From: Candidatus Latescibacterota bacterium | GTDB lineage: Bacteria > Latescibacterota > UBA2968 > GCA-2709665 | Assembly: GCA_965203805.1 (NCBI GenBank) | Contig: OZ241917.1 | Span: 3,104,001 to 3,168,000 of the forward strand | Reading direction: 5' to 3' | DNA length: 64,000 nucleotides | Shown here: positions 1 through 64,000 of the stretch, piece by piece | Layout of the letters: every line of letters starts with the position of its first letter | Position numbering within the stretch: the stretch's first letter is position 1 | The notes under the pieces: generated by a model | Database searches by the model: none | What the model saw: only the letters and a program-made list of their open reading frames with translations | What the model was told of the DNA's origin: nothing | Translations under genes and position numbers: made by a program

Positions 1-2
1 AG

Positions 3-821
3 GAAGCCGTCCTTGGCAGCTATGCCGCACAAAAGTTGAACTTAAACGTGGGGGAAACGTTTCAACCGTATCACGGCCTGGTGTTCGATGAATCCATGAG
101 GCATGATGAACAATATGTCGTTGTTGGTGTGCTCGAAGCGACCAATTCACCCTCCGACCGTGTCATCTGGATTCCAATCGAGGGCGTTTATCGACTGGAG
201 GGACATGTGTTGCGTGGCGGAGGTGAAGAATATGTCGCCCAACCCGGTCGGGAGATCCCCGACGCACACAAAGAGGTCAGCGCAGTCATGCTGAAATTTC
301 GAAATCCGCAGATCGGTTTCATGATGGATGCAATGATCAACAAACAGGGGAAGGCGGCAACGTTGGCGTGGCCCATCGGATCTGTGATGGCTGGCCTGTT
401 CGACAAAATCGGTTGGATGAAACAGATCCTGTCTCTCGTTTCTTATCTGGTCGTCCTTGTTGCAGCGGGTTCAATTCTCGCAAGCATCTACAACTCAATC
501 AACGAACGGCGGCGCGAGTTCGCCATCCTTCGATCACTTGGCGCACGCCGTGAAACGGTGTTTACGGTAATTGTGTTGGAAGCTGCATCGATCGCGGCGC
601 TGGGGGTCATCATTGGATTTATGGTTTACGGTGCGATTTTCACCTCGGCATCAGCAATTGTCCGCGCCCAGACGGGTATCGTCCTGGACCTGTTGAAATT
701 TCATCTCGCGTTCGTACTCGTGCCCGTGTGCGTCATACTTCTGGGTGTGATTGCTGGCATTGTGCCCGCATTCAAGGCGTATCAGACGGATGTTGCAACG
801 AATCTAACACCCATAAGCTAA
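3..821 (+). CDS. ABC transporter permease, FtsX/MacB family (5'-truncated by window edge)
   Basis: Frame is open from position 3. FtsX-like C-terminal motif SIYNSINERRREFAILRSLGARR followed by hydrophobic TM segments and ...PAFKAYQTDVA. Confidence 0.85.
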   Translation, partial: EAVLGSYAAQKLNLNVGETFQPYHGLVFDESMRHDEQYVVVGVLEATNSPSDRVIWIPIEGVYRLEGHVLRGGGEEYVAQPGREIPDAHKEVSAVMLKFRNPQIGFMMDAMINKQGKAATLAWPIGSVMAGLFDKIGWMKQILSLVSYLVVLVAAGSILASIYNSINERRREFAILRSLGARRETVFTVIVLEAASIAALGVIIGFMVYGAIFTSASAIVRAQTGIVLDLLKFHLAFVLVPVCVILLGVIAGIVPAFKAYQTDVATNLTPIS

Positions 822-879
822 TGCAAACCGTACTGTACAACAGCAACGTCAATCCAATGGTTTAGAAAGGGACATTATC

Positions 880-1413
880 ATGAAAATCCAAAGAAAATCC
901 TTGATATGGACGGCAATTCTAGCGGTCTTTATTGCTCACGTCAGTTGCGAAAAAGAGGGGGAACATCGCCGCGAACATGAGGAAACACACGAAAACGAAG
1001 CACATCATGAACATATTGCGCCTCACGGTGGGACATTGGTTGTTATTGGCGATGAGTTCGCGCACATTGAGTTTGTGCTGGACCAGACAACGGGAAAACT
1101 AACTGGCTACCTGCTTGACGGTGAAGCGGAAAAGTCAGTGAGACTCTCACAGAAGACAATCGAACTCAAGGTACATCGAGAAGATAGCGGCGCCGAATTT
1201 ACTTTGCAGCTTTCAGCGATGGCAAACGTCCTGACCGGAGAGACCGAAGGCGACACCTCCCAATTCGAAGCCCATTCGGACGCACTAAAGGGGGCATCGG
1301 AATTTCACGCAGAGATTGTCTCGATAGAAGTAATGGGTCAGGCGTTCACTCATATTGACTTTGAGTTTCCAGAAGGCAACGAGGCAACGGACAGTAAGCA
1401 TGGTGGACATTAG
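880..1413 (+). CDS. His/Glu-rich exported (lipo)protein, probable metal-binding
   Basis: Signal peptide ending in VSC. His-rich stretch EHRREHEETHENEAHHEHIAPHGG. Purine-rich RBS GAAAGGGA upstream. Confidence 0.7.
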   Translation: MKIQRKSLIWTAILAVFIAHVSCEKEGEHRREHEETHENEAHHEHIAPHGGTLVVIGDEFAHIEFVLDQTTGKLTGYLLDGEAEKSVRLSQKTIELKVHREDSGAEFTLQLSAMANVLTGETEGDTSQFEAHSDALKGASEFHAEIVSIEVMGQAFTHIDFEFPEGNEATDSKHGGH

Positions 1414-1421
1414 CCTTAATG

Positions 1422-1608
1422 CGACAAAATCAGCAACGCGGCGTCGCGACGAAGCCTTTCGAATTGGGCCGAAAAGGTGGTCCGGAAGGACATTTTTTCC
1501 GTTCACGCCCGGTGACCTGAAGCATCATAGAAATCAGCAGTTAAATCGCCTTTATTCACTTGCACATTTTCGAATTAACGTCCCCGTAAAGTGACGAATC
1601 AAAGTTAG
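1422..1608 (+). repeat. Dispersed conserved intergenic element, copy A
   Basis: Gap-free alignment to the reverse complement of 12100-12286 (about 29 mismatches in 187 nt by hand count) and to 37611-37724. Confidence 0.85.
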
Positions 1609-1625
1609 TCAGGAGATTGAGAAAT

Positions 1626-2726
1626 ATGGTTAGCGTATTCTCCTTTTGCGGATCATGTTTTGCCTTTTTTGCAACGGTTCTTGGGTTAATCCTCGGGATA
1701 TCCGGCTTTGCCTCCGCTCAAGACGATCCGTCTGCGAAGTCAAAAACATTCACGCTGGACAAAGAGAGAAGCGCGTTCATGTTTGGAGGCAGTCAGTTCA
1801 GGGCAACAACCGATCGTATCAATGGAAGTATCGTACTCGACCCCGATGCGTTGCATAAGACGTTCAAGGCGATCTTCCAGCTTGATATGAAACGTCTGCA
1901 AATGCAGACCGGCATGGATAGGGGGGCGCAGAAGGTCTGGTGGAACGCTGATATTTACCCGCAAGCTATCCTTCGGATTGAAAGCCTGAATGTTGCGGAG
2001 GATGCCCGGCTGGTCGATGCATTACCCATCATTGCTGATGCCGACGCGACCTTTGAGTTCCACGGTGTCAGGAGGCCGGTAGAATTGAACGAGTTGCGAT
2101 TCACCTTTTTTTCAAGAAGCAGTCGGTTTGCCCAATGGTTACCCGGCGAGGTCCTGCGGCTCGTCGGCGATTTTGAAATCCAATCCGCGGACTTCAGGAT
2201 CAAAGCAGAGCCGGAATTGACCGCTCCAATACCGATCGACTTTGTTCTGTTTGCTATTGATAGCACCGCCGCTGATGCCGGCCCTACCGAGATGATTGGT
2301 GATTACTTACGCGTCCCATTCAGTTTCTTGAGTGATTACTGGCTGGATGAGCCGGATTGGAGGCAGTTGGAAGATTCGGAATACGTCAGTTCGCTCTCTT
2401 ACGACACCGAGATCCCCGATAAGGTGAAGCAACTCGATGAGAAAAAGGTCGCAATCACTGGATTTATGCTTCCTATCGACGTTGACGAGGGAAATGTGAA
2501 ACGGCTCCTGTTGCTCAAGTCAACAATGTCGTGCTGTTTCGGCGTTGCACCACGTATCAATGAGGTTATCTACGTTGAAACCTCAAAAAAGCAGAAAGTT
2601 CGAACGGTGATGGACATGCCAATCACCGTTTTCGGTAAACTCTCAGTCGGTCAGCAGTTTCGGGAGGACTTGATGCTGATGGGCGTTTATCAATTGGAGT
2701 TGGATGAGGTAAAACGTGCACGATAA
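1626..2726 (+). CDS. Exported protein, YceI-like N-terminal domain fused to DUF3299
   Basis: Signal peptide. YceI-like segment (FRATTDRINGSIVLDP...ATFEFHGVRRPV). C-terminal KKVAITGFMLPID...MSCCFGVAPRINEVIYV matches the DUF3299 pattern. AGGAG 10 nt before ATG 1626. Confidence 0.65.
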   Translation: MVSVFSFCGSCFAFFATVLGLILGISGFASAQDDPSAKSKTFTLDKERSAFMFGGSQFRATTDRINGSIVLDPDALHKTFKAIFQLDMKRLQMQTGMDRGAQKVWWNADIYPQAILRIESLNVAEDARLVDALPIIADADATFEFHGVRRPVELNELRFTFFSRSSRFAQWLPGEVLRLVGDFEIQSADFRIKAEPELTAPIPIDFVLFAIDSTAADAGPTEMIGDYLRVPFSFLSDYWLDEPDWRQLEDSEYVSSLSYDTEIPDKVKQLDEKKVAITGFMLPIDVDEGNVKRLLLLKSTMSCCFGVAPRINEVIYVETSKKQKVRTVMDMPITVFGKLSVGQQFREDLMLMGVYQLELDEVKRAR

Positions 2727-2906
2727 ACAGGACAACCCGAAATCACAATAAAGCAATCACGTACTCCCGGTGCGCACGTGACTGCTTTCGACAACGTTCC
2801 GTTCCGGGCGCCCTGTTTCCGGCCGTATCGAGAACGCTGAATTTCCATCCCTATCACCGGGGAGATTTGATCCCCTCCCGCCTAAAATCCCCTAAACCGG
2901 TCTTCC

Positions 2907-3716
2907 ATGTTCGGAATCGCCCAGATCCACTGGAGTGCCGACCCCGAGATTTTCCGCATTGGTCCGGTCGTCCTGCGCTGGTACAGCCTGTGCTTTCTTG
3001 TCACCTTCGTCCTCGGCTATTTCACAATGCGCCGAATGTTCCGGTTCGAAGGGAAACCCGCGAAGGATCTGGACAGCCTGGTAAACCATATGGTTCTCGG
3101 CACCCTCATCGGCGCACGCCTGGGACATTGTCTGTTCTACGATCCCGCGTTCTACCTGACAAACCCGATCGAGATCTTCAAGATCTGGCGAGGCGGCCTC
3201 GCCAGCCACGGCGCAGCCATCGGCATTTTTACCGCACTCTATCTGTACGCCCGAAACCGGCCGGATCAATCCTATCTCTGGATACTTGACCGTGTCGTCG
3301 TAACGGCTGCCCTTGGCGGGTTCTTCATCCGTATCGGCAACTTCTTCAACTCCGAAATATACGGCATCCCGACCGAGTTGCCCTGGGCGGTCGTCTTTTC
3401 CCACATCGATGCGGTCCCGAGGCATCCGGCGCAACTCTATGAATCGCTCGCCTACGGACTGATTTTCCTCCTCCTCTTCGCGGTCTATTCGGGACAGCGC
3501 GCCCGGACGCCGTCCGGAATGCTCCTCGGCCTCTTCCTCGTAACCGTGTTTTCATTCCGGGTGGTGGTCGAGTTCGTCAAGGTCCGTCAGGCCGCTTACG
3601 GCCACGGCTTCCCCCTCAGCGTGGGGCAGTGGCTCAGCCTCCCGCTCATCATCCTGGGCATCGTCCTTCTCGTAAACGCACGAAAGCGGTCCGGCACGAA
3701 AGCTCCCACCCCGTAG
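2907..3716 (+). CDS. lgt: Prolipoprotein diacylglyceryl transferase
   Basis: LRWYS, GARLGHCLFY, IWRGGLASHG, RIGNFFNSEIYG and RHPAQLYE motifs. Confidence 0.95.
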   Translation: MFGIAQIHWSADPEIFRIGPVVLRWYSLCFLVTFVLGYFTMRRMFRFEGKPAKDLDSLVNHMVLGTLIGARLGHCLFYDPAFYLTNPIEIFKIWRGGLASHGAAIGIFTALYLYARNRPDQSYLWILDRVVVTAALGGFFIRIGNFFNSEIYGIPTELPWAVVFSHIDAVPRHPAQLYESLAYGLIFLLLFAVYSGQRARTPSGMLLGLFLVTVFSFRVVVEFVKVRQAAYGHGFPLSVGQWLSLPLIILGIVLLVNARKRSGTKAPTP

Positions 3717-3979
3717 GGATGGCGAAACCACCGGTACTATTCCCGAATCTCTCTGTAGAACGACACACAAAACGCAGGATTTTAATTTATAAATGCGCGA
3801 TATTTGATGGATTATTATTGTGTTGCGTTATCCAGGCTCAAAAGCCGTTAAATGGTGCGGGGTTCCGAGACCCTGAACGGGCCTCGACGGCGGGCTCATT
3901 CGCTGTCCTGCGGGATCTGGTGTGTCATCGTGGAAATACCTCACCATTCTTTCGGTTTTCCAGATCTTATCCTGTCCAT

Positions 3980-4016
3980 CCTGCCTGCCTGTGCCGTGCC
4001 CGGCACGGCAGACAGG
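3980..4016. repeat. Short GC-rich palindromic repeat (CCTGCCTG...CAGACAGG type)
   Basis: TGCCGTGCC-C-GGCACGGCA perfect core flanked by CCTGCCTG/CAGACAGG. Related element at 41246-41280. Confidence 0.55.
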
Positions 4017-4071
4017 TCCATCCATGTTTGTTTCGGTTTCTTTTAATCGAGTTACAGAAAGGTGGGATCCC

Positions 4072-4827
4072 ATGAACTCGTATGCGGCCGTGGCCGGCAT
4101 GCTGCAGAAGTCCCTCAACCTTGCCCTTCCGCCGGTTGCCGTCTGTATTTCGGACGCAGTGCCTGAAGGCGTACCGGAATACGATGGCCGGGCGCCTGCC
4201 GGCTGTCTGTTCTGGCAGGAGGCGGAAAAAGGCCCCTTTTCCACCCGGACTTCCCATCACGAACTGTGCGCCATCGGCGTACATACGCACCAGATGGCCA
4301 ACCCACCGGCCTCGTACGAAGCGGAACTGGGCGACGTTCTGAAAACCATGGCCGGGATGGATTACGTTCGCGAAGAGGACGTGATGGAGATCCCGGTGCT
4401 GGAGAACAAAACCAGGCACGTCATCTACGCCCCTTTGGACAAAACGCCGCTCGAACCGGCCGTGGTCCTTCTCTTCGCCCATTCGGCACAGAGCTTGATC
4501 ATTACAGAAGCCGTCCAGCAGGTCGAACCGGCCGTTCCACCCGCTATGGGCAGGCCCGCATGCGCCGTGGTTCCCCATGCCGTCAACACCGGACGCGCCG
4601 CGCTCAGCCTGGGCTGCTGCGGCGCAAGGGCATACCTGGATGCCCTCACGGACGACGTCGCCGTGTGGGCGCTGCCTGGCGACAAGGTACATCTGTACGC
4701 AGCCCGCATCGACGTTTTCGCCAGGGCCAACAACGTCCTTGGCCAATTCCATTCCCTGCGTAGAAAAGACGTGGAGGACGGGCTTGAGCCCACGGTTGCC
4801 GAGTCACTTTCACGGTTGGAAAGCTGA
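4072..4827 (+). CDS. DUF169 family protein
   Basis: Conserved Cys pattern (GCLFW, LCAIG, GRPACAVVP, LSLGCCGAR). RBS GAAAGGTGG before ATG 4072. Confidence 0.75.
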   Translation: MNSYAAVAGMLQKSLNLALPPVAVCISDAVPEGVPEYDGRAPAGCLFWQEAEKGPFSTRTSHHELCAIGVHTHQMANPPASYEAELGDVLKTMAGMDYVREEDVMEIPVLENKTRHVIYAPLDKTPLEPAVVLLFAHSAQSLIITEAVQQVEPAVPPAMGRPACAVVPHAVNTGRAALSLGCCGARAYLDALTDDVAVWALPGDKVHLYAARIDVFARANNVLGQFHSLRRKDVEDGLEPTVAESLSRLES

Positions 4828-4864
4828 CCCGCGACACCAGATTTGCGCCGCGCAACTCTTTCGC

Positions 4865-4892
4865 TTGAAACGGCACACTTGCATGGTATATT
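4865..4892 (+). promoter_or_regulatory. Putative sigma70 promoter for the chdC-like gene
   Basis: TTGAAA-N16-TATATT with TG extended -10. Confidence 0.5.
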
Positions 4893-4944
4893 GAGAGCAA
4901 TTCCCGCATCCACGGACTCACCTTCACTTCAGACGGAATCCCCG

Positions 4945-5667
4945 ATGCGTTCCACATCGAAAGAACGGACGCTGGACCTGCGCGAAAAAGGCAAACCCAT
5001 CAACGGACAGATGCAGGCCAGCAACCGACGGCTCTATATGCAGCTGCACGTGTTCGGAAACTGCGCGTGCACGCAGACAATTGCCGACGGGCTCGGCGAA
5101 TCCGGCGTCGAAGCCGTCCTGTACGCGGACCTGAACGATCCGTCCGGTGTCGGCATTCTCACGCTGTCCGAGTCTCCGGGAGCCTTTACGGGGGAAATCC
5201 GCACATTGTTGAGCTCCCGTCCCTTCGCCGAGCTTCAACGCCATCCCGATCTTACCATGTTCGGAAGGACCTACGCGCACGGGTACGAGCCCGATCTTGA
5301 CGAGACGCTGCTGAAAAAACCGCGCCGCAAGGTCCTGAATCCGGCCTGGCCCTGGGCCGTGTGGTATCCGTTGCGACGCAAGCCCGAATTCGGACTGCTG
5401 TCGGGCGAGGAACTGCGCGGGATCCTGGGTGAACACGCCAGAATCGGACGGACCTACGCCGAGGCCGGATTTGCCCAGGACATCCGCCTGGCCTGCTATG
5501 GCCTTGACCGCAATGACAATGACTTCGTCATCGGCCTGCTGGGTCCCGATTTGCATCCGCTCTCGCACGTTGTCCAGGAAATGCGCAAGACCCGGCAGAC
5601 TGCGCAATACGTTCAGTCTCTGGGACCGTTTTTCGTGGGTAAAGCCATCTGGCAAGCTCCTCTATGA
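4945..5667 (+). CDS. Chlorite dismutase/coproheme decarboxylase (ChdC/HemQ) family protein
   Basis: C-terminal WYPLRR...EHARIG...YGLDRNDNDFVI...QEMRKT...GPFFVG signature with the proximal His. Confidence 0.8.
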   Translation: MRSTSKERTLDLREKGKPINGQMQASNRRLYMQLHVFGNCACTQTIADGLGESGVEAVLYADLNDPSGVGILTLSESPGAFTGEIRTLLSSRPFAELQRHPDLTMFGRTYAHGYEPDLDETLLKKPRRKVLNPAWPWAVWYPLRRKPEFGLLSGEELRGILGEHARIGRTYAEAGFAQDIRLACYGLDRNDNDFVIGLLGPDLHPLSHVVQEMRKTRQTAQYVQSLGPFFVGKAIWQAPL

Positions 5668-5715
5668 CACTGATGAAGAGACACAAAGAGGAATATTGAC
5701 CCTCGACAGGCCGAC

Positions 5716-6969
5716 ATGATTCGCAAGATCGAAGTCCTCCGTTTCGGCTGCCTGCGTTTCATCAGCCGGCCGCTGGATGCGTTTCACATTCTCGTTGGGC
5801 CCAATGCCAGCGGGAAAACCACCCTGTTGGATGCCATCGCATTCCTCGGCGACCTCGTTTCCGACGGGCTGGAGGAGGCCGTCGAAAAACGCACGGACGA
5901 CCTGCGCGACCTGGTCTGGCGCCGTACCTTCGATCCGTTCGAACTGGCCATCGACCTGAGCGTACCGGAGCAGAAATCCGACCTCTTCGAAAACCGGCAA
6001 TACGATCGATGCCGGTACGAAATCACCATAGGGCCGTCAGCCGAAACGGGTGAGACCGCCATTCTGGCCGAACGCGTCCTGCTTCTCCCCGACGATCCTC
6101 AGGAAGACCCCGAGTGTGAACAGCAGACGCTCTTCCCGGTGGACCGCCCAATGCCGGACACGCTGGCCCTGCCCCGCGTCAGAGGCGCCAGGACCATCGT
6201 GCATAAGGTTCACGGGAGCAATGACAACTTCTACTACGAAACCGGTACCGGATGGGACCACTCTTTCAGGCTGGGTCCGAGGCGGTCCGCTCTGGCCAAT
6301 CTGCCGGAAGACGAAACCCGATATCCCGTAGCGACCTGGCTGAAGGGCGTACTCAACAACGGAATTCAGCGCCTGGTACTGAACAGCGAGAGTATGCGTC
6401 GTCCCAGCCCGCCCGGCCGCCCGGCCGGATTTCAGCCCGACGGCTCCAACCTGCCCTGGGTTATCGCGGCCCTGCATGCCAGCGCGCCCGAACGGTTCAC
6501 GGCGTGGATAGGTTGTCTGCAGTCCGTTCTTCCCGACCTGAGGTCCATTCGCACAATCGTACGTCCCGAGGACCGGCACTGCTATCTGGTTTTCCAGGAC
6601 CGAAACGGACTCGAGGCGCCCTCCTGGGCCATTTCAGACGGCACCCTTCGCCTTCTGGCCCTCACGCTTCCGGCATACCTGCCGGATTTTGGCGGCGTCC
6701 ATCTGGTAGAAGAACCCGAAAACGGAATCCATCCCCGGGCCGTCGAAACGGTATTTCGAGCGCTCGCTTCCATAGAAAACGCCCAGATCCTCTTAACCAC
6801 ACACTCGCCCGTCATTGTGGGCCTGGCGGAAGGCAGTCAGATCATCTGTTTTTCCAGGACGGAATCCGGCGCCACCGACATGGTCCTCAGCACCGAAAAT
6901 CCAGCACTCCGCGAGTGGCAGGGCGAAACCGATCTGGGCTCCCTGTTCGCCGACGGCGTGCTGGGATAG
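5716..6969 (+). CDS. ABC-type/AAA_21 ATPase, resembling defence-associated (MAD3-like) ATPases
   Basis: Walker A GPNASGKT, signature ISDGTLRLL, Walker B LVEEPENGIHP, H-loop TTHSP. Confidence 0.8.
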   Translation: MIRKIEVLRFGCLRFISRPLDAFHILVGPNASGKTTLLDAIAFLGDLVSDGLEEAVEKRTDDLRDLVWRRTFDPFELAIDLSVPEQKSDLFENRQYDRCRYEITIGPSAETGETAILAERVLLLPDDPQEDPECEQQTLFPVDRPMPDTLALPRVRGARTIVHKVHGSNDNFYYETGTGWDHSFRLGPRRSALANLPEDETRYPVATWLKGVLNNGIQRLVLNSESMRRPSPPGRPAGFQPDGSNLPWVIAALHASAPERFTAWIGCLQSVLPDLRSIRTIVRPEDRHCYLVFQDRNGLEAPSWAISDGTLRLLALTLPAYLPDFGGVHLVEEPENGIHPRAVETVFRALASIENAQILLTTHSPVIVGLAEGSQIICFSRTESGATDMVLSTENPALREWQGETDLGSLFADGVLG

Positions 6970-7107
6970 AACGATGAGCGCCTCGGGAACGAGAGCGGGA
7001 GGAACCGCCGGCGACCCGACCGCCCGGGCGGTTCGTCCTTATCGCCGCAGCGATTGCAGTCCGACGACGTCACTGTGGAATAACAAAGGCATTCGAGGAC
7101 ACACCCT

Positions 7108-8277
7108 GTGGATGAACTGACGTTGAAATACGGTTGCAACCCGCACCAGACACCCGCGAGAATATTCAACGAGCGCGGCCCGCTGCCCTTCCGGGTCCTG
7201 AACGGCGCGCCAGGCTATATAAACCTTCTCGACGCGCTCAATTCCTGGCAGCTTGTAAAGGAACTTGGAGAGACTCTCGGCACACCCGCCGCGGCTTCCT
7301 TCAAACACCTCAGCCCCGCCGGCGCCGCCGTGGCGGTGCCGCTCAGCGACGATGTGAAGAAAGCCCTGTTTGTGGAGGACCTGGACCTCTCGCCACCGGC
7401 CGTCGCGTACGCCCGCGCCCGAGGCGCCGACCGGCTATCTTCGTACGGCGATTGGGCAGCACTGAGCGACACGGTAGACGTCGCCACCGCCAGGCTTCTT
7501 CGCCGGGAGGTTTCCGACGGCGTGATTGCGCCCGGATATCATCCGGAAGCCCTGGATATATTGAAGCGGAAAAAAGGCGGCGCCTATCCGGTCCTTCAGA
7601 TCGATCCGGATTACAAACCCCGGGAGACTGAGCGTCGGGAGGTATTCGGACTCACGTTCGAGCAGCGGTCCAACACCCGTTCTACCGGCCCTGAGATTTT
7701 GAAGAACGTCGTTACCCGTAAACGGGAGATTCCTCCGGAAAAGGCCCGCGATATGCTGGTGGCCACGATAACGCTCAAGTTCACCCAGTCCAATTCCATC
7801 TGCTTCGCACTGCAAGGCCAGGCCATCGGCGTGGGCGCAGGCCAGCAAAACCGCCTTGCGTGTACGGATATCGCCGCCAGGAAAGCCGAAACATGGTTTC
7901 TGCGCCAACACCCCGCGGTGCTCGATCTGAAATTCAGACGGGGCGCCAGGCGACCCGAGAAGATAAACGCCATCGAACGCTATCTCAAGGGAGACATGCC
8001 TCCCGAAGAAGAGAGCGTCTGGCGGACTTCATTCCGCAATGCGCCGCCGCCCCTCGAGGATTCGTCCAGGCGGGAGTGGCTGCAGCGTCTCAAGGGTGTC
8101 ACCCTGGGTTCCGACGCGTATATTCCCTTCCGGGACAACATCGATCGCGCCGCTCAAGCGGGGGTGGAGTACGTTATCCAGACGGGCGGTTCCGTACAGG
8201 ACGATGCCGTAACCGCCGCCGCGGATGAATATGGCATGGTCATGGTCAACACCGGCATCAGGCTCTTTCATCACTGA
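7108..8277 (+). CDS. purH: AICAR formyltransferase (PurH-type lacking the N-terminal IMP cyclohydrolase/MGS domain)
   Basis: Starts directly at LKYGCNPHQ. Also has GYINLLDA, SFKHLSPAG, TQSNSI, GAGQQNR, SDAYIPFRDN and RLFHH. Confidence 0.85.
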   Translation: MDELTLKYGCNPHQTPARIFNERGPLPFRVLNGAPGYINLLDALNSWQLVKELGETLGTPAAASFKHLSPAGAAVAVPLSDDVKKALFVEDLDLSPPAVAYARARGADRLSSYGDWAALSDTVDVATARLLRREVSDGVIAPGYHPEALDILKRKKGGAYPVLQIDPDYKPRETERREVFGLTFEQRSNTRSTGPEILKNVVTRKREIPPEKARDMLVATITLKFTQSNSICFALQGQAIGVGAGQQNRLACTDIAARKAETWFLRQHPAVLDLKFRRGARRPEKINAIERYLKGDMPPEEESVWRTSFRNAPPPLEDSSRREWLQRLKGVTLGSDAYIPFRDNIDRAAQAGVEYVIQTGGSVQDDAVTAAADEYGMVMVNTGIRLFHH

Positions 8278-8322
8278 CCTCGATTCGTCAACTTTCGGTA
8301 ACGTTAATTCGAATATACCCAA
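8274..8322 (-). repeat. Dispersed conserved intergenic element, partial copy D (3' part)
   Basis: Reverse complement reads CTTGGGTATATTCGAATTAACGTTACCGAAAGTTGACGAATCGAGGTCAG, colinear with the 3' part of copies A and B. Confidence 0.65.
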
Positions 8323-8456
8323 GGAAAGATCGAGAGTTGAATGCTGTTTCCTGCCTGGAAAACCGACTCCTTTTCCCCGCAGCGGCCGTGAGACCGGCAC
8401 GGTGAAATCGAGATGGCCGCATTTCTCCAGATAACGAAAAAATACCAAATTTTCCG

Positions 8457-8485
8457 TTGACGACCGCGCAAACGGGCCTTATATT
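8457..8485 (+). promoter_or_regulatory. Putative sigma70 promoter for the sigma factor gene
   Basis: TTGACG-N17-TATATT. Confidence 0.6.
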
Positions 8486-8575
8486 TATCGTCCGACACGG
8501 CGTCAGGACGCCACAAATCCAGGATAAACCGGTGTACCTGAGGGCATATACCGTAGCAAATGGAGATTTTCGGAC

Positions 8576-9412
8576 ATGCAATCCAGAGGATCGATTGGCG
8601 ACACAGACATCTATCTGCGCGATATCCGAAAATTCACGCCGCTGAGCAAAGAAGACGAAGCTCATGTGATCGCCGACGCCCAGAAGGGCAACCGCAGAGC
8701 CCTCGACCGTCTTATCACAGCCAATCTTCGATTTGTCGTCCGGATCGCTCGGGAATACAGCGGACGCGGACTTCCCCTGTCGGATCTGATCGCCGAGGGC
8801 AACCTGGGTCTGATCCGGGCCACACGGACATTCGATCTGGCGCGCGGGCACAAATTCATCACGTACGCGGTCTGGTGGATTCGCCAGGCTATACTGTCGG
8901 CACTCAACAAATATACCCATCCGGTTGTGTTTCCAGTGAATCAGATCGACGACCTCGACGTCATCAACAGGGCGAAGAATGCCCTTTCGCAATCGCTGGG
9001 CCGGATACCCGATCTGGGCGAGATTGTGGAGAAGACCGGCATGCCGCTCCGAAGGCTGCGCCGCGCCCTCGAGGCCAACCGGTCCACCGTATCGCTGGAC
9101 AGCCCCACGCACGAAGGGTCTTCCGGTGTATACGCAGACACGCTTCCGGCCCGGGACTCCCGCCCTGACGAACAGTTCGAGGATGCCCGGATCAAGAAGC
9201 TGCTGAAGGAATGCCTGAATCGGTTACCCCGGCGCGAAGCGCGGATCCTGAGTCTGTATTTCGGTCTGGATTCCGATAAACCCGAGCCCCTCGAACGGAT
9301 TGGCAAACGTCTGCAGATCAGCAGGGAACGCGTCCGGCAACTGAAAGACAGGGCGCTCAACAGGCTCAGACTCAACTTTGTGCAGGAGAACATGATTTCG
9401 CAGACGGAATAA
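8576..9412 (+). CDS. RNA polymerase sigma factor, RpoD/SigA family (no region 1.1)
   Basis: YLRDI (region 1.2), ANLRFVV, DLIAEGNLGL, KFITYAVWWIRQAI, SRERVRQL (region 4.2). Confidence 0.9.
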   Translation: MQSRGSIGDTDIYLRDIRKFTPLSKEDEAHVIADAQKGNRRALDRLITANLRFVVRIAREYSGRGLPLSDLIAEGNLGLIRATRTFDLARGHKFITYAVWWIRQAILSALNKYTHPVVFPVNQIDDLDVINRAKNALSQSLGRIPDLGEIVEKTGMPLRRLRRALEANRSTVSLDSPTHEGSSGVYADTLPARDSRPDEQFEDARIKKLLKECLNRLPRREARILSLYFGLDSDKPEPLERIGKRLQISRERVRQLKDRALNRLRLNFVQENMISQTE

Positions 9413-9426
9413 AACGACACCCGCAC

Positions 9427-9462
9427 AAAAAAAAGGGCGGCCTGAGTGGCCGCCCTTTTTTT
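9427..9462. terminator. Bidirectional intrinsic terminator
   Basis: A8-GGGCGGCC-TGAGT-GGCCGCCC-T7 between convergent genes. Confidence 0.9.
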
Positions 9463-9498
9463 GCATGTACTAACCGCTTACTGCCCCGAAAAACCCGA

Positions 9499-10677
9499 TC
9501 ATTTACTAACTGCCTGCTGTTTCAATAACTGTATTTCCCGCTGGAGACGAAGGAATTCGCGATACAAGGCCTGGTTGCCCTGCTGAAACGAAAACTGCGA
9601 AGTACCCGAATAGGGTTCATAGCCGACCGGCGGAAATTCTCCGGATTCGGGCGAAAGCTTACCCACCTCGACGCGTGGCGTGTCCGGTTGCTCGCCTCGT
9701 TTGATTTTCATCCGCACTTCGGTTCCTGGAGTGGTGGACAGAACCAGGCTTTGCAGATGCTCGGCGCTTTCCACCTGCTGCTCCTGGAACGACATAATCA
9801 GGTCCCCTCGAACGATACCGCGTTTCGCCGCAGGGCCGTCGGGCGCAATGCTGACCACGCGCACGCCGTGGTATTCGGGGTCGTATTCCCCGGTTACGCC
9901 CAGCCATCCGTAAACAGTCTGTGAACCATTCAGAAGGCGTCGGGCGATACGAATCGCACGGTTGATCGGCACCACGAATACCGTGGTTGGAATCTCTTGT
10001 GCCATTCGGACATCTGTAGTCCCTTCGGGAAGAATACCGGACCACGGATCGGGCGGTAACGCCCAAACCAGGCCCAGAATCTCCCCGGAACTGCAGAAGA
10101 CCGGCGCGCCGCCAAAACTGAGGCGCACCGGCGCCGCAACATGAATCAGGTCCTGCGACCGGTCGACATTGTGTACGTATCCGAACGATGGTGTCAGACT
10201 CCCGAAACTGTTGCCCAGAATGAACGCGTAATGGCCAATGCGGACCCCGTCGGAATTCCCGACTGCAATCGGCTGCAGTCCTTCCGCCTCGATCCGGATA
10301 ACCGCCACTTCCGAAACCGGATCCGATGCAACGAAACGGGCCCGAAGACGACGCCCGGTACTCAGGGTTACCCAGATTTCCTGGGCGTTTTTCACCGCAC
10401 GGTGGACCGTAATGACGTTGCCCCTGGAATCCAGGACGAATCCGGTGCCATGCATGAATCCCTTGCCGTACTGCAGCCCTTCCACCACCCCCATCTGGCT
10501 GATGCTGGTATGTATGCGCACAACCCCGGCCCGGTTCTTCTCCAGAATCTCGGCTCTCTCTTCCTCGATTCCCCTGAGCACGCTGCCGGCGCCGCAGTCC
10601 GTTGCACCCGGCCCGGCCAATAGGATCCCCACCATAACGGGCGCCATCCACAGGGGTCTGCGCAGATTCGTTTTCAT
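9499..10677 (-). CDS. HtrA/DegP-like trypsin-fold + PDZ protein with degenerate catalytic triad
   Basis: GTGFVLD, GNSDGVRIG, ILGNSFG and PDZ YGWLGVT...GPAAKRGIVRGDLI are present. Triad motifs are altered (TVHRAV, DPVSE, LSFGGAP). Alternative start at 10710. Confidence 0.8.
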   Translation of the reverse strand: MKTNLRRPLWMAPVMVGILLAGPGATDCGAGSVLRGIEEERAEILEKNRAGVVRIHTSISQMGVVEGLQYGKGFMHGTGFVLDSRGNVITVHRAVKNAQEIWVTLSTGRRLRARFVASDPVSEVAVIRIEAEGLQPIAVGNSDGVRIGHYAFILGNSFGSLTPSFGYVHNVDRSQDLIHVAAPVRLSFGGAPVFCSSGEILGLVWALPPDPWSGILPEGTTDVRMAQEIPTTVFVVPINRAIRIARRLLNGSQTVYGWLGVTGEYDPEYHGVRVVSIAPDGPAAKRGIVRGDLIMSFQEQQVESAEHLQSLVLSTTPGTEVRMKIKRGEQPDTPRVEVGKLSPESGEFPPVGYEPYSGTSQFSFQQGNQALYREFLRLQREIQLLKQQAVSK

Positions 10678-10709
10678 TGTCCGTATCGACTTTCTCTCCC
10701 GGAGATTCA

Positions 10710-11312
10710 CTAAAAGGACACCCGGCGCACATTTGCCAGGTGCCGACCCGGCCGCGTCCGCACCATTGACGCGGCCTTTACGGAATCCGGCCGGCCGGCC
10801 CGGTAACCCTGCTCCAAAACCGGATGGGACGTTTTCTGCGAAAGCATCTTCAGGGCGCCCCGCCTGTCTTCGACGGGAAACGACGAAAATGCGGGCGCCA
10901 CGAGTGTCATCTGATGGACACGATCCGCAGTGGCCGCGCGTGTCTCTGGAGCCTCGTCGAGTGCCGTAGTCATGCCCAGCGCCATCAGTACGACGGCCGC
11001 GGCCGATGCAAGCGCTCTAGGTATGGTCGGGAAAAATACGTCAGGCAGTCTGTTCCACAACGAAGGCTTTTGAGACGCCTCCATCATCAGACGGCTCCGA
11101 AGCGCAAAATCGAAGCCTGCGGAAGGCCTTTCACGCGACATCCGGGCCAGCCGCCGGGTCAGGTTCCTGACGCCTTCCAGCGAATTTGCGCAGGCAGGGC
11201 ACGCTTGCGCATGGCTTTCCATCTGCGCCCGCTTTGTACCTGCGACCTCGTTTTCGAGATAGTCCGATAATCGGGCCGCAAACTCGCTGCAAGTCATGTG
11301 ACCCTCACCCAT
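10710..11312 (-). CDS. Zinc-finger (zf-HC2/ZAS) anti-sigma factor with TM helix
   Basis: C..F..RLSDYLE...HAQACPAC motif and one TM segment. Directly downstream of the ECF sigma. RBS GGAGG. Confidence 0.85.
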   Translation of the reverse strand: MGEGHMTCSEFAARLSDYLENEVAGTKRAQMESHAQACPACANSLEGVRNLTRRLARMSRERPSAGFDFALRSRLMMEASQKPSLWNRLPDVFFPTIPRALASAAAVVLMALGMTTALDEAPETRAATADRVHQMTLVAPAFSSFPVEDRRGALKMLSQKTSHPVLEQGYRAGRPDSVKAASMVRTRPGRHLANVRRVSF

Positions 11313-11378
11313 GTTCTTCCTCCAATGGTTCTATTCGATGACCAGTGTCCGTGCGGTACGGCAGACGGTTCCAGGCTG

Positions 11379-11984
11379 TCAGACCACCAGCCCGACGTCC
11401 CTTCCTTCATTTTTCAGCTTCTGCTGCAGTTTCAGACGAGCCCGGTTCACGCGGGACTTGACCGTACCCACCGGACACCGGCTGATCTTTGCAATCTCCT
11501 GATACGACAGCCCCTCGACGTCCCGAAGCAGGATGACCTGCCGATAGTTTTCCGACAGGGACGTGATGGCCCGATGAATCTGTACATCCGCGATTGAAGA
11601 TTCGGTGATCCGGTCCGGCCGGTACGATTCGTCGGGCAGTTCCATCCCTGTCTCGTTCTCGTCGTCACGGTGAAGCGGAAACAGCCGCCAACGTTTTCGA
11701 CGTCTCAACTCGCTCTTGGCCAGGTTGCCGGCAATTGTAAACAACCAGGTGGAGAAATTCGCAATTGCCCGATATTCGTTCCGTTTCCGGTACGCCCTCA
11801 GGAAGGCCTCCTGAACGATATCCTCGGCTGTCTCCCGGTCGCCGACGAATCGAAAGACAAAGTTGTATAACCGACCTCTGTAACGGTTTACAATCTTTCC
11901 ATAGGCTTCAATATCGCCGTTCGCAACATCCGTCAGAACATCAACATCCGAAACCGTACCGTTATCCGTGCTTGCCATAAGCAT
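11379..11984 (-). CDS. ECF-family RNA polymerase sigma factor (RpoE/SigW-like)
   Basis: AEDIVQEAFLRAY, FSTWLFTIAGN, EGLSYQEIA, GTVKSRVNRAR. Confidence 0.9.
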   Translation of the reverse strand: MLMASTDNGTVSDVDVLTDVANGDIEAYGKIVNRYRGRLYNFVFRFVGDRETAEDIVQEAFLRAYRKRNEYRAIANFSTWLFTIAGNLAKSELRRRKRWRLFPLHRDDENETGMELPDESYRPDRITESSIADVQIHRAITSLSENYRQVILLRDVEGLSYQEIAKISRCPVGTVKSRVNRARLKLQQKLKNEGRDVGLVV

Positions 11985-12064
11985 TGACTTCCCCCCTTTC
12001 ACCTGCTACGCCCTCGGGAATGGGGTCTGCAGAACCCTCAATCCAGACGATTGCCAAACAGCTT

Positions 12065-12092
12065 TTAAACCCTCTGGTTTGAGAAAAGTTCC
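12065..12092 (-). promoter_or_regulatory. Putative autoregulatory ECF promoter
   Basis: GGAACTT-N15-GTTTAA upstream of the ECF sigma gene, resembling RpoE-type GGAACTT...GTCnAA. Confidence 0.45.
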
Positions 12093-12099
12093 CGAAAAG

Positions 12100-12286
12100 C
12101 TGACTTTGATCCGTCATTTTTCCGGGACGTTAATTCGAATATATGCAAGTTGATAAAGGCGATTTTACTACTGATTTCGATGAACCTTCAGGTCACTGGA
12201 CGTGAAGGGAAAAAACGTCCTTCCGGACGACCTTTTCGGCCCGTTTCGGAAGGTTTCGTCGCAGCGACCCGTTGCCGTTTTTGTCG
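12100..12286 (-). repeat. Dispersed conserved intergenic element, copy B
   Basis: Reverse complement aligns without gaps to 1422-1608 (~84% identity by hand). Confidence 0.85.
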
Positions 12287-12544
12287 AACTGTGGCTGACG
12301 AATCGGTAACGATTTCCGGAAAAACGACAACCCGTGTCTTTAAGTCACAACCGGAAATCAAAGGAACGGGATTTCGGGGTACGAAAACAGGTGAATCTCC
12401 ACGCTTTCGATGCGGTTTCTCCGCTTGACATCCGGCATCGTTGTGGGTTAATTATAGCCGTTCCAACACGGAATTGCAAGACCCGCATCTACCGACGTCG
12501 CATCTGCCATTTCAATCGTTCAAGACCGAATGAAAGGGTTTTCA

Positions 12545-14545
12545 ATGGCGGCAAATCCAGACCGGACTCTAGAACGGGGCGGACGATATTTCCCGCCTCA
12601 GGAACTCAGCGAACAGGCGCATGTCAGTGGTTTCGAAGCATACGAGAGGCGGTACCAGGAATCCATCAGGGACGTCGAGGCATTCTGGGCCGACGTGGCG
12701 GGAGATTTCCACTGGTTCAGGAAGTGGGATAACGTACGCGCATATAACTACAACCTTAACGAGGGACCCATCTCCATCAGGTGGTTCGAAGGCGCGAAAA
12801 CCAGCATCGCGTACAATTGCCTCGACCGTCACCTGCAAACGCGCGGCGATCAGATTGCTATCATCTGGGAAGGCAACGAACCGGGTGAAGACGGAAAGCT
12901 GACCTACCGGGAACTCCACGAGCAGGTCTGCAAATTCGCCAACGTACTGAAGTCTCGCGGCGTGAACAAGGGTGACCGGGTTTCCATATATATGCCGATG
13001 ATCCCCGAACTGGCCATCGCGATGCTCGCATGCGCCAGGATCGGCGCCGTACACTCCATCGTATTCGGCGGCTTTTCCGCCGATGCGCTTGCGGACCGAA
13101 TTGTCGATTCCACCTGCCGGGTTGTCATTACAACCGACGGCATGTTTCGAGGCGACAGGCCGATGGAGCGTAAGGCTTTTGCCGATCACGCCATGGCCAA
13201 TGCCGATGGACGCATGGGCGGCAAATCCGTGGAAACCTGCATTGTCGTCCGCCGCGTGGGCGAACACAAGGGTATTTCATGCCCCATGCTGGACGGCAGA
13301 GACATCTGGTGGCACGACGCCATGGCAACCGCCAGCCCGGATTGTCCCTGCGAAGAGATGGACGCCGAAGATCCGCTCTACATCCTGTATACCTCCGGGT
13401 CCACCGGCAAACCCAAGGGCGTGCAGCACAATGTAGGCGGATACATGGTATACACCGCCTATACCCACAGAAACGTCTTCGACTATCATGATGGCGACAT
13501 TTATTTCTGCGCCGCCGACATCGGGTGGGTCACCGGACACTCGTACATCATTTACGGTCCATTGGCGAACGGCGCAACCTCCGTCATGTTCGAAAGCACA
13601 CCGGTTTATCCCGATCCGGGGCGTTACTGGCAGGTCATCGACAAATACAAGGTCAATCAGTTCTATACGGCGCCTACGGCGATACGGGCAGTCGCGAAAG
13701 AGGGGGAAGCGTGGCCGGCCAAATACGACCTCTCATCGCTGAAGCTTCTGGGGACCGTTGGCGAGCCCATCAATCCGGAAGCCTGGATGTGGTACCACAA
13801 CAACGTAGGTCGGGGCCGGTGTCCCATTGTCGACACCTGGTGGCAGACCGAAACCGGCGGTATTCTCATCACCCCGCTTCCGGGTGCAACCGCCACGAAG
13901 CCCGGCTCCGCGACCTTTCCCTTCTTCGGTATCAGGCCGGTCGTCCTCGACCCGGAAACCGGCAGGGAACTGGAGGGTAACGGCGTCCAGGGCGTTCTGG
14001 CGATCGCGGAACCCTGGCCCGGACAGATGCGCACCGTGTACGGTGACCACAACCGATTCGAGGAAACCTACTTCCAGCAATACAAGGGCTATTATTTCAC
14101 CGGAGACGGCTGCCGCAGGGACGAAGATGGCTATTACTGGATCACCGGTCGGGTGGATGACGTCATCAACATTTCCGGGCACCGCATGGGCACGGCCGAG
14201 GTGGAGTCCGCCCTGGTCTCCCACGAAGGCGTGGCGGAAGCGGCGGTAGTGGGTTTTCCGCACGATATCAAGGGCCAGGGTATCTACGCCTACGTAACCC
14301 TGAACGTGGGCGTGGAATACGTCGACACATTGAAAGACGAATTGAAGGCATGGGTGCGAAAGGAGATCGGTCCCATCGCCACACCCGACGTGATCCATTG
14401 GGCGCCGGGTCTGCCCAAAACCCGATCAGGCAAGATTATGCGCCGTATCCTGCGCAAGATAGCCGCTGACGACACCGGTGATCTCGGTGACACGTCCACG
14501 CTTGCGGAACCGGCGGTTGTGGATCAGCTCCTGGAGAATCGCTAG
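12545..14545 (+). CDS. acs: Acetyl-CoA synthetase (AMP-forming)
   Basis: [32 protein letters not shown] and [12 protein letters not shown] motifs. Confidence 0.97.
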
Positions 14546-14572
14546 CGAAATGTCCAGCTGGATTTTGCAACA

Positions 14573-14602
14573 CCAAGAGGGAGCCGGACGGCTCCCTCTT
14601 GG
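14573..14602. terminator. 13-bp hairpin after acs (terminator or stabilising hairpin, no clear U-tract)
   Basis: CCAAGAGGGAGCC-GGAC-GGCTCCCTCTTGG. Confidence 0.5.
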
Positions 14603-14629
14603 CGTATATATGAGACGCATCGCACCGGC

Positions 14630-15337
14630 ATGAACCCCTCACCCCGGAAATCTCTTCTCCTGCTCTCCGGCGGCATGGATTCCACCACCCTCCTATGGTG
14701 GATGCGGGACCGAGGCATCTCCGAAATCCACACCGTTTCAGTCGACTATGGCCAGCGCCACGCAGTCGAACTCGAAGCCAGCGCGACGCTTTCCCGGATG
14801 GCCGGCGCGACGTCCCACCGCTGTCTGAAACTCGACCTTCGGCAGATTGGCGGGAATCCGCTCACGGACACAGGGCACGCGGTTCCCGCGGCGAAGCAGG
14901 GTCGGCAGACGCTGACCGTCGTCCCTTTCCGCAACATGCTCTTCGTGACCCTGGCTGCCGCCTGGGCAGAGGTGAAAGGTTGCGGGAATCTCTATCTCTC
15001 GCCGGTCCGGAATGACTTCGAGATTTACCGGGACTGCCGTCGCGAGTTTTACGATATGCTTGAGAAGACCTTGCGCCTGGGCGCCACGCGGCCGACCGAC
15101 TACCGGATCCACACCCCGTTTGTGGAAAAATGGAAAGACGAAGTCGTGAGCATGGGAATTGACCTGGGTGTGCCCTACGCCGAGACCCACACCTGCTACG
15201 AAGGCAGACGCCCCGCCTGCGGCCGTTGCGACGCCTGCGTGGAACGCGTTGCCGCATTTCGCGCCAATCGCGCCGTGGATCCGCTGTCCTACGAAATCGA
15301 AATCGACTGGACGCGACCCTCGACACCCCGTCAATAG
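14630..15337 (+). CDS. queC: 7-cyano-7-deazaguanine synthase
   Basis: SGGMDSTT, DYGQRH, VPFRNMLF, YRDCR, TCYEG...CGRCDAC. Confidence 0.92.
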   Translation: MNPSPRKSLLLLSGGMDSTTLLWWMRDRGISEIHTVSVDYGQRHAVELEASATLSRMAGATSHRCLKLDLRQIGGNPLTDTGHAVPAAKQGRQTLTVVPFRNMLFVTLAAAWAEVKGCGNLYLSPVRNDFEIYRDCRREFYDMLEKTLRLGATRPTDYRIHTPFVEKWKDEVVSMGIDLGVPYAETHTCYEGRRPACGRCDACVERVAAFRANRAVDPLSYEIEIDWTRPSTPRQ

Positions 15338-15367
15338 GCGGCGTCGCGCGCCGTATCTCCGACCGGA

Positions 15368-16414
15368 CTACGCATTTTTCAGCGCCGTCACTGTCTCGAT
15401 CAGCCGACGGTCCGCGTTGTATCGAAGCTGCAGAATCTGATCGAGTTGCGCGGGGCTGGCGCTTCTGGACGTCAGCCGATAGACCTCAAGTCTGTCCGCA
15501 AGCGCGTTCATGACCATATCGAGAAGGATGATATCCGACGCGTCGTCTTCGACCATGCACTCATCCGCCAGCACGCGGCGAACCACCTTCAGGCGGTCCC
15601 GCAACGCTTCCTCGTCTAACTGCTCGACCTTGGACCGGCTGACCAGCGTGGTGGAAAGCGTCGCCAGAAATCCTTCACTCAGGTATTTGCGGGCCTTCTC
15701 TTCGGTCCAGTTGTCCGACAGGATTTCCGCTATGGACTGCGGAACCCGCTCGGCCCGCTCCCGGTTTTCAGCCGACCCGCCGCCTTCGTTCTGACGGCGC
15801 GGCTGCCGGCGCCGTCTGTTTCGGCGATGCTCCTGCGCGCCTCTGGCCTGCGGTTCCTGGGTCCTTTCAGCCGTGGTTTCGGACGGCGCGCCCGCTGCCG
15901 GTTCAGGAGGAGGCGTCGCCGCGGGCTTCGGGGTCTCCGGCACGGGCTCGGCAACGGCTTCCCCGGCATTTGCCGGCTCAGGGGACGCCGTTTCTGTTGT
16001 CGCGGCTTCCGGCGGCGCCGCGGCTTTGTCAGCTTCTTTCTCGGATTGAGCCTGCTGCTTGTCGTCCGCTTTCGCCCGTGTCGTACGCTTCGTTGAGGTT
16101 GTCGATTTCCGGGGCCGTTTCGCGGGCCGCCGCGAAATCACGCGTTTCTCGGAAACATCCGCCGTTTTCTCGGTTGACTGACCCGCATCTTCCTGGGGGT
16201 CGGCTTCGGTCTTCTTGCTCTCTTCCTCCTCCGGTGCGGTCCGGCTTCGAGTTGTTCTCTTCGGATTCTTGCTGCCGCTCCGGGTACGCTTGGCGGGCCG
16301 CCGCGAGACCACGCGCCTCTCAGAATCCCCGGCTTCTTCCTTCTTCTCCGTATCCGGGGCTTCCGATACGGGTTGATCATTCTCCCCGGAAGGAGAATCC
16401 TGAATAACGTCCAT
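15368..16414 (-). CDS. Hypothetical protein, long charged low-complexity N-terminus with a duplicated RVxSRRPAKR motif and a helical C-terminal domain
   Basis: RBS GGGAGGT before ATG 16414. Candidate promoter TTGATG-N17-TATTGT at 16472-16500. Confidence 0.7.
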   Translation of the reverse strand: MDVIQDSPSGENDQPVSEAPDTEKKEEAGDSERRVVSRRPAKRTRSGSKNPKRTTRSRTAPEEEESKKTEADPQEDAGQSTEKTADVSEKRVISRRPAKRPRKSTTSTKRTTRAKADDKQQAQSEKEADKAAAPPEAATTETASPEPANAGEAVAEPVPETPKPAATPPPEPAAGAPSETTAERTQEPQARGAQEHRRNRRRRQPRRQNEGGGSAENRERAERVPQSIAEILSDNWTEEKARKYLSEGFLATLSTTLVSRSKVEQLDEEALRDRLKVVRRVLADECMVEDDASDIILLDMVMNALADRLEVYRLTSRSASPAQLDQILQLRYNADRRLIETVTALKNA

Positions 16415-16545
16415 ATACCTCCCTTCGAGCCGTAGACGTCGCAACACCTGCGAATTCGTCTACAACCGTCCACAATATTGAGCCTGCCCGAAAACATCAA
16501 TCTAATTCGACAATATAAGCAAATGTGACCCTCGTTTACCAGATG

Positions 16546-16576
16546 AAAAAGGGTCGGCCAGTATCGGCCGACCCTT
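16546..16576 (-). terminator. Intrinsic terminator of groESL
   Basis: Minus strand AAGGGTCGGCC-GATACT-GGCCGACCC-TTTTT, ~30 nt after the groEL stop. Confidence 0.85.
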
Positions 16577-16605
16577 GAACTTCCGCGCGGTGTCTGGCAC
16601 ACGGA

Positions 16606-18234
16606 TTAGTGATGATCGTGGCCGTGGCCGTGAACCGGTGGCTCTTTTTCCTCTTCCGGGACTTCCGTGACAAGCGTTTCCGTTGTCAGCAGAAGCCCGG
16701 CGATGCTGGCTGCGTTCTCAACTGCAGAACGCACGACCTTGGTGGGATCGGCCACGCCCGATTCGATCAGGTCTTCGTAGGTTTCGGTGAGCGCGTTGAA
16801 CCCGAACGCGCCTTCACCCTCAATGACCCGCTGCACAACCAGGCTGCCCTCGTGGCCCGCGTTATCGGCGATCTTCCTCAGTGGCGCCTCCAGTGCCTTG
16901 CCCAGAAGGTCCACGCCAGTCTTCTGGTCGCCGCGAACCCGGCTGCGAACCTTATCCAGCGAAGAAATGCACCTCACCAGGGCCACACCGCCGCCGGGCA
17001 CGATTCCCTCCTCAACAGCCGCCCGGGTCGCGTGCAGGGCATCTTCCACTCTCGCCTTCTTCTCCTTCATCTCGGTTTCAGTCGCAGCGCCGACGTTTAC
17101 CACCGCCACACCGCCCGCGAGCTTGGCGAGTCGCTCCTGGAGTTTCTCCCGGTCGTAGTCTGAGGTGGTCTCCTCAATCTGCATGCGTATCTGGCTGACC
17201 CGTCCCTGGATGTCGTCGGTGGCCCCGGCGCCCTCCACGATCGTCGTATTGTCCTTGTCGATGACGATTCGCTTGGCCTGCCCCAGGTCGTCAAGCTGTA
17301 TATTCTCCAGCTTGATTCCCAGGTCTTCGGAAATCACCCGGCCGCCGGTGAGAATAGCGATATCCGCAAGCATTTCCTTCCGTCGGTCGCCGTACCCGGG
17401 AGCCTTTACCGCTGCCGCCTTGATGGTCCCCCGAACCTTGTTCACGACAAATGTCGCCAGCGCCTCACCCTCCACGTCTTCGGCGATTACCAGGAGCGCC
17501 TTGCCGGCTTGCGCCGTTTTCTCCAGCAAGGGAAGGAGATCTTTCATATTGGAGAGCTTTTTCTCGTAGATCAGCAGATACGCATCTTCCAGAATCGCTT
17601 CCATGTCGTCCTGGTCGGTCACAAAATACGGCGAAATATATCCCCGATCGAATTGCATGCCCTCCACCACGTCCAGCGTCGTTTCGATCGATTTTGCTTC
17701 CTCGACGGTTATCGTGCCGTCTTTGCCTACCTTCTCCATCGAATCGGCGATAATTTCTCCTATGCTGCTGTCGTTATTGGCAGAGACCGTCGCCACCTGC
17801 GCGATTTCCTTACGGCCCGTGACTTCCTGGGACTGTGCCCTTAGCGCGTCGGTCACGTCCCTGACACCCTCGTCGATTCCCCGCTTGATGTCCATGGGGT
17901 TCGCGCCGGCCGTCACGTTCTTGAGCCCATCGCGATAGATGGCTTCCGCAAGGACCGTGGCAGTGGTGGTGCCGTCGCCCGCAACGTCGGACGTCTTGGA
18001 AGCGACCTCTTTTACCATCTGGGCGCCCATGTTCTCATAGGGATCGGGCAGCTCGATCTCTTTGGCCACCGTCACACCGTCTTTTGTAACCGTTGGCGAT
18101 CCCCATTTCTTGCCGAGAACTACGTTCCGGCCGCGCGGGCCCAACGTCGCTTTAACGGCTTTGCTCAGGATGTCCACGCCGTCGAGAACCTTTGACCGGG
18201 CGTCTATCCCGTAGCTCAGTTGCTTGGCTGGCAT
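16606..18234 (-). CDS. groEL: Chaperonin GroEL with His-rich C-terminal tail
   Basis: [44 protein letters not shown]. Ends in HGHGHDHH. Confidence 0.98.
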
Positions 18235-18273
18235 TATAACCCTCCTGTTTGCAGTTGTGTTCGCGGCGCATCG

Positions 18274-18564
18274 TTATTCCAGGATTCCCAGAATATCGTC
18301 TTCGGATGCAATGACGAGTTCCTCTCCGCCCACCTCCACCTCGGTCCCTGCAAATTGTCCGATCAGGACGCGATTGCCCACGCTTACCGAAACCGGTACC
18401 GGATCGCCGGTCTTGTCGTTGACTTTGCCCGGCCCCACCGCGACGACCTCGGCTTCGAGTGGTTTTTCCTTGGCTGTATCGGGAATTATGATGCCGCCCT
18501 GGACCTGTTCATCGGCTTCAATCCGCCGGAGAAGTACCCGGTCGGCCAGAGGCTTCACTGTCAT
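18274..18564 (-). CDS. groES: Co-chaperonin GroES
   Basis: KPLADRVL, GGIIIPDTAKEKP, VVAVGPG, EDDILGI. RBS AAGGAGG. Confidence 0.96.
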   Translation of the reverse strand: MTVKPLADRVLLRRIEADEQVQGGIIIPDTAKEKPLEAEVVAVGPGKVNDKTGDPVPVSVSVGNRVLIGQFAGTEVEVGGEELVIASEDDILGILE

Positions 18565-18630
18565 CCGGTCCTCCTTCACAAGTTTGCCGTTTACGTTAAC
18601 CCATTTATTAATATATATTTTTTCAGATTA

Positions 18631-18657
18631 TTAGCACTCGGCGCGGCAGAGTGCCAA
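18631..18657. promoter_or_regulatory. CIRCE element (HrcA operator)
   Basis: TTAGCACTC-N9-GAGTGCCAA, one mismatch to consensus, between the promoter and groES. Confidence 0.92.
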
Positions 18658-18664
18658 TAGCACA

Positions 18665-18693
18665 AATATACAGGCTTTGAATTTGTGACGCAA
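18665..18693 (-). promoter_or_regulatory. sigma70 promoter of groESL
   Basis: TTGCGT-N17-TATATT immediately upstream of CIRCE. Confidence 0.65.
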
Positions 18694-18714
18694 GGACAAA
18701 TTCCCTGAAAGCAC

Positions 18715-18743
18715 AAAAAAGCGCATTACGTCTGGTAATGCGC
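18715..18743 (-). terminator. Intrinsic terminator ending the rib-nusB-secA-rhodanese operon
   Basis: GCGCATTAC-N5-GTAATGCGC followed by T6 on the minus strand. Confidence 0.8.
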
Positions 18744-18792
18744 CCGGACCCGATCTCCTGTTGCCGCCCGATGACGGTCCGCGATGTTCCTT

Positions 18793-19269
18793 CTATCGCA
18801 TCGCACGCCCCAGCAGTTTCTTCTTCCGGGCAATCCGTTGCTGCAGGTGTTCTATCTCAGCTTCCAGCAGTTCAGGACGGTCCATATCGCCGGTCTCTTC
18901 CGGCGGGGGCGGCTGTTCTGACGGGAGGGATGCATCCGCCCAGTCGTCGTACCCGCCCGCCATTGAAATCACCCGCTCGTAGCCCAGCTCCTTCAGAGAC
19001 TCCGCGGCCAGCAGAGAACGTACACCTCCGGCGCAATACACCACCACTTCCCGGGATTTGTCGGGAATCCTGGATTCGGCCTCGGCTTCAAGGCGTCCTC
19101 TGGGAATATGGACGGCCCCGCGCAAATGTCCGGACTCCCACTCGTCGAGGGCGCGCACATCCAGCAGGACGGGGCTTTCGCCGCTGTTCAGATGATGATG
19201 CACCTCCTGAACGCTCATTTCCGGAATCTCCCTGCGGGCCTCGCTCAACAGGTCATCTCGGGATTTCAT
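18793..19269 (-). CDS. Rhodanese-like sulfurtransferase domain protein
   Basis: LLDVR..EW..GHLRGA, active-site YCAGGVRS, MAGGYDDW. Confidence 0.85.
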   Translation of the reverse strand: MKSRDDLLSEARREIPEMSVQEVHHHLNSGESPVLLDVRALDEWESGHLRGAVHIPRGRLEAEAESRIPDKSREVVVYCAGGVRSLLAAESLKELGYERVISMAGGYDDWADASLPSEQPPPPEETGDMDRPELLEAEIEHLQQRIARKKKLLGRAMR

Positions 19270-19341
19270 CGCCTATGAGCTCCTTTTCTCGTTCCGGCAT
19301 GATTTCGTTTCGGACTGCGACGGTGCTGCCGCCGCGGTTCC

Positions 19342-22300
19342 TCAGGCGGGTACCCGGCCCGGCTGACCGTGACATTTCTTGTATTTCTTGCCGCTTCCGC
19401 ACGGACATGGACTGTTCCTGCCCACCTTCTGCACCCGCACGGGACGCTGTTTGGGCGGCCCCCCTTCCGACGCGCTGGTGGCGGTACCGGCCACCGGCGA
19501 CGCCTCGACGCCAACGTCAAACCCCATGCCGGTGGCGTCCTGGTGCACGAGCGAGACCTGCTGCGGCTGGCGGCTTCCAGTCCTTGTCATTTCCTCTTCG
19601 ACGGGGATTCGAAACAGCGTTTTCAGCGTTTCCCGGTTGATTTCGTCCAGGAGATCGACGAACATCTGAAACCCTTCGCGCTTGTATTCGATCAGCGGGT
19701 CCTTCTGCCCGTATCCGCGCAGGCCGATGCCCTCCTTGAGGTCGTCCATTTCCCTGAGGTGGTCCTTCCACTTCTCGTCGGTTACCCCAAGGTAGACCAT
19801 CCGCTCGATTTCCCGCATCCTTCCAGTGCCAATCAGGCTCTCGCGTCGCCGATACGCCGCCTTGATCCCATCGAACAACTGTTCCCGGAATCCATCTTCT
19901 TTAAGCTCGGGCAACGTCTCCAGAGGCACTTCCGGGACCTGAAGGAATATCTGGCGCAGGTCGCGATAGAGCCCGTCAATATCCCAGTCGTCCTGGGTGC
20001 CTTCATCCGGAAGATGGCTCCCGAAGGAGGCGTTCACCACCTCCTCCATTTCTTCTTCGATCTGTTCGTAGATATTGTGTTGCTCCAGCGCGTGGCGTCG
20101 CCGGTCGTATACGACCTCCCGCTGCTGGTTCATCACGTCGTCGTATTCGAGCAGATGTTTGCGCACTTCGAAGTTCCGCGCTTCCACGCGTTTCTGGGCC
20201 CGCTCAATGGATCGCGTGACCATCCGGTGTTCGATCACCTCGCCCTCTTCGGCGCCCAGCCGGTCCATGATCCGGGCGATCCGCTCGGATCCGAAGAGCC
20301 GCATCAGATCGTCTTCCAGTGAAATGAAAAACCGGGAATTTCCGGGGTCGCCCTGTCGACCCGCACGACCCCTGAGCTGCCGGTCTATTCGCCTCGCCTC
20401 GTGTCGCTCGGTTCCGATGATGTGCAATCCGCAGGGCACTTCCTCCCGGCAACGGTATTCTTCCAGGTGCGGGCACAGCGTGCCGTCGCCATCGGGGCCG
20501 GGTATCAGCGCGCATTGACGGTCTTGCGGCGCCTTGACCACGCCGTCGCCCAGCTTGATATCCGTTCCACGACCCGCCATGTTGGTCGCAATGGTCACCG
20601 CTCCCGGCTGTCCGGCCCTTGCGACAATCTGGGCTTCCTGCTGGTTGTGGCGGGCGTTGAGCACTGCGTGTCTGATGCCCTTGCGTTTCAACATGCGCGA
20701 CAGCAACTCAGATACTTCGACGCTGATCGTGCCGACCAATACGGGCAGGTTCTTGTGGTTCAACCGCTCGATCTCATCCACGATGGCGTTGTATTTCTCC
20801 CGTTTGGTCCTGAAGATCAGGTCCTCCGAATCGATCCGCCGCACGGGTTCGTTCGTGGGCATCACCACAACGTCGAGCTTGTAGATCTGAAACAGTTCCG
20901 CCGCCTCGGTCTCGGCGGTTCCGGTCATCCCCGCCAGCTTGTAGTACAGTCGGAAGTAGTTCTGCAAGGTGATCGTGGCGATCGTCTGGGTGTCCCGTTC
21001 CACCTTGACCCGCTCTTTCGCCTCCAGAGCCTGGTGCAGCCCGTCCGCGAATCGTCGGCCCGGCTGGGGGCGTCCGGTGAATTCGTCCACAATAACCACC
21101 TGGCCGCCGTCCACGATATACCTTACATCCTTTTCGTAGAGCGTATAGGCGACCAGAAGCTGCTGCACACTGTGAATCGCCTCGCTCTTTCGGGCGTAGG
21201 CCTGGTACGCGTCGTCCTGGGCTCTGGCCTTTTCCTCCGGCGGCTTCGAGTCGTCAGCTTCGATTCCGTGAAGGACTTCATCCAGGTCGGGCAGAACAAA
21301 GTCGTCCGGCCTTCTGCTGATCTCGACGCGCCCCTTATCGGTCAGGTCGATCACATGGCTCTTCTCGTCCACGCTGAAGTAGAGGTCCTCGTCAATCTCG
21401 CCCATTCGCTTGTCGCGAAGGTAGTCCGCCTCAACCCGGCCGATCAGACGTTTGATCCCCTCTTCCTGCAGCAGCTTCATGAACCGGCGGTTCTTCGGCA
21501 TCCCCCGCTGGACCTGCAGCAACCGGATCCCGGCCTCGTATTCCTCCTCGTCGAGGCGTTCCTCCGCTTCGTTCAACGTCCCGGTCACCACCCGCGTCTG
21601 CGCCCTGACCAGCCGCTCCACCAGCGGCCGCATCTCGTCGTACCGCTGGTTGTCGGCCTCCGCCACCGCGCCGGAGATGATCAGCGGCGTCCTCGCTTCG
21701 TCGATAAGGATGCTATCGGCCTCGTCGATGATCGCGAAATAGTGTTCGCGCTGCATCAGGTCTTCCGGGCGAACCGACATATTGTCGTAAAGGTAGTCGA
21801 ACCCGAACTGGTCCTTCGTGCCATAGATGATATCGGCCCGATAGGCCTCCTGGTGATCGCATTCCCGCAGCCGGTACCCGCCCTGTCCATCCTCCTCCAG
21901 CCGGTACGCCTCCGCCTCCATGGAGCGGTCCTGAATGATGCCGACGCTCATCCCGAGAAAGAGATAGACGGGCCCAAGCCACATGGCGTCTCGCTTAGCC
22001 AGATAGGAGTTCACCGTTACGAGATGCGCGCCCCGTCCCGTCAATCCGTTCAGATAGAGCGGCATTCCCGCCACCAGCGTCTTGCCCTCGCCAGTGGCCA
22101 TTTCGGCGATCTTTCCCTGGTGCAGCACGATGCCGCCGAGCAACTGCACGTCGTAAGGCACCATATCCCAGACGATGGTTTCCCCTGCGCGCTCCCACTG
22201 CTTTCCCTGCGCCTTGAAACGGCGGCAGGTCTCTTTATAGACCGCATATGCTTCAGGTAATACTTCCTCCAGAGCCTCCGCCTCGACTTCCCTGGCTTCC

Positions 22301-22572
22301 TCCTCCAGTTCCGAGACTTCGTCCAGCAGCGAGGAACGATCCACTTCGTCCTCGCTCTTCAACTCCTCCCGCAGCCGATTCAGCCGTTCCGTATATTCGG
22401 CTGTCTCCTCGGTCAACCATTCTTTTAACTCAGCCGTCTTTTCGCGGAGATCCGCATCCGAGAGCGCGGCCAGAGACTCGCAATGCCCGTTTATCACTTC
22501 GACCGTCGGCCAGAGCTTCTTCAGGTCCCGATCGTACTTGGTCCCGAACACTTTTTTGATCACACCCATCAT
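19342..22572 (-). CDS. secA: Preprotein translocase ATPase SecA
   Basis: MATGEGKT, IIDEADSILIDEARTPLIIS, ATNMAGRGTDI, QLRGRAGRQGDPG. C-terminal SEC-C CPCGSGKKYKKCH. Confidence 0.98.
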   Translation of the reverse strand: MMGVIKKVFGTKYDRDLKKLWPTVEVINGHCESLAALSDADLREKTAELKEWLTEETAEYTERLNRLREELKSEDEVDRSSLLDEVSELEEEAREVEAEALEEVLPEAYAVYKETCRRFKAQGKQWERAGETIVWDMVPYDVQLLGGIVLHQGKIAEMATGEGKTLVAGMPLYLNGLTGRGAHLVTVNSYLAKRDAMWLGPVYLFLGMSVGIIQDRSMEAEAYRLEEDGQGGYRLRECDHQEAYRADIIYGTKDQFGFDYLYDNMSVRPEDLMQREHYFAIIDEADSILIDEARTPLIISGAVAEADNQRYDEMRPLVERLVRAQTRVVTGTLNEAEERLDEEEYEAGIRLLQVQRGMPKNRRFMKLLQEEGIKRLIGRVEADYLRDKRMGEIDEDLYFSVDEKSHVIDLTDKGRVEISRRPDDFVLPDLDEVLHGIEADDSKPPEEKARAQDDAYQAYARKSEAIHSVQQLLVAYTLYEKDVRYIVDGGQVVIVDEFTGRPQPGRRFADGLHQALEAKERVKVERDTQTIATITLQNYFRLYYKLAGMTGTAETEAAELFQIYKLDVVVMPTNEPVRRIDSEDLIFRTKREKYNAIVDEIERLNHKNLPVLVGTISVEVSELLSRMLKRKGIRHAVLNARHNQQEAQIVARAGQPGAVTIATNMAGRGTDIKLGDGVVKAPQDRQCALIPGPDGDGTLCPHLEEYRCREEVPCGLHIIGTERHEARRIDRQLRGRAGRQGDPGNSRFFISLEDDLMRLFGSERIARIMDRLGAEEGEVIEHRMVTRSIERAQKRVEARNFEVRKHLLEYDDVMNQQREVVYDRRRHALEQHNIYEQIEEEMEEVVNASFGSHLPDEGTQDDWDIDGLYRDLRQIFLQVPEVPLETLPELKEDGFREQLFDGIKAAYRRRESLIGTGRMREIERMVYLGVTDEKWKDHLREMDDLKEGIGLRGYGQKDPLIEYKREGFQMFVDLLDEINRETLKTLFRIPVEEEMTRTGSRQPQQVSLVHQDATGMGFDVGVEASPVAGTATSASEGGPPKQRPVRVQKVGRNSPCPCGSGKKYKKCHGQPGRVPA

Positions 22573-22589
22573 AAGCGGTCATCCACCGT

Positions 22590-23024
22590 TTAGCGACAAT
22601 CCACGTTCTCTGCCAGGATTCCCTGCTGCCTGACCAGCGCATCGAGAATGCCGTTGATAAACGTCGGCGCCTTCTCAACACTGTAACGCTTTGCGAGTTC
22701 AATGGCCTCGTTCATCGAGACCCTGAACGGGATATTGTCGAATGCCAGCATTTCCGTAAGCGCCATCCACAGCAGGATGCGGTCGATTCTCGAAATACGT
22801 TCCAATGCCCAGTTCCTGGAAATGCCTTCGACCATGCGGTTCAGTTCTTCCCTTCGCGTCCAGGTCTCCCGGCCCAGCGCCTGCGCGAATTCCGCCGCGT
22901 CGTCCGACAGTTCCGCCCGAACCGCCATGGCGCGAAGCGTCCGGTGGACGGGGTCCCCCGAACTCTCGCTCCAATATAGCGCCTGCAGCGCAACTTCGCG
23001 GGCTTTTCGGCGCGAACCCGTCAT
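22590..23024 (-). CDS. nusB: Transcription antitermination factor NusB
   Basis: [33 protein letters not shown] overlaps the ribH stop. Confidence 0.92.
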
Positions 23025-23500
23025 TCCCGGTTTTCGTCCCAGGACGCCAGCAGATTCGCCATCTCCAAAGCGCCTATGGCGGCCTCCCATCCCTTGTTAC
23101 CGGCCTTGGCTCCCGCTCTCTCGATTGCCTGTTCGACCGTGTCGGTGGTCAACACGCCGAAAAGACACGGCACACCGGATTCCAGCCCTGCCGACGCGAT
23201 CCCCCTGGAGACCTCGCCGGCCACATAGTCGAAGTGGGGCGTACTCCCGCGAATCACGGCGCCCAGACAGATCACCGCGTCGTAACGTCCGCTGATCGCC
23301 ATCTTTCTTGCGATCAGCGGAATCTCGAATGCACCCGGAACCCAGGCCACGTCCACGTTGACCGGATCGCATCCATGACGCGTCAGACAATCTCTGGCGC
23401 CTTCCAGCAACTGCTTGCTGACCAGCGCATTGAAGCGACTCACCACAATGCCGAAGCGCTTGCCGCCCGCATGCAATCCACCCTCATGCACTCTCGCCAT
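23021..23500 (-). CDS. ribH: 6,7-dimethyl-8-ribityllumazine synthase
   Basis: [34 protein letters not shown]. Confidence 0.96.
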
Positions 23501-24758
23501 ACGTTTCCTCCGTTGCGCCGTCGGCCAACTTCAGATCTTCTTCGCTGAACATGTGCCCCATTTTCTTCTTCTTGGTGCGCAAATACCGAATATTCCATGG
23601 CGTCGGATCGATCCTGACGGGTACCCGTTCCACAATCTCGATTCCATACGCCTCCAGTCCCACCCGCTTGGCCGGGTTGTTGGTGATCAACCGCGCCTGC
23701 CTGATGCCAAGGTCCAGCAGGATCTGGGCGCCGATGCCGTAATCGCGCTCGTCCATCTTGAATCCCAACTTCAGATTCGCCTCCACGGTATCGTAACCCT
23801 CTTCCTGCAGATGGTATGCCTTGATTTTTTGGCGGAGGCCGATGCCCCTGCCCTCCTGCCGCATGTAGACAACGGCGCCTCGACCCTCCCGTTCGATCAT
23901 TTCGATCGCCGAGTGGAGATTCGTGTTGCAGTCGCACCTGAGCGATCCGAAGGCGTCTCCCGTGAGGCACTCGGAGTGCATCCGCACCAGCACGGGATCT
24001 GCCGCCGTGAGGTCTCCCTTGGTCAGTGCCACGTGTTCCCGCCGGTCGACTTCACTTTCGTAGAGGTGAAGTTTGAACTGGCCGAATTGTGTGGGCAGGT
24101 GGACGGTCTCCAGGCATTCGACCAGTTTTTCCGATCGGCGGCGATACGCGATCAGATCGCGAATGGTGATAATCTTGAGGTGAAACTGCCGGGCCATTTC
24201 CATCAGTTGCGGCAGCCGGGCCATCGTCCCGTCCGGATTCAGTATCTCGCACAGTACGCCCGCGGGATAGAGGCCGGCCAGCCTTGCCAAGTCCACCGTT
24301 GCCTCCGTGTGGCCCGCCCGGCGCAAGACACCTCCGGGACGGGCAGACAAAGGGAAGACATGTCCGGGTCTGGCGAAATCGGGCGCCCGGGCGTCCGGGT
24401 CGACAAACCGCCGTATGGTGACGGCCCGGTCCTGCGCCGAAATCCCTGTGGTGGTGTCCTCAACCGCGTCGATACTCACCGTGAACGGCGTTCCGTGCAA
24501 CGCGGTGTTACTTCCGACCATCATTTCCAGTTCCAACTCCCGTAACCGCTCCGGTGTTGCAGGCAGGCAGACCAGACCGCGCCCGTGAAGGGCCATGAAA
24601 TTGATAATCTCGGGCGTGACCATCTCCGCCGCTGCGATCAGGTCCCCTTCGTTTTCCCGGTCCTCATCGTCCACGACGATCACCAGTTTACCCGCCCGAA
24701 TTTCGTCCAGCGCCTCTTCGATGGACGAAATTCGGAACCCGTTGTCGGTTTCAGACAT
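23484..24758 (-). CDS. ribBA: Bifunctional DHBP synthase / GTP cyclohydrolase II
   Basis: [47 protein letters not shown]. Confidence 0.96.
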
Positions 24759-24792
24759 TTTATGTCACTCCCGGCGAAATGACGTTGAGATA

Positions 24793-25464
24793 TCAAACGC
24801 CACGATTGTCGTCAATCCCTTCGTTTTCAGCACCGTACCCAATGTCCGGTACCGCGGCCAATTCGCCGTTCTCCGGATGGCGGGCTGTTAGCCTCTCCAG
24901 ATACCGCGCAACCATATCGACCTCCAGATTCACCGCGTCGCCGACCCGGCGTTCGCCGATCGTTGTGGCTTCCATCGTATGCGGAATGACCGCTACCGTG
25001 AAGTCACGCGCGCCCGCGGACACAACCGTCAGGCTGATTCCGTCCACGGCTATCGAGCCCTTACCGGCCACATACCGGGCGAGTTCCGCCGGCATCCCGA
25101 TCCGGAACACGACGTTGTCCGCCCATCGCCGCCGCTCCTGCACCCGGCCCACGCCATCCACGTGTCCGGCCACCAGATGCCCGCCAAGGCGATCCGACAA
25201 CTTCAGCGACCGTTCCAGATTCACCCTGTCACCCGCTCTCAACCTCCCCAGGGTCGTGCGCTCCAGGGTCTCCTGGATGGACTCGAACGAGAACCCCCGG
25301 CGCCCCACGTCGACAACCGTATGGCAGGCGCCGTCGATCGAAATGCTATCGCCGATGGCGACGTCCGCCGGAACGCGACTCGCCTCCACGGCCGTGCGCT
25401 GATACCCGGTCCGTCTTTGAACGTTACAAACCAGCCCCACTTCCTCGACTATCCCCGTAAACAT
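24793..25464 (-). CDS. ribE: Riboflavin synthase (alpha chain)
   Basis: MFTGIVEE start, [31 protein letters not shown]. Confidence 0.95.
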
Positions 25465-26582
25465 CGACCCGTTCCTTTTCCGGGGCCGCGGGACCCCGGT
25501 ACCGCAGCATCCTTCACCCGTGCCGTGTAGAACAGATCGGGCCCGGACCAATCCACGTTCACGTCGTGCAGAACAATCGCATCGGCCATTCTCTTTATCC
25601 CCAGATCGCCTACCGAATCGATCCCTTTACCGAGAATCGAGGGGGCGATAAAAACGGCCAGCCGGTCGATCAACCGGTCCCGCATCGCGGACGCCGCCAC
25701 GCAACCGCCGCCTTCGATCAACACGTGCGTGATTCCTTCGCTGCCCGCGCGGGAAAGCACGTCTCTAAGCCGTGGCCTTCCATCCAGGTGCGAACAGACC
25801 CAGACGCGAGCGCCGCATTCCTCCATCGCTTCGACTTTTTTTTTTGAAACCCCTTGCGCCGCGGCGAGAATCAGCGGCGCCCCTTCGAATACCTTTGCGT
25901 CCCTTGATGTCTCGAGACGGCCGTCCAACACGATTTTCACCGGATCAGGGCCGTCCAGGTGACGAACCGACAGCAGCGGATCGTCCACATGGACCGTTCG
26001 CCGCCCGACCATCACCGCCGTTGCCTCGGCACGCAGCCCATGAGCGCGGATTCGGGACTCATCGGAGGAAATCCACCTTGATTCGCCCGTAGCGGTCGCG
26101 ATCCGGCCATCGAGCGTCTGCGCCAACTTCAGGGTAACGAAAGGCAACCCCGTCGTCCGTTGCTTGACGAAGGCCTCGTTCAGTCGCCGCGCCTCACCCT
26201 CGAGCACGCCGACGTCCACACGTATGCCCGCCTCGCGTAAGCGGCGGATTCCCCTGCCCGACACCCGTTTATCCGGATCCACCATCCCGCAGACGACCCG
26301 CGCCACCCCTTTTTCGATCAACAGGTCGACGCACGGCGGCGTTCGGCCGGTATGGGCGCACGGCTCCAGTGTCACATACAGCGTGACGTCCGGTGTTCCG
26401 GCGGCCACGTCTGCGAGCGCATAGACCTCCGCGTGCGGTTTCCCGGATTCCGGATAGTGCCCCTTTCCGACAATGTGCCCGTTTCGGACCGCTACCGCCC
26501 CCACCAGCGCATCGTCCCGAACCCGACCGCGTCCTTTCTCGGCCAGCGACAACGCCAGCCGCATATAATCCGAATCCGTCAT
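25449..26582 (-). CDS. ribD: Bifunctional pyrimidine deaminase/reductase RibD
   Basis: HAEV...TLEPC...TPPC deaminase motif. KLAQTLDGRIA, DDPLL and IEGG reductase motifs. Confidence 0.95.
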   Translation of the reverse strand: MTDSDYMRLALSLAEKGRGRVRDDALVGAVAVRNGHIVGKGHYPESGKPHAEVYALADVAAGTPDVTLYVTLEPCAHTGRTPPCVDLLIEKGVARVVCGMVDPDKRVSGRGIRRLREAGIRVDVGVLEGEARRLNEAFVKQRTTGLPFVTLKLAQTLDGRIATATGESRWISSDESRIRAHGLRAEATAVMVGRRTVHVDDPLLSVRHLDGPDPVKIVLDGRLETSRDAKVFEGAPLILAAAQGVSKKKVEAMEECGARVWVCSHLDGRPRLRDVLSRAGSEGITHVLIEGGGCVAASAMRDRLIDRLAVFIAPSILGKGIDSVGDLGIKRMADAIVLHDVNVDWSGPDLFYTARVKDAAVPGSRGPGKGTGRCLRG

Positions 26583-26617
26583 AGCCACCCCGTGTGCCGG
26601 GGCCGGGTATCCTCCCC

Positions 26618-28693
26618 CTACTTCAGGTCCACCATCGCCTTGCCGACCCCCACGTTGCCCAGCGCATCGGTCGCGCGGACCACCACCGTATATTCTCCCG
26701 CGGTTAGCTCCCGAAGTTCGAATCGCAAGGTCTCCGTCCTGGAATCGAAGATCCGATCAGCCGGAAAAATCACCTTCCAGTCTCCCGAATTCACCGCGTA
26801 GTCCGCCTTCCAAAGCGGGCTCGCAGCGTCATCAAGCGATCCCTCGACGATTACGGTCCCCCCCGCAATGGGCTGTATCTGAAGCCGGACCGTGGGCGGC
26901 GTGTGGTCAAGATCGAACGGCTCACTGATCCTTTCACCAGCCAATGCCAGTTCTTCCGGATTCGCCAGCCGGTCCGACGCCACCACCCGGACCAGCATCG
27001 TGCCCTCGGGGGCAGACTCGGTATGCCAGTCGTAGGCATTTGCAAGCAGGTTCTCCTTCAGGAGTTTCCAGGTTTTCTCGGTCCGACCCCTGTAATATAA
27101 CGCGTACACCAGCCGGTCGTCATTTGCGTCTTCCGCCTTCCAGGAGATTCGCCAGACGCCTCTGGCATTACCCTGCGCCTGCCTGCCGTTCCCGGCGTCC
27201 TTCGGCGAGGCGCCGTTACCCTGGGCGTCAAGTGGAGAAACGCCGAGTGCAGTCACCCGCGGGCCCATGTTTTCCTGCAGGCCCACCAGACTCACCTCTC
27301 GAATCATCGGCGTCGTCGCGCCCGTTGCCGAACTCAGTTCGGCACGATACTGCAGGAATCGGGCGGGAGGGCTGGATATCTGACCGCCCCGGTCGACTGT
27401 AGACCAACCGCTCCATGTATCGTCCGGTTTCCTGCTGTTTCCCGAACGGGTCCGGAATTGAATCGACGCGCCCCGGGCGGTCTCAGAATTCCACCTGATC
27501 CGGCCCCATTTCGAAACCAGGTAGAAATCTTTCGCCCTGGATTCCAGGCTGCCTTCGCGCGCGTATGACTTACCCAACCGGTACACTTTCCCGGCGCCCG
27601 CGGTTCCCACCCAGAACTCGCCGGTCGCGGACCTGCAGAATGCCCATGGTTGTACGTCTTTAAGTCGGGTCAACAGCGTGGCACGACCCGTAAGGTCCAC
27701 ACGATAAATGCTCCCACTGTCGCCCGTGAGCGCGGTAATCTCTCCAACGTCTGCATGTAATGCCAGGAGCATCGGCTCTTCCACGTCCCAGAGACGAACC
27801 GCCGCCCCCGATGGCCGTATGGCGTACAGCACGGAACCCTGTTGCGAGGCAGAGGATCCCTGACCCTTGGCGGCCTGCTGCGACCCACCCTTGCCGCCCC
27901 CCTTGGAACGCCTGGACATCGCGCCCGCATACAGGATCCCGTCCGGTCCCATCGCCAGCGCATGGATTTCATTTTCCGCCGCATCGTACAACACTTCCAC
28001 TCGGCCCTGCGCGTTGACACGGTAGACCAGCCCGCTCTGATCCGTACCTGCATACACCTGGCCGTCGGCGTCCCGAACCATCGAAACGACATTGTGGTCT
28101 TCGCTCTGATAGATCTCGTCGACCATTCCGGCCGAAGAGATACGCAGGATGCGTCCGTGCCGCCCGCCGGTAGCCGCGTACAGGCCTCCCTGTCCATCCG
28201 GCGCCAGCGCCCAGACGTGCTCACTTCCGGTCCGACAAAACGTCTCCGGCTCTTTGCCCGGGACAACCCGATACACAATACCGTCCGGGGACGAGCCGGC
28301 AAAGAGCGTCCCGTCCGTTCCCAGGGCGAGACAGAAAATGGCCACTTCGGGAGAGTCGAACAGGAGCGTCGGCGCCTCCGAGCCGTTATAGGCGAAGATC
28401 TTTCCGCTATTCCCCGTGGCGATATACAACCGATGGTCTCTCCCTTCGGCGAGCGCCCAGACGAAATCTTCGCCCGTATCCGCTGCGATCTCCACCTCGG
28501 GAGCAAGTAACACCGTGCCGTCTCTCGTTATTGAGACGCCGTCGGCTTCGCCCCGGAGAAAGGCCTTATGCGACTGCTCGCGCCAGACGATCGGCTCAAC
28601 GCCGTCCGCTGAACCCGGCAGGCAGTACAATACAGACCAGAGGCACGCCAACAAAACACGAACCTTCGGATGTCCGTTTCCCCTGTCCAACAA
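26618..28693 (-). CDS. Exported beta-propeller repeat protein with C-terminal Ig/FN3-like domains
   Basis: Signal peptide. Repeated blades (WALA...LYIATG, LALGTDGTLFAG, WALAPDGQGGLYAATG, ALAMGPDGILYAG). C-terminal VRATDALGNVG. RBS AGGAGG. Confidence 0.7.
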   Translation of the reverse strand: MLDRGNGHPKVRVLLACLWSVLYCLPGSADGVEPIVWREQSHKAFLRGEADGVSITRDGTVLLAPEVEIAADTGEDFVWALAEGRDHRLYIATGNSGKIFAYNGSEAPTLLFDSPEVAIFCLALGTDGTLFAGSSPDGIVYRVVPGKEPETFCRTGSEHVWALAPDGQGGLYAATGGRHGRILRISSAGMVDEIYQSEDHNVVSMVRDADGQVYAGTDQSGLVYRVNAQGRVEVLYDAAENEIHALAMGPDGILYAGAMSRRSKGGGKGGSQQAAKGQGSSASQQGSVLYAIRPSGAAVRLWDVEEPMLLALHADVGEITALTGDSGSIYRVDLTGRATLLTRLKDVQPWAFCRSATGEFWVGTAGAGKVYRLGKSYAREGSLESRAKDFYLVSKWGRIRWNSETARGASIQFRTRSGNSRKPDDTWSGWSTVDRGGQISSPPARFLQYRAELSSATGATTPMIREVSLVGLQENMGPRVTALGVSPLDAQGNGASPKDAGNGRQAQGNARGVWRISWKAEDANDDRLVYALYYRGRTEKTWKLLKENLLANAYDWHTESAPEGTMLVRVVASDRLANPEELALAGERISEPFDLDHTPPTVRLQIQPIAGGTVIVEGSLDDAASPLWKADYAVNSGDWKVIFPADRIFDSRTETLRFELRELTAGEYTVVVRATDALGNVGVGKAMVDLK

Positions 28694-28761
28694 CCTTTCC
28701 TCCTGCTGTTTGCAATCTCTCTCCGCTGCCTGTCGCCCGCACCGGGCGCGCCTGCGCCGGA

Positions 28762-30573
28762 CTACTTCCCTTTGCCGCCGGCGCCGCCACCCTCGGCAAA
28801 AATAACGCCGTTTCGTTTTCTGTTCACGTCCAGGACAACGATCTGACTTCCCGACAGCACGTAGTCCGTGGGAATCCGCGTCCTTTGTACAACGGTCTGT
28901 CGAACCGGTTTTACGGCATCCGAGGAGCGGGAAAACTGAAGCACCGAAAGTACCGAGAACGGCAGCCTTGACAATTCGCGTCCCTCAATCGTCACACCCT
29001 GGGCGCCGGACAACAACTCAACGACCAATTCATCGTTCCGGCTGACCTGCCCCAGCAGGCGGATGAGATGATCCAGGTTTCCGGCGTTATGTTCACCCGG
29101 CGCCCGCTTGGCCTCCTGTTTGCCGTGGGCCGATGCGCTGGAAACCCGAAGAATCAGCCGGCCTCCCGGCGTCTGACCGGGAATGACCAGCGCCTCCCGA
29201 ATCTGCTCCAGGCCGCCCCAATAGGGCCTCAGGGAAACCGTGACGCACACCGTATCGCCGGGCTGGTACGACGTCTTCTGCAAACCGACCGAATTGATGT
29301 GGGCGGTATGCGCCCGCTCGGCTTCAACATCCAGGTCGAAGGTGACCCTCTCGATCCGAACGGGCTCAAATGGATTCCGGATCAGTTGCGTCAGCGGCGT
29401 GGTGACGCCCGTCACGGCCTGCCCGAGGCCCAGCGGGCCGGCATAGACGTTTTCGGCCTCTACAGACGGACGTCCGTTCAGTTCAATTCTTACGCGGGAT
29501 GTTACCGTCACCTCTCCGGTCAGCTTCTCGGACGAAACCATCGCGCTGAATACGCCAATCCTCAAGAGCGCGGGGGTGAGGTCGCGGTTTCGCAGGACCT
29601 CCATGCGGAACCGCGCCTCCTTTCCAGGGGAACGCAGATTGATCTGCGCAGGCATCATGTCCACGTCGAGACCGACGGTTCCCGCGATGCCCGGAGCGCG
29701 GTCCTGAACGATGGCGCCCATGGTTTCACCGGCCACGCCCAGCTTGAATGACGCGTATTGACTGGGCAGCACTTCGTGGATATAGGCGGCCGTCATCGGC
29801 AACGCCGTGGCGCCGCCGAAAATCATGGAATGCCCGAAACCGACCACCCGGTCGCCGTCGCGATGGGTCAGCGTTCCGATTCCGGTAACGCTGAGATCGC
29901 CACGTACGAGCTGTACGCCAAGGGCGGCGCCGGGTTCGAACGCGCCCGAAGGCACGCCTGGGTCCGCGCTACCGCCACCTTGAACCGGCGTCCATCCCAA
30001 CTCAGAGAATTCCCTTCGGAATTCAGCCACCGCCCGTTGCGCGAAACCGGAGATAGCGATCGGCAGGCTTATCGGCGTCAGTTCGGCCGCATCCATCCCC
30101 GTCAGATCGAGCAGCCGGCGCGCGCCGGCTTCCGGCAATCGGGCCGCCGTACGGACGCCGTCCGGCGCGGTCGGCCGGTTGAACAGTTCAACCATGGCCG
30201 CAATCGGCGTGATCCCTGCGATGGGTTCCTTGGCAAAAGCGCCGACCCGGTAGGATACCGCGCCGATCAGCTTGCCATCGATGTAGACCGGGCTGCCGCT
30301 CATCCCCAGGATCACCCCCGTATTGGACAGGGGGCCGCCGGACAACCGGGCGAGAATCAGGTCGCTGCGAGGACCGATCGCGTTGTGCAGGACACCCAGG
30401 ATTTCGACCTGAAACGTATCGATCCGCGTGCCCTGGAAGACCGTCCGTCCGATACCCCGCATCCCTCTGCGGAGTTCCTTTACGGGAAGGGTCGCCACAG
30501 TCCCCCAGGAATTGGCGAAGATTGCGCACCACAGTACGGCCGGAAGCGTTATTTTCAGAAGGCGCGCCACCAC
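28762..30573 (-). CDS. SpoIVB peptidase S55 domain protein
   Basis: GRTVFQG...FQVEILGV, GVILGMSGSPVYIDGKLIGAVSY, GFGH. Confidence 0.85.
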   Translation of the reverse strand: MVARLLKITLPAVLWCAIFANSWGTVATLPVKELRRGMRGIGRTVFQGTRIDTFQVEILGVLHNAIGPRSDLILARLSGGPLSNTGVILGMSGSPVYIDGKLIGAVSYRVGAFAKEPIAGITPIAAMVELFNRPTAPDGVRTAARLPEAGARRLLDLTGMDAAELTPISLPIAISGFAQRAVAEFRREFSELGWTPVQGGGSADPGVPSGAFEPGAALGVQLVRGDLSVTGIGTLTHRDGDRVVGFGHSMIFGGATALPMTAAYIHEVLPSQYASFKLGVAGETMGAIVQDRAPGIAGTVGLDVDMMPAQINLRSPGKEARFRMEVLRNRDLTPALLRIGVFSAMVSSEKLTGEVTVTSRVRIELNGRPSVEAENVYAGPLGLGQAVTGVTTPLTQLIRNPFEPVRIERVTFDLDVEAERAHTAHINSVGLQKTSYQPGDTVCVTVSLRPYWGGLEQIREALVIPGQTPGGRLILRVSSASAHGKQEAKRAPGEHNAGNLDHLIRLLGQVSRNDELVVELLSGAQGVTIEGRELSRLPFSVLSVLQFSRSSDAVKPVRQTVVQRTRIPTDYVLSGSQIVVLDVNRKRNGVIFAEGGGAGGKGK

Positions 30574-30610
30574 TGAGACCCTTTCTGATTAGACGGTACG
30601 GAAGCCAGGA

Positions 30611-30639
30611 AATCTACGTTGCGCCTGCAGAAAAGTCAA
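30611..30639 (-). promoter_or_regulatory. Putative sigma70 promoter of the S55-rib-secA operon
   Basis: TTGACT-N17-TAGATT, ~40 nt upstream of the start codon. Confidence 0.6.
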
Positions 30640-30910
30640 GCGTTGGGACTTCTCGCTTACCGTGATCCAACGTCCTTTCCCGGAAACAAGCTGCCTGAAT
30701 CCGGCGCCGCAATCCCGGCAAACGCAAGGGTTGTCCCTGCGATTACAGGATAGGCGCATATCACGGTCCTTCGCGGTTTATTTCTCGCCCATCCGGCAGG
30801 CTTGCAAGTCAATATCGGAGACCGGGTTCAGTCTCGCGGATATTATACCCGTTTTTGGAGTGTGGAACAAGCCTCTTGTGAAAATCCGATCTTGTCCTTA
30901 TCATAATCCC

Positions 30911-31381
30911 ATGCGAATCATGCTGGTGGCGGTTGGCAAATGTCGAAAGCGGTACTTGAGGGAAGGAGTGACGGACTACATCGATCGAATCAACAGATAT
31001 GCCAGCCTGAAGCATATCGAACTGAAAGAGGAACGGACCCCGAAGAAGGGCGCGGCGCAAGGCAGTCTTGGCGTCGAGGCCGAACGCATTCTCCGCAGCG
31101 TACCGGAAAGAGCCTATCTTGTTGCTGTGGATCCTGCCGGAGACGTTTGCACTTCCGACGCCTTCGCACGCCGAATAAGAAAAATCGGTATTGACGGCAC
31201 AAGCCGGATCGCGTTTGTCATTGGCGGCCCTGCCGGCCTCTCTTCCCGGGTTACCCGGCGCGCCGACTGGCGACTATCGCTTTCTTCACTGACCTTTCCG
31301 CACGAAATCGCCCGTCTGGTGCTTCTCGAACAGATCTACAGGGCATTTACCATTATACGCGGCGAACCGTATCACCGGTAG
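30911..31381 (+). CDS. rlmH: 23S rRNA (pseudouridine1915-N3)-methyltransferase
   Basis: MRIMLVAVGK, FVIGGPAG, SLSSLTFPHE, LEQIYRA...GEPYHR. Confidence 0.93.
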   Translation: MRIMLVAVGKCRKRYLREGVTDYIDRINRYASLKHIELKEERTPKKGAAQGSLGVEAERILRSVPERAYLVAVDPAGDVCTSDAFARRIRKIGIDGTSRIAFVIGGPAGLSSRVTRRADWRLSLSSLTFPHEIARLVLLEQIYRAFTIIRGEPYHR

Positions 31382-31444
31382 GTTCCGCCGTCGGCAGTTC
31401 CTCAGTAACGAGGGAGGATTTCAGACCGCGATTTCGGCAGTCAG

Positions 31445-31685
31445 AAAAAAGCCCGGAAAACAGGTCCATCCGACAGCCGTGGAGAGATGATTCCGCCACT
31501 GGAATCCGGCTGCCGGGAACGTCCCCTGTTTCCGGGCTTTTTAATTCAGACCGAATTGCGAGGATTTGCAGTTTCGGGGGAACGGAAGTAATACGGATCC
31601 GACAACCACGGTGAACGGCCGGAGGGGTATCGGCCAAATGGCGCCGGAAGATAGGTTGTCTCAATCTCGTGCTTCCTGAGAGCAA
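31445..31685 (-). ncRNA. Candidate small RNA (two-domain structure, C-rich loops, ends in a long hairpin plus U6)
   Basis: Upstream promoter at 31690-31718. No credible ORF. Stems GACAACC/GGTTGTC, GGCCG/CGGCC and GCCCGGAAACAGG/CCTGTTTTCCGGGC followed by TTTTTT. Confidence 0.45.
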
Positions 31686-31689
31686 TTGA

Positions 31690-31718
31690 AAGATAAGCCA
31701 TAGTTTTTCCCCAGTCAA
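31690..31718 (-). promoter_or_regulatory. sigma70 promoter pointing into a gene-free interval
   Basis: TTGACT-N17-TATCTT. Confidence 0.55.
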
Positions 31719-31958
31719 GGGTAAGTTTGTCGTAATATACTGTTTTACATTATCTTGTGGTCTCCATGCGGAGGCATACCTTATATGGAATTTCAGGTGG
31801 CGAAGCCCGGCGGACCGGGTGAAGAGGGGGAACGTCCCCGCCGCCGGCGATATCCCTGGACAGGTTTTGCGTCCGGCGCTATCTTCGATGTCCGGTAAGA
31901 CGAGCGGGGTCTGTATAGACCGAACTCACACGCATTCGTGTTTCGACGTGATTCCCCC

Positions 31959-33311
31959 ATGCCACATACCCTTACCATAACCCGCGCCGCCGCGGAGATC
32001 CGGGCGGGCCGTCTTTCTCCCCTGGAGTTGCTGCAGGCCTGCATTACGCAGATCGACACGCTCGACAACCGCCTGCGCGCATGGGTCAACGTGGACCGGA
32101 GAGGGGCCGAGCATTGCGCGCGGCGCCTTCAGGAAGAACTCGCCCTCGGCCGGTACCGCGGTCCCCTGCACGGAATCCCGGTGGGAATAAAGGACATCAT
32201 CAACGCGAAAGGCCTGCCGACCACCGCTGGAGCAAAGGAACTCTACAACCTGGCACCGAAAGAAGATGCAACGGTGGTTGAACGCCTGCGCACATCCGGC
32301 GCTGTCATCCTCGGCAAAACGGTGACCACGCCCTTTGCATGTTTCGATCCGGCCGAAACCAGGAACCCGTGGAACCCCGACCATACGCCAGGCGGCTCCA
32401 GCAGCGGCTCCGCAGCAGCCGTCGCGGCGCGTATGTGCCCCGCCGCCCTGGGCTCACAGACCGGCGGCTCCATCAGTCGTCCCGCCGCGTACTGCGGGCT
32501 CGTGGGTCTGAAACCCACCTTCGGCCGGATCAGCCTGCGGGGAATCCTGCCCGTCAGCTACGAACTCGACCATCCGGGTCCGATCACACGCTCGGTCGCC
32601 GATGCGGCCCTCATCCTTGCGGCCGTTGCCGGCAAAGATCCAATGGACCCGCTCAGCGCCGACGTCCCCGCCGGAGAATACAGCATCAAGCCGTTGACGC
32701 GCCCGCCGCGCGTTGGCATCGTCCATACCTATTTCCCTGAACACGCCGACGAAGCCGTGCGTGCGGCGACCGACGACGCCACGCGCAGACTCGACGCCGC
32801 GGGCGCCGAATTCACCGATGTGCAAATGCCCGAATCGTTTGCGGAACTGCACGAGAATCACGCCTTGCTGCTCGCGGTTGGCGCGGCGCGGGTTCACAGG
32901 GAAAGGTATGACGCGCACCGCGACCGGTTTCCGCCGGGCCTGTGCGAAATCATCGAAAGGGGTCGCGCCGCCGGGGCCGTGGACTACGCCGAGGCGCGAC
33001 GCCACCAGATCGCATTCAAGTCTGAGGTCCTCGCCGCTTTCGAAGGCGTGGACCTGCTCCTCACCCCCGCAACCCCCACACCGGCGCCATCGGGCCTCGA
33101 GTCCACCGGCAACCCCGGCTTCAACAGCCCCTGGAGCTACGCCGGCCTGCCCACGACGGTCCTGCCCGTCACATGCACCCCCCGTGGCCTGCCCGTCGGC
33201 ATTCAGCTGGTTGCCGGCCCCTTCGCCGAGTCCCGACTGCTGGCTATCTCCGCCTGGTGCGAGAACCACCTCGAGTGGAACCGCATCCCATCGATTCCAG
33301 CGGACAATTAA
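31959..33311 (+). CDS. Amidase signature family protein (GatA-like)
   Basis: GIPVGIKD, TPGGSSSGSAAAVA, LGSQTGGSISRPAAYCG, GLPVGIQL. Confidence 0.9.
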   Translation: MPHTLTITRAAAEIRAGRLSPLELLQACITQIDTLDNRLRAWVNVDRRGAEHCARRLQEELALGRYRGPLHGIPVGIKDIINAKGLPTTAGAKELYNLAPKEDATVVERLRTSGAVILGKTVTTPFACFDPAETRNPWNPDHTPGGSSSGSAAAVAARMCPAALGSQTGGSISRPAAYCGLVGLKPTFGRISLRGILPVSYELDHPGPITRSVADAALILAAVAGKDPMDPLSADVPAGEYSIKPLTRPPRVGIVHTYFPEHADEAVRAATDDATRRLDAAGAEFTDVQMPESFAELHENHALLLAVGAARVHRERYDAHRDRFPPGLCEIIERGRAAGAVDYAEARRHQIAFKSEVLAAFEGVDLLLTPATPTPAPSGLESTGNPGFNSPWSYAGLPTTVLPVTCTPRGLPVGIQLVAGPFAESRLLAISAWCENHLEWNRIPSIPADN

Positions 33312-33316
33312 ATCGC

Positions 33317-34528
33317 ATGTATCGGATCCTCAAGCGTTGCACGTGGCTGCCGCTCGTTTTGCTTCCTTACGGCGTCATTTCAACTTCCCGCGCGGATGTC
33401 CCCAGGCACCACGCCGTCCGCCAGGGTATTGACTATATGCTCGACGAGCGGTATGCCCTTTCCCACGCCATTTTCGATTCACTCATCTCCGTCGAGCCCG
33501 AACGCCCGGAGGGGTATCTGGGCAAGGCCCTTTCGTACTGGAACGAAAGCATGCTTGTAGCGGACGGCGAACGGTTTGTCGACTCCGTCGACCGCCTGAC
33601 CGGGCGCGCGATCAAACTCGCCGAAACTGCGCTCAAGCGCGACAATGACAACGCGGAGATGGTCTTTCTGCTCGGTAAAGCCTATGGACTTCGCGCGGGC
33701 CTGGCGCTCATCCACGGCAGCCCCATCGACGGCGTCCTTCACGGCTTGAAATGCCGCGATTACCTCGCGGAAACCATCCGTCTGGATCCAGACATGGCAG
33801 ACGCCTATTTCGGACTGGGCCTCGCAGAGTACGTCGCCGCCCGCCAGCCGCGTTTCCTCAGGATGGTGAGCCGGCTCCTGTCGCTTCCCGACGGCAATCG
33901 AAAACGCGGGCTCGAGCGCCTGGAACGGGTTGCCCGGGAGGGGATCTATACGCAACGGCACGCCGTTTCGAGCCGTGCCTACATCGCGCTGTACTACGAA
34001 AAAGACTACGACGACGCCGTTCTCCGGTTCGCGGACCTGCACGGCCGCTACCCCCACAGCCTGGACTACCGTATTCGTTTCCTGGACGCCCTCTTCGGGC
34101 TCACCATCCGGGGCGGACGGGATCACCGCCAGGCCCTGATCGACTCCGCACGATCGATCCGTCGCCTGGCTGAATCGCGCGGTTTGGACCTGAACCGCTG
34201 GTCGCGCACCAAGCTGGACTTTATCGAAGGCTTTGGTCACTTTCTCACCGGCAACGCGGCCGAAGCTCGCGAACGACTGGAAATCTACATCGCGGAAGCT
34301 ACCGGAAAGAGCTGGCTGCTGGGACCCTCGCATCTCATTCTGGGCAAACTGGCCGACACGCGAAACGACCGGGAAACCGCGATCCGCCATTACCGCCGGG
34401 CGCGAAAATACGAAAACGTATGGGGCGTCCACGACGAAGCCGCGGCCTACCTCCGTCAACCCTTCGCCGGCGAGGAGCCCGTCCGGCGCCCTCCGGATAC
34501 GGTCCGGCGATATCCGGAGAAACCCTGA
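33317..34528 (+). CDS. Exported tetratricopeptide-repeat protein
   Basis: Signal peptide and TPR-like repeats (PEGYLGKA, AEMVFLLGKAY, LDPDMADAYFGLG, HLILGKLAD...AIRHYRRA). Confidence 0.7.
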   Translation: MYRILKRCTWLPLVLLPYGVISTSRADVPRHHAVRQGIDYMLDERYALSHAIFDSLISVEPERPEGYLGKALSYWNESMLVADGERFVDSVDRLTGRAIKLAETALKRDNDNAEMVFLLGKAYGLRAGLALIHGSPIDGVLHGLKCRDYLAETIRLDPDMADAYFGLGLAEYVAARQPRFLRMVSRLLSLPDGNRKRGLERLERVAREGIYTQRHAVSSRAYIALYYEKDYDDAVLRFADLHGRYPHSLDYRIRFLDALFGLTIRGGRDHRQALIDSARSIRRLAESRGLDLNRWSRTKLDFIEGFGHFLTGNAAEARERLEIYIAEATGKSWLLGPSHLILGKLADTRNDRETAIRHYRRARKYENVWGVHDEAAAYLRQPFAGEEPVRRPPDTVRRYPEKP

Positions 34529-34705
34529 ATCGCGGTTGAACCTTGACGCTTATGCGGGAATACGCTTTATTTTCCAGAACGGAACCTGGTGTGCCGTCTC
34601 GAGCAGGACGTTCCGCGGAAGCGCGGCCGGCGGCGGGAAGTACAGCAAACCCCGGCCGCATTCCGAACACGAATGTGCCGGGGTTTATCGCCTCAAGGAA
34701 TCGGT

Positions 34706-35512
34706 ATGGCGTTCGCGTCCTCGAACTTCCCGCGCAACGCGAGGCTCGTTCATTTCCGGGAGCGCATCCGTTACCCGGATCCTCCGGCGCCTCCGTGGAT
34801 CCTCCCCACCGTGGTCCGTCTCAAATTTCCGGACGCGGATATCAAGCGCCGCTACACGAAAAATATCTGCGCATCCGTCGCCCTCTCATCAATACTCCTT
34901 GCGCTTCCCTGCCTTCTCTTTCCACGATTCGAGTTTCGCAGTTATCCATCCTACACCACGCCGGTTATCATCACGCTGGAAGACATTCCCGAAACCTATC
35001 AGGCCGAGAGCCCCGAAACCGAACCGGTAATCCTGGGCGCAGACGAACCGGACGGCGCGGCCGTGGTTGACACCGTGGAAGACGAGGAGTCGGAACTCGA
35101 CTTTCTCGCCAATCTTCAAATCGATGACACGCTTGGCGATATGGGCAGGACGCTGAATGAGAAAGCCGTCGATTTCTGGGCCGTTTCAAAAGAACCCGTA
35201 CTCGTGCGCGAGATCCTGCCCATCTATCCCAGGGACGCCCACGACTTGGGCCTCGAAGGGGTTGTTTTCGTCAAATTCGCCGTCGGAACGGACGGAAGGG
35301 TCAAGGAAGCCTCCATCCTTAAGGGACCCCGGATCTTCCACGCATCCGCTCTTGACGCCGTCTACAAGTTTGTCTTCAGGCCGGCCCTTCAGAACGACAA
35401 GCCCGTCGCGGTCTGGATGACCCGTCCAATCCGATTTCGCATTGTGGACAATCTGCTTGAAGCGCGACCCGCACAACAGATTGAAAAGCTGCCCGCGGCC
35501 CAATCGCGATAG
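34706..35512 (+). CDS. Energy transducer TonB family protein
   Basis: Single TM, acidic linker, then TonB C-terminal PIYPRDA...EGVVFVKFAVGTDGRV...FRPALQNDKPVAVW. Confidence 0.85.
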   Translation: MAFASSNFPRNARLVHFRERIRYPDPPAPPWILPTVVRLKFPDADIKRRYTKNICASVALSSILLALPCLLFPRFEFRSYPSYTTPVIITLEDIPETYQAESPETEPVILGADEPDGAAVVDTVEDEESELDFLANLQIDDTLGDMGRTLNEKAVDFWAVSKEPVLVREILPIYPRDAHDLGLEGVVFVKFAVGTDGRVKEASILKGPRIFHASALDAVYKFVFRPALQNDKPVAVWMTRPIRFRIVDNLLEARPAQQIEKLPAAQSR

Positions 35513-35523
35513 AGGCGCCCCTG

Positions 35524-36528
35524 TCATTCCCCCCGGTCGCGACCGACCGCCCCTCCGGAATAAATCACTTCCATCAATCGATCCCGTTCATCCAGCCGAA
35601 CGCGCAGTGTGAACGCCCGCCTGCTCAGAAATTGCGGGTTATGGTCCAGCGCCATGCCCAGGACCAGCGAACCCAGCCACCCAAGGGCGTCTGCCCGGAT
35701 ACCGAACCGCAAATCGTGGATCAGAAACACTCGATCGCTTTCGTCCGACTCAATCACCGCAGGGAAGCGGGCGAACCAGCGATAGATCCGTCCGTCCCGC
35801 CGTTCCCACACGTCTTCCAGACGGGGTTCTTCAAGCGCCGACCGGTACGACCTGGGCGCCCCGGCAACCCCCGAAAACAGTGATACCGGAACCTCGTACC
35901 AATTTCCTTCGCCGGACGCGATTCCACGCCGGTGCAAAGGAGAGAAGGGCACTGGAACCGCCGCCACCGCCGTCAAACCCTTTCCGGTTGCCCACCGGTC
36001 CAGATAATGGAGCGTCATGCCCGAAACGGCGACATTTAGCGCCATATAGACGGTCAACGCCGCCGCACCCAGGCGGTAACCGCCCGCTCCGCGGCCCTTC
36101 CATCCGAGAACCAGTCCGCCGATCAGAATCAGATCCAGATACGGGTCGATAATGAACAGCACGTCGAACAACGCCCGGTACCTGGAAAACGGCATGAAGA
36201 TCATCGTACCGTACGAGGTTACCAGATCGAAGAAAATGTGCAGCAGCAGGCCGGAAAGGGTGACGAGATACAGCTTTGCAAACGGGACCTCCTTCAGCAC
36301 GAATCGCCGGACGACCCACGCCACGGCGACCGCGCCAATTGCGGCGCCGAACAGCGAATGTGTCATCCCGCGGTGCGTCTGCAGGCTGTCGAGGGCGTCG
36401 CCGGCAAGGAATACATCCGCGTCGGGCAACACACTGGCCACGGTAATCAGGTTCACCAGTCCCCGTTCGCGCGGCCAGATTGATCGCGCGACCAGGCGGC
36501 CAACCAGGCCATGTGTGGGGGTATCCAT
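35524..36528 (-). CDS. Membrane-bound metal-dependent hydrolase (YdjM/YfhP-like)
   Basis: MDTPTH, LPDAD, HRGMTHSL, HIFFDLVTSYGT, IIDP. Confidence 0.8.
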   Translation of the reverse strand: MDTPTHGLVGRLVARSIWPRERGLVNLITVASVLPDADVFLAGDALDSLQTHRGMTHSLFGAAIGAVAVAWVVRRFVLKEVPFAKLYLVTLSGLLLHIFFDLVTSYGTMIFMPFSRYRALFDVLFIIDPYLDLILIGGLVLGWKGRGAGGYRLGAAALTVYMALNVAVSGMTLHYLDRWATGKGLTAVAAVPVPFSPLHRRGIASGEGNWYEVPVSLFSGVAGAPRSYRSALEEPRLEDVWERRDGRIYRWFARFPAVIESDESDRVFLIHDLRFGIRADALGWLGSLVLGMALDHNPQFLSRRAFTLRVRLDERDRLMEVIYSGGAVGRDRGE

Positions 36529-36757
36529 TCCGTTTACCTCGCTAAGACAATTGAATCAGGCGGAAATCAGCGGCGGCGGCCGCCCGTATCAGACCCCTTT
36601 CGTACGGGGATGCCGCCAGCGGTCGTCCGACGCCGATTCACCGCTTTCTTCAAGAAGCTGTCGTGAAATTCCCCGCAGCCTTCGCGCGGCTGCAAGAGCG
36701 CCGGCCACACGGAATATACCCAATGCCCCGGCTGAATCAACCCCGCGCAAACGCCGC

Positions 36758-36787
36758 TTGACAGCGTGCGTCGCGCCGACATACCAT
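36758..36787 (+). promoter_or_regulatory. Putative sigma70 promoter for the SDR gene
   Basis: TTGACA-N18-TACCAT. Confidence 0.5.
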
Positions 36788-36854
36788 ATCAGTCCGTTCA
36801 CAACGCCAACTTCCCCTTCCTCACACGCGAAGGGCTTCCGGGAGGCTGAATGCA

Positions 36855-37586
36855 ATGTCAAGACTGAAAGGAAAGGCCGCGCTGGTAACCGGCGGGAATC
36901 AGGGCATCGGAAAAGGAATCGCGCGAGGGCTGGCCAAAGAGGGCGCGGACATCGTGCTGACCGCCAGAACGGTCGGCAAGCTTGAATCGGCGGCGGCAGA
37001 GATCCGGGCGGAAGGCGTGGAGGCGCTGGTCGCGCCCGCCGACGTCACCGACGAATCCCAGGTGGAGGCCGTGTTCGCGCAAACGATGGAACGGTTCGGC
37101 AGGCTGGATGTTCTGGTGAACAACGCGGCCGCCTTTGACGGGGGAAGAATCGACGAGATTTCCGCGTCGTCGTGGGACTGGGCGATGGCGGTGAATCTGC
37201 GCGGGCCCTTCCTGTGCACCCGGGCGGCGTTTCGCATCATGAAAGAACAGGGCGGCGGTCGGATTATCAATATAGGCAGTATTTCCGCGCAGCGGGTTCG
37301 CCCGAATTCGGCGCCGTACAGCACGAGCAAGTTCGGCATCACCGGCCTGACGCATGCCACGGCGCTGGACGGCCGGGACTACGGGATCGTATGCTCCTGC
37401 CTGCACCCCGGCAACACGCTGGTGGAACGACGCGAGGAATCCGACGCGCCCACGGACGACGAACCGATGATGACGGTGGATGAACTGGCGCAGGCCGCGG
37501 TAACCATGGCGACGCTGCCGCTTCATGTCAACATGCTGGAGGCGATCGTCTTGCCCGTCGGACAGCTGTACGTTGGAAGAGGTTGA
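36855..37586 (+). CDS. Short-chain dehydrogenase/reductase
   Basis: TGGNQGIG, NNAA, IGSIS, YSTSK. RBS GGAGG. Confidence 0.92.
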   Translation: MSRLKGKAALVTGGNQGIGKGIARGLAKEGADIVLTARTVGKLESAAAEIRAEGVEALVAPADVTDESQVEAVFAQTMERFGRLDVLVNNAAAFDGGRIDEISASSWDWAMAVNLRGPFLCTRAAFRIMKEQGGGRIINIGSISAQRVRPNSAPYSTSKFGITGLTHATALDGRDYGIVCSCLHPGNTLVERREESDAPTDDEPMMTVDELAQAAVTMATLPLHVNMLEAIVLPVGQLYVGRG

Positions 37587-37610
37587 ATGGGTACGGGCGT
37601 GTTTCCAGGA

Positions 37611-37724
37611 CGACGAGAATCGCAATACGGCGCCGAGACGAAACCCTTCGAAACGGGCGGGAAAGGGCGTCCGGAAGGATATTTCTTCCGTTCACGTCCA
37701 GTGACCTGATGGTTCCTGGAAATC
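37611..37724 (+). repeat. Dispersed conserved intergenic element, partial copy C (5' ~114 nt)
   Basis: Gap-free alignment to 1422-1535 and to the reverse complement of 12173-12286. Shared blocks include GTCCGGAAGGA, TTCACG and GTGACCTGA. Confidence 0.8.
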
Positions 37725-37758
37725 CTGTTGATTCGTATAATCCTGATATTGATTTAGC

Positions 37759-37787
37759 TTGACACTCTCGACGTGATTGTTTAATGT
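37759..37787 (+). promoter_or_regulatory. sigma70 promoter of the aromatic amino acid operon
   Basis: TTGACA-N17-TAATGT. Confidence 0.65.
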
Positions 37788-37866
37788 TAGACCGTTCCTG
37801 CTGGAAAGGCAGGTTGCCGAAACACGGCGCGAGACCGGCAGGACGCTGGATCAAGGAGGATCGAAC

Positions 37867-37974
37867 GTGACGGATCGTGGTCGGAACAGGCTTGCCTGGC
37901 GTGGGTATTTTTACCGTTCCTACCGGTGGTATTACCGGGAGGCCGCGGAACGTCATGTCTGCCCACGCGAGTAA
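37867..37974 (+). CDS. trpL: Attenuator leader peptide rich in Trp/Tyr/Phe (MTDRGRNRLAWRGYFYRSYRWYYREAAERHVCPRE)
   Basis: RBS AAGGAGG 7 nt before GTG. 8 of 13 consecutive codons are aromatic. Followed by a terminator upstream of trpE. Confidence 0.85.
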   Translation: MTDRGRNRLAWRGYFYRSYRWYYREAAERHVCPRE

Positions 37975-37999
37975 ATCGTCAGCAAGTCTGAGAACCTGG

Positions 38000-38028
38000 C
38001 CGTGGGCATCTGCTCACGGTTTTTTTTT
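38000..38028 (+). terminator. Attenuator terminator (3:4 hairpin)
   Basis: CCGTGGGC-ATCT-GCTCACGG followed by T9. Its 5' arm CGTGGGCA is also complementary to TGCCCACG in the leader. Confidence 0.85.
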
Positions 38029-38073
38029 GATCTGCTCGAATTCCGATCCTGCCCTTAATGTCCGGTGAGATTG

Positions 38074-39555
38074 GTGAATACGCCCGATACGAAAACGCTG
38101 AAGACGCTGGCTGAAGGCCGGGGGCTGGTTCCGATTTCCCGCGAGATCCTCGGGGATACGGAAACTCCGGTGTCCGCCTATCTCAAGCTGCGGCCCGGGA
38201 GCCCCTACAGCTTTCTCTTCGAAAGCGTGGAAGGAGGAGAGAAGATCGGGCGTTATTCGTTCCTGGGCGTGGAGCCGTTTCTTGCGTTTCGGTCGTGGAA
38301 ATCCCGGATCGAGGTGGAGGATCTGAAGCGGGGCGGTATTCGCAGATTCGAGGGATCGCCCATTGGCGAACTCCGGCGTTTGCTGAAGAAATATCGTTCT
38401 GCGCAGTTGGACGGCCTGCCCAGGTTCACGGGCGGGGCCGTGGGCTACGTGGGCTACGACGCAGTCCGGCTGATCGAAGATATCCCGGACCGAACGGATG
38501 ACGACCACGGTCTTCCCGACGTTGCGCTGCTGTTCTACGATACGCTTCTTTGCTTCGACAACGCGCGGCAGAAGATTCATCTGATTTCCAACGTGCATAC
38601 GTCCGGCGATATCGACGGCAACCGCCGCGAGGCGGAGGCGAGGATCGATTCGCTGGAAGGGGCCTTGCGCGGGACGATTCCCGCGAACGGTGTTTCCCGG
38701 GAATCGCCGCGCCGCGGAGCGCGCGAGTTCCGGTCCAACACGGAGCGATCTGTCTTCCTGGAGAAGGTGCGGCGCTGCCGGGAGTATATCGTGGCGGGCG
38801 ATATTTTTCAGGTCGTACTCTCCCAGCGCTTCGAGACGGAGGTAACTGCCGGCTCGCTGGACATCTACCGGGCGCTTCGGACGGTGAATCCGTCGCCGTA
38901 CATGTTCCATCTGGATTTGAAGGATGCGCAACTCGTGGGGGCATCTCCCGAACTGCTGGTGCGTGTTGAAAACGGCGTCGTGCAGGTGCGACCGATCGCG
39001 GGAACGCGCTGGCGGGGCGCGACGGAAGCGGAGGATGCCGCCCTGGAGGCGGACTTGCTGGCCGACGAAAAGGAACGCGCGGAGCACATTATGCTTCTGG
39101 ACCTAGGCCGCAACGACGTGGGGCGGGTATCCCGATACGATACGGTACGGGTCACGGAACAGATGGTGATTGAGCGTTATTCTCACGTCATGCATATTGT
39201 TTCGAATGTTCAGGGGCGTCTCAAAGCCGGCGTGGATGCGCTGGATGCGCTCTACGCGTGTTACCCGGCAGGCACGGTTTCCGGCGCGCCCAAGATCCGC
39301 GCGATGGAGATCATCGACGAACTGGAGCCGACTCGCCGAGGGCCTTACTCCGGGGCGGTGGGCTATATTGACTTTTCCGGCAATATGGATACGTGCATTG
39401 CCATTCGTACAATGGTGCTGCAGGGAAGGAAAGCGTACGTTCAGGCGGGCGGGGGCATTGTGTTCGATTCCGTTCCGGAATACGAACACCAGGAAACGGT
39501 AAACAAGGCGAAGGCGCTGTTCAAGGCGGTTGAGTTGGCGGAAGGCGCGTTGTAA
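38074..39555 (+). CDS. trpE: Anthranilate synthase component I
   Basis: [58 protein letters not shown]. Confidence 0.96.
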
Positions 39556-39604
39556 GGGCAACCATGTATGGCGCGATTCCTCAGCAATCACGTTTGATCG
39601 ACCT

Positions 39605-40168
39605 ATGATTCTGGTAATCGACAATTACGATTCGTTCACGTACAATCTGGTTCAGTATCTGGGTGAACTGGGCGCGCGGATGGAAGTATTCCGGAACGAC
39701 CGGATTGCAATGGACCGGATTGACGCGTCCCAACCCGAGAAGGTGGTGATTTCACCCGGTCCATGTACGCCGAACGAGGCGGGAATCTCCGTGGACCTGA
39801 TCCGGCGTTTTACAGGGCGGATTCCGATGCTGGGGGTCTGTCTCGGACATCAGTGCATCGGGCAGGCCTTCGGAGGCAGGGTTGTTCGGGCTCCCGCGAT
39901 TCTTCATGGTAAGGTGTCAGAGATCCATCACGACGGTCGTTCGATTTTCAAGGGGTTGTCACAGCCCTTTATTGCAACGCGATACCATTCGCTGATTGTC
40001 GAACGGGAGAGCCTGCCGGACTGCCTCGAGATATCCGCACAGACACACGACGGTATCATCATGGGACTGCGGCACAGAGAGTACCCGGTTGAGGGCGTTC
40101 AGTTTCATCCGGAGTCGATTCTGACGGCCGAAGGCAAAGTGTTGTTGAAGAATTTCCTGGATGGCTGA
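39605..40168 (+). CDS. trpG: Anthranilate synthase component II (glutamine amidotransferase)
   Basis: [36 protein letters not shown]. Confidence 0.95.
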
Positions 40169-40227
40169 GTTGGCAGCCCGGGACCGGAAGCCGGTTCCGG
40201 TCCCCGTTAGCGAGTTGGGAGACGGCG

Positions 40228-41241
40228 ATGGCAATACAGGACGCGATTGCGAAATTGATTGAGGGGCGGGACCTGACCCGCGACCGGACGATCGGGTCGA
40301 TGAACCAGATCATGTCGGGTGAGGCGACCGACGCGCAGATCGGTGCGTTCCTGGTGGCCCTCCGCGTGAAGGGCGAGACCGCCGACGAAATCGCGGGCGC
40401 CGCGGAGGTGATGAGGGAAAAGGCGACGCGCGTTGTGACTCGGCACGCCACGGTGGTGGATACGTGCGGTACCGGAGGTGACGGGGCGGGAACGTTCAAC
40501 ATATCGACAGCGGCGGCTTTCGTGGCGGCCGGCGCCGGGCTGTGTGTTGCCAAACACGGAAACCGCGCGGCGAGCAGCCTGTGCGGCAGCGCCGATGTCC
40601 TGAAAGAACTGGGAGTAAACATCGAAGCGTCGCCGGAGACGACGGGGCGGTGTCTGGATGAGGTTGGCATCGGGTTTCTGTTTGCCCCCGCTCTGCACGG
40701 CGCCATGAAATACGCGATCGGTCCCAGACGCGAAGTCGGTGTGCGTACGATTTTCAACGCTCTGGGGCCGCTGACCAATCCCGCGGGCGCAACCCGGCAC
40801 CTGATCGGCGTCTACAGTCGATCGCTGACCGGCAGGCTTGCCGAGGTGTTGCGCACATTGAAATCGGAACGCGCGTTTGTTGTGCACGGGTTGGACGGGC
40901 TGGACGAAATCACCACGACCGGACCGACGCGGGTGAGCGAGCTGAACGATGGCGCCGTGACAACGTACGAGATCCGACCTGAGGATCTTGGCATCAAAAG
41001 GTCGACGCCCGGTGATCTGGCGGGGGGCAACGCCGAAACCAATGCGTCGATCCTGCGCAGGGTGCTCAATGGTGAGCCCGGTCCGCGGCGGGACATCGTT
41101 GTTTTGAACGCGGCAGCCGCCATCGTAGCCGGTGGTGCGGCGGATGATCTGCAGGCGGGCATCGAACTGGCCGGCGAGACGGTGGATTCGGGGCGGGCAA
41201 TGGATAAGCTGGAAGAACTGAAACGCGCGTCGGCGGGATGA
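40228..41241 (+). CDS. trpD: Anthranilate phosphoribosyltransferase
   Basis: DTCGTGGDG..TFNIST, KHGNRAASS..GSAD, GLDE. Confidence 0.96.
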   Translation: MAIQDAIAKLIEGRDLTRDRTIGSMNQIMSGEATDAQIGAFLVALRVKGETADEIAGAAEVMREKATRVVTRHATVVDTCGTGGDGAGTFNISTAAAFVAAGAGLCVAKHGNRAASSLCGSADVLKELGVNIEASPETTGRCLDEVGIGFLFAPALHGAMKYAIGPRREVGVRTIFNALGPLTNPAGATRHLIGVYSRSLTGRLAEVLRTLKSERAFVVHGLDGLDEITTTGPTRVSELNDGAVTTYEIRPEDLGIKRSTPGDLAGGNAETNASILRRVLNGEPGPRRDIVVLNAAAAIVAGGAADDLQAGIELAGETVDSGRAMDKLEELKRASAG

Positions 41242-42101
41242 ATCGGCCTGCCTGCAGCGCAGGGCACTGCGCAGGCAGGCGGAAGAGTGGCGAGGTATTT
41301 CTGGGACAGGACACCAACATCCTCGATGAAATCGTCGCATATAAACGCCGCGTCGTGACCGAGGCAAAGCAACGGGTATCCCCTGAGGCGTTGCGGAAGC
41401 AGGCAGACCTGGTTCGCCGGCCGGACTCGCTGATGGACAGCCTCACTGCCGGGGAAGAAATCGCGCTGATCGCGGAGATAAAAAAGGCATCTCCGTCCAA
41501 AGGGGTAATCAGGGAGAGTTTCGATCCTGTTGAAATCGGCCGGTCTTACGAGAAAAACGGCGCGGCGGCCATTTCCGTGCTGACGGATGCAAAGTACTTC
41601 CGCGGCTCCGATGCCAGTCTGAAGGCCGTGAGCGAGGCCGTGGAATTGCCGGTACTCCGGAAGGACTTCGTGGTTGATCCGTATCAGATCCACGAGGCCA
41701 GGACAATCGGCGCGTCCGCGGTTTTGCTCATTGTTTCAGCGCTTTCCCCTCGCGAACTGGCAGAGATGCTCGCCGTTTGCAGGGAGTCGCAACTGGACGC
41801 CCTCGTGGAAGTGCACACCCCGGGTGAAGCGAGGATGGCGCTGGATGCAGGCGCGGATCTCGTGGGGGTGAATAACCGCGACCTGAAGACGTTTGCCACG
41901 GATTTGCAGACCACATTCGATCTGCTTGAACATCTGCCGGACGATCTTGTCGTTGTGAGCGAGAGCGGCATCAGGTCCAGAGACCAGGTCGTCCGGTTGA
42001 GGGATGCCGGCGTGGACGCGGTCCTGGTCGGGGAACATCTGATGCGCCAACCCGACGTGGGTCGGGAGCTTCGGGCGTTGTTGGGCATGGAAGGCGGCTG
42101 A
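41238..42101 (+). CDS. trpC: Indole-3-glycerol phosphate synthase
   Basis: IAEIKKASPSKG, ISVLTD, LRKDF, GVNNRDL, SESGI. Exact start uncertain because the N-terminus runs through a palindromic repeat. Confidence 0.95.
   Translation: MNRPACSAGHCAGRRKSGEVFLGQDTNILDEIVAYKRRVVTEAKQRVSPEALRKQADLVRRPDSLMDSLTAGEEIALIAEIKKASPSKGVIRESFDPVEIGRSYEKNGAAAISVLTDAKYFRGSDASLKAVSEAVELPVLRKDFVVDPYQIHEARTIGASAVLLIVSALSPRELAEMLAVCRESQLDALVEVHTPGEARMALDAGADLVGVNNRDLKTFATDLQTTFDLLEHLPDDLVVVSESGIRSRDQVVRLRDAGVDAVLVGEHLMRQPDVGRELRALLGMEGG
41246..41280. repeat. Short palindromic repeat at the trpD/trpC junction
   Basis: GCCTGCCTGC...GCAGGCAGGC 10-bp inverted arms, same end motif as 3980-4016. Confidence 0.5.
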
Positions 42102-42109
42102 TTCAACCT

Positions 42110-42784
42110 ATGGTTCGGGTGAAGATTTGCGGAATTACGAATCCGGAGGATGCGCTCTTTGCGGTCGCACAGGGTGTGGACGCCCTGGGGTTCATCTTCT
42201 ACGAGCGCAGCCCGCGTTACGTGCATCCGGAACGCGTCGGCAGGATCGTCTCGGCGTTGCCGCCTTTCGTGACGCCTGTCGGGGTTTTCGTGAACACGTC
42301 CAGGGAGGAGATCCTGGCAATAGCGCGGCTGACAGGGCTGCGAGCGGTCCAACTGCACGGCGACGAGACGCCCGCCGAATGTCTGGGATATCCGATTCCG
42401 GTCATCCGGGCATTGCGGGTTGGCGACGGATTCGACCCTGCGTCTCTGAGCGACTTTCCGGTAGACACGTTTCTGCTGGATACGGCCAAAAAGGGATGGT
42501 ACGGCGGTACCGGAGAGACGTTTGACTGGCGGGTCGCATCGGCGGCCGCGGCGCACGGGCGGATCATTCTCTCGGGGGGAATCGATCCGTCGAACGTGGC
42601 AGACGCGGTGCGGACGGTGAATCCGTACGCGGTGGACTGCGGCAGCGGCGTCGAGCACACGCCAGGACGGAAGGATCACGACAGAATCGCGGAGTTCTTC
42701 GAAGCGCTCCGCTCGGCAACCGGTGTTCCGTCCGGGAAACAGATCGCCGAAAACCGGCCGGCGACTCGCGAAGATCCGCAATGA
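42110..42784 (+). CDS. trpF: Phosphoribosylanthranilate isomerase
   Basis: VKICGIT, SPRYV, VQLHGDE, GGTGETFDW, GVEHTPGRKD. Confidence 0.95.
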   Translation: MVRVKICGITNPEDALFAVAQGVDALGFIFYERSPRYVHPERVGRIVSALPPFVTPVGVFVNTSREEILAIARLTGLRAVQLHGDETPAECLGYPIPVIRALRVGDGFDPASLSDFPVDTFLLDTAKKGWYGGTGETFDWRVASAAAAHGRIILSGGIDPSNVADAVRTVNPYAVDCGSGVEHTPGRKDHDRIAEFFEALRSATGVPSGKQIAENRPATREDPQ

Positions 42785-42868
42785 CGGAGTGCCGAATCAG
42801 CCAGGAAAGGGCGATCCCGGGCAGGTGTGATTCAAGTTCCGTTTTCGGTGCTTTAAAAGGGCTATATC

Positions 42869-44131
42869 GTGGACATCATGAAAGATCTGAATTTTCGGGG
42901 ATACGTCTTTCAGGTAACGGACCCGGGCGGCCTTGAAACGCGACTCGACCGGGGGCCGATAACGCTGTATTCGGGATTCGACCCCACGGCGGAAAGCTTG
43001 CACGTCGGCAACCTGATCCCCATACTGGGACTGCGGCGGTTTCAATTGGCCGGGCATCATGCAATCGGGCTGATCGGCGGTGGCACGGGTTTGATTGGCG
43101 ACCCGAGCGGCAGTAAGGAAGAACGCCCGTTGAACCCGCCCGAGCTGATCGCGGAATATACCGGGAAGCTCACGGAGCAACTGGCCAGATTCCTGGATTT
43201 CGAAACGGGAGTCAATCCCGCCCGCGTGGTCAGCAATCTGGGCTGGCTTTCCGAACTGAAGGCGATTGACTTCCTGAGAGACACGGGCAAGCACTTCTCC
43301 GTGGGCTATATGCTGGCGAAAGAGTCCGTGGCTTCGCGGCTGGAGTCCGGGATTTCTTTCACCGAGTTCAGTTATATGGTCATTCAGGCCTATGATTTCA
43401 TGGAGTTGTTTCGGACACACGGGTGTGAACTCCAGATCGGCGGAAGCGATCAGTGGGGCAATATAACAGCGGGAATCGAGTTGATCCGACGGCGGCTGGG
43501 CGGGCAGGCCCACGGCCTGACGTTTCCGCTGCTGCAGAAAGCCGACGGCACCAAGTTCGGCAAGACCGCCTCGGGCACGGTCTGGCTGGACGCGGAAAAG
43601 ACGTCACCGTACCAGCTGTACCAGCACATGATAAATACCGACGACCGGGACGTGGTGACGTTTCTCAAGCTGTTTACCTTTCTGTCCGAAGACGAGATCG
43701 GAAACCTGGAACTGGAGGTGTCGCAACACCCGGAGAAGCGGGAAGCGCAGCGCGTGCTGGCGGAGGAGGTCACCACCCTCGTTCACGACGGCGCCGCCAC
43801 CGGGCGTGCGCACAGGATTTCCGAGGCGTTGTTCTACGGCGATCTGCGCAATCTGAGTGCGAGAGAGATCGAGGAAGGGTTCAGCGACGTGCCGTCTCAC
43901 GCGCTCAACGGCGCGGCGGAAGCGGGTCTGGTCAATCTGCTGGTGGATGCGGGTATTTCATCTTCGATGCGCCAGGCGCGCGAAGACGTCCGGTCAGGCG
44001 CGGTACATGTCAATGGACTGCGCTGCACCGATGTGGGCCGGACCCTTGACCCTGACGACAGGCTCGCAGGCAGATACCTTATAGTACGGCGTGGCAAACG
44101 CCGCTACTTTCTGGTACGCTGGAAACTTTGA
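42869..44131 (+). CDS. tyrS: Tyrosine--tRNA ligase
   Basis: GFDPTAESLHVGN, QAYDF, QIGGSDQWGNI, KFGKT. C-terminal S4-like RRGKR. Confidence 0.96.
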   Translation: MDIMKDLNFRGYVFQVTDPGGLETRLDRGPITLYSGFDPTAESLHVGNLIPILGLRRFQLAGHHAIGLIGGGTGLIGDPSGSKEERPLNPPELIAEYTGKLTEQLARFLDFETGVNPARVVSNLGWLSELKAIDFLRDTGKHFSVGYMLAKESVASRLESGISFTEFSYMVIQAYDFMELFRTHGCELQIGGSDQWGNITAGIELIRRRLGGQAHGLTFPLLQKADGTKFGKTASGTVWLDAEKTSPYQLYQHMINTDDRDVVTFLKLFTFLSEDEIGNLELEVSQHPEKREAQRVLAEEVTTLVHDGAATGRAHRISEALFYGDLRNLSAREIEEGFSDVPSHALNGAAEAGLVNLLVDAGISSSMRQAREDVRSGAVHVNGLRCTDVGRTLDPDDRLAGRYLIVRRGKRRYFLVRWKL

Positions 44132-44227
44132 CGGGCGATTTCGCGACGGTTCCTGTGTATGGGTGTACCTATCAGGATCTGAACAACCGGAACCCGGCAG
44201 GAAAAACATAAAGAGAGGATTCCTTCG

Positions 44228-45205
44228 ATGAAAGCACCGTGGATAACCTATCGGCCGGAACTGAAAGTACTCGATTGTACGATTCGTGACGGCGGATTGA
44301 TGAACGACCACCAGTTCTCCGATGATTTCGTGAAGGCGGTTTATGAAACCTGCGTCGACGCGGGTGTCGATTATATGGAAATCGGTTACCGGAACTCCAA
44401 GGAGATGTTTCCCAAAGACCAGTTCGGGGCTTTCCGACACAGCGACGAAGAGGATATCCGGAAGATTACAGGCGACCATGACCCGGAGACAACCGGCCTG
44501 AAGCTCGCCGTTATGGCGGACGCGGGCAAGAGTGACTGGGCGGAAGACATCCTGCCCGCCGGCGACAGCGTCGTCAGTATGGTACGGGTCGCCTGTTATG
44601 TCGAGCAGATTCCCGAGACCGTCGAAATGCTCTGCGACGCCCACGAAAAAGGGTATGAGACCAGTTGCAACATTATGGCCGTCTCCACCGTGCAGGAGGT
44701 GGAGATCGATCAGGCGCTGGAAGTCCTGATCGAGACGCCCGTCGGTACGATCTGCGTCGTAGACAGTTTTGGCGCATTGTACCGCGAGCAGGTGGATATG
44801 CTCATCCGGAAGTATATGGACGCCGTCAGGGGGACGGGGAAGGAAGTGGGCATTCACGCGCACAACAACCAGCAACTTGCATTTGCCAATACCATCGAAG
44901 CGCTCATTCTCGGCGCAAACCGCGTGGATGCCACGGTGGACGGTCTTGGAAGGGGCGCGGGGAATTGCCCTCTGGAGCTGCTGCTGGGTTTCCTCCGCAA
45001 TCCCAAGTTCAAGATCCGACCCGTGTACAAGCTGCTGGAAGAACATTTCGTCAAATTGCGCGAAGAGCTGATGTGGGGGCCTCTCGTTCCATACAATATC
45101 ACGGGGCAGCACAATCAGCATCCCCGCTCGGCAATGGCGCTGCTGGACGGGAAAGACCGCGACCGCTATCTGGCATTCTACGATCAGGTGATGAGGGACA
45201 TCTGA
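44228..45205 (+). CDS. DRE-TIM metallolyase (HMGL-like / 4-hydroxy-2-oxovalerate aldolase-like) protein
   Basis: LDCTIRDGG, VDSFG, GIHAHNN, GLGRGAGN. Confidence 0.8.
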   Translation: MKAPWITYRPELKVLDCTIRDGGLMNDHQFSDDFVKAVYETCVDAGVDYMEIGYRNSKEMFPKDQFGAFRHSDEEDIRKITGDHDPETTGLKLAVMADAGKSDWAEDILPAGDSVVSMVRVACYVEQIPETVEMLCDAHEKGYETSCNIMAVSTVQEVEIDQALEVLIETPVGTICVVDSFGALYREQVDMLIRKYMDAVRGTGKEVGIHAHNNQQLAFANTIEALILGANRVDATVDGLGRGAGNCPLELLLGFLRNPKFKIRPVYKLLEEHFVKLREELMWGPLVPYNITGQHNQHPRSAMALLDGKDRDRYLAFYDQVMRDI

Positions 45206-45304
45206 TCGGGTGCGCCCCCGCGCCGGCCGTTGGAGAACGGACTGACTCCCGCCCGGGCGAGGGTCTGAAACCGCCCTGGAACGACATCTCTACAGGAAAG
45301 AAAA

Positions 45305-46516
45305 ATGGCACTTCCCAGAGCAGATGAATTTTCCGGCACATTGCCCGATTCCGGGGGGCATTTCGGTCCCTACGGCGGGCGGTACGTGCCTGAGACGTTG
45401 ATGCCGTTGCTGGAGGACCTGGAGGCAGCCTACCGGGACGCCAGGGACCGTCCGGATTTCGCGAAGGAGCTGAACCGGTATCTCAGGGAGTTTGTAGGAA
45501 GGCCGACGCCGCTCTACTACGCGAAACGACTGACAGCGGAACTGGGTGGCGCCCGAATCTATTTGAAGCGGGAGGACCTCGCGCACACCGGCGCGCACAA
45601 GATCAACAACACGATGGGACAGATTCTGCTTGCCAGGCGGATGGGCAAGACGCGGATCATCGCGGAAACCGGCGCGGGCCAGCACGGCGTGGCAACAGCA
45701 ACCGTGGCTGCGATGTTCGGAATGGACTGCGAGATCTACATGGGCACGGAAGACATGGAGCGGCAGGCGCTGAACGTGTTTCGGATGCGGCTCCTCGGCG
45801 CAACGGTCACGGGAGTGGATTCGGGCAGCAGGACGCTGAAGGATGCGATTAACGAAGCCATCCGCGATTGGGTGACGAACGTGGACGATACGTTCTACAT
45901 TTTCGGATCCGTCCTTGGACCTCATCCGTATCCGATGATCGTCCGTGACTTTCAGCGCGTCATCGGAGTGGAGACTCGACAGCAGATCCTGCGGGCCGAG
46001 GGCCGGCTGCCGGAATGTCTTGTCGCGTGCGTTGGCGGCGGCAGCAATTCCATCGGTCTGTTTCATGCATTTCTCGAGGACGCGGACGTACGAATGATCG
46101 GTATCGAAGCGGGCGGGCATGGAATTGACTCGGGCGACCACGCGGCGCGTTTTCAGGGTGGGGATCTGGGCGTGCTGCACGGGGCCAGGATATATCTCCT
46201 GCAGGACGAGGACGGGCAGATCGCGCTGACCCATTCCGTTTCCGCCGGTCTGGATTATTCCGGGGTCGGTCCTGAACACTGCCATCTGCGCGACGCGGGA
46301 CGGATCGAATATGCGTACGCAACCGACGACGAGGCACTGAAGGCCTTCCAGCTGCTGAGCCGTACGGAGGGGATCATCCCCGCCCTGGAAAGCGCGCACG
46401 CGATCGCGTACGTGACAAAAGCCGCGCCTGGCATGGACAGGGATGCCGTTATTGTGGCGAATCTCTCAGGCAGGGGCGACAAAGACGTGCAGCAGGCGGC
46501 GAAGTTCCTGGATTAG
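45305..46516 (+). CDS. trpB: Tryptophan synthase beta chain
   Basis: [40 protein letters not shown]. Confidence 0.97.
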
Positions 46517-46568
46517 CCGCATTTCAAGTTTCGTCCCCAGGCCGGCCACGTAGCACGGGACTGTTCGG

Positions 46569-47381
46569 ATGACAAGAATCGGAAAGCGGTTCGCACTGTT
46601 GAAGAAAATGCGAAGGACCGGATTCGTCGCATATATCACCGCGGGAGATCCGGACCTGGCAACCACCCGCAAACTGGCGCCGGAGCTCGAACGGCGCGGG
46701 GTGGACATTCTCGAGCTGGGGGTGCCTTTCTCCGATCCGCTGGCGGACGGACCGGAGATCCAGCGGGCGTCACAGCGGGCCCTGCGGCGCCGGGTGTCGA
46801 TCGGCGACGTGCTGGATCTGGTGTCGGACCTGCGGCGCGAGACGGAAATACCCATTGTGCTATTTACGTATTTCAATCCGATGCATCGATTCGGTCTTGA
46901 ACGGCTCGTCGACAGGGCGGCAGACGCGGGGGTGGACGGCATTCTGGCGCTGGATCTTCCGCCCGAGGAGGCGGCCGAGTACAAGCGTCTGATGGGTGAA
47001 CGGGGAGTGGACACGGTCTTTCTGATCGCGCCGACGAGCCGCGAGGATCGCATCCGTCGGATCGTGTCATACACCAGCGGATTTGTGTATTACGTGTCGC
47101 GCACGGGCGTTACGGGGGAGCGGGACAGCCTGGAGGAGACACTCGGCGCCAGGGTAGCGACCATCAGACGACATACCTCGCTACCGGTTGCGGTGGGATT
47201 CGGCATTTCAACCCCCGAACAGTCCAGGGAGGTTGCGGGATACGCGGACGCTGTCGTCGTCGGCAGCGCAATCGTCCGGCGAATCGCCGAGCGGCAGACG
47301 GACCCGGATCTCGTTCCTCACATCGGGGCATTCGTAGAAGAACTGGTGCAACCCCTGAAGGGAGCATCCGATGGACCTTGA
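46569..47381 (+). CDS. trpA: Tryptophan synthase alpha chain
   Basis: ELGVPFSDPLADGP, YFNP, SRTGVTG, GFGIS, VGSA. Confidence 0.96.
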   Translation: MTRIGKRFALLKKMRRTGFVAYITAGDPDLATTRKLAPELERRGVDILELGVPFSDPLADGPEIQRASQRALRRRVSIGDVLDLVSDLRRETEIPIVLFTYFNPMHRFGLERLVDRAADAGVDGILALDLPPEEAAEYKRLMGERGVDTVFLIAPTSREDRIRRIVSYTSGFVYYVSRTGVTGERDSLEETLGARVATIRRHTSLPVAVGFGISTPEQSREVAGYADAVVVGSAIVRRIAERQTDPDLVPHIGAFVEELVQPLKGASDGP

Positions 47382-47664
47382 AGACTGGCGGAAGGAAATC
47401 GACGCCCTGGATCAACAGCTTCTGTCGCTACTGAAACGACGCGCCGAATGTGCGCTTCAAATCGGCATGATCAAGCAGACGATCGAACAGCCGATTTACG
47501 CGCCGGAACGCGAGACATCGATCCTCAACCGTATTCGCGAACGGAACGCCGGACCCCTGACCGACGAAGCGGTGCAACGAATATTCCAGCAGATCATCGA
47601 TGAATCCAGGCGGCTCGAACAGGAGCACGGCGAACGGCAGTCCGGAGACGTGAAACATCCCTGA
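47371..47664 (+). CDS. Monofunctional chorismate mutase (AroQ/CM_2)
   Basis: LEDWRKEIDALD..LL.LLKRRA...IG..K...PIYAPERE...I...SR..EQ. Confidence 0.88.
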   Translation: MDLEDWRKEIDALDQQLLSLLKRRAECALQIGMIKQTIEQPIYAPERETSILNRIRERNAGPLTDEAVQRIFQQIIDESRRLEQEHGERQSGDVKHP

Positions 47665-47687
47665 TACATAAACGGAGCATGCGGCGA

Positions 47688-48716
47688 ATGGCCTTTACGA
47701 AAAACATGAAGATTCCCACACCGGAAGCCGTGCTGGAGGAAATGCCGCTTCCGAAGAAACTGAAGGACGTAAAGGAGCAGCGGGATGCGGAGATCAGGGA
47801 CATCTTCGCGCGCAGGAGCCGTAAATTTCTACTGGTGATCGGCCCCTGTTCCGCGCACGATGAAGATGCAGTATGCGAATACGTCTCCAGGCTGGCGAAA
47901 CTGCAGGAGGCGGTCCGTGAATCGCTGGTTCTGGTGCCTCGAATCTATACCAACAAACCCCGCACGACCGGCGAGGGGTACAAGGGCATGGGGCATCAGC
48001 CGGACCCCCGAAAGGCGCCGGACCTGTCCGAAGGCCTTTACGCGGTTCGTCAGATGCACATCCGCGCAGTCGAGGAGTCCCACCTGACGGCGGCCGACGA
48101 AATGCTGTATCCGGGCAATCTGCCGTACGTCGAGGACTTGCTGAGCTATATAGCCGTGGGGGCGCGGTCGGTGGAAAACCAACAGCACCGACTAACCTGC
48201 AGCGGCGTCGACGTCCCCGTTGGAATGAAAAACCCGACGGCGGGCGATCTGTCTGTGATGTTGAACGCGATTCAGGCCTCGCAGATCCCACACGTCTTCA
48301 TCTATAACGGATGGGAAGTCAGCACCAGCGGCAATTCCCTGACACACGCCGTGCTTCGCGGCGCCGTGGACTTCAGCGGGCGCAGTATGCCGAACTATCA
48401 TTTCGAAGACCTCATGTACGCGGCGGCGCTCTATGGTCAACGGCAGCTTGCCAATGCCACGATCGTCGTGGATACGAATCACAACAATTCCGGGAAGCAG
48501 TTCAGCGAACAACCCAGGATCGGATTGGATGTGATCCGCAGCCGACGGAATTCAAAGATACTGTGCGGAATGATCCGCGGGTTGATGGTGGAGAGCTATC
48601 TGGAAGAAGGCTCCCAGAACGTAAACGAAGGCGTGTTCGGCAGATCCATTACCGATCCGTGCCTGGGGTGGGAAGATACCGAGGCGTTCGTAAAGGACCT
48701 GGCGGAGGGGATATGA
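47688..48716 (+). CDS. aroF: DAHP synthase (class I alpha)
   Basis: IGPCS, KPRT, GARS...HR, GMKN, SITDPC. Confidence 0.92.
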   Translation: MAFTKNMKIPTPEAVLEEMPLPKKLKDVKEQRDAEIRDIFARRSRKFLLVIGPCSAHDEDAVCEYVSRLAKLQEAVRESLVLVPRIYTNKPRTTGEGYKGMGHQPDPRKAPDLSEGLYAVRQMHIRAVEESHLTAADEMLYPGNLPYVEDLLSYIAVGARSVENQQHRLTCSGVDVPVGMKNPTAGDLSVMLNAIQASQIPHVFIYNGWEVSTSGNSLTHAVLRGAVDFSGRSMPNYHFEDLMYAAALYGQRQLANATIVVDTNHNNSGKQFSEQPRIGLDVIRSRRNSKILCGMIRGLMVESYLEEGSQNVNEGVFGRSITDPCLGWEDTEAFVKDLAEGI

Positions 48717-48794
48717 TAGCGTACGGGATCGGAAGGCAGGAACGGAGCCGGACGTCCTGCAGGCGCCGCGGCCTCCGTTTCCGAGGATGACCGC

Positions 48795-49907
48795 ATGGCC
48801 AACGATCCTCCGTTTGCGCGTGAGACCATTGCGATTGTGGGTGTGGGCCTGATTGGCGGTTCTCTTGGCGCGGGGTTCAAGAGTCTGGGCATCGGGCGAC
48901 GCATCGTTGGCATCGGCAGGCAGGAGACGCTGGATGCGGCAGGCAATCTGAACGTCATCGACGCGGGCTATCGGTACGAGGAGCTCGCAACCGGGATTCG
49001 CGAAGCCGCGCTCGTCTTCCTCTGCACCCCCATTGCACGTATTCTGGACCTGCTGCCGGAGGTGCTGGCGGCGGCGCGGCAGGATGCGGTCGTGACCGAC
49101 GTGGGCAGCACCAAGCACGCGATTGTTTCCGCCGCGGCAGCCCATCGACGGGTCGGCGTGCATTTCGTGGGCGGGCACCCGATGGCGGGTTCCGAGCACC
49201 GCGGGGTTGGCGCGGCGGATCCGTTCCTGTTTCAGAATGCGATCTACGTACTGACACCCTCGCCGGACACGCCCGATTTCGCGGTCGAAATGCTCTCACG
49301 CCTCGTCAGGACGCTCGGGGCGAGACCGATGAGGATGACGCCCCGGGAACACGACCGGGCGGCGGCGGCGGTAAGTCACCTTCCGCAGATGATGGCCACA
49401 AGCCTGGTTTCCATGATCGGACGGATGACCGAGGCCGAAGGGCTCCCGATTCGGATGGCGGCGGGCGGGTTTCGGGATCTCACGCGCATTGCTTCCAGCC
49501 CGTATGAAATGTGGCGGGATATCTGCCGAACAAACGCGGTCCCGATCCGTGAGATGATCGATCGGTATATCGAGTCGCTGGCGGCGATTCGCGGGGCCGT
49601 GGACGAAGACCGGCTGGAGCAGTCGTTTGCCACTGCGAACCGGGTACGCGGTCAGATCCCGAAGGACTCCAAGGGATTCTTGCATCCCCTGCACGAAATA
49701 CTCCTGGTGGCGGAAGACAAGCCCGGCGTGATCGCCGACGTCGCCCGGACGCTGGCCGCAGCGAGAATCAACATCAACGACATCGAGGTGTTGAACGTCC
49801 GTGAGGGAGAAGGAGGCACCATCCGGATGGGTTTCGATTCACGTCCATGCGCGGAACAGGCCGCAGACATGTTGGGGAAGGCGGGATACAGCGTCAGATT
49901 GCGGTAA
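48795..49907 (+). CDS. tyrA: Prephenate/arogenate dehydrogenase with C-terminal ACT domain
   Basis: GVGLIGGS, DVGSTK, GGHPMAGSE, SHLP, GGFRDLTRIASS. ACT domain EDKPGVIA. Confidence 0.93.
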   Translation: MANDPPFARETIAIVGVGLIGGSLGAGFKSLGIGRRIVGIGRQETLDAAGNLNVIDAGYRYEELATGIREAALVFLCTPIARILDLLPEVLAAARQDAVVTDVGSTKHAIVSAAAAHRRVGVHFVGGHPMAGSEHRGVGAADPFLFQNAIYVLTPSPDTPDFAVEMLSRLVRTLGARPMRMTPREHDRAAAAVSHLPQMMATSLVSMIGRMTEAEGLPIRMAAGGFRDLTRIASSPYEMWRDICRTNAVPIREMIDRYIESLAAIRGAVDEDRLEQSFATANRVRGQIPKDSKGFLHPLHEILLVAEDKPGVIADVARTLAAARININDIEVLNVREGEGGTIRMGFDSRPCAEQAADMLGKAGYSVRLR

Positions 49908-49992
49908 ATGGATGCATCCGGAACGGGAGACGATCGAGCGGAATCCATGGCTGTCCGTCCTGTAATGACTCCAATTTGAAAAAGGGGCGGTT

Positions 49993-51300
49993 TTGGAATT
50001 CACGGGCTCATTGATTACCGAAGGCGCGATCAGCCCTTCATCCGGGCTGGTGGGGACGTGCGACCTCCCCGGCGATGCTGACGTGTCGATAATGGCCCTG
50101 GCGCTATCGTCCAATGCCGATGGCGTCTCCCGGATTCACAGGTGTTCGCGAAAACCCGATGTCGAGCGTGCTGCGGAACTGCTGACGGCACTCGGGATTT
50201 CGGTCGCGTGGGACGCCGAGACCGCGACGGTAACCGGCGGCGACGTCCGGGCGCCCGCCGACGCACTGCATGTGGGCGGGTCCCTGGTTCTGTTTTCCTG
50301 TCTGGCGGGATTGCTGTCTAATGCGCCTTTTGTCACCAGACTCTCCGGGGTCTCGGCGGATGCAGGCGTCGACCGGATCGTCGATGCGCTCCGCAGCCTG
50401 GGCGCCAGCCTGGAGATATCGCACGAGGACGGGATATCGGCGAGTGTCGGAGGGGACAGGTTAACACCCGGATCCTACCGCGCCGGGCTTCCCGAACCGG
50501 CGGTGAAGTGCGGCATGTTGTTGGCCGGTGTGGGTGTGGACGGGCCCGTCGAACTGGTGCAGGACAGCGGTGGGGATGACGATCTGGAAGTGTTGCTGCA
50601 AGCTGCGGGATGCGGGCTGAAAAAGAGGCGGATCAAGGGCGCCGGAGGTCGTCGGCTGACGTTGGAAGGCCCCGCACGGCTCCGCGGCGTGACTCATGAG
50701 TTGCCGGGCGGTTCGGATGCGGCGCTTGTTCTTGCGCTCGCGGCGGCGATGTTGAGTCGTTCCGAATTGACGGTAACTCATATCGGACTGGATTCGATGA
50801 GCCGCAGCATCGTGGACCTGCTGCGCAGAATGAACGTGTCGATGGACGTGGAGCAATACCGGACTGAGTCCGGCTTTCCCGTACGACGGGTCCGGATCGG
50901 GTCGTCGGAATTGCGTGGCGTAAAGATCGCCGGCGCGACTGCCGGGCGCCTTTTGGACGAGCTCCCCATCCTGGCGGCCGCGGGCGCGGTTTCCAGGGGC
51001 GAAACGATCATTCGGAATGCCGAGGCGTTGAGGGACGGCGAGGTAGACTGCATTTCAGTACTGGTGGAAAACCTGAGAAAGATGCAGGTTCAGGTCGGGG
51101 AGATGCCCGACGGACTGGTTGTAAAGGGCGGTCAACCGCAGGGCGCCGAACTGGATGCCGCCGGCGACGCCCGCGTGACATTGGCGCTCACACTGGCTGC
51201 GCTTGCGAGCGAAGGGGAGACCCGTCTGATGAACCCCGGTCCGGTGGACCGGATGTATCCCGGGATCATGGATAGATTGGCCGCGGTTTCAGTCGGATAG
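49993..51300 (+). CDS. aroA: EPSP synthase (AroA)-fold protein with degenerate active site
   Basis: Full-length AroA scaffold (LPGD, LDELPIL, G.T.IRNAE.LR..E.D, GD.R) in the canonical position after tyrA, but substrate-binding motifs are substituted. Confidence 0.75.
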   Translation: MEFTGSLITEGAISPSSGLVGTCDLPGDADVSIMALALSSNADGVSRIHRCSRKPDVERAAELLTALGISVAWDAETATVTGGDVRAPADALHVGGSLVLFSCLAGLLSNAPFVTRLSGVSADAGVDRIVDALRSLGASLEISHEDGISASVGGDRLTPGSYRAGLPEPAVKCGMLLAGVGVDGPVELVQDSGGDDDLEVLLQAAGCGLKKRRIKGAGGRRLTLEGPARLRGVTHELPGGSDAALVLALAAAMLSRSELTVTHIGLDSMSRSIVDLLRRMNVSMDVEQYRTESGFPVRRVRIGSSELRGVKIAGATAGRLLDELPILAAAGAVSRGETIIRNAEALRDGEVDCISVLVENLRKMQVQVGEMPDGLVVKGGQPQGAELDAAGDARVTLALTLAALASEGETRLMNPGPVDRMYPGIMDRLAAVSVG

Positions 51301-51384
51301 GCCGCGCAGGTCGTTCAATTGCCCGCCACGGATCGTCGCGACACGATACGCTGCGGGTTAATCATCGGTATGAGGAGAGTCCTT

Positions 51385-51525
51385 ATGAGACTGGTTGTCA
51401 GGTTGTTCCTTCTCGCGTTGCTCGTGTTTCTGGGTGGTGTTGTGTTCATTCGGTACACCTACAATTGTTCCTGGAAAGAGAGTTTTGCAATTGCCGACCA
51501 GTTTGTGTCTGACCTGACCGGGTGA
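51385..51525 (+). CDS. Small single-TM membrane protein (46 aa)
   Basis: RBS GAGGAG 7 nt before ATG. Hydrophobic LFLLALLVFLGGVVFI segment. Confidence 0.55.
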   Translation: MRLVVRLFLLALLVFLGGVVFIRYTYNCSWKESFAIADQFVSDLTG

Positions 51526-51581
51526 ACGGGTGTGACAGGATTTCGGCTGGCGGGACGCAGCCACAATAAAGTCCAAGTACA

Positions 51582-52460
51582 GTGGGGCTCGTTTTGGGTA
51601 TTGTCTCAACCACGCGGCTGCTGGGAGTGATCGGCGACCCGATTGCCCATTCGCTATCGCCGGACATGCACAATGCGGCCATCGGCGTTCTCGAAACGGA
51701 CTACTGTTACGTGGCATTCCACGTTTTGCCGGACAGGGTTGAATCGGCACTCCGGGGTATGCGTGCATTGCAGATCCGGGGATTGAACGTAACCCTTCCC
51801 CACAAGACCGCGGTGATGGCGCACCTCGATCGGATTTCGGAAGAAGCGCTGGCCGTAGGCGCGGTGAATACGATTTCTTTCGAGGAGGGCGATCTCGTCG
51901 GCTACAATACCGATGTGTACGGGCTGGCCACCGCGCTGGAGCGGACGGCGGGCCTCGCGGTATTGCCGGAGCACTGCGTGATTCTGGGTGCGGGCGGCGT
52001 CGCGAGAGCCGCCGTTTACGCGCTGGCAACGAATGACGACGTGCGCCGCGTGAGCATACTCAATCGGACCGTTGCCCGGGCGGAAGCGCTTGCGCATGAT
52101 ATGGAAAGGATCACGGGAAAGGCAATAGACACGGGCGACCTGACGGCAGACACCCAGTCGAGAGTGTTCGCGGATGCCGGCCTGGTTGTAAACGGGACGT
52201 CGCTGGGGATGGTTCCGGACGTGGAGCGGACGCCGCTGGCCGACACTTCTGCGCTTCACTCTGAACTCGTTCTTTACGATACGGTCTTCAACCCGCTGGA
52301 TACGCTGCTGATGCGGCAGTTCCGGTCCGCGGGCGCGCCGGCTTTTGGTGGACTGGATATGCTCGTGCACCAGGGTGCGCGTTCGTTTGCCATCTGGACG
52401 GGTGTCGAGCCGCCCGTCGACGTGATGAAGCGGGCGATTATCGGACGGTTTCGGGAATAG
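51582..52460 (+). CDS. aroE: Shikimate dehydrogenase
   Basis: GDPIAHSLSP, NVTLPHK, GAVNT, GYNTD, GAGG, MLVHQG. Confidence 0.95.
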   Translation: MGLVLGIVSTTRLLGVIGDPIAHSLSPDMHNAAIGVLETDYCYVAFHVLPDRVESALRGMRALQIRGLNVTLPHKTAVMAHLDRISEEALAVGAVNTISFEEGDLVGYNTDVYGLATALERTAGLAVLPEHCVILGAGGVARAAVYALATNDDVRRVSILNRTVARAEALAHDMERITGKAIDTGDLTADTQSRVFADAGLVVNGTSLGMVPDVERTPLADTSALHSELVLYDTVFNPLDTLLMRQFRSAGAPAFGGLDMLVHQGARSFAIWTGVEPPVDVMKRAIIGRFRE

Positions 52461-52462
52461 CG

Positions 52463-53215
52463 GTGGCTAGCTCCCATCTTCAGGAACGCAATGCCAGGCG
52501 GGCCTTTGTGCGCCAGATGTTCGACGGCATTGCGGGCACCTACGATTTGTTGAACCACCTGTTGAGTGCCGGCGCGGACATCCTCTGGCGGCGATGGACC
52601 ATCGACGCGCTGGCATTGGAACCGGGCTGGTGGATCCTGGACCTTGCAACCGGTACGGGCGACCTGGGTCTCGAAGCGGCTGCACGCGATCCGGGGGTGC
52701 GGGTTGTGGGTGCGGACCTTTCCCGGCCGATGCTGCGGCTGGGAAACAAGAAACAGCAGAAGAGATCCGGCCGGCTTTTTTTTCTTTGCGGAGACGCGGA
52801 GCGGCTGCCGTTTCCCGATGCGCGTTTTCAGGCCGTAACCATTGGCTTCGGGGTACGGAACTTTTCGGACCTGGCGACCGGATTGCGGGAAATATACCGG
52901 GTGATGCGTCCGGGGGGCCGGCTGGCAATCCTGGAATTCTCCCGGCCCAGGGCGTTTCTGTTGCGCAGGGTCTACTTCTTCTATTTCAAATATATCCTGC
53001 CCGGGATCGGCCGGGTCGTTTCCCGGAATCCCCGGGCATATCGGTATCTATACGAATCTGTAATGGGTTTTCCTGAAGGGGACGCATTCCTGAGACGTCT
53101 GGCGCGGGCCGGATTTGTGGAACCTGAGGAACGCCGGTTCTCCTTTGGCATCGCCACACTCTACCTGGCGTTGAAACCGTCTGAAGAGCGGGTAGACGTA
53201 AGACGGGAGACGTGA
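52463..53215 (+). CDS. ubiE: UbiE/MenG family quinone C-methyltransferase
   Basis: MFDGIA..YDLLNHLLS, LDLATGTGD, GDAERLPF, FGVRN, YRYLYES. Confidence 0.9.
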   Translation: MASSHLQERNARRAFVRQMFDGIAGTYDLLNHLLSAGADILWRRWTIDALALEPGWWILDLATGTGDLGLEAAARDPGVRVVGADLSRPMLRLGNKKQQKRSGRLFFLCGDAERLPFPDARFQAVTIGFGVRNFSDLATGLREIYRVMRPGGRLAILEFSRPRAFLLRRVYFFYFKYILPGIGRVVSRNPRAYRYLYESVMGFPEGDAFLRRLARAGFVEPEERRFSFGIATLYLALKPSEERVDVRRET

Positions 53216-53278
53216 GAAGACATGAGTGCCTGAAGAGCGGGTAGACGCAAGACGGGAGACGTGAGATGACATGAGTGC
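53181..53278 (+). repeat. 49-bp tandem direct repeat (2 copies) containing heptamer subrepeats
   Basis: CTGAAGAGCGGGTAGACG(T/C)AAGACGGGAGACGTGAGA(A/T)GACATGAGTGC twice, 2 mismatches. Confidence 0.9.
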
Positions 53279-53358
53279 CCTACGGTTTTTCTCGTCGTTA
53301 CCATAGTCGGTAAAGAAACAGGCATGGTTAGCGTGAAAACACTGTGGTAACGTTATCA

Positions 53359-53478
53359 TCTACCGTCTACCGTCTCACCGCCTTCATCTACCGTCTCACG
53401 TCTCACGTCTCACCGCTTTTAGGTTTTCATTCTTAATTCTTCATTCTTAATTCTTCATTCTTCCTTCTCCCGTCTCAC
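53359..53478 (+). repeat. Heptamer tandem repeats (GTCTACC/GTCTCAC and TTCATTC/TTAATTC)
   Basis: Directly visible arrays. The GTCTCAC/GTCTACC units are reverse complements of the GTGAGAC/GGTAGAC-type units at 53190-53270. Confidence 0.85.
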
Positions 53479-53523
53479 CGCCCTTATTTGCTTCTCGATT
53501 GCCGCGAGAAGAGGTACTCCTGA

Positions 53524-55227
53524 ATGGACAATCCATTCATTGATGAAATCGTATCGCAGGTCTCAATAGCGACTGACACGCGTCCCGATGAGGTGAGGCC
53601 GCTGATCGAAGTCCCTCCCAAACCCGAGATGGGAGATTACGCGCTGCCTTGTTTCGGGCTTGCAAGAACGCTTCGGAAGGCGCCGAATCAGATCGCGAGG
53701 GATCTTGAAGCGCGAGTGCGCACGGGCGCGCGCATTGCCCGGGTGAGCGCCGTGGGCCCGTATCTCAATATCTTCCTGAGCCAGACCGAATTCGTCCGGG
53801 AAACGCTTTCGCGGATTCTCGCCAGCGGCAGGCAGTTCGGACACAGCCGGGCGGGCGCCGGGAAAACGGTCGTTATCGATTTCTCGTCACCGAATATCTC
53901 CAAGCCGTTCACGATAGCCCACATCCGTTCGACGGCAATCGGGAATTCGCTCTGCAGGATTTACGGGGCGCTCGGCTGGAACGTGATCGGCATCAATCAC
54001 CTCGGCGACTGGGGCGCCCCGCACGGGATGAACATCGCGGCGTACAAGCGTTGGGGAGATGCGAACGCAGTCCGCAGGAATCCTCCCTTCGAGCTGTTCA
54101 ATCTGTACGTGAAGTTCAATGCCGAGATGGAAAAAGATCCGTCTCTCGGCGACGACGTCAAGCTCTGGACCAGGAAACTGGAGGCCGGCGATGCCGAGGC
54201 GCTGCGGCTGTGGAAATGGTTCCGGGAAGAGACCATAAGCGACTTCAGACGAATTTACGAATTGTTGGACGTGACATTTACCGAATACACGGGTGAGAGT
54301 TTTTTCCATGACAAGGTGGGGCCGGTTGTCGACGAATTGAAGGCAAAAGGGCTTGCCGTGGAAAGCGAGGGCGCCCTCGTTGTCATGCTGGACGACGACG
54401 ACATGCCGCCGGCGATCGTCCAGACGGGACACGACACCAGCGTCTATCTCACGCGGGACCTGGCCGCTGCGATTTACCGGAAGGAAACCTACGACTTCGA
54501 TAAGTTGATCTATGCGACCGACGCCGGCCAGTCCCTGCATTTCCGGCAGCTTTTCAAGGTGCTGGAACGGATGGGCCATGAATGGGCGAAAGACTGTGTC
54601 CACGTCCCGTTCGGCATTATTTCCTTCAAGGAGGGACGGATGTCGAGCCGCAGGGGCAACGTGATTTTTCTGGAGGACGTGCTGAACCGCGCTGTTGAGT
54701 TGACACGCGGAATAATCGATAACAAGAATCCGAATCTTCCCGATAGGGACGCGATCGCCCGGGACGTGGGCATCGGCGCGGTGGTCTACGCCGACCTGGA
54801 TTCGCGCCGGACGCGGGACGTGGTATTCGACTGGGATGAGATCCTGAATTTCAATGGCGAGACCGGCCCCTACGTTCAATATACCCATGCGCGCTACTGC
54901 AGCGTGCTGCGCAGGTACGGAGCCGCCGTGCCTCCGGCCGGGGCGGACCTTTCTCTGTTGACCGAAACCGAGACCGTGGCCGTGGTCAAGTGCCTGGAAC
55001 GGTTTCCGCAGCGTATCCGGAACGCGGCCGAGGCCTCTGAGCCGTCTCTGATTGCCGGGTACCTGATCGAACTCTGTGCGGAGGCGAACCGGTTTTACAA
55101 CGCCCACCGGGTCATTTCAGAAGACGCGACCCTGACCCGGGCGCGTATCGCTCTCGTTTATTCGATCACCGCCGTGCTGGCAGCCGGACTCCATCTGCTG
55201 GGCCTGAAGGCGCCGGAGGAAATGTGA
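53524..55227 (+). CDS. argS: Arginine--tRNA ligase
   Basis: IDFSSPNISKP..IAHIRS, NHLGDWG, MSSRRG, GETGPYVQYTHAR. Ends PEEM. Confidence 0.96.
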   Translation: MDNPFIDEIVSQVSIATDTRPDEVRPLIEVPPKPEMGDYALPCFGLARTLRKAPNQIARDLEARVRTGARIARVSAVGPYLNIFLSQTEFVRETLSRILASGRQFGHSRAGAGKTVVIDFSSPNISKPFTIAHIRSTAIGNSLCRIYGALGWNVIGINHLGDWGAPHGMNIAAYKRWGDANAVRRNPPFELFNLYVKFNAEMEKDPSLGDDVKLWTRKLEAGDAEALRLWKWFREETISDFRRIYELLDVTFTEYTGESFFHDKVGPVVDELKAKGLAVESEGALVVMLDDDDMPPAIVQTGHDTSVYLTRDLAAAIYRKETYDFDKLIYATDAGQSLHFRQLFKVLERMGHEWAKDCVHVPFGIISFKEGRMSSRRGNVIFLEDVLNRAVELTRGIIDNKNPNLPDRDAIARDVGIGAVVYADLDSRRTRDVVFDWDEILNFNGETGPYVQYTHARYCSVLRRYGAAVPPAGADLSLLTETETVAVVKCLERFPQRIRNAAEASEPSLIAGYLIELCAEANRFYNAHRVISEDATLTRARIALVYSITAVLAAGLHLLGLKAPEEM

Positions 55228-55787
55228 GTCAGACCGCGCATGGTTCTCTGCTGCGGGGCAGGCAGATTTTCCTGACCGGTTTCATGGCGACCGGAAAGAG
55301 CAAGGTCGGGCCGATTCTGGCGCGGCGCCTGGACCGGGTATTCGCGGATACGGACGAGTTGATCGTGGAGGCGGCCGGGAAGTCGATCCCCCAGGTCTTC
55401 GCGGAAGACGGAGAGGCCGCATTCCGCCGTATCGAGCGCGGCTGCGTGGCACGCGCGGCCGCAATGCCCCATGCTGTCATTGCTCTGGGCGGCGGCGCCG
55501 TGACGCAGGAAGGCAACTGGGAAACGATTCAAGCGTCCGGCGTCTGCCTGTGTCTGCGGGCATCGGCGGAGACCATTTTCAAGCGCTTGCGAAGGACAGA
55601 AGGAGAACGGCCGCTGATGGCCGGTTTGCCCGATGAAGGCCGGATGGTGAAGATCCGGTCGATGCTGGCGGCCCGGACGCCGTTTTACGACCGTGCGGAC
55701 GCATTCGTGGAGTCGACGGAGTATCGCACGCCGGAAGAGACGGCTCAACTGGCGGTATCGGCTCTGGAAGGCCTTGCATTGAAATAA
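55224..55787 (+). CDS. aroK: Shikimate kinase
   Basis: GFMATGKSKVG, DTDELI, GEAAFRRIE, LGGG, RPL. Confidence 0.93.
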   Translation: MSQTAHGSLLRGRQIFLTGFMATGKSKVGPILARRLDRVFADTDELIVEAAGKSIPQVFAEDGEAAFRRIERGCVARAAAMPHAVIALGGGAVTQEGNWETIQASGVCLCLRASAETIFKRLRRTEGERPLMAGLPDEGRMVKIRSMLAARTPFYDRADAFVESTEYRTPEETAQLAVSALEGLALK

Positions 55788-55809
55788 CGGCGCTGGAAGG
55801 CCACCGCTT

Positions 55810-56958
55810 ATGGAATCTCAAGTCGCTCAGAACGGTATGGAGACCGTACAGGTCGATCTCGGCAGTCGGAGTTATCCGATCCTGATTGGACACGGAACCT
55901 TGTCCGGCTTTGGCAGGGCGTACGCGACGAGGGGATTGGGGTCGGCCGCGGCGATCGTGACCAACCATACGGTGGCGCCGCTCTACCTGGATCCGGTCAG
56001 GGCCGGTCTCGAGGCTCAGGGTGTGGCGGTGACGGTGGTTGAAGTCCCCGATGGAGAAGAATACAAGACACTGGAGACAGCCGGCCGGATATACGGCGAA
56101 CTGATAAAGGCGGGCCTGGACCGGCGCAGTTGCGTCGTCACGCTGGGGGGCGGCGTTGTGGGCGACACCGCCGGATTCGTGGCGTCCACCTATCTGCGCG
56201 GTATCGATTTCGTGCAGGTACCCACCACCCTCGAGGCGCAGGTCGACGCCAGCGTAGGCGGCAAAACCGGGGTCGACCACCCGCTCGGCAAGAATATGAT
56301 CGGAGCGTTCTATCAGCCGAAGCTTGTATATATCGACACGGAAACGCTGATGACCCTGCCCCGGCGGGAGGTGGTTGCCGGGATGGCGGAGGTGATCAAG
56401 CACGGATTGATCCGTGATGGAGACCTCGTGCAGTTCCTGGAGCGCGAGATCGAACACGTGGCGGATCTGGCGGTTGAACCGGAAAAGCTGGTCGGTCTGA
56501 TCACTCGAAATTGCCGAATCAAAGCGGACGTCGTGGCGGCGGACGAGACCGAAGCGGGATTGAGGGAGATTCTGAACTACGGCCACACGGTTGGACACGC
56601 CGTTGAGGCGGTGACGAATTACACGGATTACAAACACGGCGAGGCCGTAATGCTGGGCATGCTGGCCGCCGGCAGAATCGGCGTCATCAAGGGGTTCTGG
56701 AAACCGTCGGAGCTGGAACGCCAGAACGCGCTGATCGAAAGACTCGGGATCCCGCCCGGCGCCCGCGCACTTGACGCGGACGAACTGATGGGACGTATGG
56801 CGAGCGACAAGAAAGCGCGGGACGGGGTGATCCGGTTTGTCCTGCCGGAGACGATCGGCCGTGCCACGTCGTGCGACACCGTCACGCGGGAGGAGATCGG
56901 AGAGGGTATCCGGTATATGCAGAAACGCTCACCCGAATCGGGTTGCAGGTCGTCGTGA
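55810..56958 (+). CDS. aroB: 3-dehydroquinate synthase
   Basis: PDGEEYK, GGGVVGD, VDASVGGKTG, LNYGHTVGHAVE, HGEAV, DKK. Confidence 0.96.
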   Translation: MESQVAQNGMETVQVDLGSRSYPILIGHGTLSGFGRAYATRGLGSAAAIVTNHTVAPLYLDPVRAGLEAQGVAVTVVEVPDGEEYKTLETAGRIYGELIKAGLDRRSCVVTLGGGVVGDTAGFVASTYLRGIDFVQVPTTLEAQVDASVGGKTGVDHPLGKNMIGAFYQPKLVYIDTETLMTLPRREVVAGMAEVIKHGLIRDGDLVQFLEREIEHVADLAVEPEKLVGLITRNCRIKADVVAADETEAGLREILNYGHTVGHAVEAVTNYTDYKHGEAVMLGMLAAGRIGVIKGFWKPSELERQNALIERLGIPPGARALDADELMGRMASDKKARDGVIRFVLPETIGRATSCDTVTREEIGEGIRYMQKRSPESGCRSS

Positions 56959-56975
56959 GCAGGCGGCCGCCGGCT

Positions 56976-57479
56976 TCAACGCGTCAACCGCTCGATGACG
57001 GCGCTGTGTTCGGGAAAGCTCCGGATCAGGTCGGCCCGATTCGCCAGTTCGAAGTCTTCGAATTCGAATCCGGGAGCGACCGTACCCCCCACCAGGGCGT
57101 ATGCGTCGGAGTCGTTCACCGTAGCGCCGTACCAGCAGCCGGCGTTGATGACCGTTGCGAACGATTCGTTGTTGTCGGGATTGTTGCCGAGCACGATCCG
57201 GTCGTATGCGCCGTTGTGGTTGATCCTATGGATGGTAATGGACGATCCTGCATAGTAGTGCCAGATTTCATCGGACTGGATGCGGTGAAGGGCGGAATAG
57301 TCGTTGCCTTCAAGGAGGAAGTAGATCGCGGTTGAGAATGTTCGGCGGCCGGCAAACCGCTTTGGGAGCGCATGGCTCGCGACGGTCTCCTCCGAGCGGT
57401 ATATTTCCCGATAGTAGCCGCCTTCGGGATGCGGCCTGAGATTCAATCTTGAAATCCAGTAATCGGCATTCCGGTCCAT
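56976..57479 (-). CDS. Cupin_5 (DUF985) family protein
   Basis: PHPEGGYYRE, TAIYFLL, HRIQSDEIWHYY, VAPGFEFEDFEL. Confidence 0.9.
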   Translation of the reverse strand: MDRNADYWISRLNLRPHPEGGYYREIYRSEETVASHALPKRFAGRRTFSTAIYFLLEGNDYSALHRIQSDEIWHYYAGSSITIHRINHNGAYDRIVLGNNPDNNESFATVINAGCWYGATVNDSDAYALVGGTVAPGFEFEDFELANRADLIRSFPEHSAVIERLTR

Positions 57480-57499
57480 GGCAATTGGAAAACCCTGTG

Positions 57500-57530
57500 G
57501 AACAGGGGCGAGGAAACCTCGCCCCTGTTC
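57500..57530. repeat. REP-like perfect hairpin
   Basis: GAACAGGGGCGAGG-AAA-CCTCGCCCCTGTTC, 14-bp stem. A degenerate relative GGGCGAGGGTCTGAAACCGCCC lies at 45255-45276. Confidence 0.5.
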
Positions 57531-57598
57531 TTGTTTTCGTGACCGCGCGCTTCCGGTTTCAGTTCAGGGAACGGGGACGCGATACACCGTGAATTCGG

Positions 57599-58651
57599 CT
57601 ACGCAATAACGCCGCCCCCCAGACAGGTTTCGCCATCGTAGAAGACGGCCGATTGTCCCGGCGCCACGCCCGGGTCCGCTTCCGCCATCTGCACGGCCAG
57701 GGCGTTACTCCCGGCGGATGCGATGCGGCACCGGACGACCCGCGGGCCGTGTCGGATCTTGACCTGAACGTCGTGCCGGTCGGGGACACCGCAGATCCAG
57801 TTCGGGCGTGACACCGTGAAACGGCTCAACGCCCGTTCGCCCCGGTGCGACCTGTGCGTCACGTAGACAATGTTGTCATGGATGTCTTTCCTGACCACGT
57901 ACCAGGGTCCTGCGGCGAGGCCCAGCCCTTCGCGCTGTCCGATGGTGTAGAACCAGTAACCCCGATGGCGGCCGAGACGGGCGCCGGATTCGAGTTCGAT
58001 AATGTCGCCAGGCTTCTCACCCAGGTGCGCCCTGACGAAATCGGGATAGCTTATCTTGCCCAGAAAACAGATGCCCTGGCTGTCCTTGCGATCCTGGTTC
58101 GGCAGACCGAAGTCCCGTGCGTGTTTCCGGACCTGCGGTTTGGTGAGATGCCCGATGGGGAAACGTGCGCGTTGGAGCTGCGCCTGGCTGAGTCCGGAAA
58201 GAAAGTAGGTCTGGTCCTTGACGGGGTCCGGCGCTCGCTTCAAGCAACAGGCGCCGTTGACTTCTGCGATTCGGGCATAGTGACCGGAAGCCACACTGTC
58301 GAAGCTGCCGCCGATGCGGGCGGCGAACTCGCCGAATTTGATGTGCCGGTTGCAGACAATGTCCGGGCTGGGAGTACGTCCCGCTCTGAGTTCGGACACG
58401 GCGTGCGAGACCACCCGTTCCAGGTATTCCGCCTGCAGCGGGATGATTTGAAGCGGTACCCCCGCCTGTTCGCACACAGCGCGCGCGTACTTGAGGTCTT
58501 CCTCCCAGGGGCAGTCGCCCAAAAAGGCAAGTTCGTCCTCAAGCCAGACCTTGAGATAGAAGGCGGTGATTTCGTGCCGGTCTTCCCGGCACAGCAGATG
58601 AAGGGCAACGGAACTGTCGACGCCTCCGGAAAGCAGAAGGGCGATCTTCAT
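57599..58651 (-). CDS. mnmA: tRNA-specific 2-thiouridylase
   Basis: LSGGVDSS, TPSPDIVCNRHIKF, SGHYA, KDQTYFL, KDSQGICF, YTIGQR, PGQSAVFY. Confidence 0.95.
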   Translation of the reverse strand: MKIALLLSGGVDSSVALHLLCREDRHEITAFYLKVWLEDELAFLGDCPWEEDLKYARAVCEQAGVPLQIIPLQAEYLERVVSHAVSELRAGRTPSPDIVCNRHIKFGEFAARIGGSFDSVASGHYARIAEVNGACCLKRAPDPVKDQTYFLSGLSQAQLQRARFPIGHLTKPQVRKHARDFGLPNQDRKDSQGICFLGKISYPDFVRAHLGEKPGDIIELESGARLGRHRGYWFYTIGQREGLGLAAGPWYVVRKDIHDNIVYVTHRSHRGERALSRFTVSRPNWICGVPDRHDVQVKIRHGPRVVRCRIASAGSNALAVQMAEADPGVAPGQSAVFYDGETCLGGGVIA

Positions 58652-58659
58652 GGCTCGCT

Positions 58660-60030
58660 TCACGTGTGATTGCGGCACCGTCGACCCGGCGACACGCCGA
58701 CGCATTCAAAGCCCGCCAGGCATTCGGCCAGCGGTTCGATCGTCTTCAGATCCGCGCAGCCCAGCACGGTCTCGACCAGATGCTCCGCATGGGAGCTGTC
58801 CGCGACATGATCGATGAGGCAACGGGATTTCGAGACGAGGTCGTCGAAGGTGATGCCGCTGTCCGGGTCTCCCGGGGCGGGTACCGGTCCTGTTGCGTGT
58901 GTCCGCCCGTCCGTGGTTGTGACGATGACCTTCGCCAGCGCTTCATCGGGGAAACAGGCCTCGATGGCGGGATCGACGGACATCTCGACGCGTTCCGACA
59001 GGGCCAGTACCGCCTGATTCGTCAGGCCGGGACCGGCGATTTCGGAAACGCTAACCCGGCCGTGAACAAAGGCGCAGGCCACCGGATAGGCCAGACTGTA
59101 TTGAGCCTCTTCGGTGTTGGCAGGGCGGCGTGTGCCCAGGTGGGTCGCCGCCTCGAAGGTTTCGATCCTGACTGCGGCGATGTGTTCAGGCTTCATCCTG
59201 TGGATCGCGCGCAACGCCAACGCCCCGGCGATGGCTGGCTGGGCCCAGCGGCAACACGGATGGAATTTGTAATAGACCCTTTCCATCCACCAGTCGGCGC
59301 CAAGGGTCCGCATCGACGCGCGGTACTCGTCGGCACAGGGCGTCGCGGGCATGCCCGTGAATCCGCGCGCCGCCAGTTGTGTGGCGGTGACGCCCACAAA
59401 GGCGCCCCAGTGGATACCGTCTTTCACCATGGCCGGATGACGCACGCAGTCCATAATGGGCGCGAGAGGTGCGTGGTATTCGGCAATGGCCAGCGCGTGT
59501 TCCAGCTCCGGAGGTCCCAGTTTCAGCAGACGGGCGCATGCGGCGGCGGCGCCGATGCTGCCCCAGGATCCGGAACCGTGGTAACTGGGTCCCCTGTGAG
59601 GATGGTCGTGCCAGATCGTACCCGCGCGCAAGCCGACTTCGTAACCGACGGCCACCGCCGCAAGGAAATCACGCCCCGAAGCTCCTTCGGCCTGGGCCGT
59701 CGCCAGCGCCGCGGGAATGACGACGGCGCCGGGATGGCCTTTCGCCGGCCGGTACCCGTCGTCGACGTCCAGCGCATTTGCGGCGCAGGCGTTTGCCAGG
59801 GCGGCCCCCGGTGCGCTGCCGATCTTTCCCTTGCCCGCGATCGTGGCTTCGTTGCCCGGGAACGCCGTTGCGGCGAAGTCCGCCATGATGCCCGAGGCAG
59901 GCGTGGCCAGTCCTGCGATGGTCGCGGCGAAGAGATCCAGAAGGTTCTTGCTCAGCTGCGTCCGGACGGATTCCGGAAAATTGCCGTATCGGGCCTGCGC
60001 GATGAATCCGTTGATATCATTTGTTGCCAT
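58660..60030 (-). CDS. MmgE/PrpD family protein
   Basis: ALDVDDG...GHP, GYEVG, YYKFHPCCRW, EAQYSLAY. Confidence 0.88.
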   Translation of the reverse strand: MATNDINGFIAQARYGNFPESVRTQLSKNLLDLFAATIAGLATPASGIMADFAATAFPGNEATIAGKGKIGSAPGAALANACAANALDVDDGYRPAKGHPGAVVIPAALATAQAEGASGRDFLAAVAVGYEVGLRAGTIWHDHPHRGPSYHGSGSWGSIGAAAACARLLKLGPPELEHALAIAEYHAPLAPIMDCVRHPAMVKDGIHWGAFVGVTATQLAARGFTGMPATPCADEYRASMRTLGADWWMERVYYKFHPCCRWAQPAIAGALALRAIHRMKPEHIAAVRIETFEAATHLGTRRPANTEEAQYSLAYPVACAFVHGRVSVSEIAGPGLTNQAVLALSERVEMSVDPAIEACFPDEALAKVIVTTTDGRTHATGPVPAPGDPDSGITFDDLVSKSRCLIDHVADSSHAEHLVETVLGCADLKTIEPLAECLAGFECVGVSPGRRCRNHT

Positions 60031-60050
60031 ATGGATCCGGGCCGCCCGAT

Positions 60051-60965
60051 CTATGACATCAGGATCTGACTTTCGACGTCCAGCCCCACCCGGTTGCTCC
60101 AGGCAGTCATCATCTCTTTGAAAAACGGGCCGGGTTCACCGCTGCCAACCGGTATGTTGTTGAACTTCGTACAGGGAGCGATGCAATACGGCGTGGTGGT
60201 CAGCCACGCTTCGTCGGCATTCACGACGTCGTATGGCTGAAGGTCCTTTTCAATCCAGCCGAGACCGAGTTCCGCCGCGAATTCCTTCACGGTGAGCAGG
60301 CTGACGCCCTGGAGGATGTTCCGAGTGGTGGGGGAGTAGATGGTTCGGTCCGAGACGATGACAAAGTTGGAACCCGCGCATTCCGTGATGTTTCCGTCGA
60401 GATCGAGAAGCAGCGTTATCGCTTCCGGGTCGACCGCGTGGGTCTGCCGGTCGGCCAGCCACCAGTGCAGGCGGGACCGGTTCTTGGATTTCGGGTCCAG
60501 ACACTGGGGCGGGACGTGGCGCACGGCCGGCGTGACCACGTGGGCGCCGGCCTCGAAGAGATGACGCCAGACGCGGAAGGGAAGCGGGAAGGAGTGGATA
60601 CACACAGTTGGCGTGAGGCGTACGCCGGCGGCGGCGCTGCCGGCGTAGATTTCGTTTTCACCCGGGGTGATGAAGTGGACGATGCCAAGGTCGGCTTCGG
60701 GTTCGATCAGTTCCCGGTTCGCCTGTATGAGTTCGTGCGTCCTGTCCCGCATCTCGTCGCGCGTGAGCCCGGGAGGAATGCCGGCGTACTTGCACGATTT
60801 GTAGAGCCGGTCCAGGTGATCGTCCAGGCGAAACGGCGCATGGGCGAAGGTGCGTGTCATCTCGGTAAGGGTGGCGCCCAGAATGATGCCCAGATCGTAG
60901 ATCCTGATCGCGGCCTGAGAGGCAGGCACGAAATCTCCGTTCAGATAGACGATAGGTTCCTTCAT
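60051..60965 (-). CDS. Class IV PLP-dependent aminotransferase (IlvE/DAAT/PabC family)
   Basis: FRLDDHLDRL, PKSKNRSR (PLP Lys), ITECAGSN, ILQGVS, ADEAWLT. Confidence 0.88.
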   Translation of the reverse strand: MKEPIVYLNGDFVPASQAAIRIYDLGIILGATLTEMTRTFAHAPFRLDDHLDRLYKSCKYAGIPPGLTRDEMRDRTHELIQANRELIEPEADLGIVHFITPGENEIYAGSAAAGVRLTPTVCIHSFPLPFRVWRHLFEAGAHVVTPAVRHVPPQCLDPKSKNRSRLHWWLADRQTHAVDPEAITLLLDLDGNITECAGSNFVIVSDRTIYSPTTRNILQGVSLLTVKEFAAELGLGWIEKDLQPYDVVNADEAWLTTTPYCIAPCTKFNNIPVGSGEPGPFFKEMMTAWSNRVGLDVESQILMS

Positions 60966-61026
60966 AGACTCGCTCCAACCTTCGGATTACCGGAGTGACG
61001 TCGAAATGGGTTGACAACTCGTCCAT

Positions 61027-61055
61027 AATATAGCGGCTGGGTGACGTCGGGACAA
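61027..61055 (-). promoter_or_regulatory. Putative sigma70 promoter of the aminotransferase-PrpD-mnmA unit
   Basis: TTGTCC-N17-TATATT. Confidence 0.5.
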
Positions 61056-61227
61056 TCGAAAAGGGGGTTTTCGCGGCTGCTTGAGAAAGGCACGCTTGAG
61101 TGTAAAGGGCTCCTTTGCCCTCCACGCGGACAGATACACTACCCTACGTAAGAATGATGCCTCAGCTTTAAATGGACTAATGGCCTGAGGCATCGATGGG
61201 TGCAGACTACGATTTCGGAGGACGACT

Positions 61228-61638
61228 TTATTTCTGTCCACCTTCCGCGTCTTTCAGCATTTCGGCAATTTTCTCCCTTCGGGCTTTTTCTTCCTTTTGG
61301 TTTTTCTCCAATTCCTCCAGGAGCGCGCTCAATCTTTCTTCGCGCCTTCTGCTGGAAGCTTCCAACTCCCTCAAAGCCTTAATTGCTCTTGCTCTCGTTT
61401 TTGATTCGCTCTCCGTGATCCACTTATCGGCAAGCTTCATCATTGCGCCCATGAAGTCGACCCCTTCTATGATGAAAAAGGATAGCGTTACGGAGAAAAT
61501 ACCCGCCTCATACAGATTTTCGACCAGGTCTTTTTCAGGTGGCCTATATCGATCAGTCAGGGTGAACAGGAAAATGAGCAAGTTCAACGCCCCAAAAAGA
61601 GCGCGGTCACTTACGCTCCAAATGGGCTCTCGTTCCAT
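61228..61638 (-). CDS. Hypothetical membrane protein (two hydrophobic segments plus C-terminal coiled coil), AT-rich
   Basis: ALFGALNLLIFLFTL and AGIFSVTLSFFII segments, then an E/K/R-rich heptad tail. Alternative TTG start at 61683. Confidence 0.55.
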   Translation of the reverse strand: MEREPIWSVSDRALFGALNLLIFLFTLTDRYRPPEKDLVENLYEAGIFSVTLSFFIIEGVDFMGAMMKLADKWITESESKTRARAIKALRELEASSRRREERLSALLEELEKNQKEEKARREKIAEMLKDAEGGQK

Positions 61639-61893
61639 TAATTCGTCATTCTCGTTCGGGGGTCCATTTTGTGGTGTATACAAAAAATAAAATGCATATG
61701 CAAAAGTAAAGTCAAGCGTTTTCTATACGAAACGAAAGACCGTGTGACAGCCGGTTTTTGAGGATTGTCGTCCTGGATTTGCTTGTCTATGGTGTGCTCT
61801 CCCCGTTGCGGATTGCAAGAAGTCATGACAACAGAACGACGAGGATTTGCAATAAGGGGTTTGTACGTACATCTACACGGCCCTCGACGGACG

Positions 61894-63429
61894 TTACATC
61901 CAGAGATTCCGGTCGAGGCTGCGGTACTGAATGGCCTCACCGACGTGCTGAGGTTTGATTTCAGGCTCTTCTTCCAGGTCGGCGATGGTGCGGCTGACTT
62001 TCAGGATGCGGTCGTACGCGCGCGCGGAAAGGCCGAGTTTCGTGATGGCCATCTTGAGAAGTTCCTCGCCCTTGCCGTCGAGTCGGCAATATTCCCGGAT
62101 TTCCGCGGTGCCCATGTGCGCATTGCAGAACAGATGTTGTTTCTCGCTGAAGCGACGAAGTTGCACCGCTCGGGCCGCATTGACCCCTTCACGGATGGCA
62201 TCGGACGATTCTCCCCCGGCATCATCGGCAAGCTCAGTGTAGTCGACTCCGGGTACTTCAATGTGAATGTCGATCCTGTCGAGAAGCGGCCCGGAAATTC
62301 GGGCCATATACCGCTGGATGATGGGCGGGGAACACGTGCATTCGTTCCTGGGGTCGCCGAAATATCCGCAAGGGCACGGGTTCAGGGCGCAGGCCAACAT
62401 GAACTGGGCGGGATAGGTGAGAGAGACCATGGCGCGGGCAATGGTGACAAATCCGTCCTCGACCGGTTGGCGCAGGACTTCCAGAACGTGCTTTTTGAAT
62501 TCCGGCAGTTCGTCCAGGAAGAGAACGCCGTGGTGCGCCAGGGAGACTTCGCCCGGGCGCGGATGAGTTCCGCCGCCGATCAGGCCTGCGTCGGAAATGG
62601 TGTGGTGAGGGGAGCGAAAAGGCCGGATCGCCACCAGTGTGGTGTCCGCAGGCAGCAGTCCCGCCACGGAGTGGATTTTGGTGGCTTCGATCGCTTCATC
62701 CAGGGTCAGGTCGGGAAGGATGGTGGGCAGGCGGCGCGTGAGCATGGTTTTACCCGAGCCTGGCGGGCCGATCATGATGATGTTGTGGCCACCGCTGGCA
62801 GCCACCTCCAGCGCGCGTTTGGCGTGGACCTGGCCCCGGACGTCGCTGAAATCAATCCGGTAGTCCATGGCCTGGCTGAATATCCGGTCGACATCCACCT
62901 GGAGCGACGGCACCGCCCGATAGCCTTCCAGGAAGTCCAGTGTCTCCAACAGGTCCTCGACCGGATGGACGTCGATACCGCCCGCAATGGCGGCTTCGCG
63001 CGCATTTTCCCTGGGGAGAATCATGCCCTTGAGGCCTGCCTGACGGGCCTCCACCGCCATCGGCAGGACACCGCGGACGGGCCGGACGGCCCCATCGAGA
63101 GCGAGTTCGCCGAGAATCGCGTATTGGGAGAGGATTTCAGGCGAGATGTCACCCGCCGCGGCCAGAATCCCCACGGCAATGGGCAGGTCGAAGGCGGAGC
63201 CTTCCTTACGGATGTCCGCGGGCGCGAGATTGACGGTTACACGCCGAACGGGAAAGGGTCGACCGGTGTTCTTGATGGCGGCGGTCACCCGGTCCCGGCT
63301 TTCCTTGACGGCATTGTCCGGCAGACCCACCACGGAAAACGCGGGAAGCTGGTAGTCCAGGTCCGTCTCGATGCTTACGATATAGGCGTCAATGCCCTGG
63401 GTGGCGCAGCTCAACACGCGGGACATCAT
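61894..63429 (-). CDS. comM: YifB/ComM Mg-chelatase-like AAA+ ATPase
   Basis: VGLPD.AVKES, NLAPADIRKEG, GPPGSGKT, PFRSPHH, LFLDELPEF, NPCPCG, ARAYDRILKVSRTIAD. Confidence 0.93.
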   Translation of the reverse strand: MMSRVLSCATQGIDAYIVSIETDLDYQLPAFSVVGLPDNAVKESRDRVTAAIKNTGRPFPVRRVTVNLAPADIRKEGSAFDLPIAVGILAAAGDISPEILSQYAILGELALDGAVRPVRGVLPMAVEARQAGLKGMILPRENAREAAIAGGIDVHPVEDLLETLDFLEGYRAVPSLQVDVDRIFSQAMDYRIDFSDVRGQVHAKRALEVAASGGHNIIMIGPPGSGKTMLTRRLPTILPDLTLDEAIEATKIHSVAGLLPADTTLVAIRPFRSPHHTISDAGLIGGGTHPRPGEVSLAHHGVLFLDELPEFKKHVLEVLRQPVEDGFVTIARAMVSLTYPAQFMLACALNPCPCGYFGDPRNECTCSPPIIQRYMARISGPLLDRIDIHIEVPGVDYTELADDAGGESSDAIREGVNAARAVQLRRFSEKQHLFCNAHMGTAEIREYCRLDGKGEELLKMAITKLGLSARAYDRILKVSRTIADLEEEPEIKPQHVGEAIQYRSLDRNLWM

Positions 63430-63721
63430 ACGGGCCTCCCCGGAGATATTCAGGAACACGACTGAACTCCGCGGAAGCATATCGTCTGCAAGGAGTCCGG
63501 CGTTGACAAAACGAGTCCCCGACGGGCCCTCAGATTGCAACGGCCGTGCCAGAGATATGGGATATCCCTAACCTGCTGTCCGAAAGAGGGATGCGGCTGC
63601 CGGAAGGAAACGTGGAGGCGACGCCGGGAAAGGGATGTTCAATATTGGAGGGACGGATTGAACAATTCGTCGATGGACCTGCTGACGCCTGACAGTCCGG
63701 ATGGGATGTTTCAATGGACCG

Positions 63722-64000
63722 TTACAGGGGTTGGTCCGGATCGACGTCGGCAGCATAGTCGACCTCGGGAAGACCGAAGCCGAACAGTTTGAGGAATTCT
63801 TCGCGATAGTTCTGCAGACCCGCTATCGCTTCCAGGTTTTCGGTCGTTACGGATTCCCAAAGGGCTGCGACGCGCGACTGCACGTCGTCCCTGAGTTCGA
63901 GTTCATCGACGCGGATCCGACCTTCTTCGTCGGTGGGAACCGGCGATTCCGCATAGACGCGATCCTTCAGCAGCCGGTACATCTGTTGTATACAGCCTTC
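63722..64000 (-). CDS. fabV: Enoyl-ACP/trans-2-enoyl-CoA reductase FabV, C-terminal fragment
   Basis: EGCIQQMYRL...GRIRVDELEL..DVQ...LW...FLKLFGF..PEVDY. Truncated by the window edge. Confidence 0.88.
   Translation of the reverse strand, partial: EGCIQQMYRLLKDRVYAESPVPTDEEGRIRVDELELRDDVQSRVAALWESVTTENLEAIAGLQNYREEFLKLFGFGLPEVDYAADVDPDQPL

Follow-up and report, generated by a model that had tools for sequence, protein, structure and literature searches.

A repeated intergenic element in a Candidatus Latescibacterota genome is very probably an IS1380-derived MITE without genes

Results

The stretch of DNA analysed here, referred to as the window, comprises 64,000 nucleotides of contig OZ241917.1 (positions 3,104,001 to 3,168,000) from a Candidatus Latescibacterota bacterium. 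It carries four stretches of one repeated intergenic element, copies A to D, which were located using nhmmer with a profile built from copies of the same genome. Their gene contexts, as assigned by Pfam, agreed with those given in an earlier note made from the sequence. Copy A (nhmmer match 1407-1610, + strand, 228 bits) is a complete 191-bp element of the short form at 1414..1604, starting with CC and ending with GG; its boundaries were placed using a stack of 54 copies. The whole element is missing from the orthologous site in a sister species, G001. Copy A is flanked by a TTAG target-site duplication at 1410..1413 (5', +), which is a single 4-mer at the G001 empty site, and at 1605..1608 (3', +), as seen in the window sequence, the copy stack and the G001 site. 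The TAG at 1411-1413 inside the 5' duplication is the stop codon of the upstream ORF 880-1413, and a gene with YceI and DUF3299 domains begins 8 bp after the copy.

Copy B (nhmmer match 12096-12300, - strand, 218 bits) is likewise a complete 191-bp element, at 12104..12294 (-). It occupies the divergent intergenic stretch that separates an ECF sigma gene (PF07638, accompanied by a zf-HC2 anti-sigma gene) from acs, encoding acetyl-CoA synthetase. The window sequence and the copy stack place its 3' target-site duplication at 12100..12103 and its 5' one at 12295..12298, both reading TCAG on the - strand, and the presence of so unusual a 4-mer on both sides supports a real duplication. In a BLASTN alignment of 187 nt, copies A and B were 84.5% identical; 29 positions mismatched and no gap was needed (E 8e-54), which reproduces exactly the figures counted earlier by hand.

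The other two copies are partial, as had been claimed. Copy C, at 37611..37733 (+; nhmmer, 106 bits, and alignment), is a decayed fragment covering model positions 19-143, with a degenerate 5' inverted repeat and its 3' third gone; its neighbours are a short-chain dehydrogenase gene and an anthranilate synthase I gene. Copy D, between purH and a sigma-70 gene, was matched at 8273-8346 (-; model positions 132-206, 34 bits, E 5e-8). According to nhmmer and the alignment, the 3' fragment itself spans 8278..8346 (-; model positions 132-201), with the 3' inverted repeat intact, and the 4-mer adjoining this end at 8274..8277 is TCAG on the - strand, or CTGA on the + strand. The stop codon TGA of purH (ORF 7108-8277) falls in this 4-mer. 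Most likely, the nearness of the copies to sigma-factor genes is incidental.

Some of the internal features proposed in the earlier note belong to single copies. Copy A owes its TGAC-N8-GTCA palindrome to three adjoining parts, namely 3' inverted repeat, target duplication and unique flanking sequence, and the palindrome is hence no feature of the family. In the inverted pair noticed at copy B, GATCCGTCA is indeed the element's 3' inverted repeat, but its partner TGACGAATC lies in the flank, outside the element. The phased short A-tracts were found again, by eye only, as three CGAAA-type repeats 10-11 nt apart in the consensus.

The family reaches well beyond the four stretches noticed at first: nhmmer returned 94 matches in the 5.87-Mb genome, 54 of them full length. 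The modal length is 191 bp and all copies lose similarity at the same two end positions. The terminal inverted repeats are imperfect and start with CC (9/10 and 11/14 of the first bases are equal when the 5' end is set against the reverse complement of the 3' end), and these ends are conserved across the 54 copies. The target sequence duplicated next to them is 4 bp long; TTAA and TTAG predominate, and TCAG or TTCA is found now and then. Identical 4-mers flank 26 of the 54 full-length copies against 11.3 expected, a number reached in none of 10,000 shuffles. Of the 26 copies in which both 4-mers begin with TTA, 21 also have the same fourth letter twice (12.2 expected), and rare 4-mers are duplicated too, e.g. 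TCAG/TCAG at copy B.

The earlier note had described the element as gap-free and read the lack of indels as a spacing constraint. The description is correct for copies A and B, but 18 of the 54 full-length copies deviate from the modal length. The family falls into subfamilies, one of them a longer form (~256-265 bp) whose 5' interior differs; each copy carries ~4 private changes as against ~21 shared with other copies, and one orthologous pair shows a mosaic patch resembling gene conversion, from which we infer that copies exchange segments by this route. The gap-free look arises mostly because variants are common to several copies, and it is better explained by such subfamily variants, together with recent amplification and inter-copy exchange, than by a constraint on spacing.

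None of the 94 copies lies within a called gene, although genes take up 80% of the genome in our crude annotation. Orientation relative to the neighbouring genes shows no preference (the four arrangements number 20, 20, 8 and 8), and no bias relative to replication direction or to neighbouring copies was found apart from close pairs; all four pairs of copies less than 2 kb apart point in the same direction. In 12 of 54 copies the target duplication falls on the stop codon of a flanking gene, compared with a rate of 6.1% at free sites of a comparable kind (binomial p ~9e-5, based on the crude gene calls of this analysis). Many copies sit exactly on stop codons because the target contains TAA or TAG.

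The element was present in all 15 genomes of the genus that were searched and in none of 26 genomes outside it. At the site of copy A, where the genome analysed here (G000) has TTAG, 191 bp and TTAG, G001 shows straight read-through with one 4-mer, TTCG. The site of copy B is without the element in G008 and G013, and holds truncated copies in G001 and G012. In the other species, 25 of 40 copies (from 11 genomes) are exactly 191 bp long, 14 of these 25 having identical flanking 4-mers, and the modal length of 191 bp is strict throughout the genus. The family is old and confined to one genus. Mean column identity is 0.92 at positions 85-112, 0.82 in the 5' inverted repeat and 0.90 in the 3' inverted repeat. 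That the interior is conserved no less than the inverted repeats is not predicted by the model of a pure parasite.

The genome also contains an insertion sequence (IS) with matching ends. This IS of 1553 bp (G000 1894732-1896284) encodes a 459-aa transposase that matches the NCBIfam model NF033539, "IS1380 family transposase", with 212 bits (cut-off 180) over profile positions 1-417 of 419; Pfam PF13701 matches as well (110 bits). A second IS copy scores 195 bits with NF033539, and a truncated third 144 bits. The IS ends start with CCTYAAT, one of them sharing 9/10 and 12/14 bases with the 5' end of the short element, and the three IS copies are flanked by 4-bp duplications (TTAG, TTAA and TTCA). 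Members of the IS1380 family, as defined in ISfinder, are ~1.5-2 kb long, have ends beginning with CC and produce direct repeats of 4-5 bp; the IS found here, with its 1553 bp, CC...GG ends and 4-bp duplications, has all of these properties. Other DDE_Tnp_1 insertion sequences of the genome (1310 bp; ~1682-1712 bp) were considered as partners and rejected, their ends being unrelated.

The likeness between the element and the IS is limited to terminal nucleotides: BLAST matches are 16-17 nt long, about the first 14-20 nt resemble each other, and BLAST found no match to the IS in the interior. Since only the ends are alike, the element is not a simple deletion derivative of the 1553-bp IS. We also searched this genome for longer elements, as stretches bounded by ends like those of the short one. 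A 1052-bp candidate (G000 1647525-1648576) proved to be a long-form copy with a nested, ORF-less group II intron, and a 1101-bp candidate (3478731-3479831) a shortened copy beside unrelated DNA. Nine of the 15 genomes searched within the genus contain the transposase. In G008, 7-8 copies of it stand beside few matches to the short element, and four species (G004, G009, G010 and G014) have many copies of the element with no transposase match using this query; present-day copy numbers of the two do not run in parallel.

Discussion

The repeated intergenic element is short and without a transposase gene, it has inverted repeats and a duplication of fixed length, sites empty of it exist, and an autonomous element with equal ends resides in the same genome; these are the properties by which a MITE is recognised. 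Taken together with the copy number, they support one of the readings offered in the earlier note, and make it very probable that the element is a gene-less MITE derived from the IS1380 family, i.e. ordinary mobile DNA rather than a dedicated regulatory module. The same note had named a match to a known IS or MITE end as evidence against an undescribed module, and the resident IS1380-family IS provides this match. Its remark that a neighbouring transposase is lacking is correct but has no bearing here, since the transposase is proposed to act in trans.

Judging from the shared ends, the MITE would be mobilised by the transposase of this IS. The inverted repeats would most likely be bound and cut, in trans, by the DDE transposase of the resident element. 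The target of insertion, in most cases TTAA or TTAG but at times TCAG or TTCA, is duplicated on either side. Surviving insertions are intergenic only; where a copy lands on a stop codon, the duplication leaves that codon intact. Copies also appear to swap segments among themselves.

A MITE by origin may nevertheless have been put to use, many of its copies being retained for their effect on neighbouring genes, for example as a two-way terminator directly downstream of stop codons or as a module that binds protein or bends DNA. We consider this unlikely. Both strands of the element do have a terminator-like hairpin followed by a T-run, and terminator-like parts are known in MITEs, for example in SPRITE, described as such a MITE in PMC10969869. 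The stems of these hairpins are short. In 35 copies, 90% of cells allow pairing of the antisense hairpin, but the fraction of 0.90 compares with 0.80 in a slid control, and two-sided change occurs in no pair. The sense hairpin is followed by a T-run (at least 5 T in 8 nt) in 33 of 35 copies, but has four core pairs only, and 62% of cells pair across the six pairs tested. The terminator-like sites found were 1 and 2, as against 0.7 and 1.0 in shuffled sequence, and no sigma-70-like promoter was found inside copy A or B. The strong conservation of the interior across the genus and the excess of target duplications on stop codons would both fit such a role; however, the same excess also follows if the target is TTAR and insertions that disrupt genes are selected against, there is no gene-directed bias of orientation, and orthologous sites in sister species are without a copy and without a visible replacement. 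A secondary role for the host, e.g. as a terminator, is possible but unsupported.

That the family consists of genes for structured non-coding RNA, whether they specify small RNAs or elements acting in cis, is highly improbable. The copies are numerous and intergenic, and several short hairpins can be seen by eye, but Rfam gave no match in the 64-kb window at gathering thresholds. RNAalifold on 35 gap-free copies (199 nt) gave -4.4 kcal/mol for the + strand and -8.7 kcal/mol for the - strand, and the minimum free energy of copy A is not below that of shuffled sequence (z +1.26 and +0.45); none of these supports the structured RNA suggested earlier. Contigs of one RNA library, the metatranscriptome run X1, do cover the element. 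Depth over the element exceeds that of the flank ~55-60-fold in this run (~2170 vs 35), but equally so in X2, a run of unrecorded library type (~2000 vs 34), and the equal ratio reflects copy number and says nothing on transcription. The data from these sequencing runs, which are marine and coral-associated, consist of assembled contigs only, which break at the element ends, and no empty-site joint spanning the element is reported in them.

A family of micro-ORFs on the antisense strand, built on a GTG-started frame, appears extremely improbable. This frame, pointed out in the earlier note, is common to the copies, its start codon being kept in 34 of 35 and no stop interrupting it for 31 codons or more in 32 of 35, but a coding pattern is absent. 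Variability at codon positions 1, 2 and 3 is 0.107, 0.146 and 0.152, leaving position 2 unprotected. The frame also continues into unrelated flanking sequence, so that the copies have no common stop codon or C-terminus. Frames open across the whole element never occur in more than 6 of 35 copies, and any frame is trivially preserved because indels are nearly absent. Finally, immobile, neutral remnants of segmental duplications might be suggested by two G000 copies (3408955 and 3423249), which belong to one larger duplication and do not differ in their flanks. This reading is refuted by the family as a whole, whose 94 copies end sharply and alike amid unrelated flanks, by the target duplications and by the exact empty site.

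As an IS1380-derived MITE, the element can be compared with several known systems. Examples of the IS1380 family are ISEcp1, IS1247 and ISPme1. With its parent family the MITE shares the ends and the 4-bp duplication; in contrast to the IS, it lacks a transposase gene, and its interior shows no relation to the IS. IS1247 is listed with inverted repeats of 16/13 bp and a direct repeat of 5 bp (PMC3281130, Table 2), and outward promoters and one-ended capture of adjacent DNA are described for ISEcp1 and ISPme1 (PMC9330008). Unlike these two, the MITE contains no promoter-like site that we could find.

Other bacterial MITEs derived from insertion sequences include Correia, ERIC, RUP and BOX. Many MITEs form a long stem-loop, which the element described here does not have, and its strict modal length of 191 bp throughout a genus sets it apart as well. 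MITEPye1 of Paracoccus yeei was derived from IS1182 and recognised by its size, its repeats, the lack of a transposase gene, its intergenic position and its resident-IS ends (PMC11578231). As described there, it resembles our element in being small and intergenic, in having inverted and direct repeats and no transposase gene, and in sharing the ends of a resident IS. It differs in its parent, IS1182 instead of the IS1380 family, and in its number, 1-3 copies per chromosome as against 94. The REP/BIME elements, which are palindromic units of 20-40 bp linked to a RAYT transposase, were rejected as relatives, as the unit here is 191 bp long, has inverted repeats and a target duplication, and shows no overall palindrome.

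The likeness extends to eukaryotes. IS1380 transposases serve as the prokaryotic outgroup of piggyBac (PMC10813416), and eukaryotic piggyBac elements and their MITEs resemble the family described here in having a 4-bp, TTAA-like duplication beside ends starting with CC. The piggyBac ends begin with CCC, and precise excision is a hallmark of these elements. The differences lie in the bacterial host and in a looser target, TTAG being about as frequent as TTAA, with TCAG and TTCA used too. Insertion sequences of the IS5 group produce a 4-bp YTAR duplication; its length is the same as here and the target consensus is similar. Parentage by IS5 was nonetheless rejected, as the only end-matching IS of the genome encodes an IS1380-family protein and NCBIfam gave no IS5 model for this protein.

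Reading the element as an IS1380-derived MITE accounts together for ~90 intergenic stretches in this genome and for dozens to more than 100 in each sister species, and it would be advisable to mask the copies before promoters, small RNAs or conserved regulatory motifs are inferred. Full-text searches of the open-access literature returned no paper describing an IS1380-derived MITE, and such elements are little documented. Since the 4-bp TTAA/TTAG target and the CC ends mirror those of piggyBac, the eukaryotic relative of IS1380, the family could serve in studies of how that lineage selects its targets. There is also a small chance that this MITE is more than a parasite, kept by the whole genus at a fixed 191 bp, with its copies homogenised and many of them recruited as terminator or insulator cassettes on stop codons. 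If this were true, the family would provide a tractable bacterial model of TTAA-type target choice in the IS1380/piggyBac lineage.

Results

We consider it very likely that the repeated intergenic element of the window represents a genuine MITE family of the IS1380 type, abundant and spread throughout the genus. BLASTN reproduced the gap-free likeness claimed by the earlier note, aligning 1422-1608 with the reverse complement of 12100-12286 at 84.5% identity over 187 nt, with 29 mismatches and 0 gaps. The complete 191-bp elements are copy A (1414-1604, +) and copy B (12104-12294, -), and profile search places the partial copies C and D at 37611-37733 and 8273-8346. Their neighbours are also those that had been named: YceI and DUF3299 for copy A, an ECF sigma factor with its anti-sigma factor and acs for copy B, a short-chain dehydrogenase and anthranilate synthase I for copy C, and purH and a sigma-70 gene for copy D. 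All four reported copies are thus present in the window, but the family extends far beyond them. The genome holding the window (G000), a single contig of 5,865,457 bp with 59% G+C, contains 94 matches (E <= 1e-3) to a profile built from 48 full-length BLAST matches, and 54 of them are full-length (profile start <= 10, profile end >= 200, score > 100). Directly 3' of the truncated copy C (window 37700-37790), the alignment of the window copies (A1) contains a short stretch resembling the reverse complement of the family 3' inverted repeat, which may be a second, inverted MITE fragment. Elsewhere, two identical copies with identical flanks (G000 3408955-3409158 and 3423249-3423452), about 14 kb apart, belong to a larger segmental duplication.

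When the copies are stacked, similarity is lost at the same two positions in every one. The length is exactly 191 bp in 36 of the 54 full-length copies, most others differing by 1-3 nt, and the termini, CCTYAAT at the start and ATCAAGG at the end, form imperfect inverted repeats with 9 matching bases among the first 10 and 11 among the first 14. TTAA or TTAG lies directly outside both ends. The flanking 4-mers are identical on the two sides in 26/54 copies, as against 11.3 expected if they were independent, and none of 10,000 shuffles reached this value. Where TTA stands on both sides, the fourth letter agrees in 21 of 26 copies (12.2 expected), and rare 4-mers are duplicated as well, for example the TCAG/TCAG flanking copy B. 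Since the 4-mers agree from side to side in all these respects, they are a target duplication external to the element; the flanks of the full-length copies give no support for duplications longer than 4 bp. A long form of about 256-265 bp (e.g. G000 589390-589644 and 1031870-1032125) has both ends and the 3' 143 bp in common with the 191-bp short form and differs in its 5' interior; with a 244-bp part of it, nine matches in G000 align over 241-249 bp and four further ones over 179-195 bp. By eye, the consensus has three CGAAA-type repeats 10-11 nt apart in the 5' half (element positions ~36-62; window ~1449-1475 in copy A); they may act as sub-terminal binding sites or as a bending module.

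The insertion site of copy A is empty in a sister species, G001 (locus L017), which reads GGACA-TTCG-TCAGG where G000 reads GGACA-TTAG-[191 bp]-TTAG-TCAGG; the site in G001 is thus exactly empty, with a single 4-mer. The same TTAG site in G012 (locus L016) holds a long form of about 263 bp with TTAG on both sides, so that either this site was hit more than once or the 5' part of the element was replaced there. At the site of copy B, no element is present in G008 and G013, and truncated remnants are found in G001 and G012. Matches occur in all 15 searched genomes of the genus, G000 included, each having 8 to 180 candidates at first look, as against 0/7 genomes from other genera of the family and 0/19 from the neighbouring family. 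Among 40 high-scoring copies from 11 other genomes, drawn from the top of the list and hence weighted towards complete ones, the length is exactly 191 bp in 25 and 190 bp in 11; identical 4-mers flank 14 of the 25 exact-length copies.

Matches to DDE_Tnp_1 number 18 in G000. Most come from two insertion sequences (IS) with ends unlike the MITE, which were rejected as partners: one of 1310 bp in five near-identical copies (G000 1308656-1309965 and four more) and one of ~1682-1712 bp in about eight copies of 88-100% identity (G000 357008-358689 and relatives). The ends of a third group, three copies of 85-92% mutual identity, begin with CCTYAAT, like the MITE. Its best copy, 1553 bp long (G000 1894732-1896284), is flanked by TTAG/TTAG and the other two by TTAA/TTAA and TTCA/TTCA. 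The 459-aa protein of the best copy matches NCBIfam NF033539, 'IS1380 family transposase', with 212 bits (cut-off 180) over profile positions 1-417 of 419, and also Pfam PF13701 and PF01609. The IS end 3' of the transposase gene agrees with the MITE 5' end at 9/10 and 12/14 bases without gaps, and the majority 5' end of other species is even closer to it. Past the ends there is no similarity between MITE and IS, so the MITE did not arise from this IS simply by internal deletion.

Of the 15 genus genomes, 7 have uninterrupted full-length matches to the transposase and 9 have matches of any length (E <= 1e-20). Four genomes (G004, G009, G010 and G014) have no match to this query despite many MITE copies; MITEs stranded without their transposase are usual. 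The transposase of G000 (1894752-1896128) is 99% identical to that of G003 (C57:49358-50734, locus L073), whereas housekeeping flanks of G000 show 83-95% DNA identity to those of G001, G002, G008, G012 and G013. This difference points to a recent horizontal spread of the IS among members of the genus.

Two MITE copies contain ORF-less group II introns of about 800 bp, both at one position just internal to the 3' inverted repeat (G000 1647525-1648576, ~126-1177 of locus L026; and G000 1339469-1340430, locus L027). Rfam RF02003 recognises these introns with 88-102 bits and RF00029 with 46-47 bits. The intron has at least four further copies elsewhere in G000 (689599, 134676, 5585699 and 5624622), of which three belong to a second subfamily.

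Discussion

The element shows every testable MITE feature, and the partner IS has the features of the IS1380 family. Among the readings offered by the earlier note, the MITE is the one that the ends, the target duplication, the empty site and the partner IS all fit. The ends of piggyBac begin with CCC. PMC10813416 treats IS1380 transposases as prokaryotic relatives of piggyBac, and the 4-bp TTAA-like duplication beside the CC ends of the MITE fits this kinship. We found no description of an IS1380-derived MITE in the accessible text of the open-access literature, including PMC10813416, PMC3542288, PMC13343696, PMC3281130, PMC9330008, PMC11578231, PMC10969869 and PMC5381638.

A role in termination is a minor possibility that does not exclude the MITE. 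Hairpin-plus-T-run motifs occur on both strands, but their stems are short and lack compensatory changes, and slid controls score almost as high. An antisense micro-ORF had also been proposed; the frame is indeed open in 32 of 35 copies, but it has no common end, and its variability of 0.107, 0.146 and 0.152 at codon positions 1, 2 and 3 is no coding pattern. As for a structured RNA, Rfam gave no match, RNAalifold only -4.4 and -8.7 kcal/mol on 35 distinct copies without gaps (pairwise identity 70-98.5%, median 80%), and copy A folds no better than shuffled sequence. In public contig-level data the depth over the element is ~60-fold above its flanks; since the ratio is the same in an RNA library and in runs of unrecorded library type, this excess is copy number. 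Neither copy A nor copy B contains sigma-70-like promoter sites.

The earlier note had taken the absence of indels to suggest a spacing constraint. The 35 gap-free copies carry a mean of 3.8 private differences each, as against 20.6 shared differences from the consensus, and the alignment has 102 parsimony-informative columns out of 199. Subfamilies thus account for most of the divergence, and copies have decayed by only ~2% since they inserted. In an orthologous insertion shared by G006 (locus L039) and G009 (locus L052), the two genomes have almost the same flanks and a single difference in the 3' two-thirds of the element, while ~22 differences fall within a stretch of ~65 nt near the 5' end. 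The patch has the look of a conversion tract derived from a copy of another subfamily. At the site of copy A, too, the same duplication encloses the short form in G000 and the long one in G012. This mosaic pattern suggests that gene conversion exchanges segments between copies. Subfamily divergence, slight decay and such exchange explain the gap-free appearance, and no spacing constraint is needed; a length requirement for transposition is possible.

With respect to genes (3841 ORFs from our own crude calls by codon-usage score, covering 80% of G000), none of the 94 MITE copies lies inside a called gene. Orientation towards the neighbours is even: among 56 full-length copies, 20 are co-directional sense, 20 co-directional antisense, 8 divergent and 8 convergent. 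There is no replication-direction bias (43 vs 32, like the genes themselves). In 12 of 54 copies, the stop codon of a gene reading towards the element overlaps the duplicated 4-mer, as against 6.1% (344/5601) of free TTAR sites (p ~9e-5). We attribute this excess to the TTAR target and to selection against gene disruption, the stop codon being restored by the duplication. At copy D the duplication includes the TGA of purH, and at copy A it includes the TAG that ends ORF 880-1413, which encodes 177 aa without a Pfam match. In the empty site of G001 the same frame, inspected by eye, runs five codons longer, to a TGA overlapping the ribosome-binding region of the YceI-DUF3299 gene. From this comparison, the insertion of copy A appears to have shortened the ORF and to have moved two closely coupled genes about 200 bp apart.

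Follow-up and report, generated by a model that had tools for sequence, protein, structure and literature searches.

An aromatic-rich leader precedes trpE in the metagenome-assembled genome of an uncultured marine bacterium, Candidatus Latescibacterota. This element is probably a ribosome-mediated (leader-peptide) transcription attenuator whose leader is multivalent, and it most likely induces the entire aromatic gene cluster behind it upon shortage of the amino acids. We rate the mechanism as known leader-peptide attenuation and the mixed aromatic codon leader as a new variation on it. Trp and Tyr appear to be the main inputs of this one leader, with Phe a weaker and Arg a possible further input. 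The demonstrated ground for this reading consists of sequence features, their conservation, pairing energetics, and a link between the codon mix of the leader and the cargo of the operon. An attenuator with mixed aromatic codons had been proposed in an earlier, sequence-only reading of the window, which is the whole 64-kb stretch of DNA that was analysed. All positions below are numbered within this window, and all features lie on its forward strand. The promoter, ribosome binding site (RBS), open reading frame (ORF), pairing segments and T9 tract named in that reading were each found where it had placed them, and all tests that could be run favoured the leader-peptide mechanism.

Sequence inspection and folds define the layout upstream of trpE: a promoter-like site, a Shine-Dalgarno sequence, a 35-codon ORF, an antiterminator, and an intrinsic terminator with a T9 tract. 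The promoter-like site (37759-37787) combines a -35 element, TTGACA (37759-37764), with a 17-nt spacer and the hexamer TAATGT (37782-37787). This hexamer is a weak -10 element that matches TATAAT at three of six positions; an alternative, TTTAAT (37780-37785), has a 15-nt spacer. The promoter claim is upheld in its motifs and spacing, and sites resembling TTGAC(A) plus TTGTT(T)A(A/T) recur 190-250 nt upstream of the terminator at 23 of 29 related loci, but the -10 match is poor and a promoter scan did not list the 37759-37787 site. Locus L006 displays a promoter-like site of the TTGAC(A)/TTGTT(T)A(A/T) form. In sister genera, the interval from the terminator to trpE contains another promoter-like CTTGACAA box, which could bypass the attenuator. 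The Shine-Dalgarno sequence AAGGAGG (37853-37859) is located 7 nt upstream of the GTG at 37867, in agreement with its earlier assignment as the RBS, and most relatives have GGAGG, GGAG or AAGGA ahead of the leader start. These elements suggest that canonical sigma-70-type, Shine-Dalgarno and intrinsic terminator signals are used in Latescibacterota. This phylum has no cultured members, and we know of nothing reported on its gene regulation.

The leader ORF (37867-37974, GTG to TAA) encodes the 35-amino-acid peptide VTDRGRNRLAWRGYFYRSYRWYYREAAERHVCPRE, which contains two Trp, five Tyr, one Phe and nine Arg residues. Homologous ORFs are present in relatives, and we infer that the leader is translated. 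Codons 11-23 read W-R-G-Y-F-Y-R-S-Y-R-W-Y-Y, exactly as first described; together with the Arg codon that follows, they make up a regulatory block defined by aromatic density and conservation (codons 11-24, 37897-37938). With eight aromatics in 13 residues, the peptide segment WRGYFYRSYRWYY is the densest of the 99,286 stop-free 13-residue windows in the six frames of the 64 kb, and the other two frames of the same DNA encode one and four aromatic residues. The aromatic richness of the leader exceeds chance. Tyr and Trp account for 14% and 5.7% of its residues, compared to 2.6% and 0.6% in the operon's proteins. Phe shows no enrichment (2.9% in this leader versus 3.4% in the operon's proteins). 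With a single Phe codon, at about the proteome frequency, Phe is the least well supported of the three inputs in this leader. The proposal that one leader senses all three aromatic amino acids is supported by a conserved mixture of codons in which Tyr outnumbers Trp, but its Phe component has just one codon in this leader.

Among the 15 members of the genus, the Tyr positions 14, 16, 19, 22 and 23 change solely between TAT and TAC or from Tyr to Phe, Arg codons 12, 17, 20 and 24 are invariant, W11 is lost in two members, and W21 is lost in five. Judged from the aligned sequences, conservation of the aromatic block is at the level of codons. The Arg codons were counted correctly in the sequence-only reading, which had mentioned all nine in passing. 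This aside gains weight because none of the four core Arg codons varies within the genus and because the conserved gene cluster ends with argS.

Four short segments in and beyond the ORF provide the mutually exclusive pairings of an attenuator. Segment 1, GCGTGGGTA (37899-37907), pairs with segment 2, TGCCCACGC (37960-37968), to form an anti-antiterminator of nine pairs, including one G-U. Segment 2, which ends 4 nt before the stop codon, alternatively pairs with segment 3, CGTGGGCA (about 38001-38008), through eight Watson-Crick pairs (37960-37967 with 38001-38008) that constitute the antiterminator. Segment 3 also serves as the 5' arm of the terminator, and segment 4, GCTCACGG (38012-38019), is the 3' arm that leads into T9 (38020-38028). 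The complete intrinsic terminator (37998-38028) joins 37998-38007 to 38012-38021 in ten pairs, G-U included, around the loop ATCT; a terminator scan reported 37998-38021 with a T run after it. All of the claimed complementarities (1:2, 2:3 and 3:4) are present. There is also an internal hairpin over codons 19-24 (37919-37942), with the stem CCGGUG/UACCGG extended by CCU/AGG, that may act as a pause or spacer hairpin. The region surrounding it (37915-37945) folds with an energy of -11.8 kcal/mol.

When folded alone, the terminator, the 2:3 hairpin and the 1:2 domain have energies of -15.9, -20.4 and -34.9 kcal/mol, respectively, which is the hierarchy required of an attenuator. The unconstrained minimum-free-energy fold holds 1:2 and 3:4 together. 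We simulated ribosome footprints by placing the A site along the leader codons and computing pairing probabilities. On RNA that extends only to 38010, 2:3 forms with a probability of about 0.9 when the A site is at codons 5-28, of at most 0.005 at codons 1-3, and of 0 from codon 30 through the stop. The last value agrees with the earlier expectation that a ribosome at the stop codon masks segment 2. At equilibrium in the full transcript, however, the probability of the terminator is 0.68-0.89 at codons 11-23, with the exception of 0.26 at F15. Folding under ribosome constraints therefore yields the expected antiterminator on the shorter RNA, but mostly the terminator on the full-length one. 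Since the full-length equilibrium favours the terminator at most stall positions, antitermination must be kinetic. A measure that counts terminator arms paired with anything upstream already reaches 0.3-0.5 at the stop, a high baseline, and is given no weight here.

In the mechanism that we propose, transcription would start a few bases past 37787. A ribosome would load at AAGGAGG/GTG and translate the 35-codon leader as RNA polymerase nears the T9 terminator. When charged tRNAs are ample, the ribosome would reach the stop at 37972 and cover segment 2. Segments 3 and 4 would then fold as the terminator, and the transcript would end near 38025-38028. When tRNA-Trp, tRNA-Tyr or, with weaker effect here, tRNA-Phe is poorly charged, the ribosome would stall inside codons 11-23, where it would cover segment 1 or cut it off from segment 2. 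The free segment 2 could pair with segment 3 before segment 4 is synthesized, giving read-through into trpEGDCF-tyrS-trpBA-CM-DAHPS-tyrA-aroA and probably also aroE-ubiE-argS. The interleaved Arg codons would act likewise, so that a ribosome paused at a Tyr, Phe or Arg codon would in each case relieve termination. If no ribosome is loaded, 1:2 and 3:4 would both form and transcription would terminate. The whole cluster would be expressed as one transcript that responds to starvation.

Part of this stretch is found in three RNA runs as Logan contigs whose source is a relative of approximately 95% identity. A 208-nt RNA-library contig (X19) lies on 37829-38028 and stops at the final T of T9, where the assembly may break. 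A 203-nt contig (X20) lies on 37813-38007. Both come from a single study and a relative differing at 10-13 letters. No contig among four RNA runs covers 38029-38358, and contigs cannot show transcript ends or levels. Because of this, and because DNA carry-over is possible and T runs break assemblies, we do not count these contigs as evidence for transcription or termination.

The element is characteristic of one order within the phylum. A covariance model (R1) matches exactly once in each of 48 genomes, out of 151 from the phylum, and all 48 belong to this order: the genome of the window (G000), 18 of 18 genomes in family f1, and 29 of 30 in family f2. The other families have none (0/102). A terminator pattern scan of genome contigs found 66 stretches, of which 19 are titled Latescibacter*; the remaining 47 are presumed to be chance terminators. 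An aromatic ORF and terminator are present at 29 of the order's 30 trpE loci. The thirtieth (L022/G036) was left out of the counts; its contig starts 137 nt before trpE. For sequence comparisons, 51 leaders were aligned (A3), with 47 antisense or partial terminator matches at E <= 1 excluded.

Aromatic codons occur in every one of these 51 orthologous leaders. Each has one or two Trp, two to six Tyr, and one to five Phe codons (medians of 2, 5 and 3, respectively), and Tyr always outnumbers Trp. The ORF, the Shine-Dalgarno sequence, the aromatic codons, a stop beside segment 2, and the terminator are kept order-wide. The stop codon is found from -10 to +12 nt relative to the start of UGCCC, with +12 being its position in the window. 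This UGCCC core of segment 2 (UGUCC in 17 leaders) is present in all 51 leaders and is read in two reading frames, which therefore indicates an RNA constraint.

Support from alignment differs between the three pairings. The terminator has 98% of its alignment cells paired, and four of its 11 pairs have changed on both sides in a compensatory manner. The core of antiterminator 2:3 is paired in 51/51 sequences, and 81% of its cells are paired overall, versus 35-50% with the partner columns slid. No compensatory change is found in 2:3 among the 51 sequences, so it is conserved without covariation. The median energy of this duplex is -15.8 kcal/mol, with z < -2 in 30 of 51 cases. Pairing 1:2 in the register of the sequence-only reading is strong in the window, but this register has 53% of cells paired across the order and is conserved within the genus only. 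A shorter 1:2 core of four pairs, GGCG:UGCC, is kept in 97-100% of the 51 sequences. Energies of 1:2 duplexes barely beat those of shuffled sequences (median z of -1.3, with 15 of 51 below -2). The sequence-only reading had proposed searching relatives for aromatic short ORFs with covarying stems upstream of trpE. The ORFs and the covarying 3:4 stem were recovered, but not covariation in 2:3 or an order-wide 1:2 register.

The leader heads a cluster arranged as trpEGDCF-tyrS-trpBA-CM-DAHPS-tyrA-aroA-aroE-ubiE-argS. Its first five genes, trpE (38065-39555), trpG (39530-40168), trpD (40228-41241), trpC (41238-42101) and trpF (42110-42784), match NCBIfam models above curated cut-offs. They are followed by tyrS (42869-44131; TIGR00234, 381 bits), which a whole-genome search found to be the sole tyrosine-tRNA ligase gene above the family cut-off. 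An HMGL-like or aldolase-like gene comes next (44228-45205; PF00682). Its NCBIfam matches are all below cut-offs, and it is present inside the operon at four of 13 loci of the order. Family matches also identify trpB (45305-46516), trpA (46569-47381), an AroQ chorismate mutase (CM, 47371-47664), a type I DAHP synthase (DAHPS, 47679-48716), and the prephenate dehydrogenase gene tyrA (48795-49907). The aroA-like EPSP synthase gene (49993-51300) scores 153.9 bits, below the curated cut-off of 287.

Conserved order places three further genes in the cluster: shikimate dehydrogenase aroE (51582-52460), a UbiE-family methyltransferase (52463-53215), and arginine-tRNA ligase argS (53524-55227). Gaps of 282 nt and 308 nt separate aroA from aroE and ubiE from argS. 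The order aroE-(ubiE)-argS occurs at 13 of 13 loci of the order and at nine of ten loci of the sister family f3, where the tenth stretch ends inside aroE. At every examined locus whose stretch extends to that point, argS ends the conserved cluster. Matches from tblastn covering less than half of the query were dropped, a filter that leaves aroA unlisted in three of the 13 loci of the order and CM in one of the ten f3 loci. The region upstream of pheA was considered as another leader and rejected; although a T10 tract and a Phe-rich stretch in frame are present there, a start codon is missing.

The codons of the leader change with the tRNA ligase gene in the operon. Each of the 13 loci compared in the order contains tyrS, whereas trpS occupies the same operon position at ten of ten loci in f3. 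The homologous f3 leader is Trp-rich, with at least as many Trp as Tyr codons at 19 of 19 loci. Since Tyr outnumbers Trp with tyrS (51/51) and Trp equals or exceeds Tyr with trpS (19/19), leader codons track cargo. In the genome of the window, the separate trpS gene found elsewhere has its own leader with Trp-Trp, no Tyr, and a terminator. Among the 80 trpE matches listed, mostly from distant phyla, the leaders found are Trp runs, and the one Tyr-rich leader among them comes from this clade. The contrast of tyrS and a Tyr-rich leader with trpS and a Trp-rich one is one evolutionary comparison only. It affords a rare view of leader codons following cargo and yields a prediction that is directly testable in cell-free assays. 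A more speculative extension, which we hold only tentatively and with more doubt than confidence, is that the leader is a rewritable codon register mirroring all operon cargo, tRNA ligase genes among it, with Tyr dominant in the tyrS order and Trp dominant in the trpS family. In both groups, invariant Arg codons between the aromatic ones would make it a four-input sensor of Trp, Tyr, Phe and Arg that also controls argS at the distal end of the approximately 17-kb cluster. If this were true, one attenuator would link two tRNA ligases with the supply of three amino acids.

It is unlikely that the element is an ordinary attenuator that senses only one or two Trp codons and in which the Tyr, Phe and Arg codons are structural or compositional. 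Such a design would fit an operon made up mostly of trp genes, the occurrence of at least one Trp codon in all 51 leaders, and the prevalence of Trp-run leaders before trpE elsewhere among the 80 matches listed. Trp codon 11 (UGG) also belongs to the conserved GGCG:UGCC contact. However, it is the Trp codons that are lost from some members of the genus, while the five Tyr positions stay aromatic and vary synonymously. A Trp-only sensor also does not account for the excess of Tyr over Trp in every leader of the tyrS order, compared to 0/19 in the trpS family, or for the fact that the trpS leader in the same genome has Trp-Trp without any Tyr. According to the footprint simulation, an uncharged tRNA at any of codons 5-28 should relieve termination.

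We attach very little probability to the idea that the leader is a ligand-, tRNA- or protein-binding RNA (a riboswitch, T-box or TRAP-like element) with an incidental ORF. The UGCCC and GGGCA elements are invariant, as might be expected of a binding RNA, and GGTGGTATTACCGG superficially resembles a T-box core. No Rfam family matches anywhere in the 64-kb window at gathering thresholds, and Trp_leader and other curated leader families give no match in the window or, at E <= 10, in 37500-38300. The T-box family is likewise without a match there, and the T-box reading was abandoned because of this and because the GGTGGTATTACCGG stretch is conserved as codons. A SorY match in the same region (15.3 bits versus a gathering threshold of 111; E of 2.2) is a chance hit that merely covers the terminator hairpin. 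Furthermore, the ORF, its start, the Shine-Dalgarno sequence and the stop position are kept in 51/51 leaders despite divergence of the peptide, Tyr codon substitutions are synonymous or to Phe, and aromatic enrichment is restricted to one frame. It is similarly improbable that the product is an arrest peptide like TnaC, which would sense a free amino acid in the ribosome tunnel instead of tRNA charging. Invariant core Arg and aromatic residues and a conserved C-terminal Cys-Pro or Met/Leu-Pro near the stop could be signs of such a peptide. Nevertheless, the C-terminal conservation mirrors UGCCC read in two frames (VCP versus MP or LP) and therefore reveals no peptide constraint. Outside of the codon classes, the peptide sequence diverges between families. 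The layout predicts induction by starvation, which fits biosynthetic genes, whereas sensing of a free amino acid induces on excess.

Leader-peptide attenuation with mixed aromatic codons, our preferred reading, can be compared to several known systems. Each of the E. coli leaders trpL and pheL responds to a single amino acid and regulates a single terminal branch. The Latescibacterota element resembles them in having a short translated leader with cognate codons, exclusive 2:3 and 3:4 pairings (with 1:2 as the further alternative in the window), and a T-tract terminator before the first gene. In both cases, the stop is placed such that a terminating ribosome covers segment 2. Unlike trpL and pheL, the Latescibacterota leader mixes Trp, Tyr and Phe codons (plus Arg), and its cluster unites the Trp branch with common shikimate steps, tyrA, tyrS and argS. 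The E. coli trpL/pheL leader-peptide attenuators are mentioned in a review that also places the tRNA ligase genes pheST of E. coli behind such an attenuator (PMC11802643). Streptomyces trpS and leuS have leader-peptide attenuators according to another source (PMC1262725). In these systems a tRNA ligase gene follows a leader rich in codons for its own amino acid, and the separate trpS leader of the Latescibacterota genome is of the same simple kind. In contrast, tyrS, and possibly argS, belongs to a biosynthetic supraoperon whose genes share a single leader.

The aroR leader of Corynebacterium glutamicum was reportedly described by Neshat and coworkers in 2014. The review depicts it as a Phe-Tyr-Phe leader upstream of aroF through which ribosome stalling regulates a DAHP synthase operon, with a response to Phe limitation and not to Tyr (PMC11802643). 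By this description, both systems have mixed aromatic codons in the leader of an operon containing DAHP synthase. By the same description, aroR differs in having three codons, none of them for Trp, and in controlling no trp or tRNA ligase genes. It is the only other mixed aromatic leader in the literature searched. A Trp, Tyr and Phe leader is not described in that literature, which was searched as main texts; paper supplements possibly list more mixed leaders.

In the thr and ilv systems of enterobacteria, one leader combines codons for amino acids whose biosynthesis depends on the same controlled genes. These leaders are similar to the Latescibacterota one in combining multiple amino acids, but their codons specify Thr and Ile or the branched-chain amino acids, not aromatic ones, and they control no tRNA ligase genes. 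To our knowledge, leaders described so far respond to a single amino acid or to one set of chemically linked ones, such as Thr/Ile or the branched-chain amino acids. The cluster behind the leader described here brings together the Trp branch, the common part of the shikimate pathway, tyrA and the single tyrS of the cell. In the aromatic supraoperon of Bacillus subtilis, the sensor is the Trp-binding protein TRAP. There, too, trp genes reside within a larger aro/tyrA cluster and are subject to termination and antitermination in a leader. The sensor in Latescibacterota, unlike TRAP, would be a translated leader.

An attenuator governed by a leader peptide had been claimed upstream of trpE by a sequence-only reading, and all of its elements are found on the forward strand at the coordinates claimed. 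A -35 box TTGACA (37759) is followed after a 17-nt spacer by the -10 hexamer TAATGT (37782), and a Shine-Dalgarno sequence AAGGAGG (37853) lies 7 nt 5' of the GTG start (37867) of a 35-codon ORF that ends with TAA at 37972-37974. The encoded peptide, VTDRGRNRLAWRGYFYRSYRWYYREAAERHVCPRE, contains 2 Trp, 5 Tyr, 1 Phe and, as counted originally, 9 Arg. Four segments (37899-37907, 37960-37968, 38001-38008 and 38012-38019) and a T9 tract (38020-38028) provide an anti-antiterminator (1:2), an antiterminator (2:3) and a terminator (3:4); the last is called by a terminator scan at 37998-38021 plus the T run. The aromatic block ranks densest among the 99,286 stop-free 13-residue windows in six frames of the entire window, and its DNA encodes 1 and 4 aromatic residues in the other two frames. 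The promoter is the weakest item of this confirmed layout. Its -10 hexamer agrees with the consensus at 3 of 6 positions, and a promoter scan of the window does not list the site. The -35 box and a subsequent TTGTT(T)A(A/T) stretch are nonetheless positionally conserved at 23 of 29 related loci.

The element is confined to one order in the genomes sampled. TrpE searches of 41 relatives gave 30 loci, and in 29 of these a leader ORF rich in aromatic codons precedes the terminator CGTGGGCA-N4-GCTCACG with its T run. In the remaining locus the sequence begins only 137 nt before trpE. A covariance model built on the 29 leader-terminator sequences matches 48 of 151 sampled phylum genomes exactly once each (the window's own genome, 18/18 and 29/30 in the two families of its order, f1 and f2) and has no match in 102 genomes from twelve other families. 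The only f2 genome that lacks a match is the source of the truncated locus (L022). The window's stretch is also present in sponge, coral and marine metagenome runs.

Spacers between terminator and trpE vary. In f1 genera other than the window's (L015, L016, L017, L018, L019, L021, L023), a conserved CTTGACAA box is followed by GCTTATT(T/A)T...ATAGAATTCTTACAGTTAT; the window's genus has no such box, a possible second promoter or operator that would allow the attenuator to be bypassed. In the f2 loci L025 and L027 the spacer (~200 nt) is filled by tandem CATCTGCG(T/C)CCATCTGCG-like repeats, present in some species only and absent in others.

The 51 leaders matched in the order diverge widely in sequence, for example WRGYFYRSYRWYYRE...VCPRE in the window's genus and FFWRYFWYYRYYRQ...CMPTL, MNAFATYFWYFWRRFDGRYYYYRRPSKSVVCPAF and MINARDSFYWHFGFRRFGYYSAKVQELRLPA elsewhere. 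All 51 nevertheless contain at least one Trp, two Tyr and one Phe (W 1-2; Y 2-6, median 5; F 1-5, median 3; R 3-9), so that the orthologous leaders retain all three aromatic residues. Among 15 sequences from the genus, Tyr positions 14, 16, 19, 22 and 23 undergo solely TAT/TAC or Tyr-to-Phe changes, and Arg is retained at 12, 17, 20 and 24 in every sequence, two of these codons varying synonymously. Each Trp position is missing in some members, and the N- and C-terminal parts vary freely. Relative to the first base of the UGCCC core in segment 2, the stop codon begins anywhere from 10 nt upstream to 12 nt downstream. Some lineages translate this core as Cys-Pro and others, one frame off, as Met/Leu-Pro, and it is therefore constrained as RNA. 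The aromatic block, in contrast, is constrained as codons.

Conservation of the pairings across these 51 sequences is uneven, and the expectation of covarying stems in relatives holds in part. For the terminator, 98% of cells are paired and 4 of the 11 pairs show compensatory changes. In the antiterminator the five core pairs are intact throughout but show zero covariation, and roughly half of the sequences keep the three outer pairs. In total, 81% of antiterminator cells are paired versus 35-50% for slid controls, and 30/51 duplexes (median energy -15.8 kcal/mol) have z below -2. The 1:2 register originally proposed is paired in 53% of cells, essentially in the genus only, and thus seems lineage-specific; the general feature is a 4-pair GGCG:UGCC contact that takes in the conserved Trp-Arg codons.

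Without constraints, 37790-38030 folds with both 1:2 and 3:4 formed (-99.2 kcal/mol, z -2.1). In isolation the terminator, 2:3 hairpin and 1:2 domain reach -15.9, -20.4 and -34.9 kcal/mol. A ribosome was mimicked by deleting all RNA through the twelfth nucleotide after the A-site codon. In RNA ending at 38010, before segment 4, folding agrees with the proposed switch: the 2:3 helix has a probability of ~0.9 with the A site at codons 5-28, compared with no more than 0.005 at codons 1-3 and 0 from codon 30 to the stop. The aromatic codons (11-23) all fall mid-way in this permissive range. Once the transcript is complete, equilibrium folding favors the terminator for most A-site positions (probability 0.68-0.89 across codons 11-23, with F15 an exception at 0.26). 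Since termination is still favored at equilibrium, the modeled switch must be kinetic. Classical attenuators are likewise kinetic switches.

The genes on the same strand downstream are trpE, trpG, trpD, trpC, trpF, tyrS, an HMGL-like gene, trpB, trpA, genes for an AroQ chorismate mutase (CM) and a type I DAHP synthase (DAHPS), tyrA, an EPSP-synthase-like gene, and genes for shikimate dehydrogenase and a UbiE-family methyltransferase, then argS. Terminator-like sites within the cluster are not above shuffled sequence (18 versus 13.4 +/- 3.4). The order trpEGDCF-tyrS-...-trpBA-CM-DAHPS-tyrA-(aroA)-aroE-ubiE-argS is shared by 13 of 13 loci, which represent 10 genera of the window's order. The window's tyrS is the sole one over the family cut-off in the whole genome; pheA lies ~54 kb before the window start and trpS ~1 Mb from the cluster. 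In two genera tyrS is replaced in place by a divergent tyrS with 27-31% identity to the window's (L231 4923-6146, plus strand; L234 11580-12791, minus strand; TIGR00234, 367-382 bits). The HMGL-like (aldolase-like) gene (44228-45205, between tyrS and trpB) occurs at 4 of 13 loci (the window, L235, L236, L239). Its identity between the two families is 81-89% versus 57-83% for its neighbors, and it may be either unusually conserved or recently exchanged.

A sister family outside the order (f3) offers a comparison. Orthologous trpE (E-value 1e-100 or better) is found in 19 of 71 sampled genomes, from 7 of 18 genera, and at this threshold in 0 of 26 genomes of genus g18, several of them single-contig. 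Lineages without it may not synthesize Trp or may use a different trpE. In all 19 trpE-bearing genomes a homologous leader is present and follows the pattern R-(Y)-W-W-(W)-R-F-W (W 2-4, Y 0-2, F 0-3), and the operon is trpEGDC-trpS-(CM)-tyrA-aroA-aroE-argS at 10 of 10 loci from 7 genera, with trpS confirmed for two (TIGR00233, ~370 bits). Tyr exceeds Trp in 51/51 leaders with a tyrS operon, whereas Trp equals or exceeds Tyr in 19/19 with a trpS operon, a comparison that constitutes one evolutionary contrast, not many. Leader composition thus tracks the tRNA ligase gene in the operon. One contig titled 'uncultured Gemmatimonadaceae' (L032) encodes a leader peptide identical to that of an f3 genome (G116), so its public label and genome-based placement are at odds.

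Arginine might be a further input. It makes up 26% of the window's leader versus 8.6% of the operon's proteins, six Arg codons fall at codons 5-28, and argS closes the cluster at 13/13 loci of the order and 9/10 f3 loci, often just 6-40 nt 3' of the preceding gene. E. coli trpL has an Arg codon directly after two Trp codons, and Arg starvation reportedly relieves termination there. However, the trpS leader of the window's genome is likewise Arg-rich (16%), so Arg enrichment may be common to such leaders in general. We regard Arg sensing as doubtful. That trpS leader (MAARGIHSGCWWRHDFNRTGRLTAC; L274, G000:C1:4136095-4140084, ~2524-2652, minus strand) has two adjacent Trp codons and no Tyr, a CTTGACA box on its 5' side and, on its 3' side, a terminator of -21.6 kcal/mol (CCCUGCCG-loop-CGGCGGGG, then a U run). 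It looks like a plain Trp attenuator, which would mean that this genome also uses single-amino-acid leaders. Upstream of pheA (L244, G000:C1:3048197-3051730, ~1400-1470), a T10 tract and an in-frame Phe-rich YFDFSKFGRYRFFF were rejected as a Phe leader for want of a usable start; the tract probably terminates transcription of the deacetylase-like gene before it.

Comparative evidence supports a predicted multivalent aromatic attenuator at the head of the cluster, with the qualifications that Phe input is weak in the window's leader and that 1:2 is lineage-specific. Multivalent leaders have precedents in thr and ilv. To our knowledge, Latescibacterota has no cultured members. The open full-text literature covered yields neither a Trp+Tyr+Phe leader nor any account of attenuation in Latescibacterota. 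Among 80 listed trpE loci from other phyla, the recognizable leaders are Trp runs, and the sole Tyr-rich leader comes from the window's clade. The closest aromatic case in the sources covered is the Corynebacterium glutamicum aroR leader (Phe-Tyr-Phe, upstream of aroF), reported in a review (PMC11802643) to respond to Phe but not Tyr. Among tRNA ligase genes, pheST (PMC11802643) and Streptomyces trpS and leuS (PMC1262725) are known to be under leader control. The mechanism proposed here is the same as that of the classical leader-peptide attenuator; what would be new is a mixed aromatic leader in Latescibacterota whose composition follows the operon's tRNA ligase gene.
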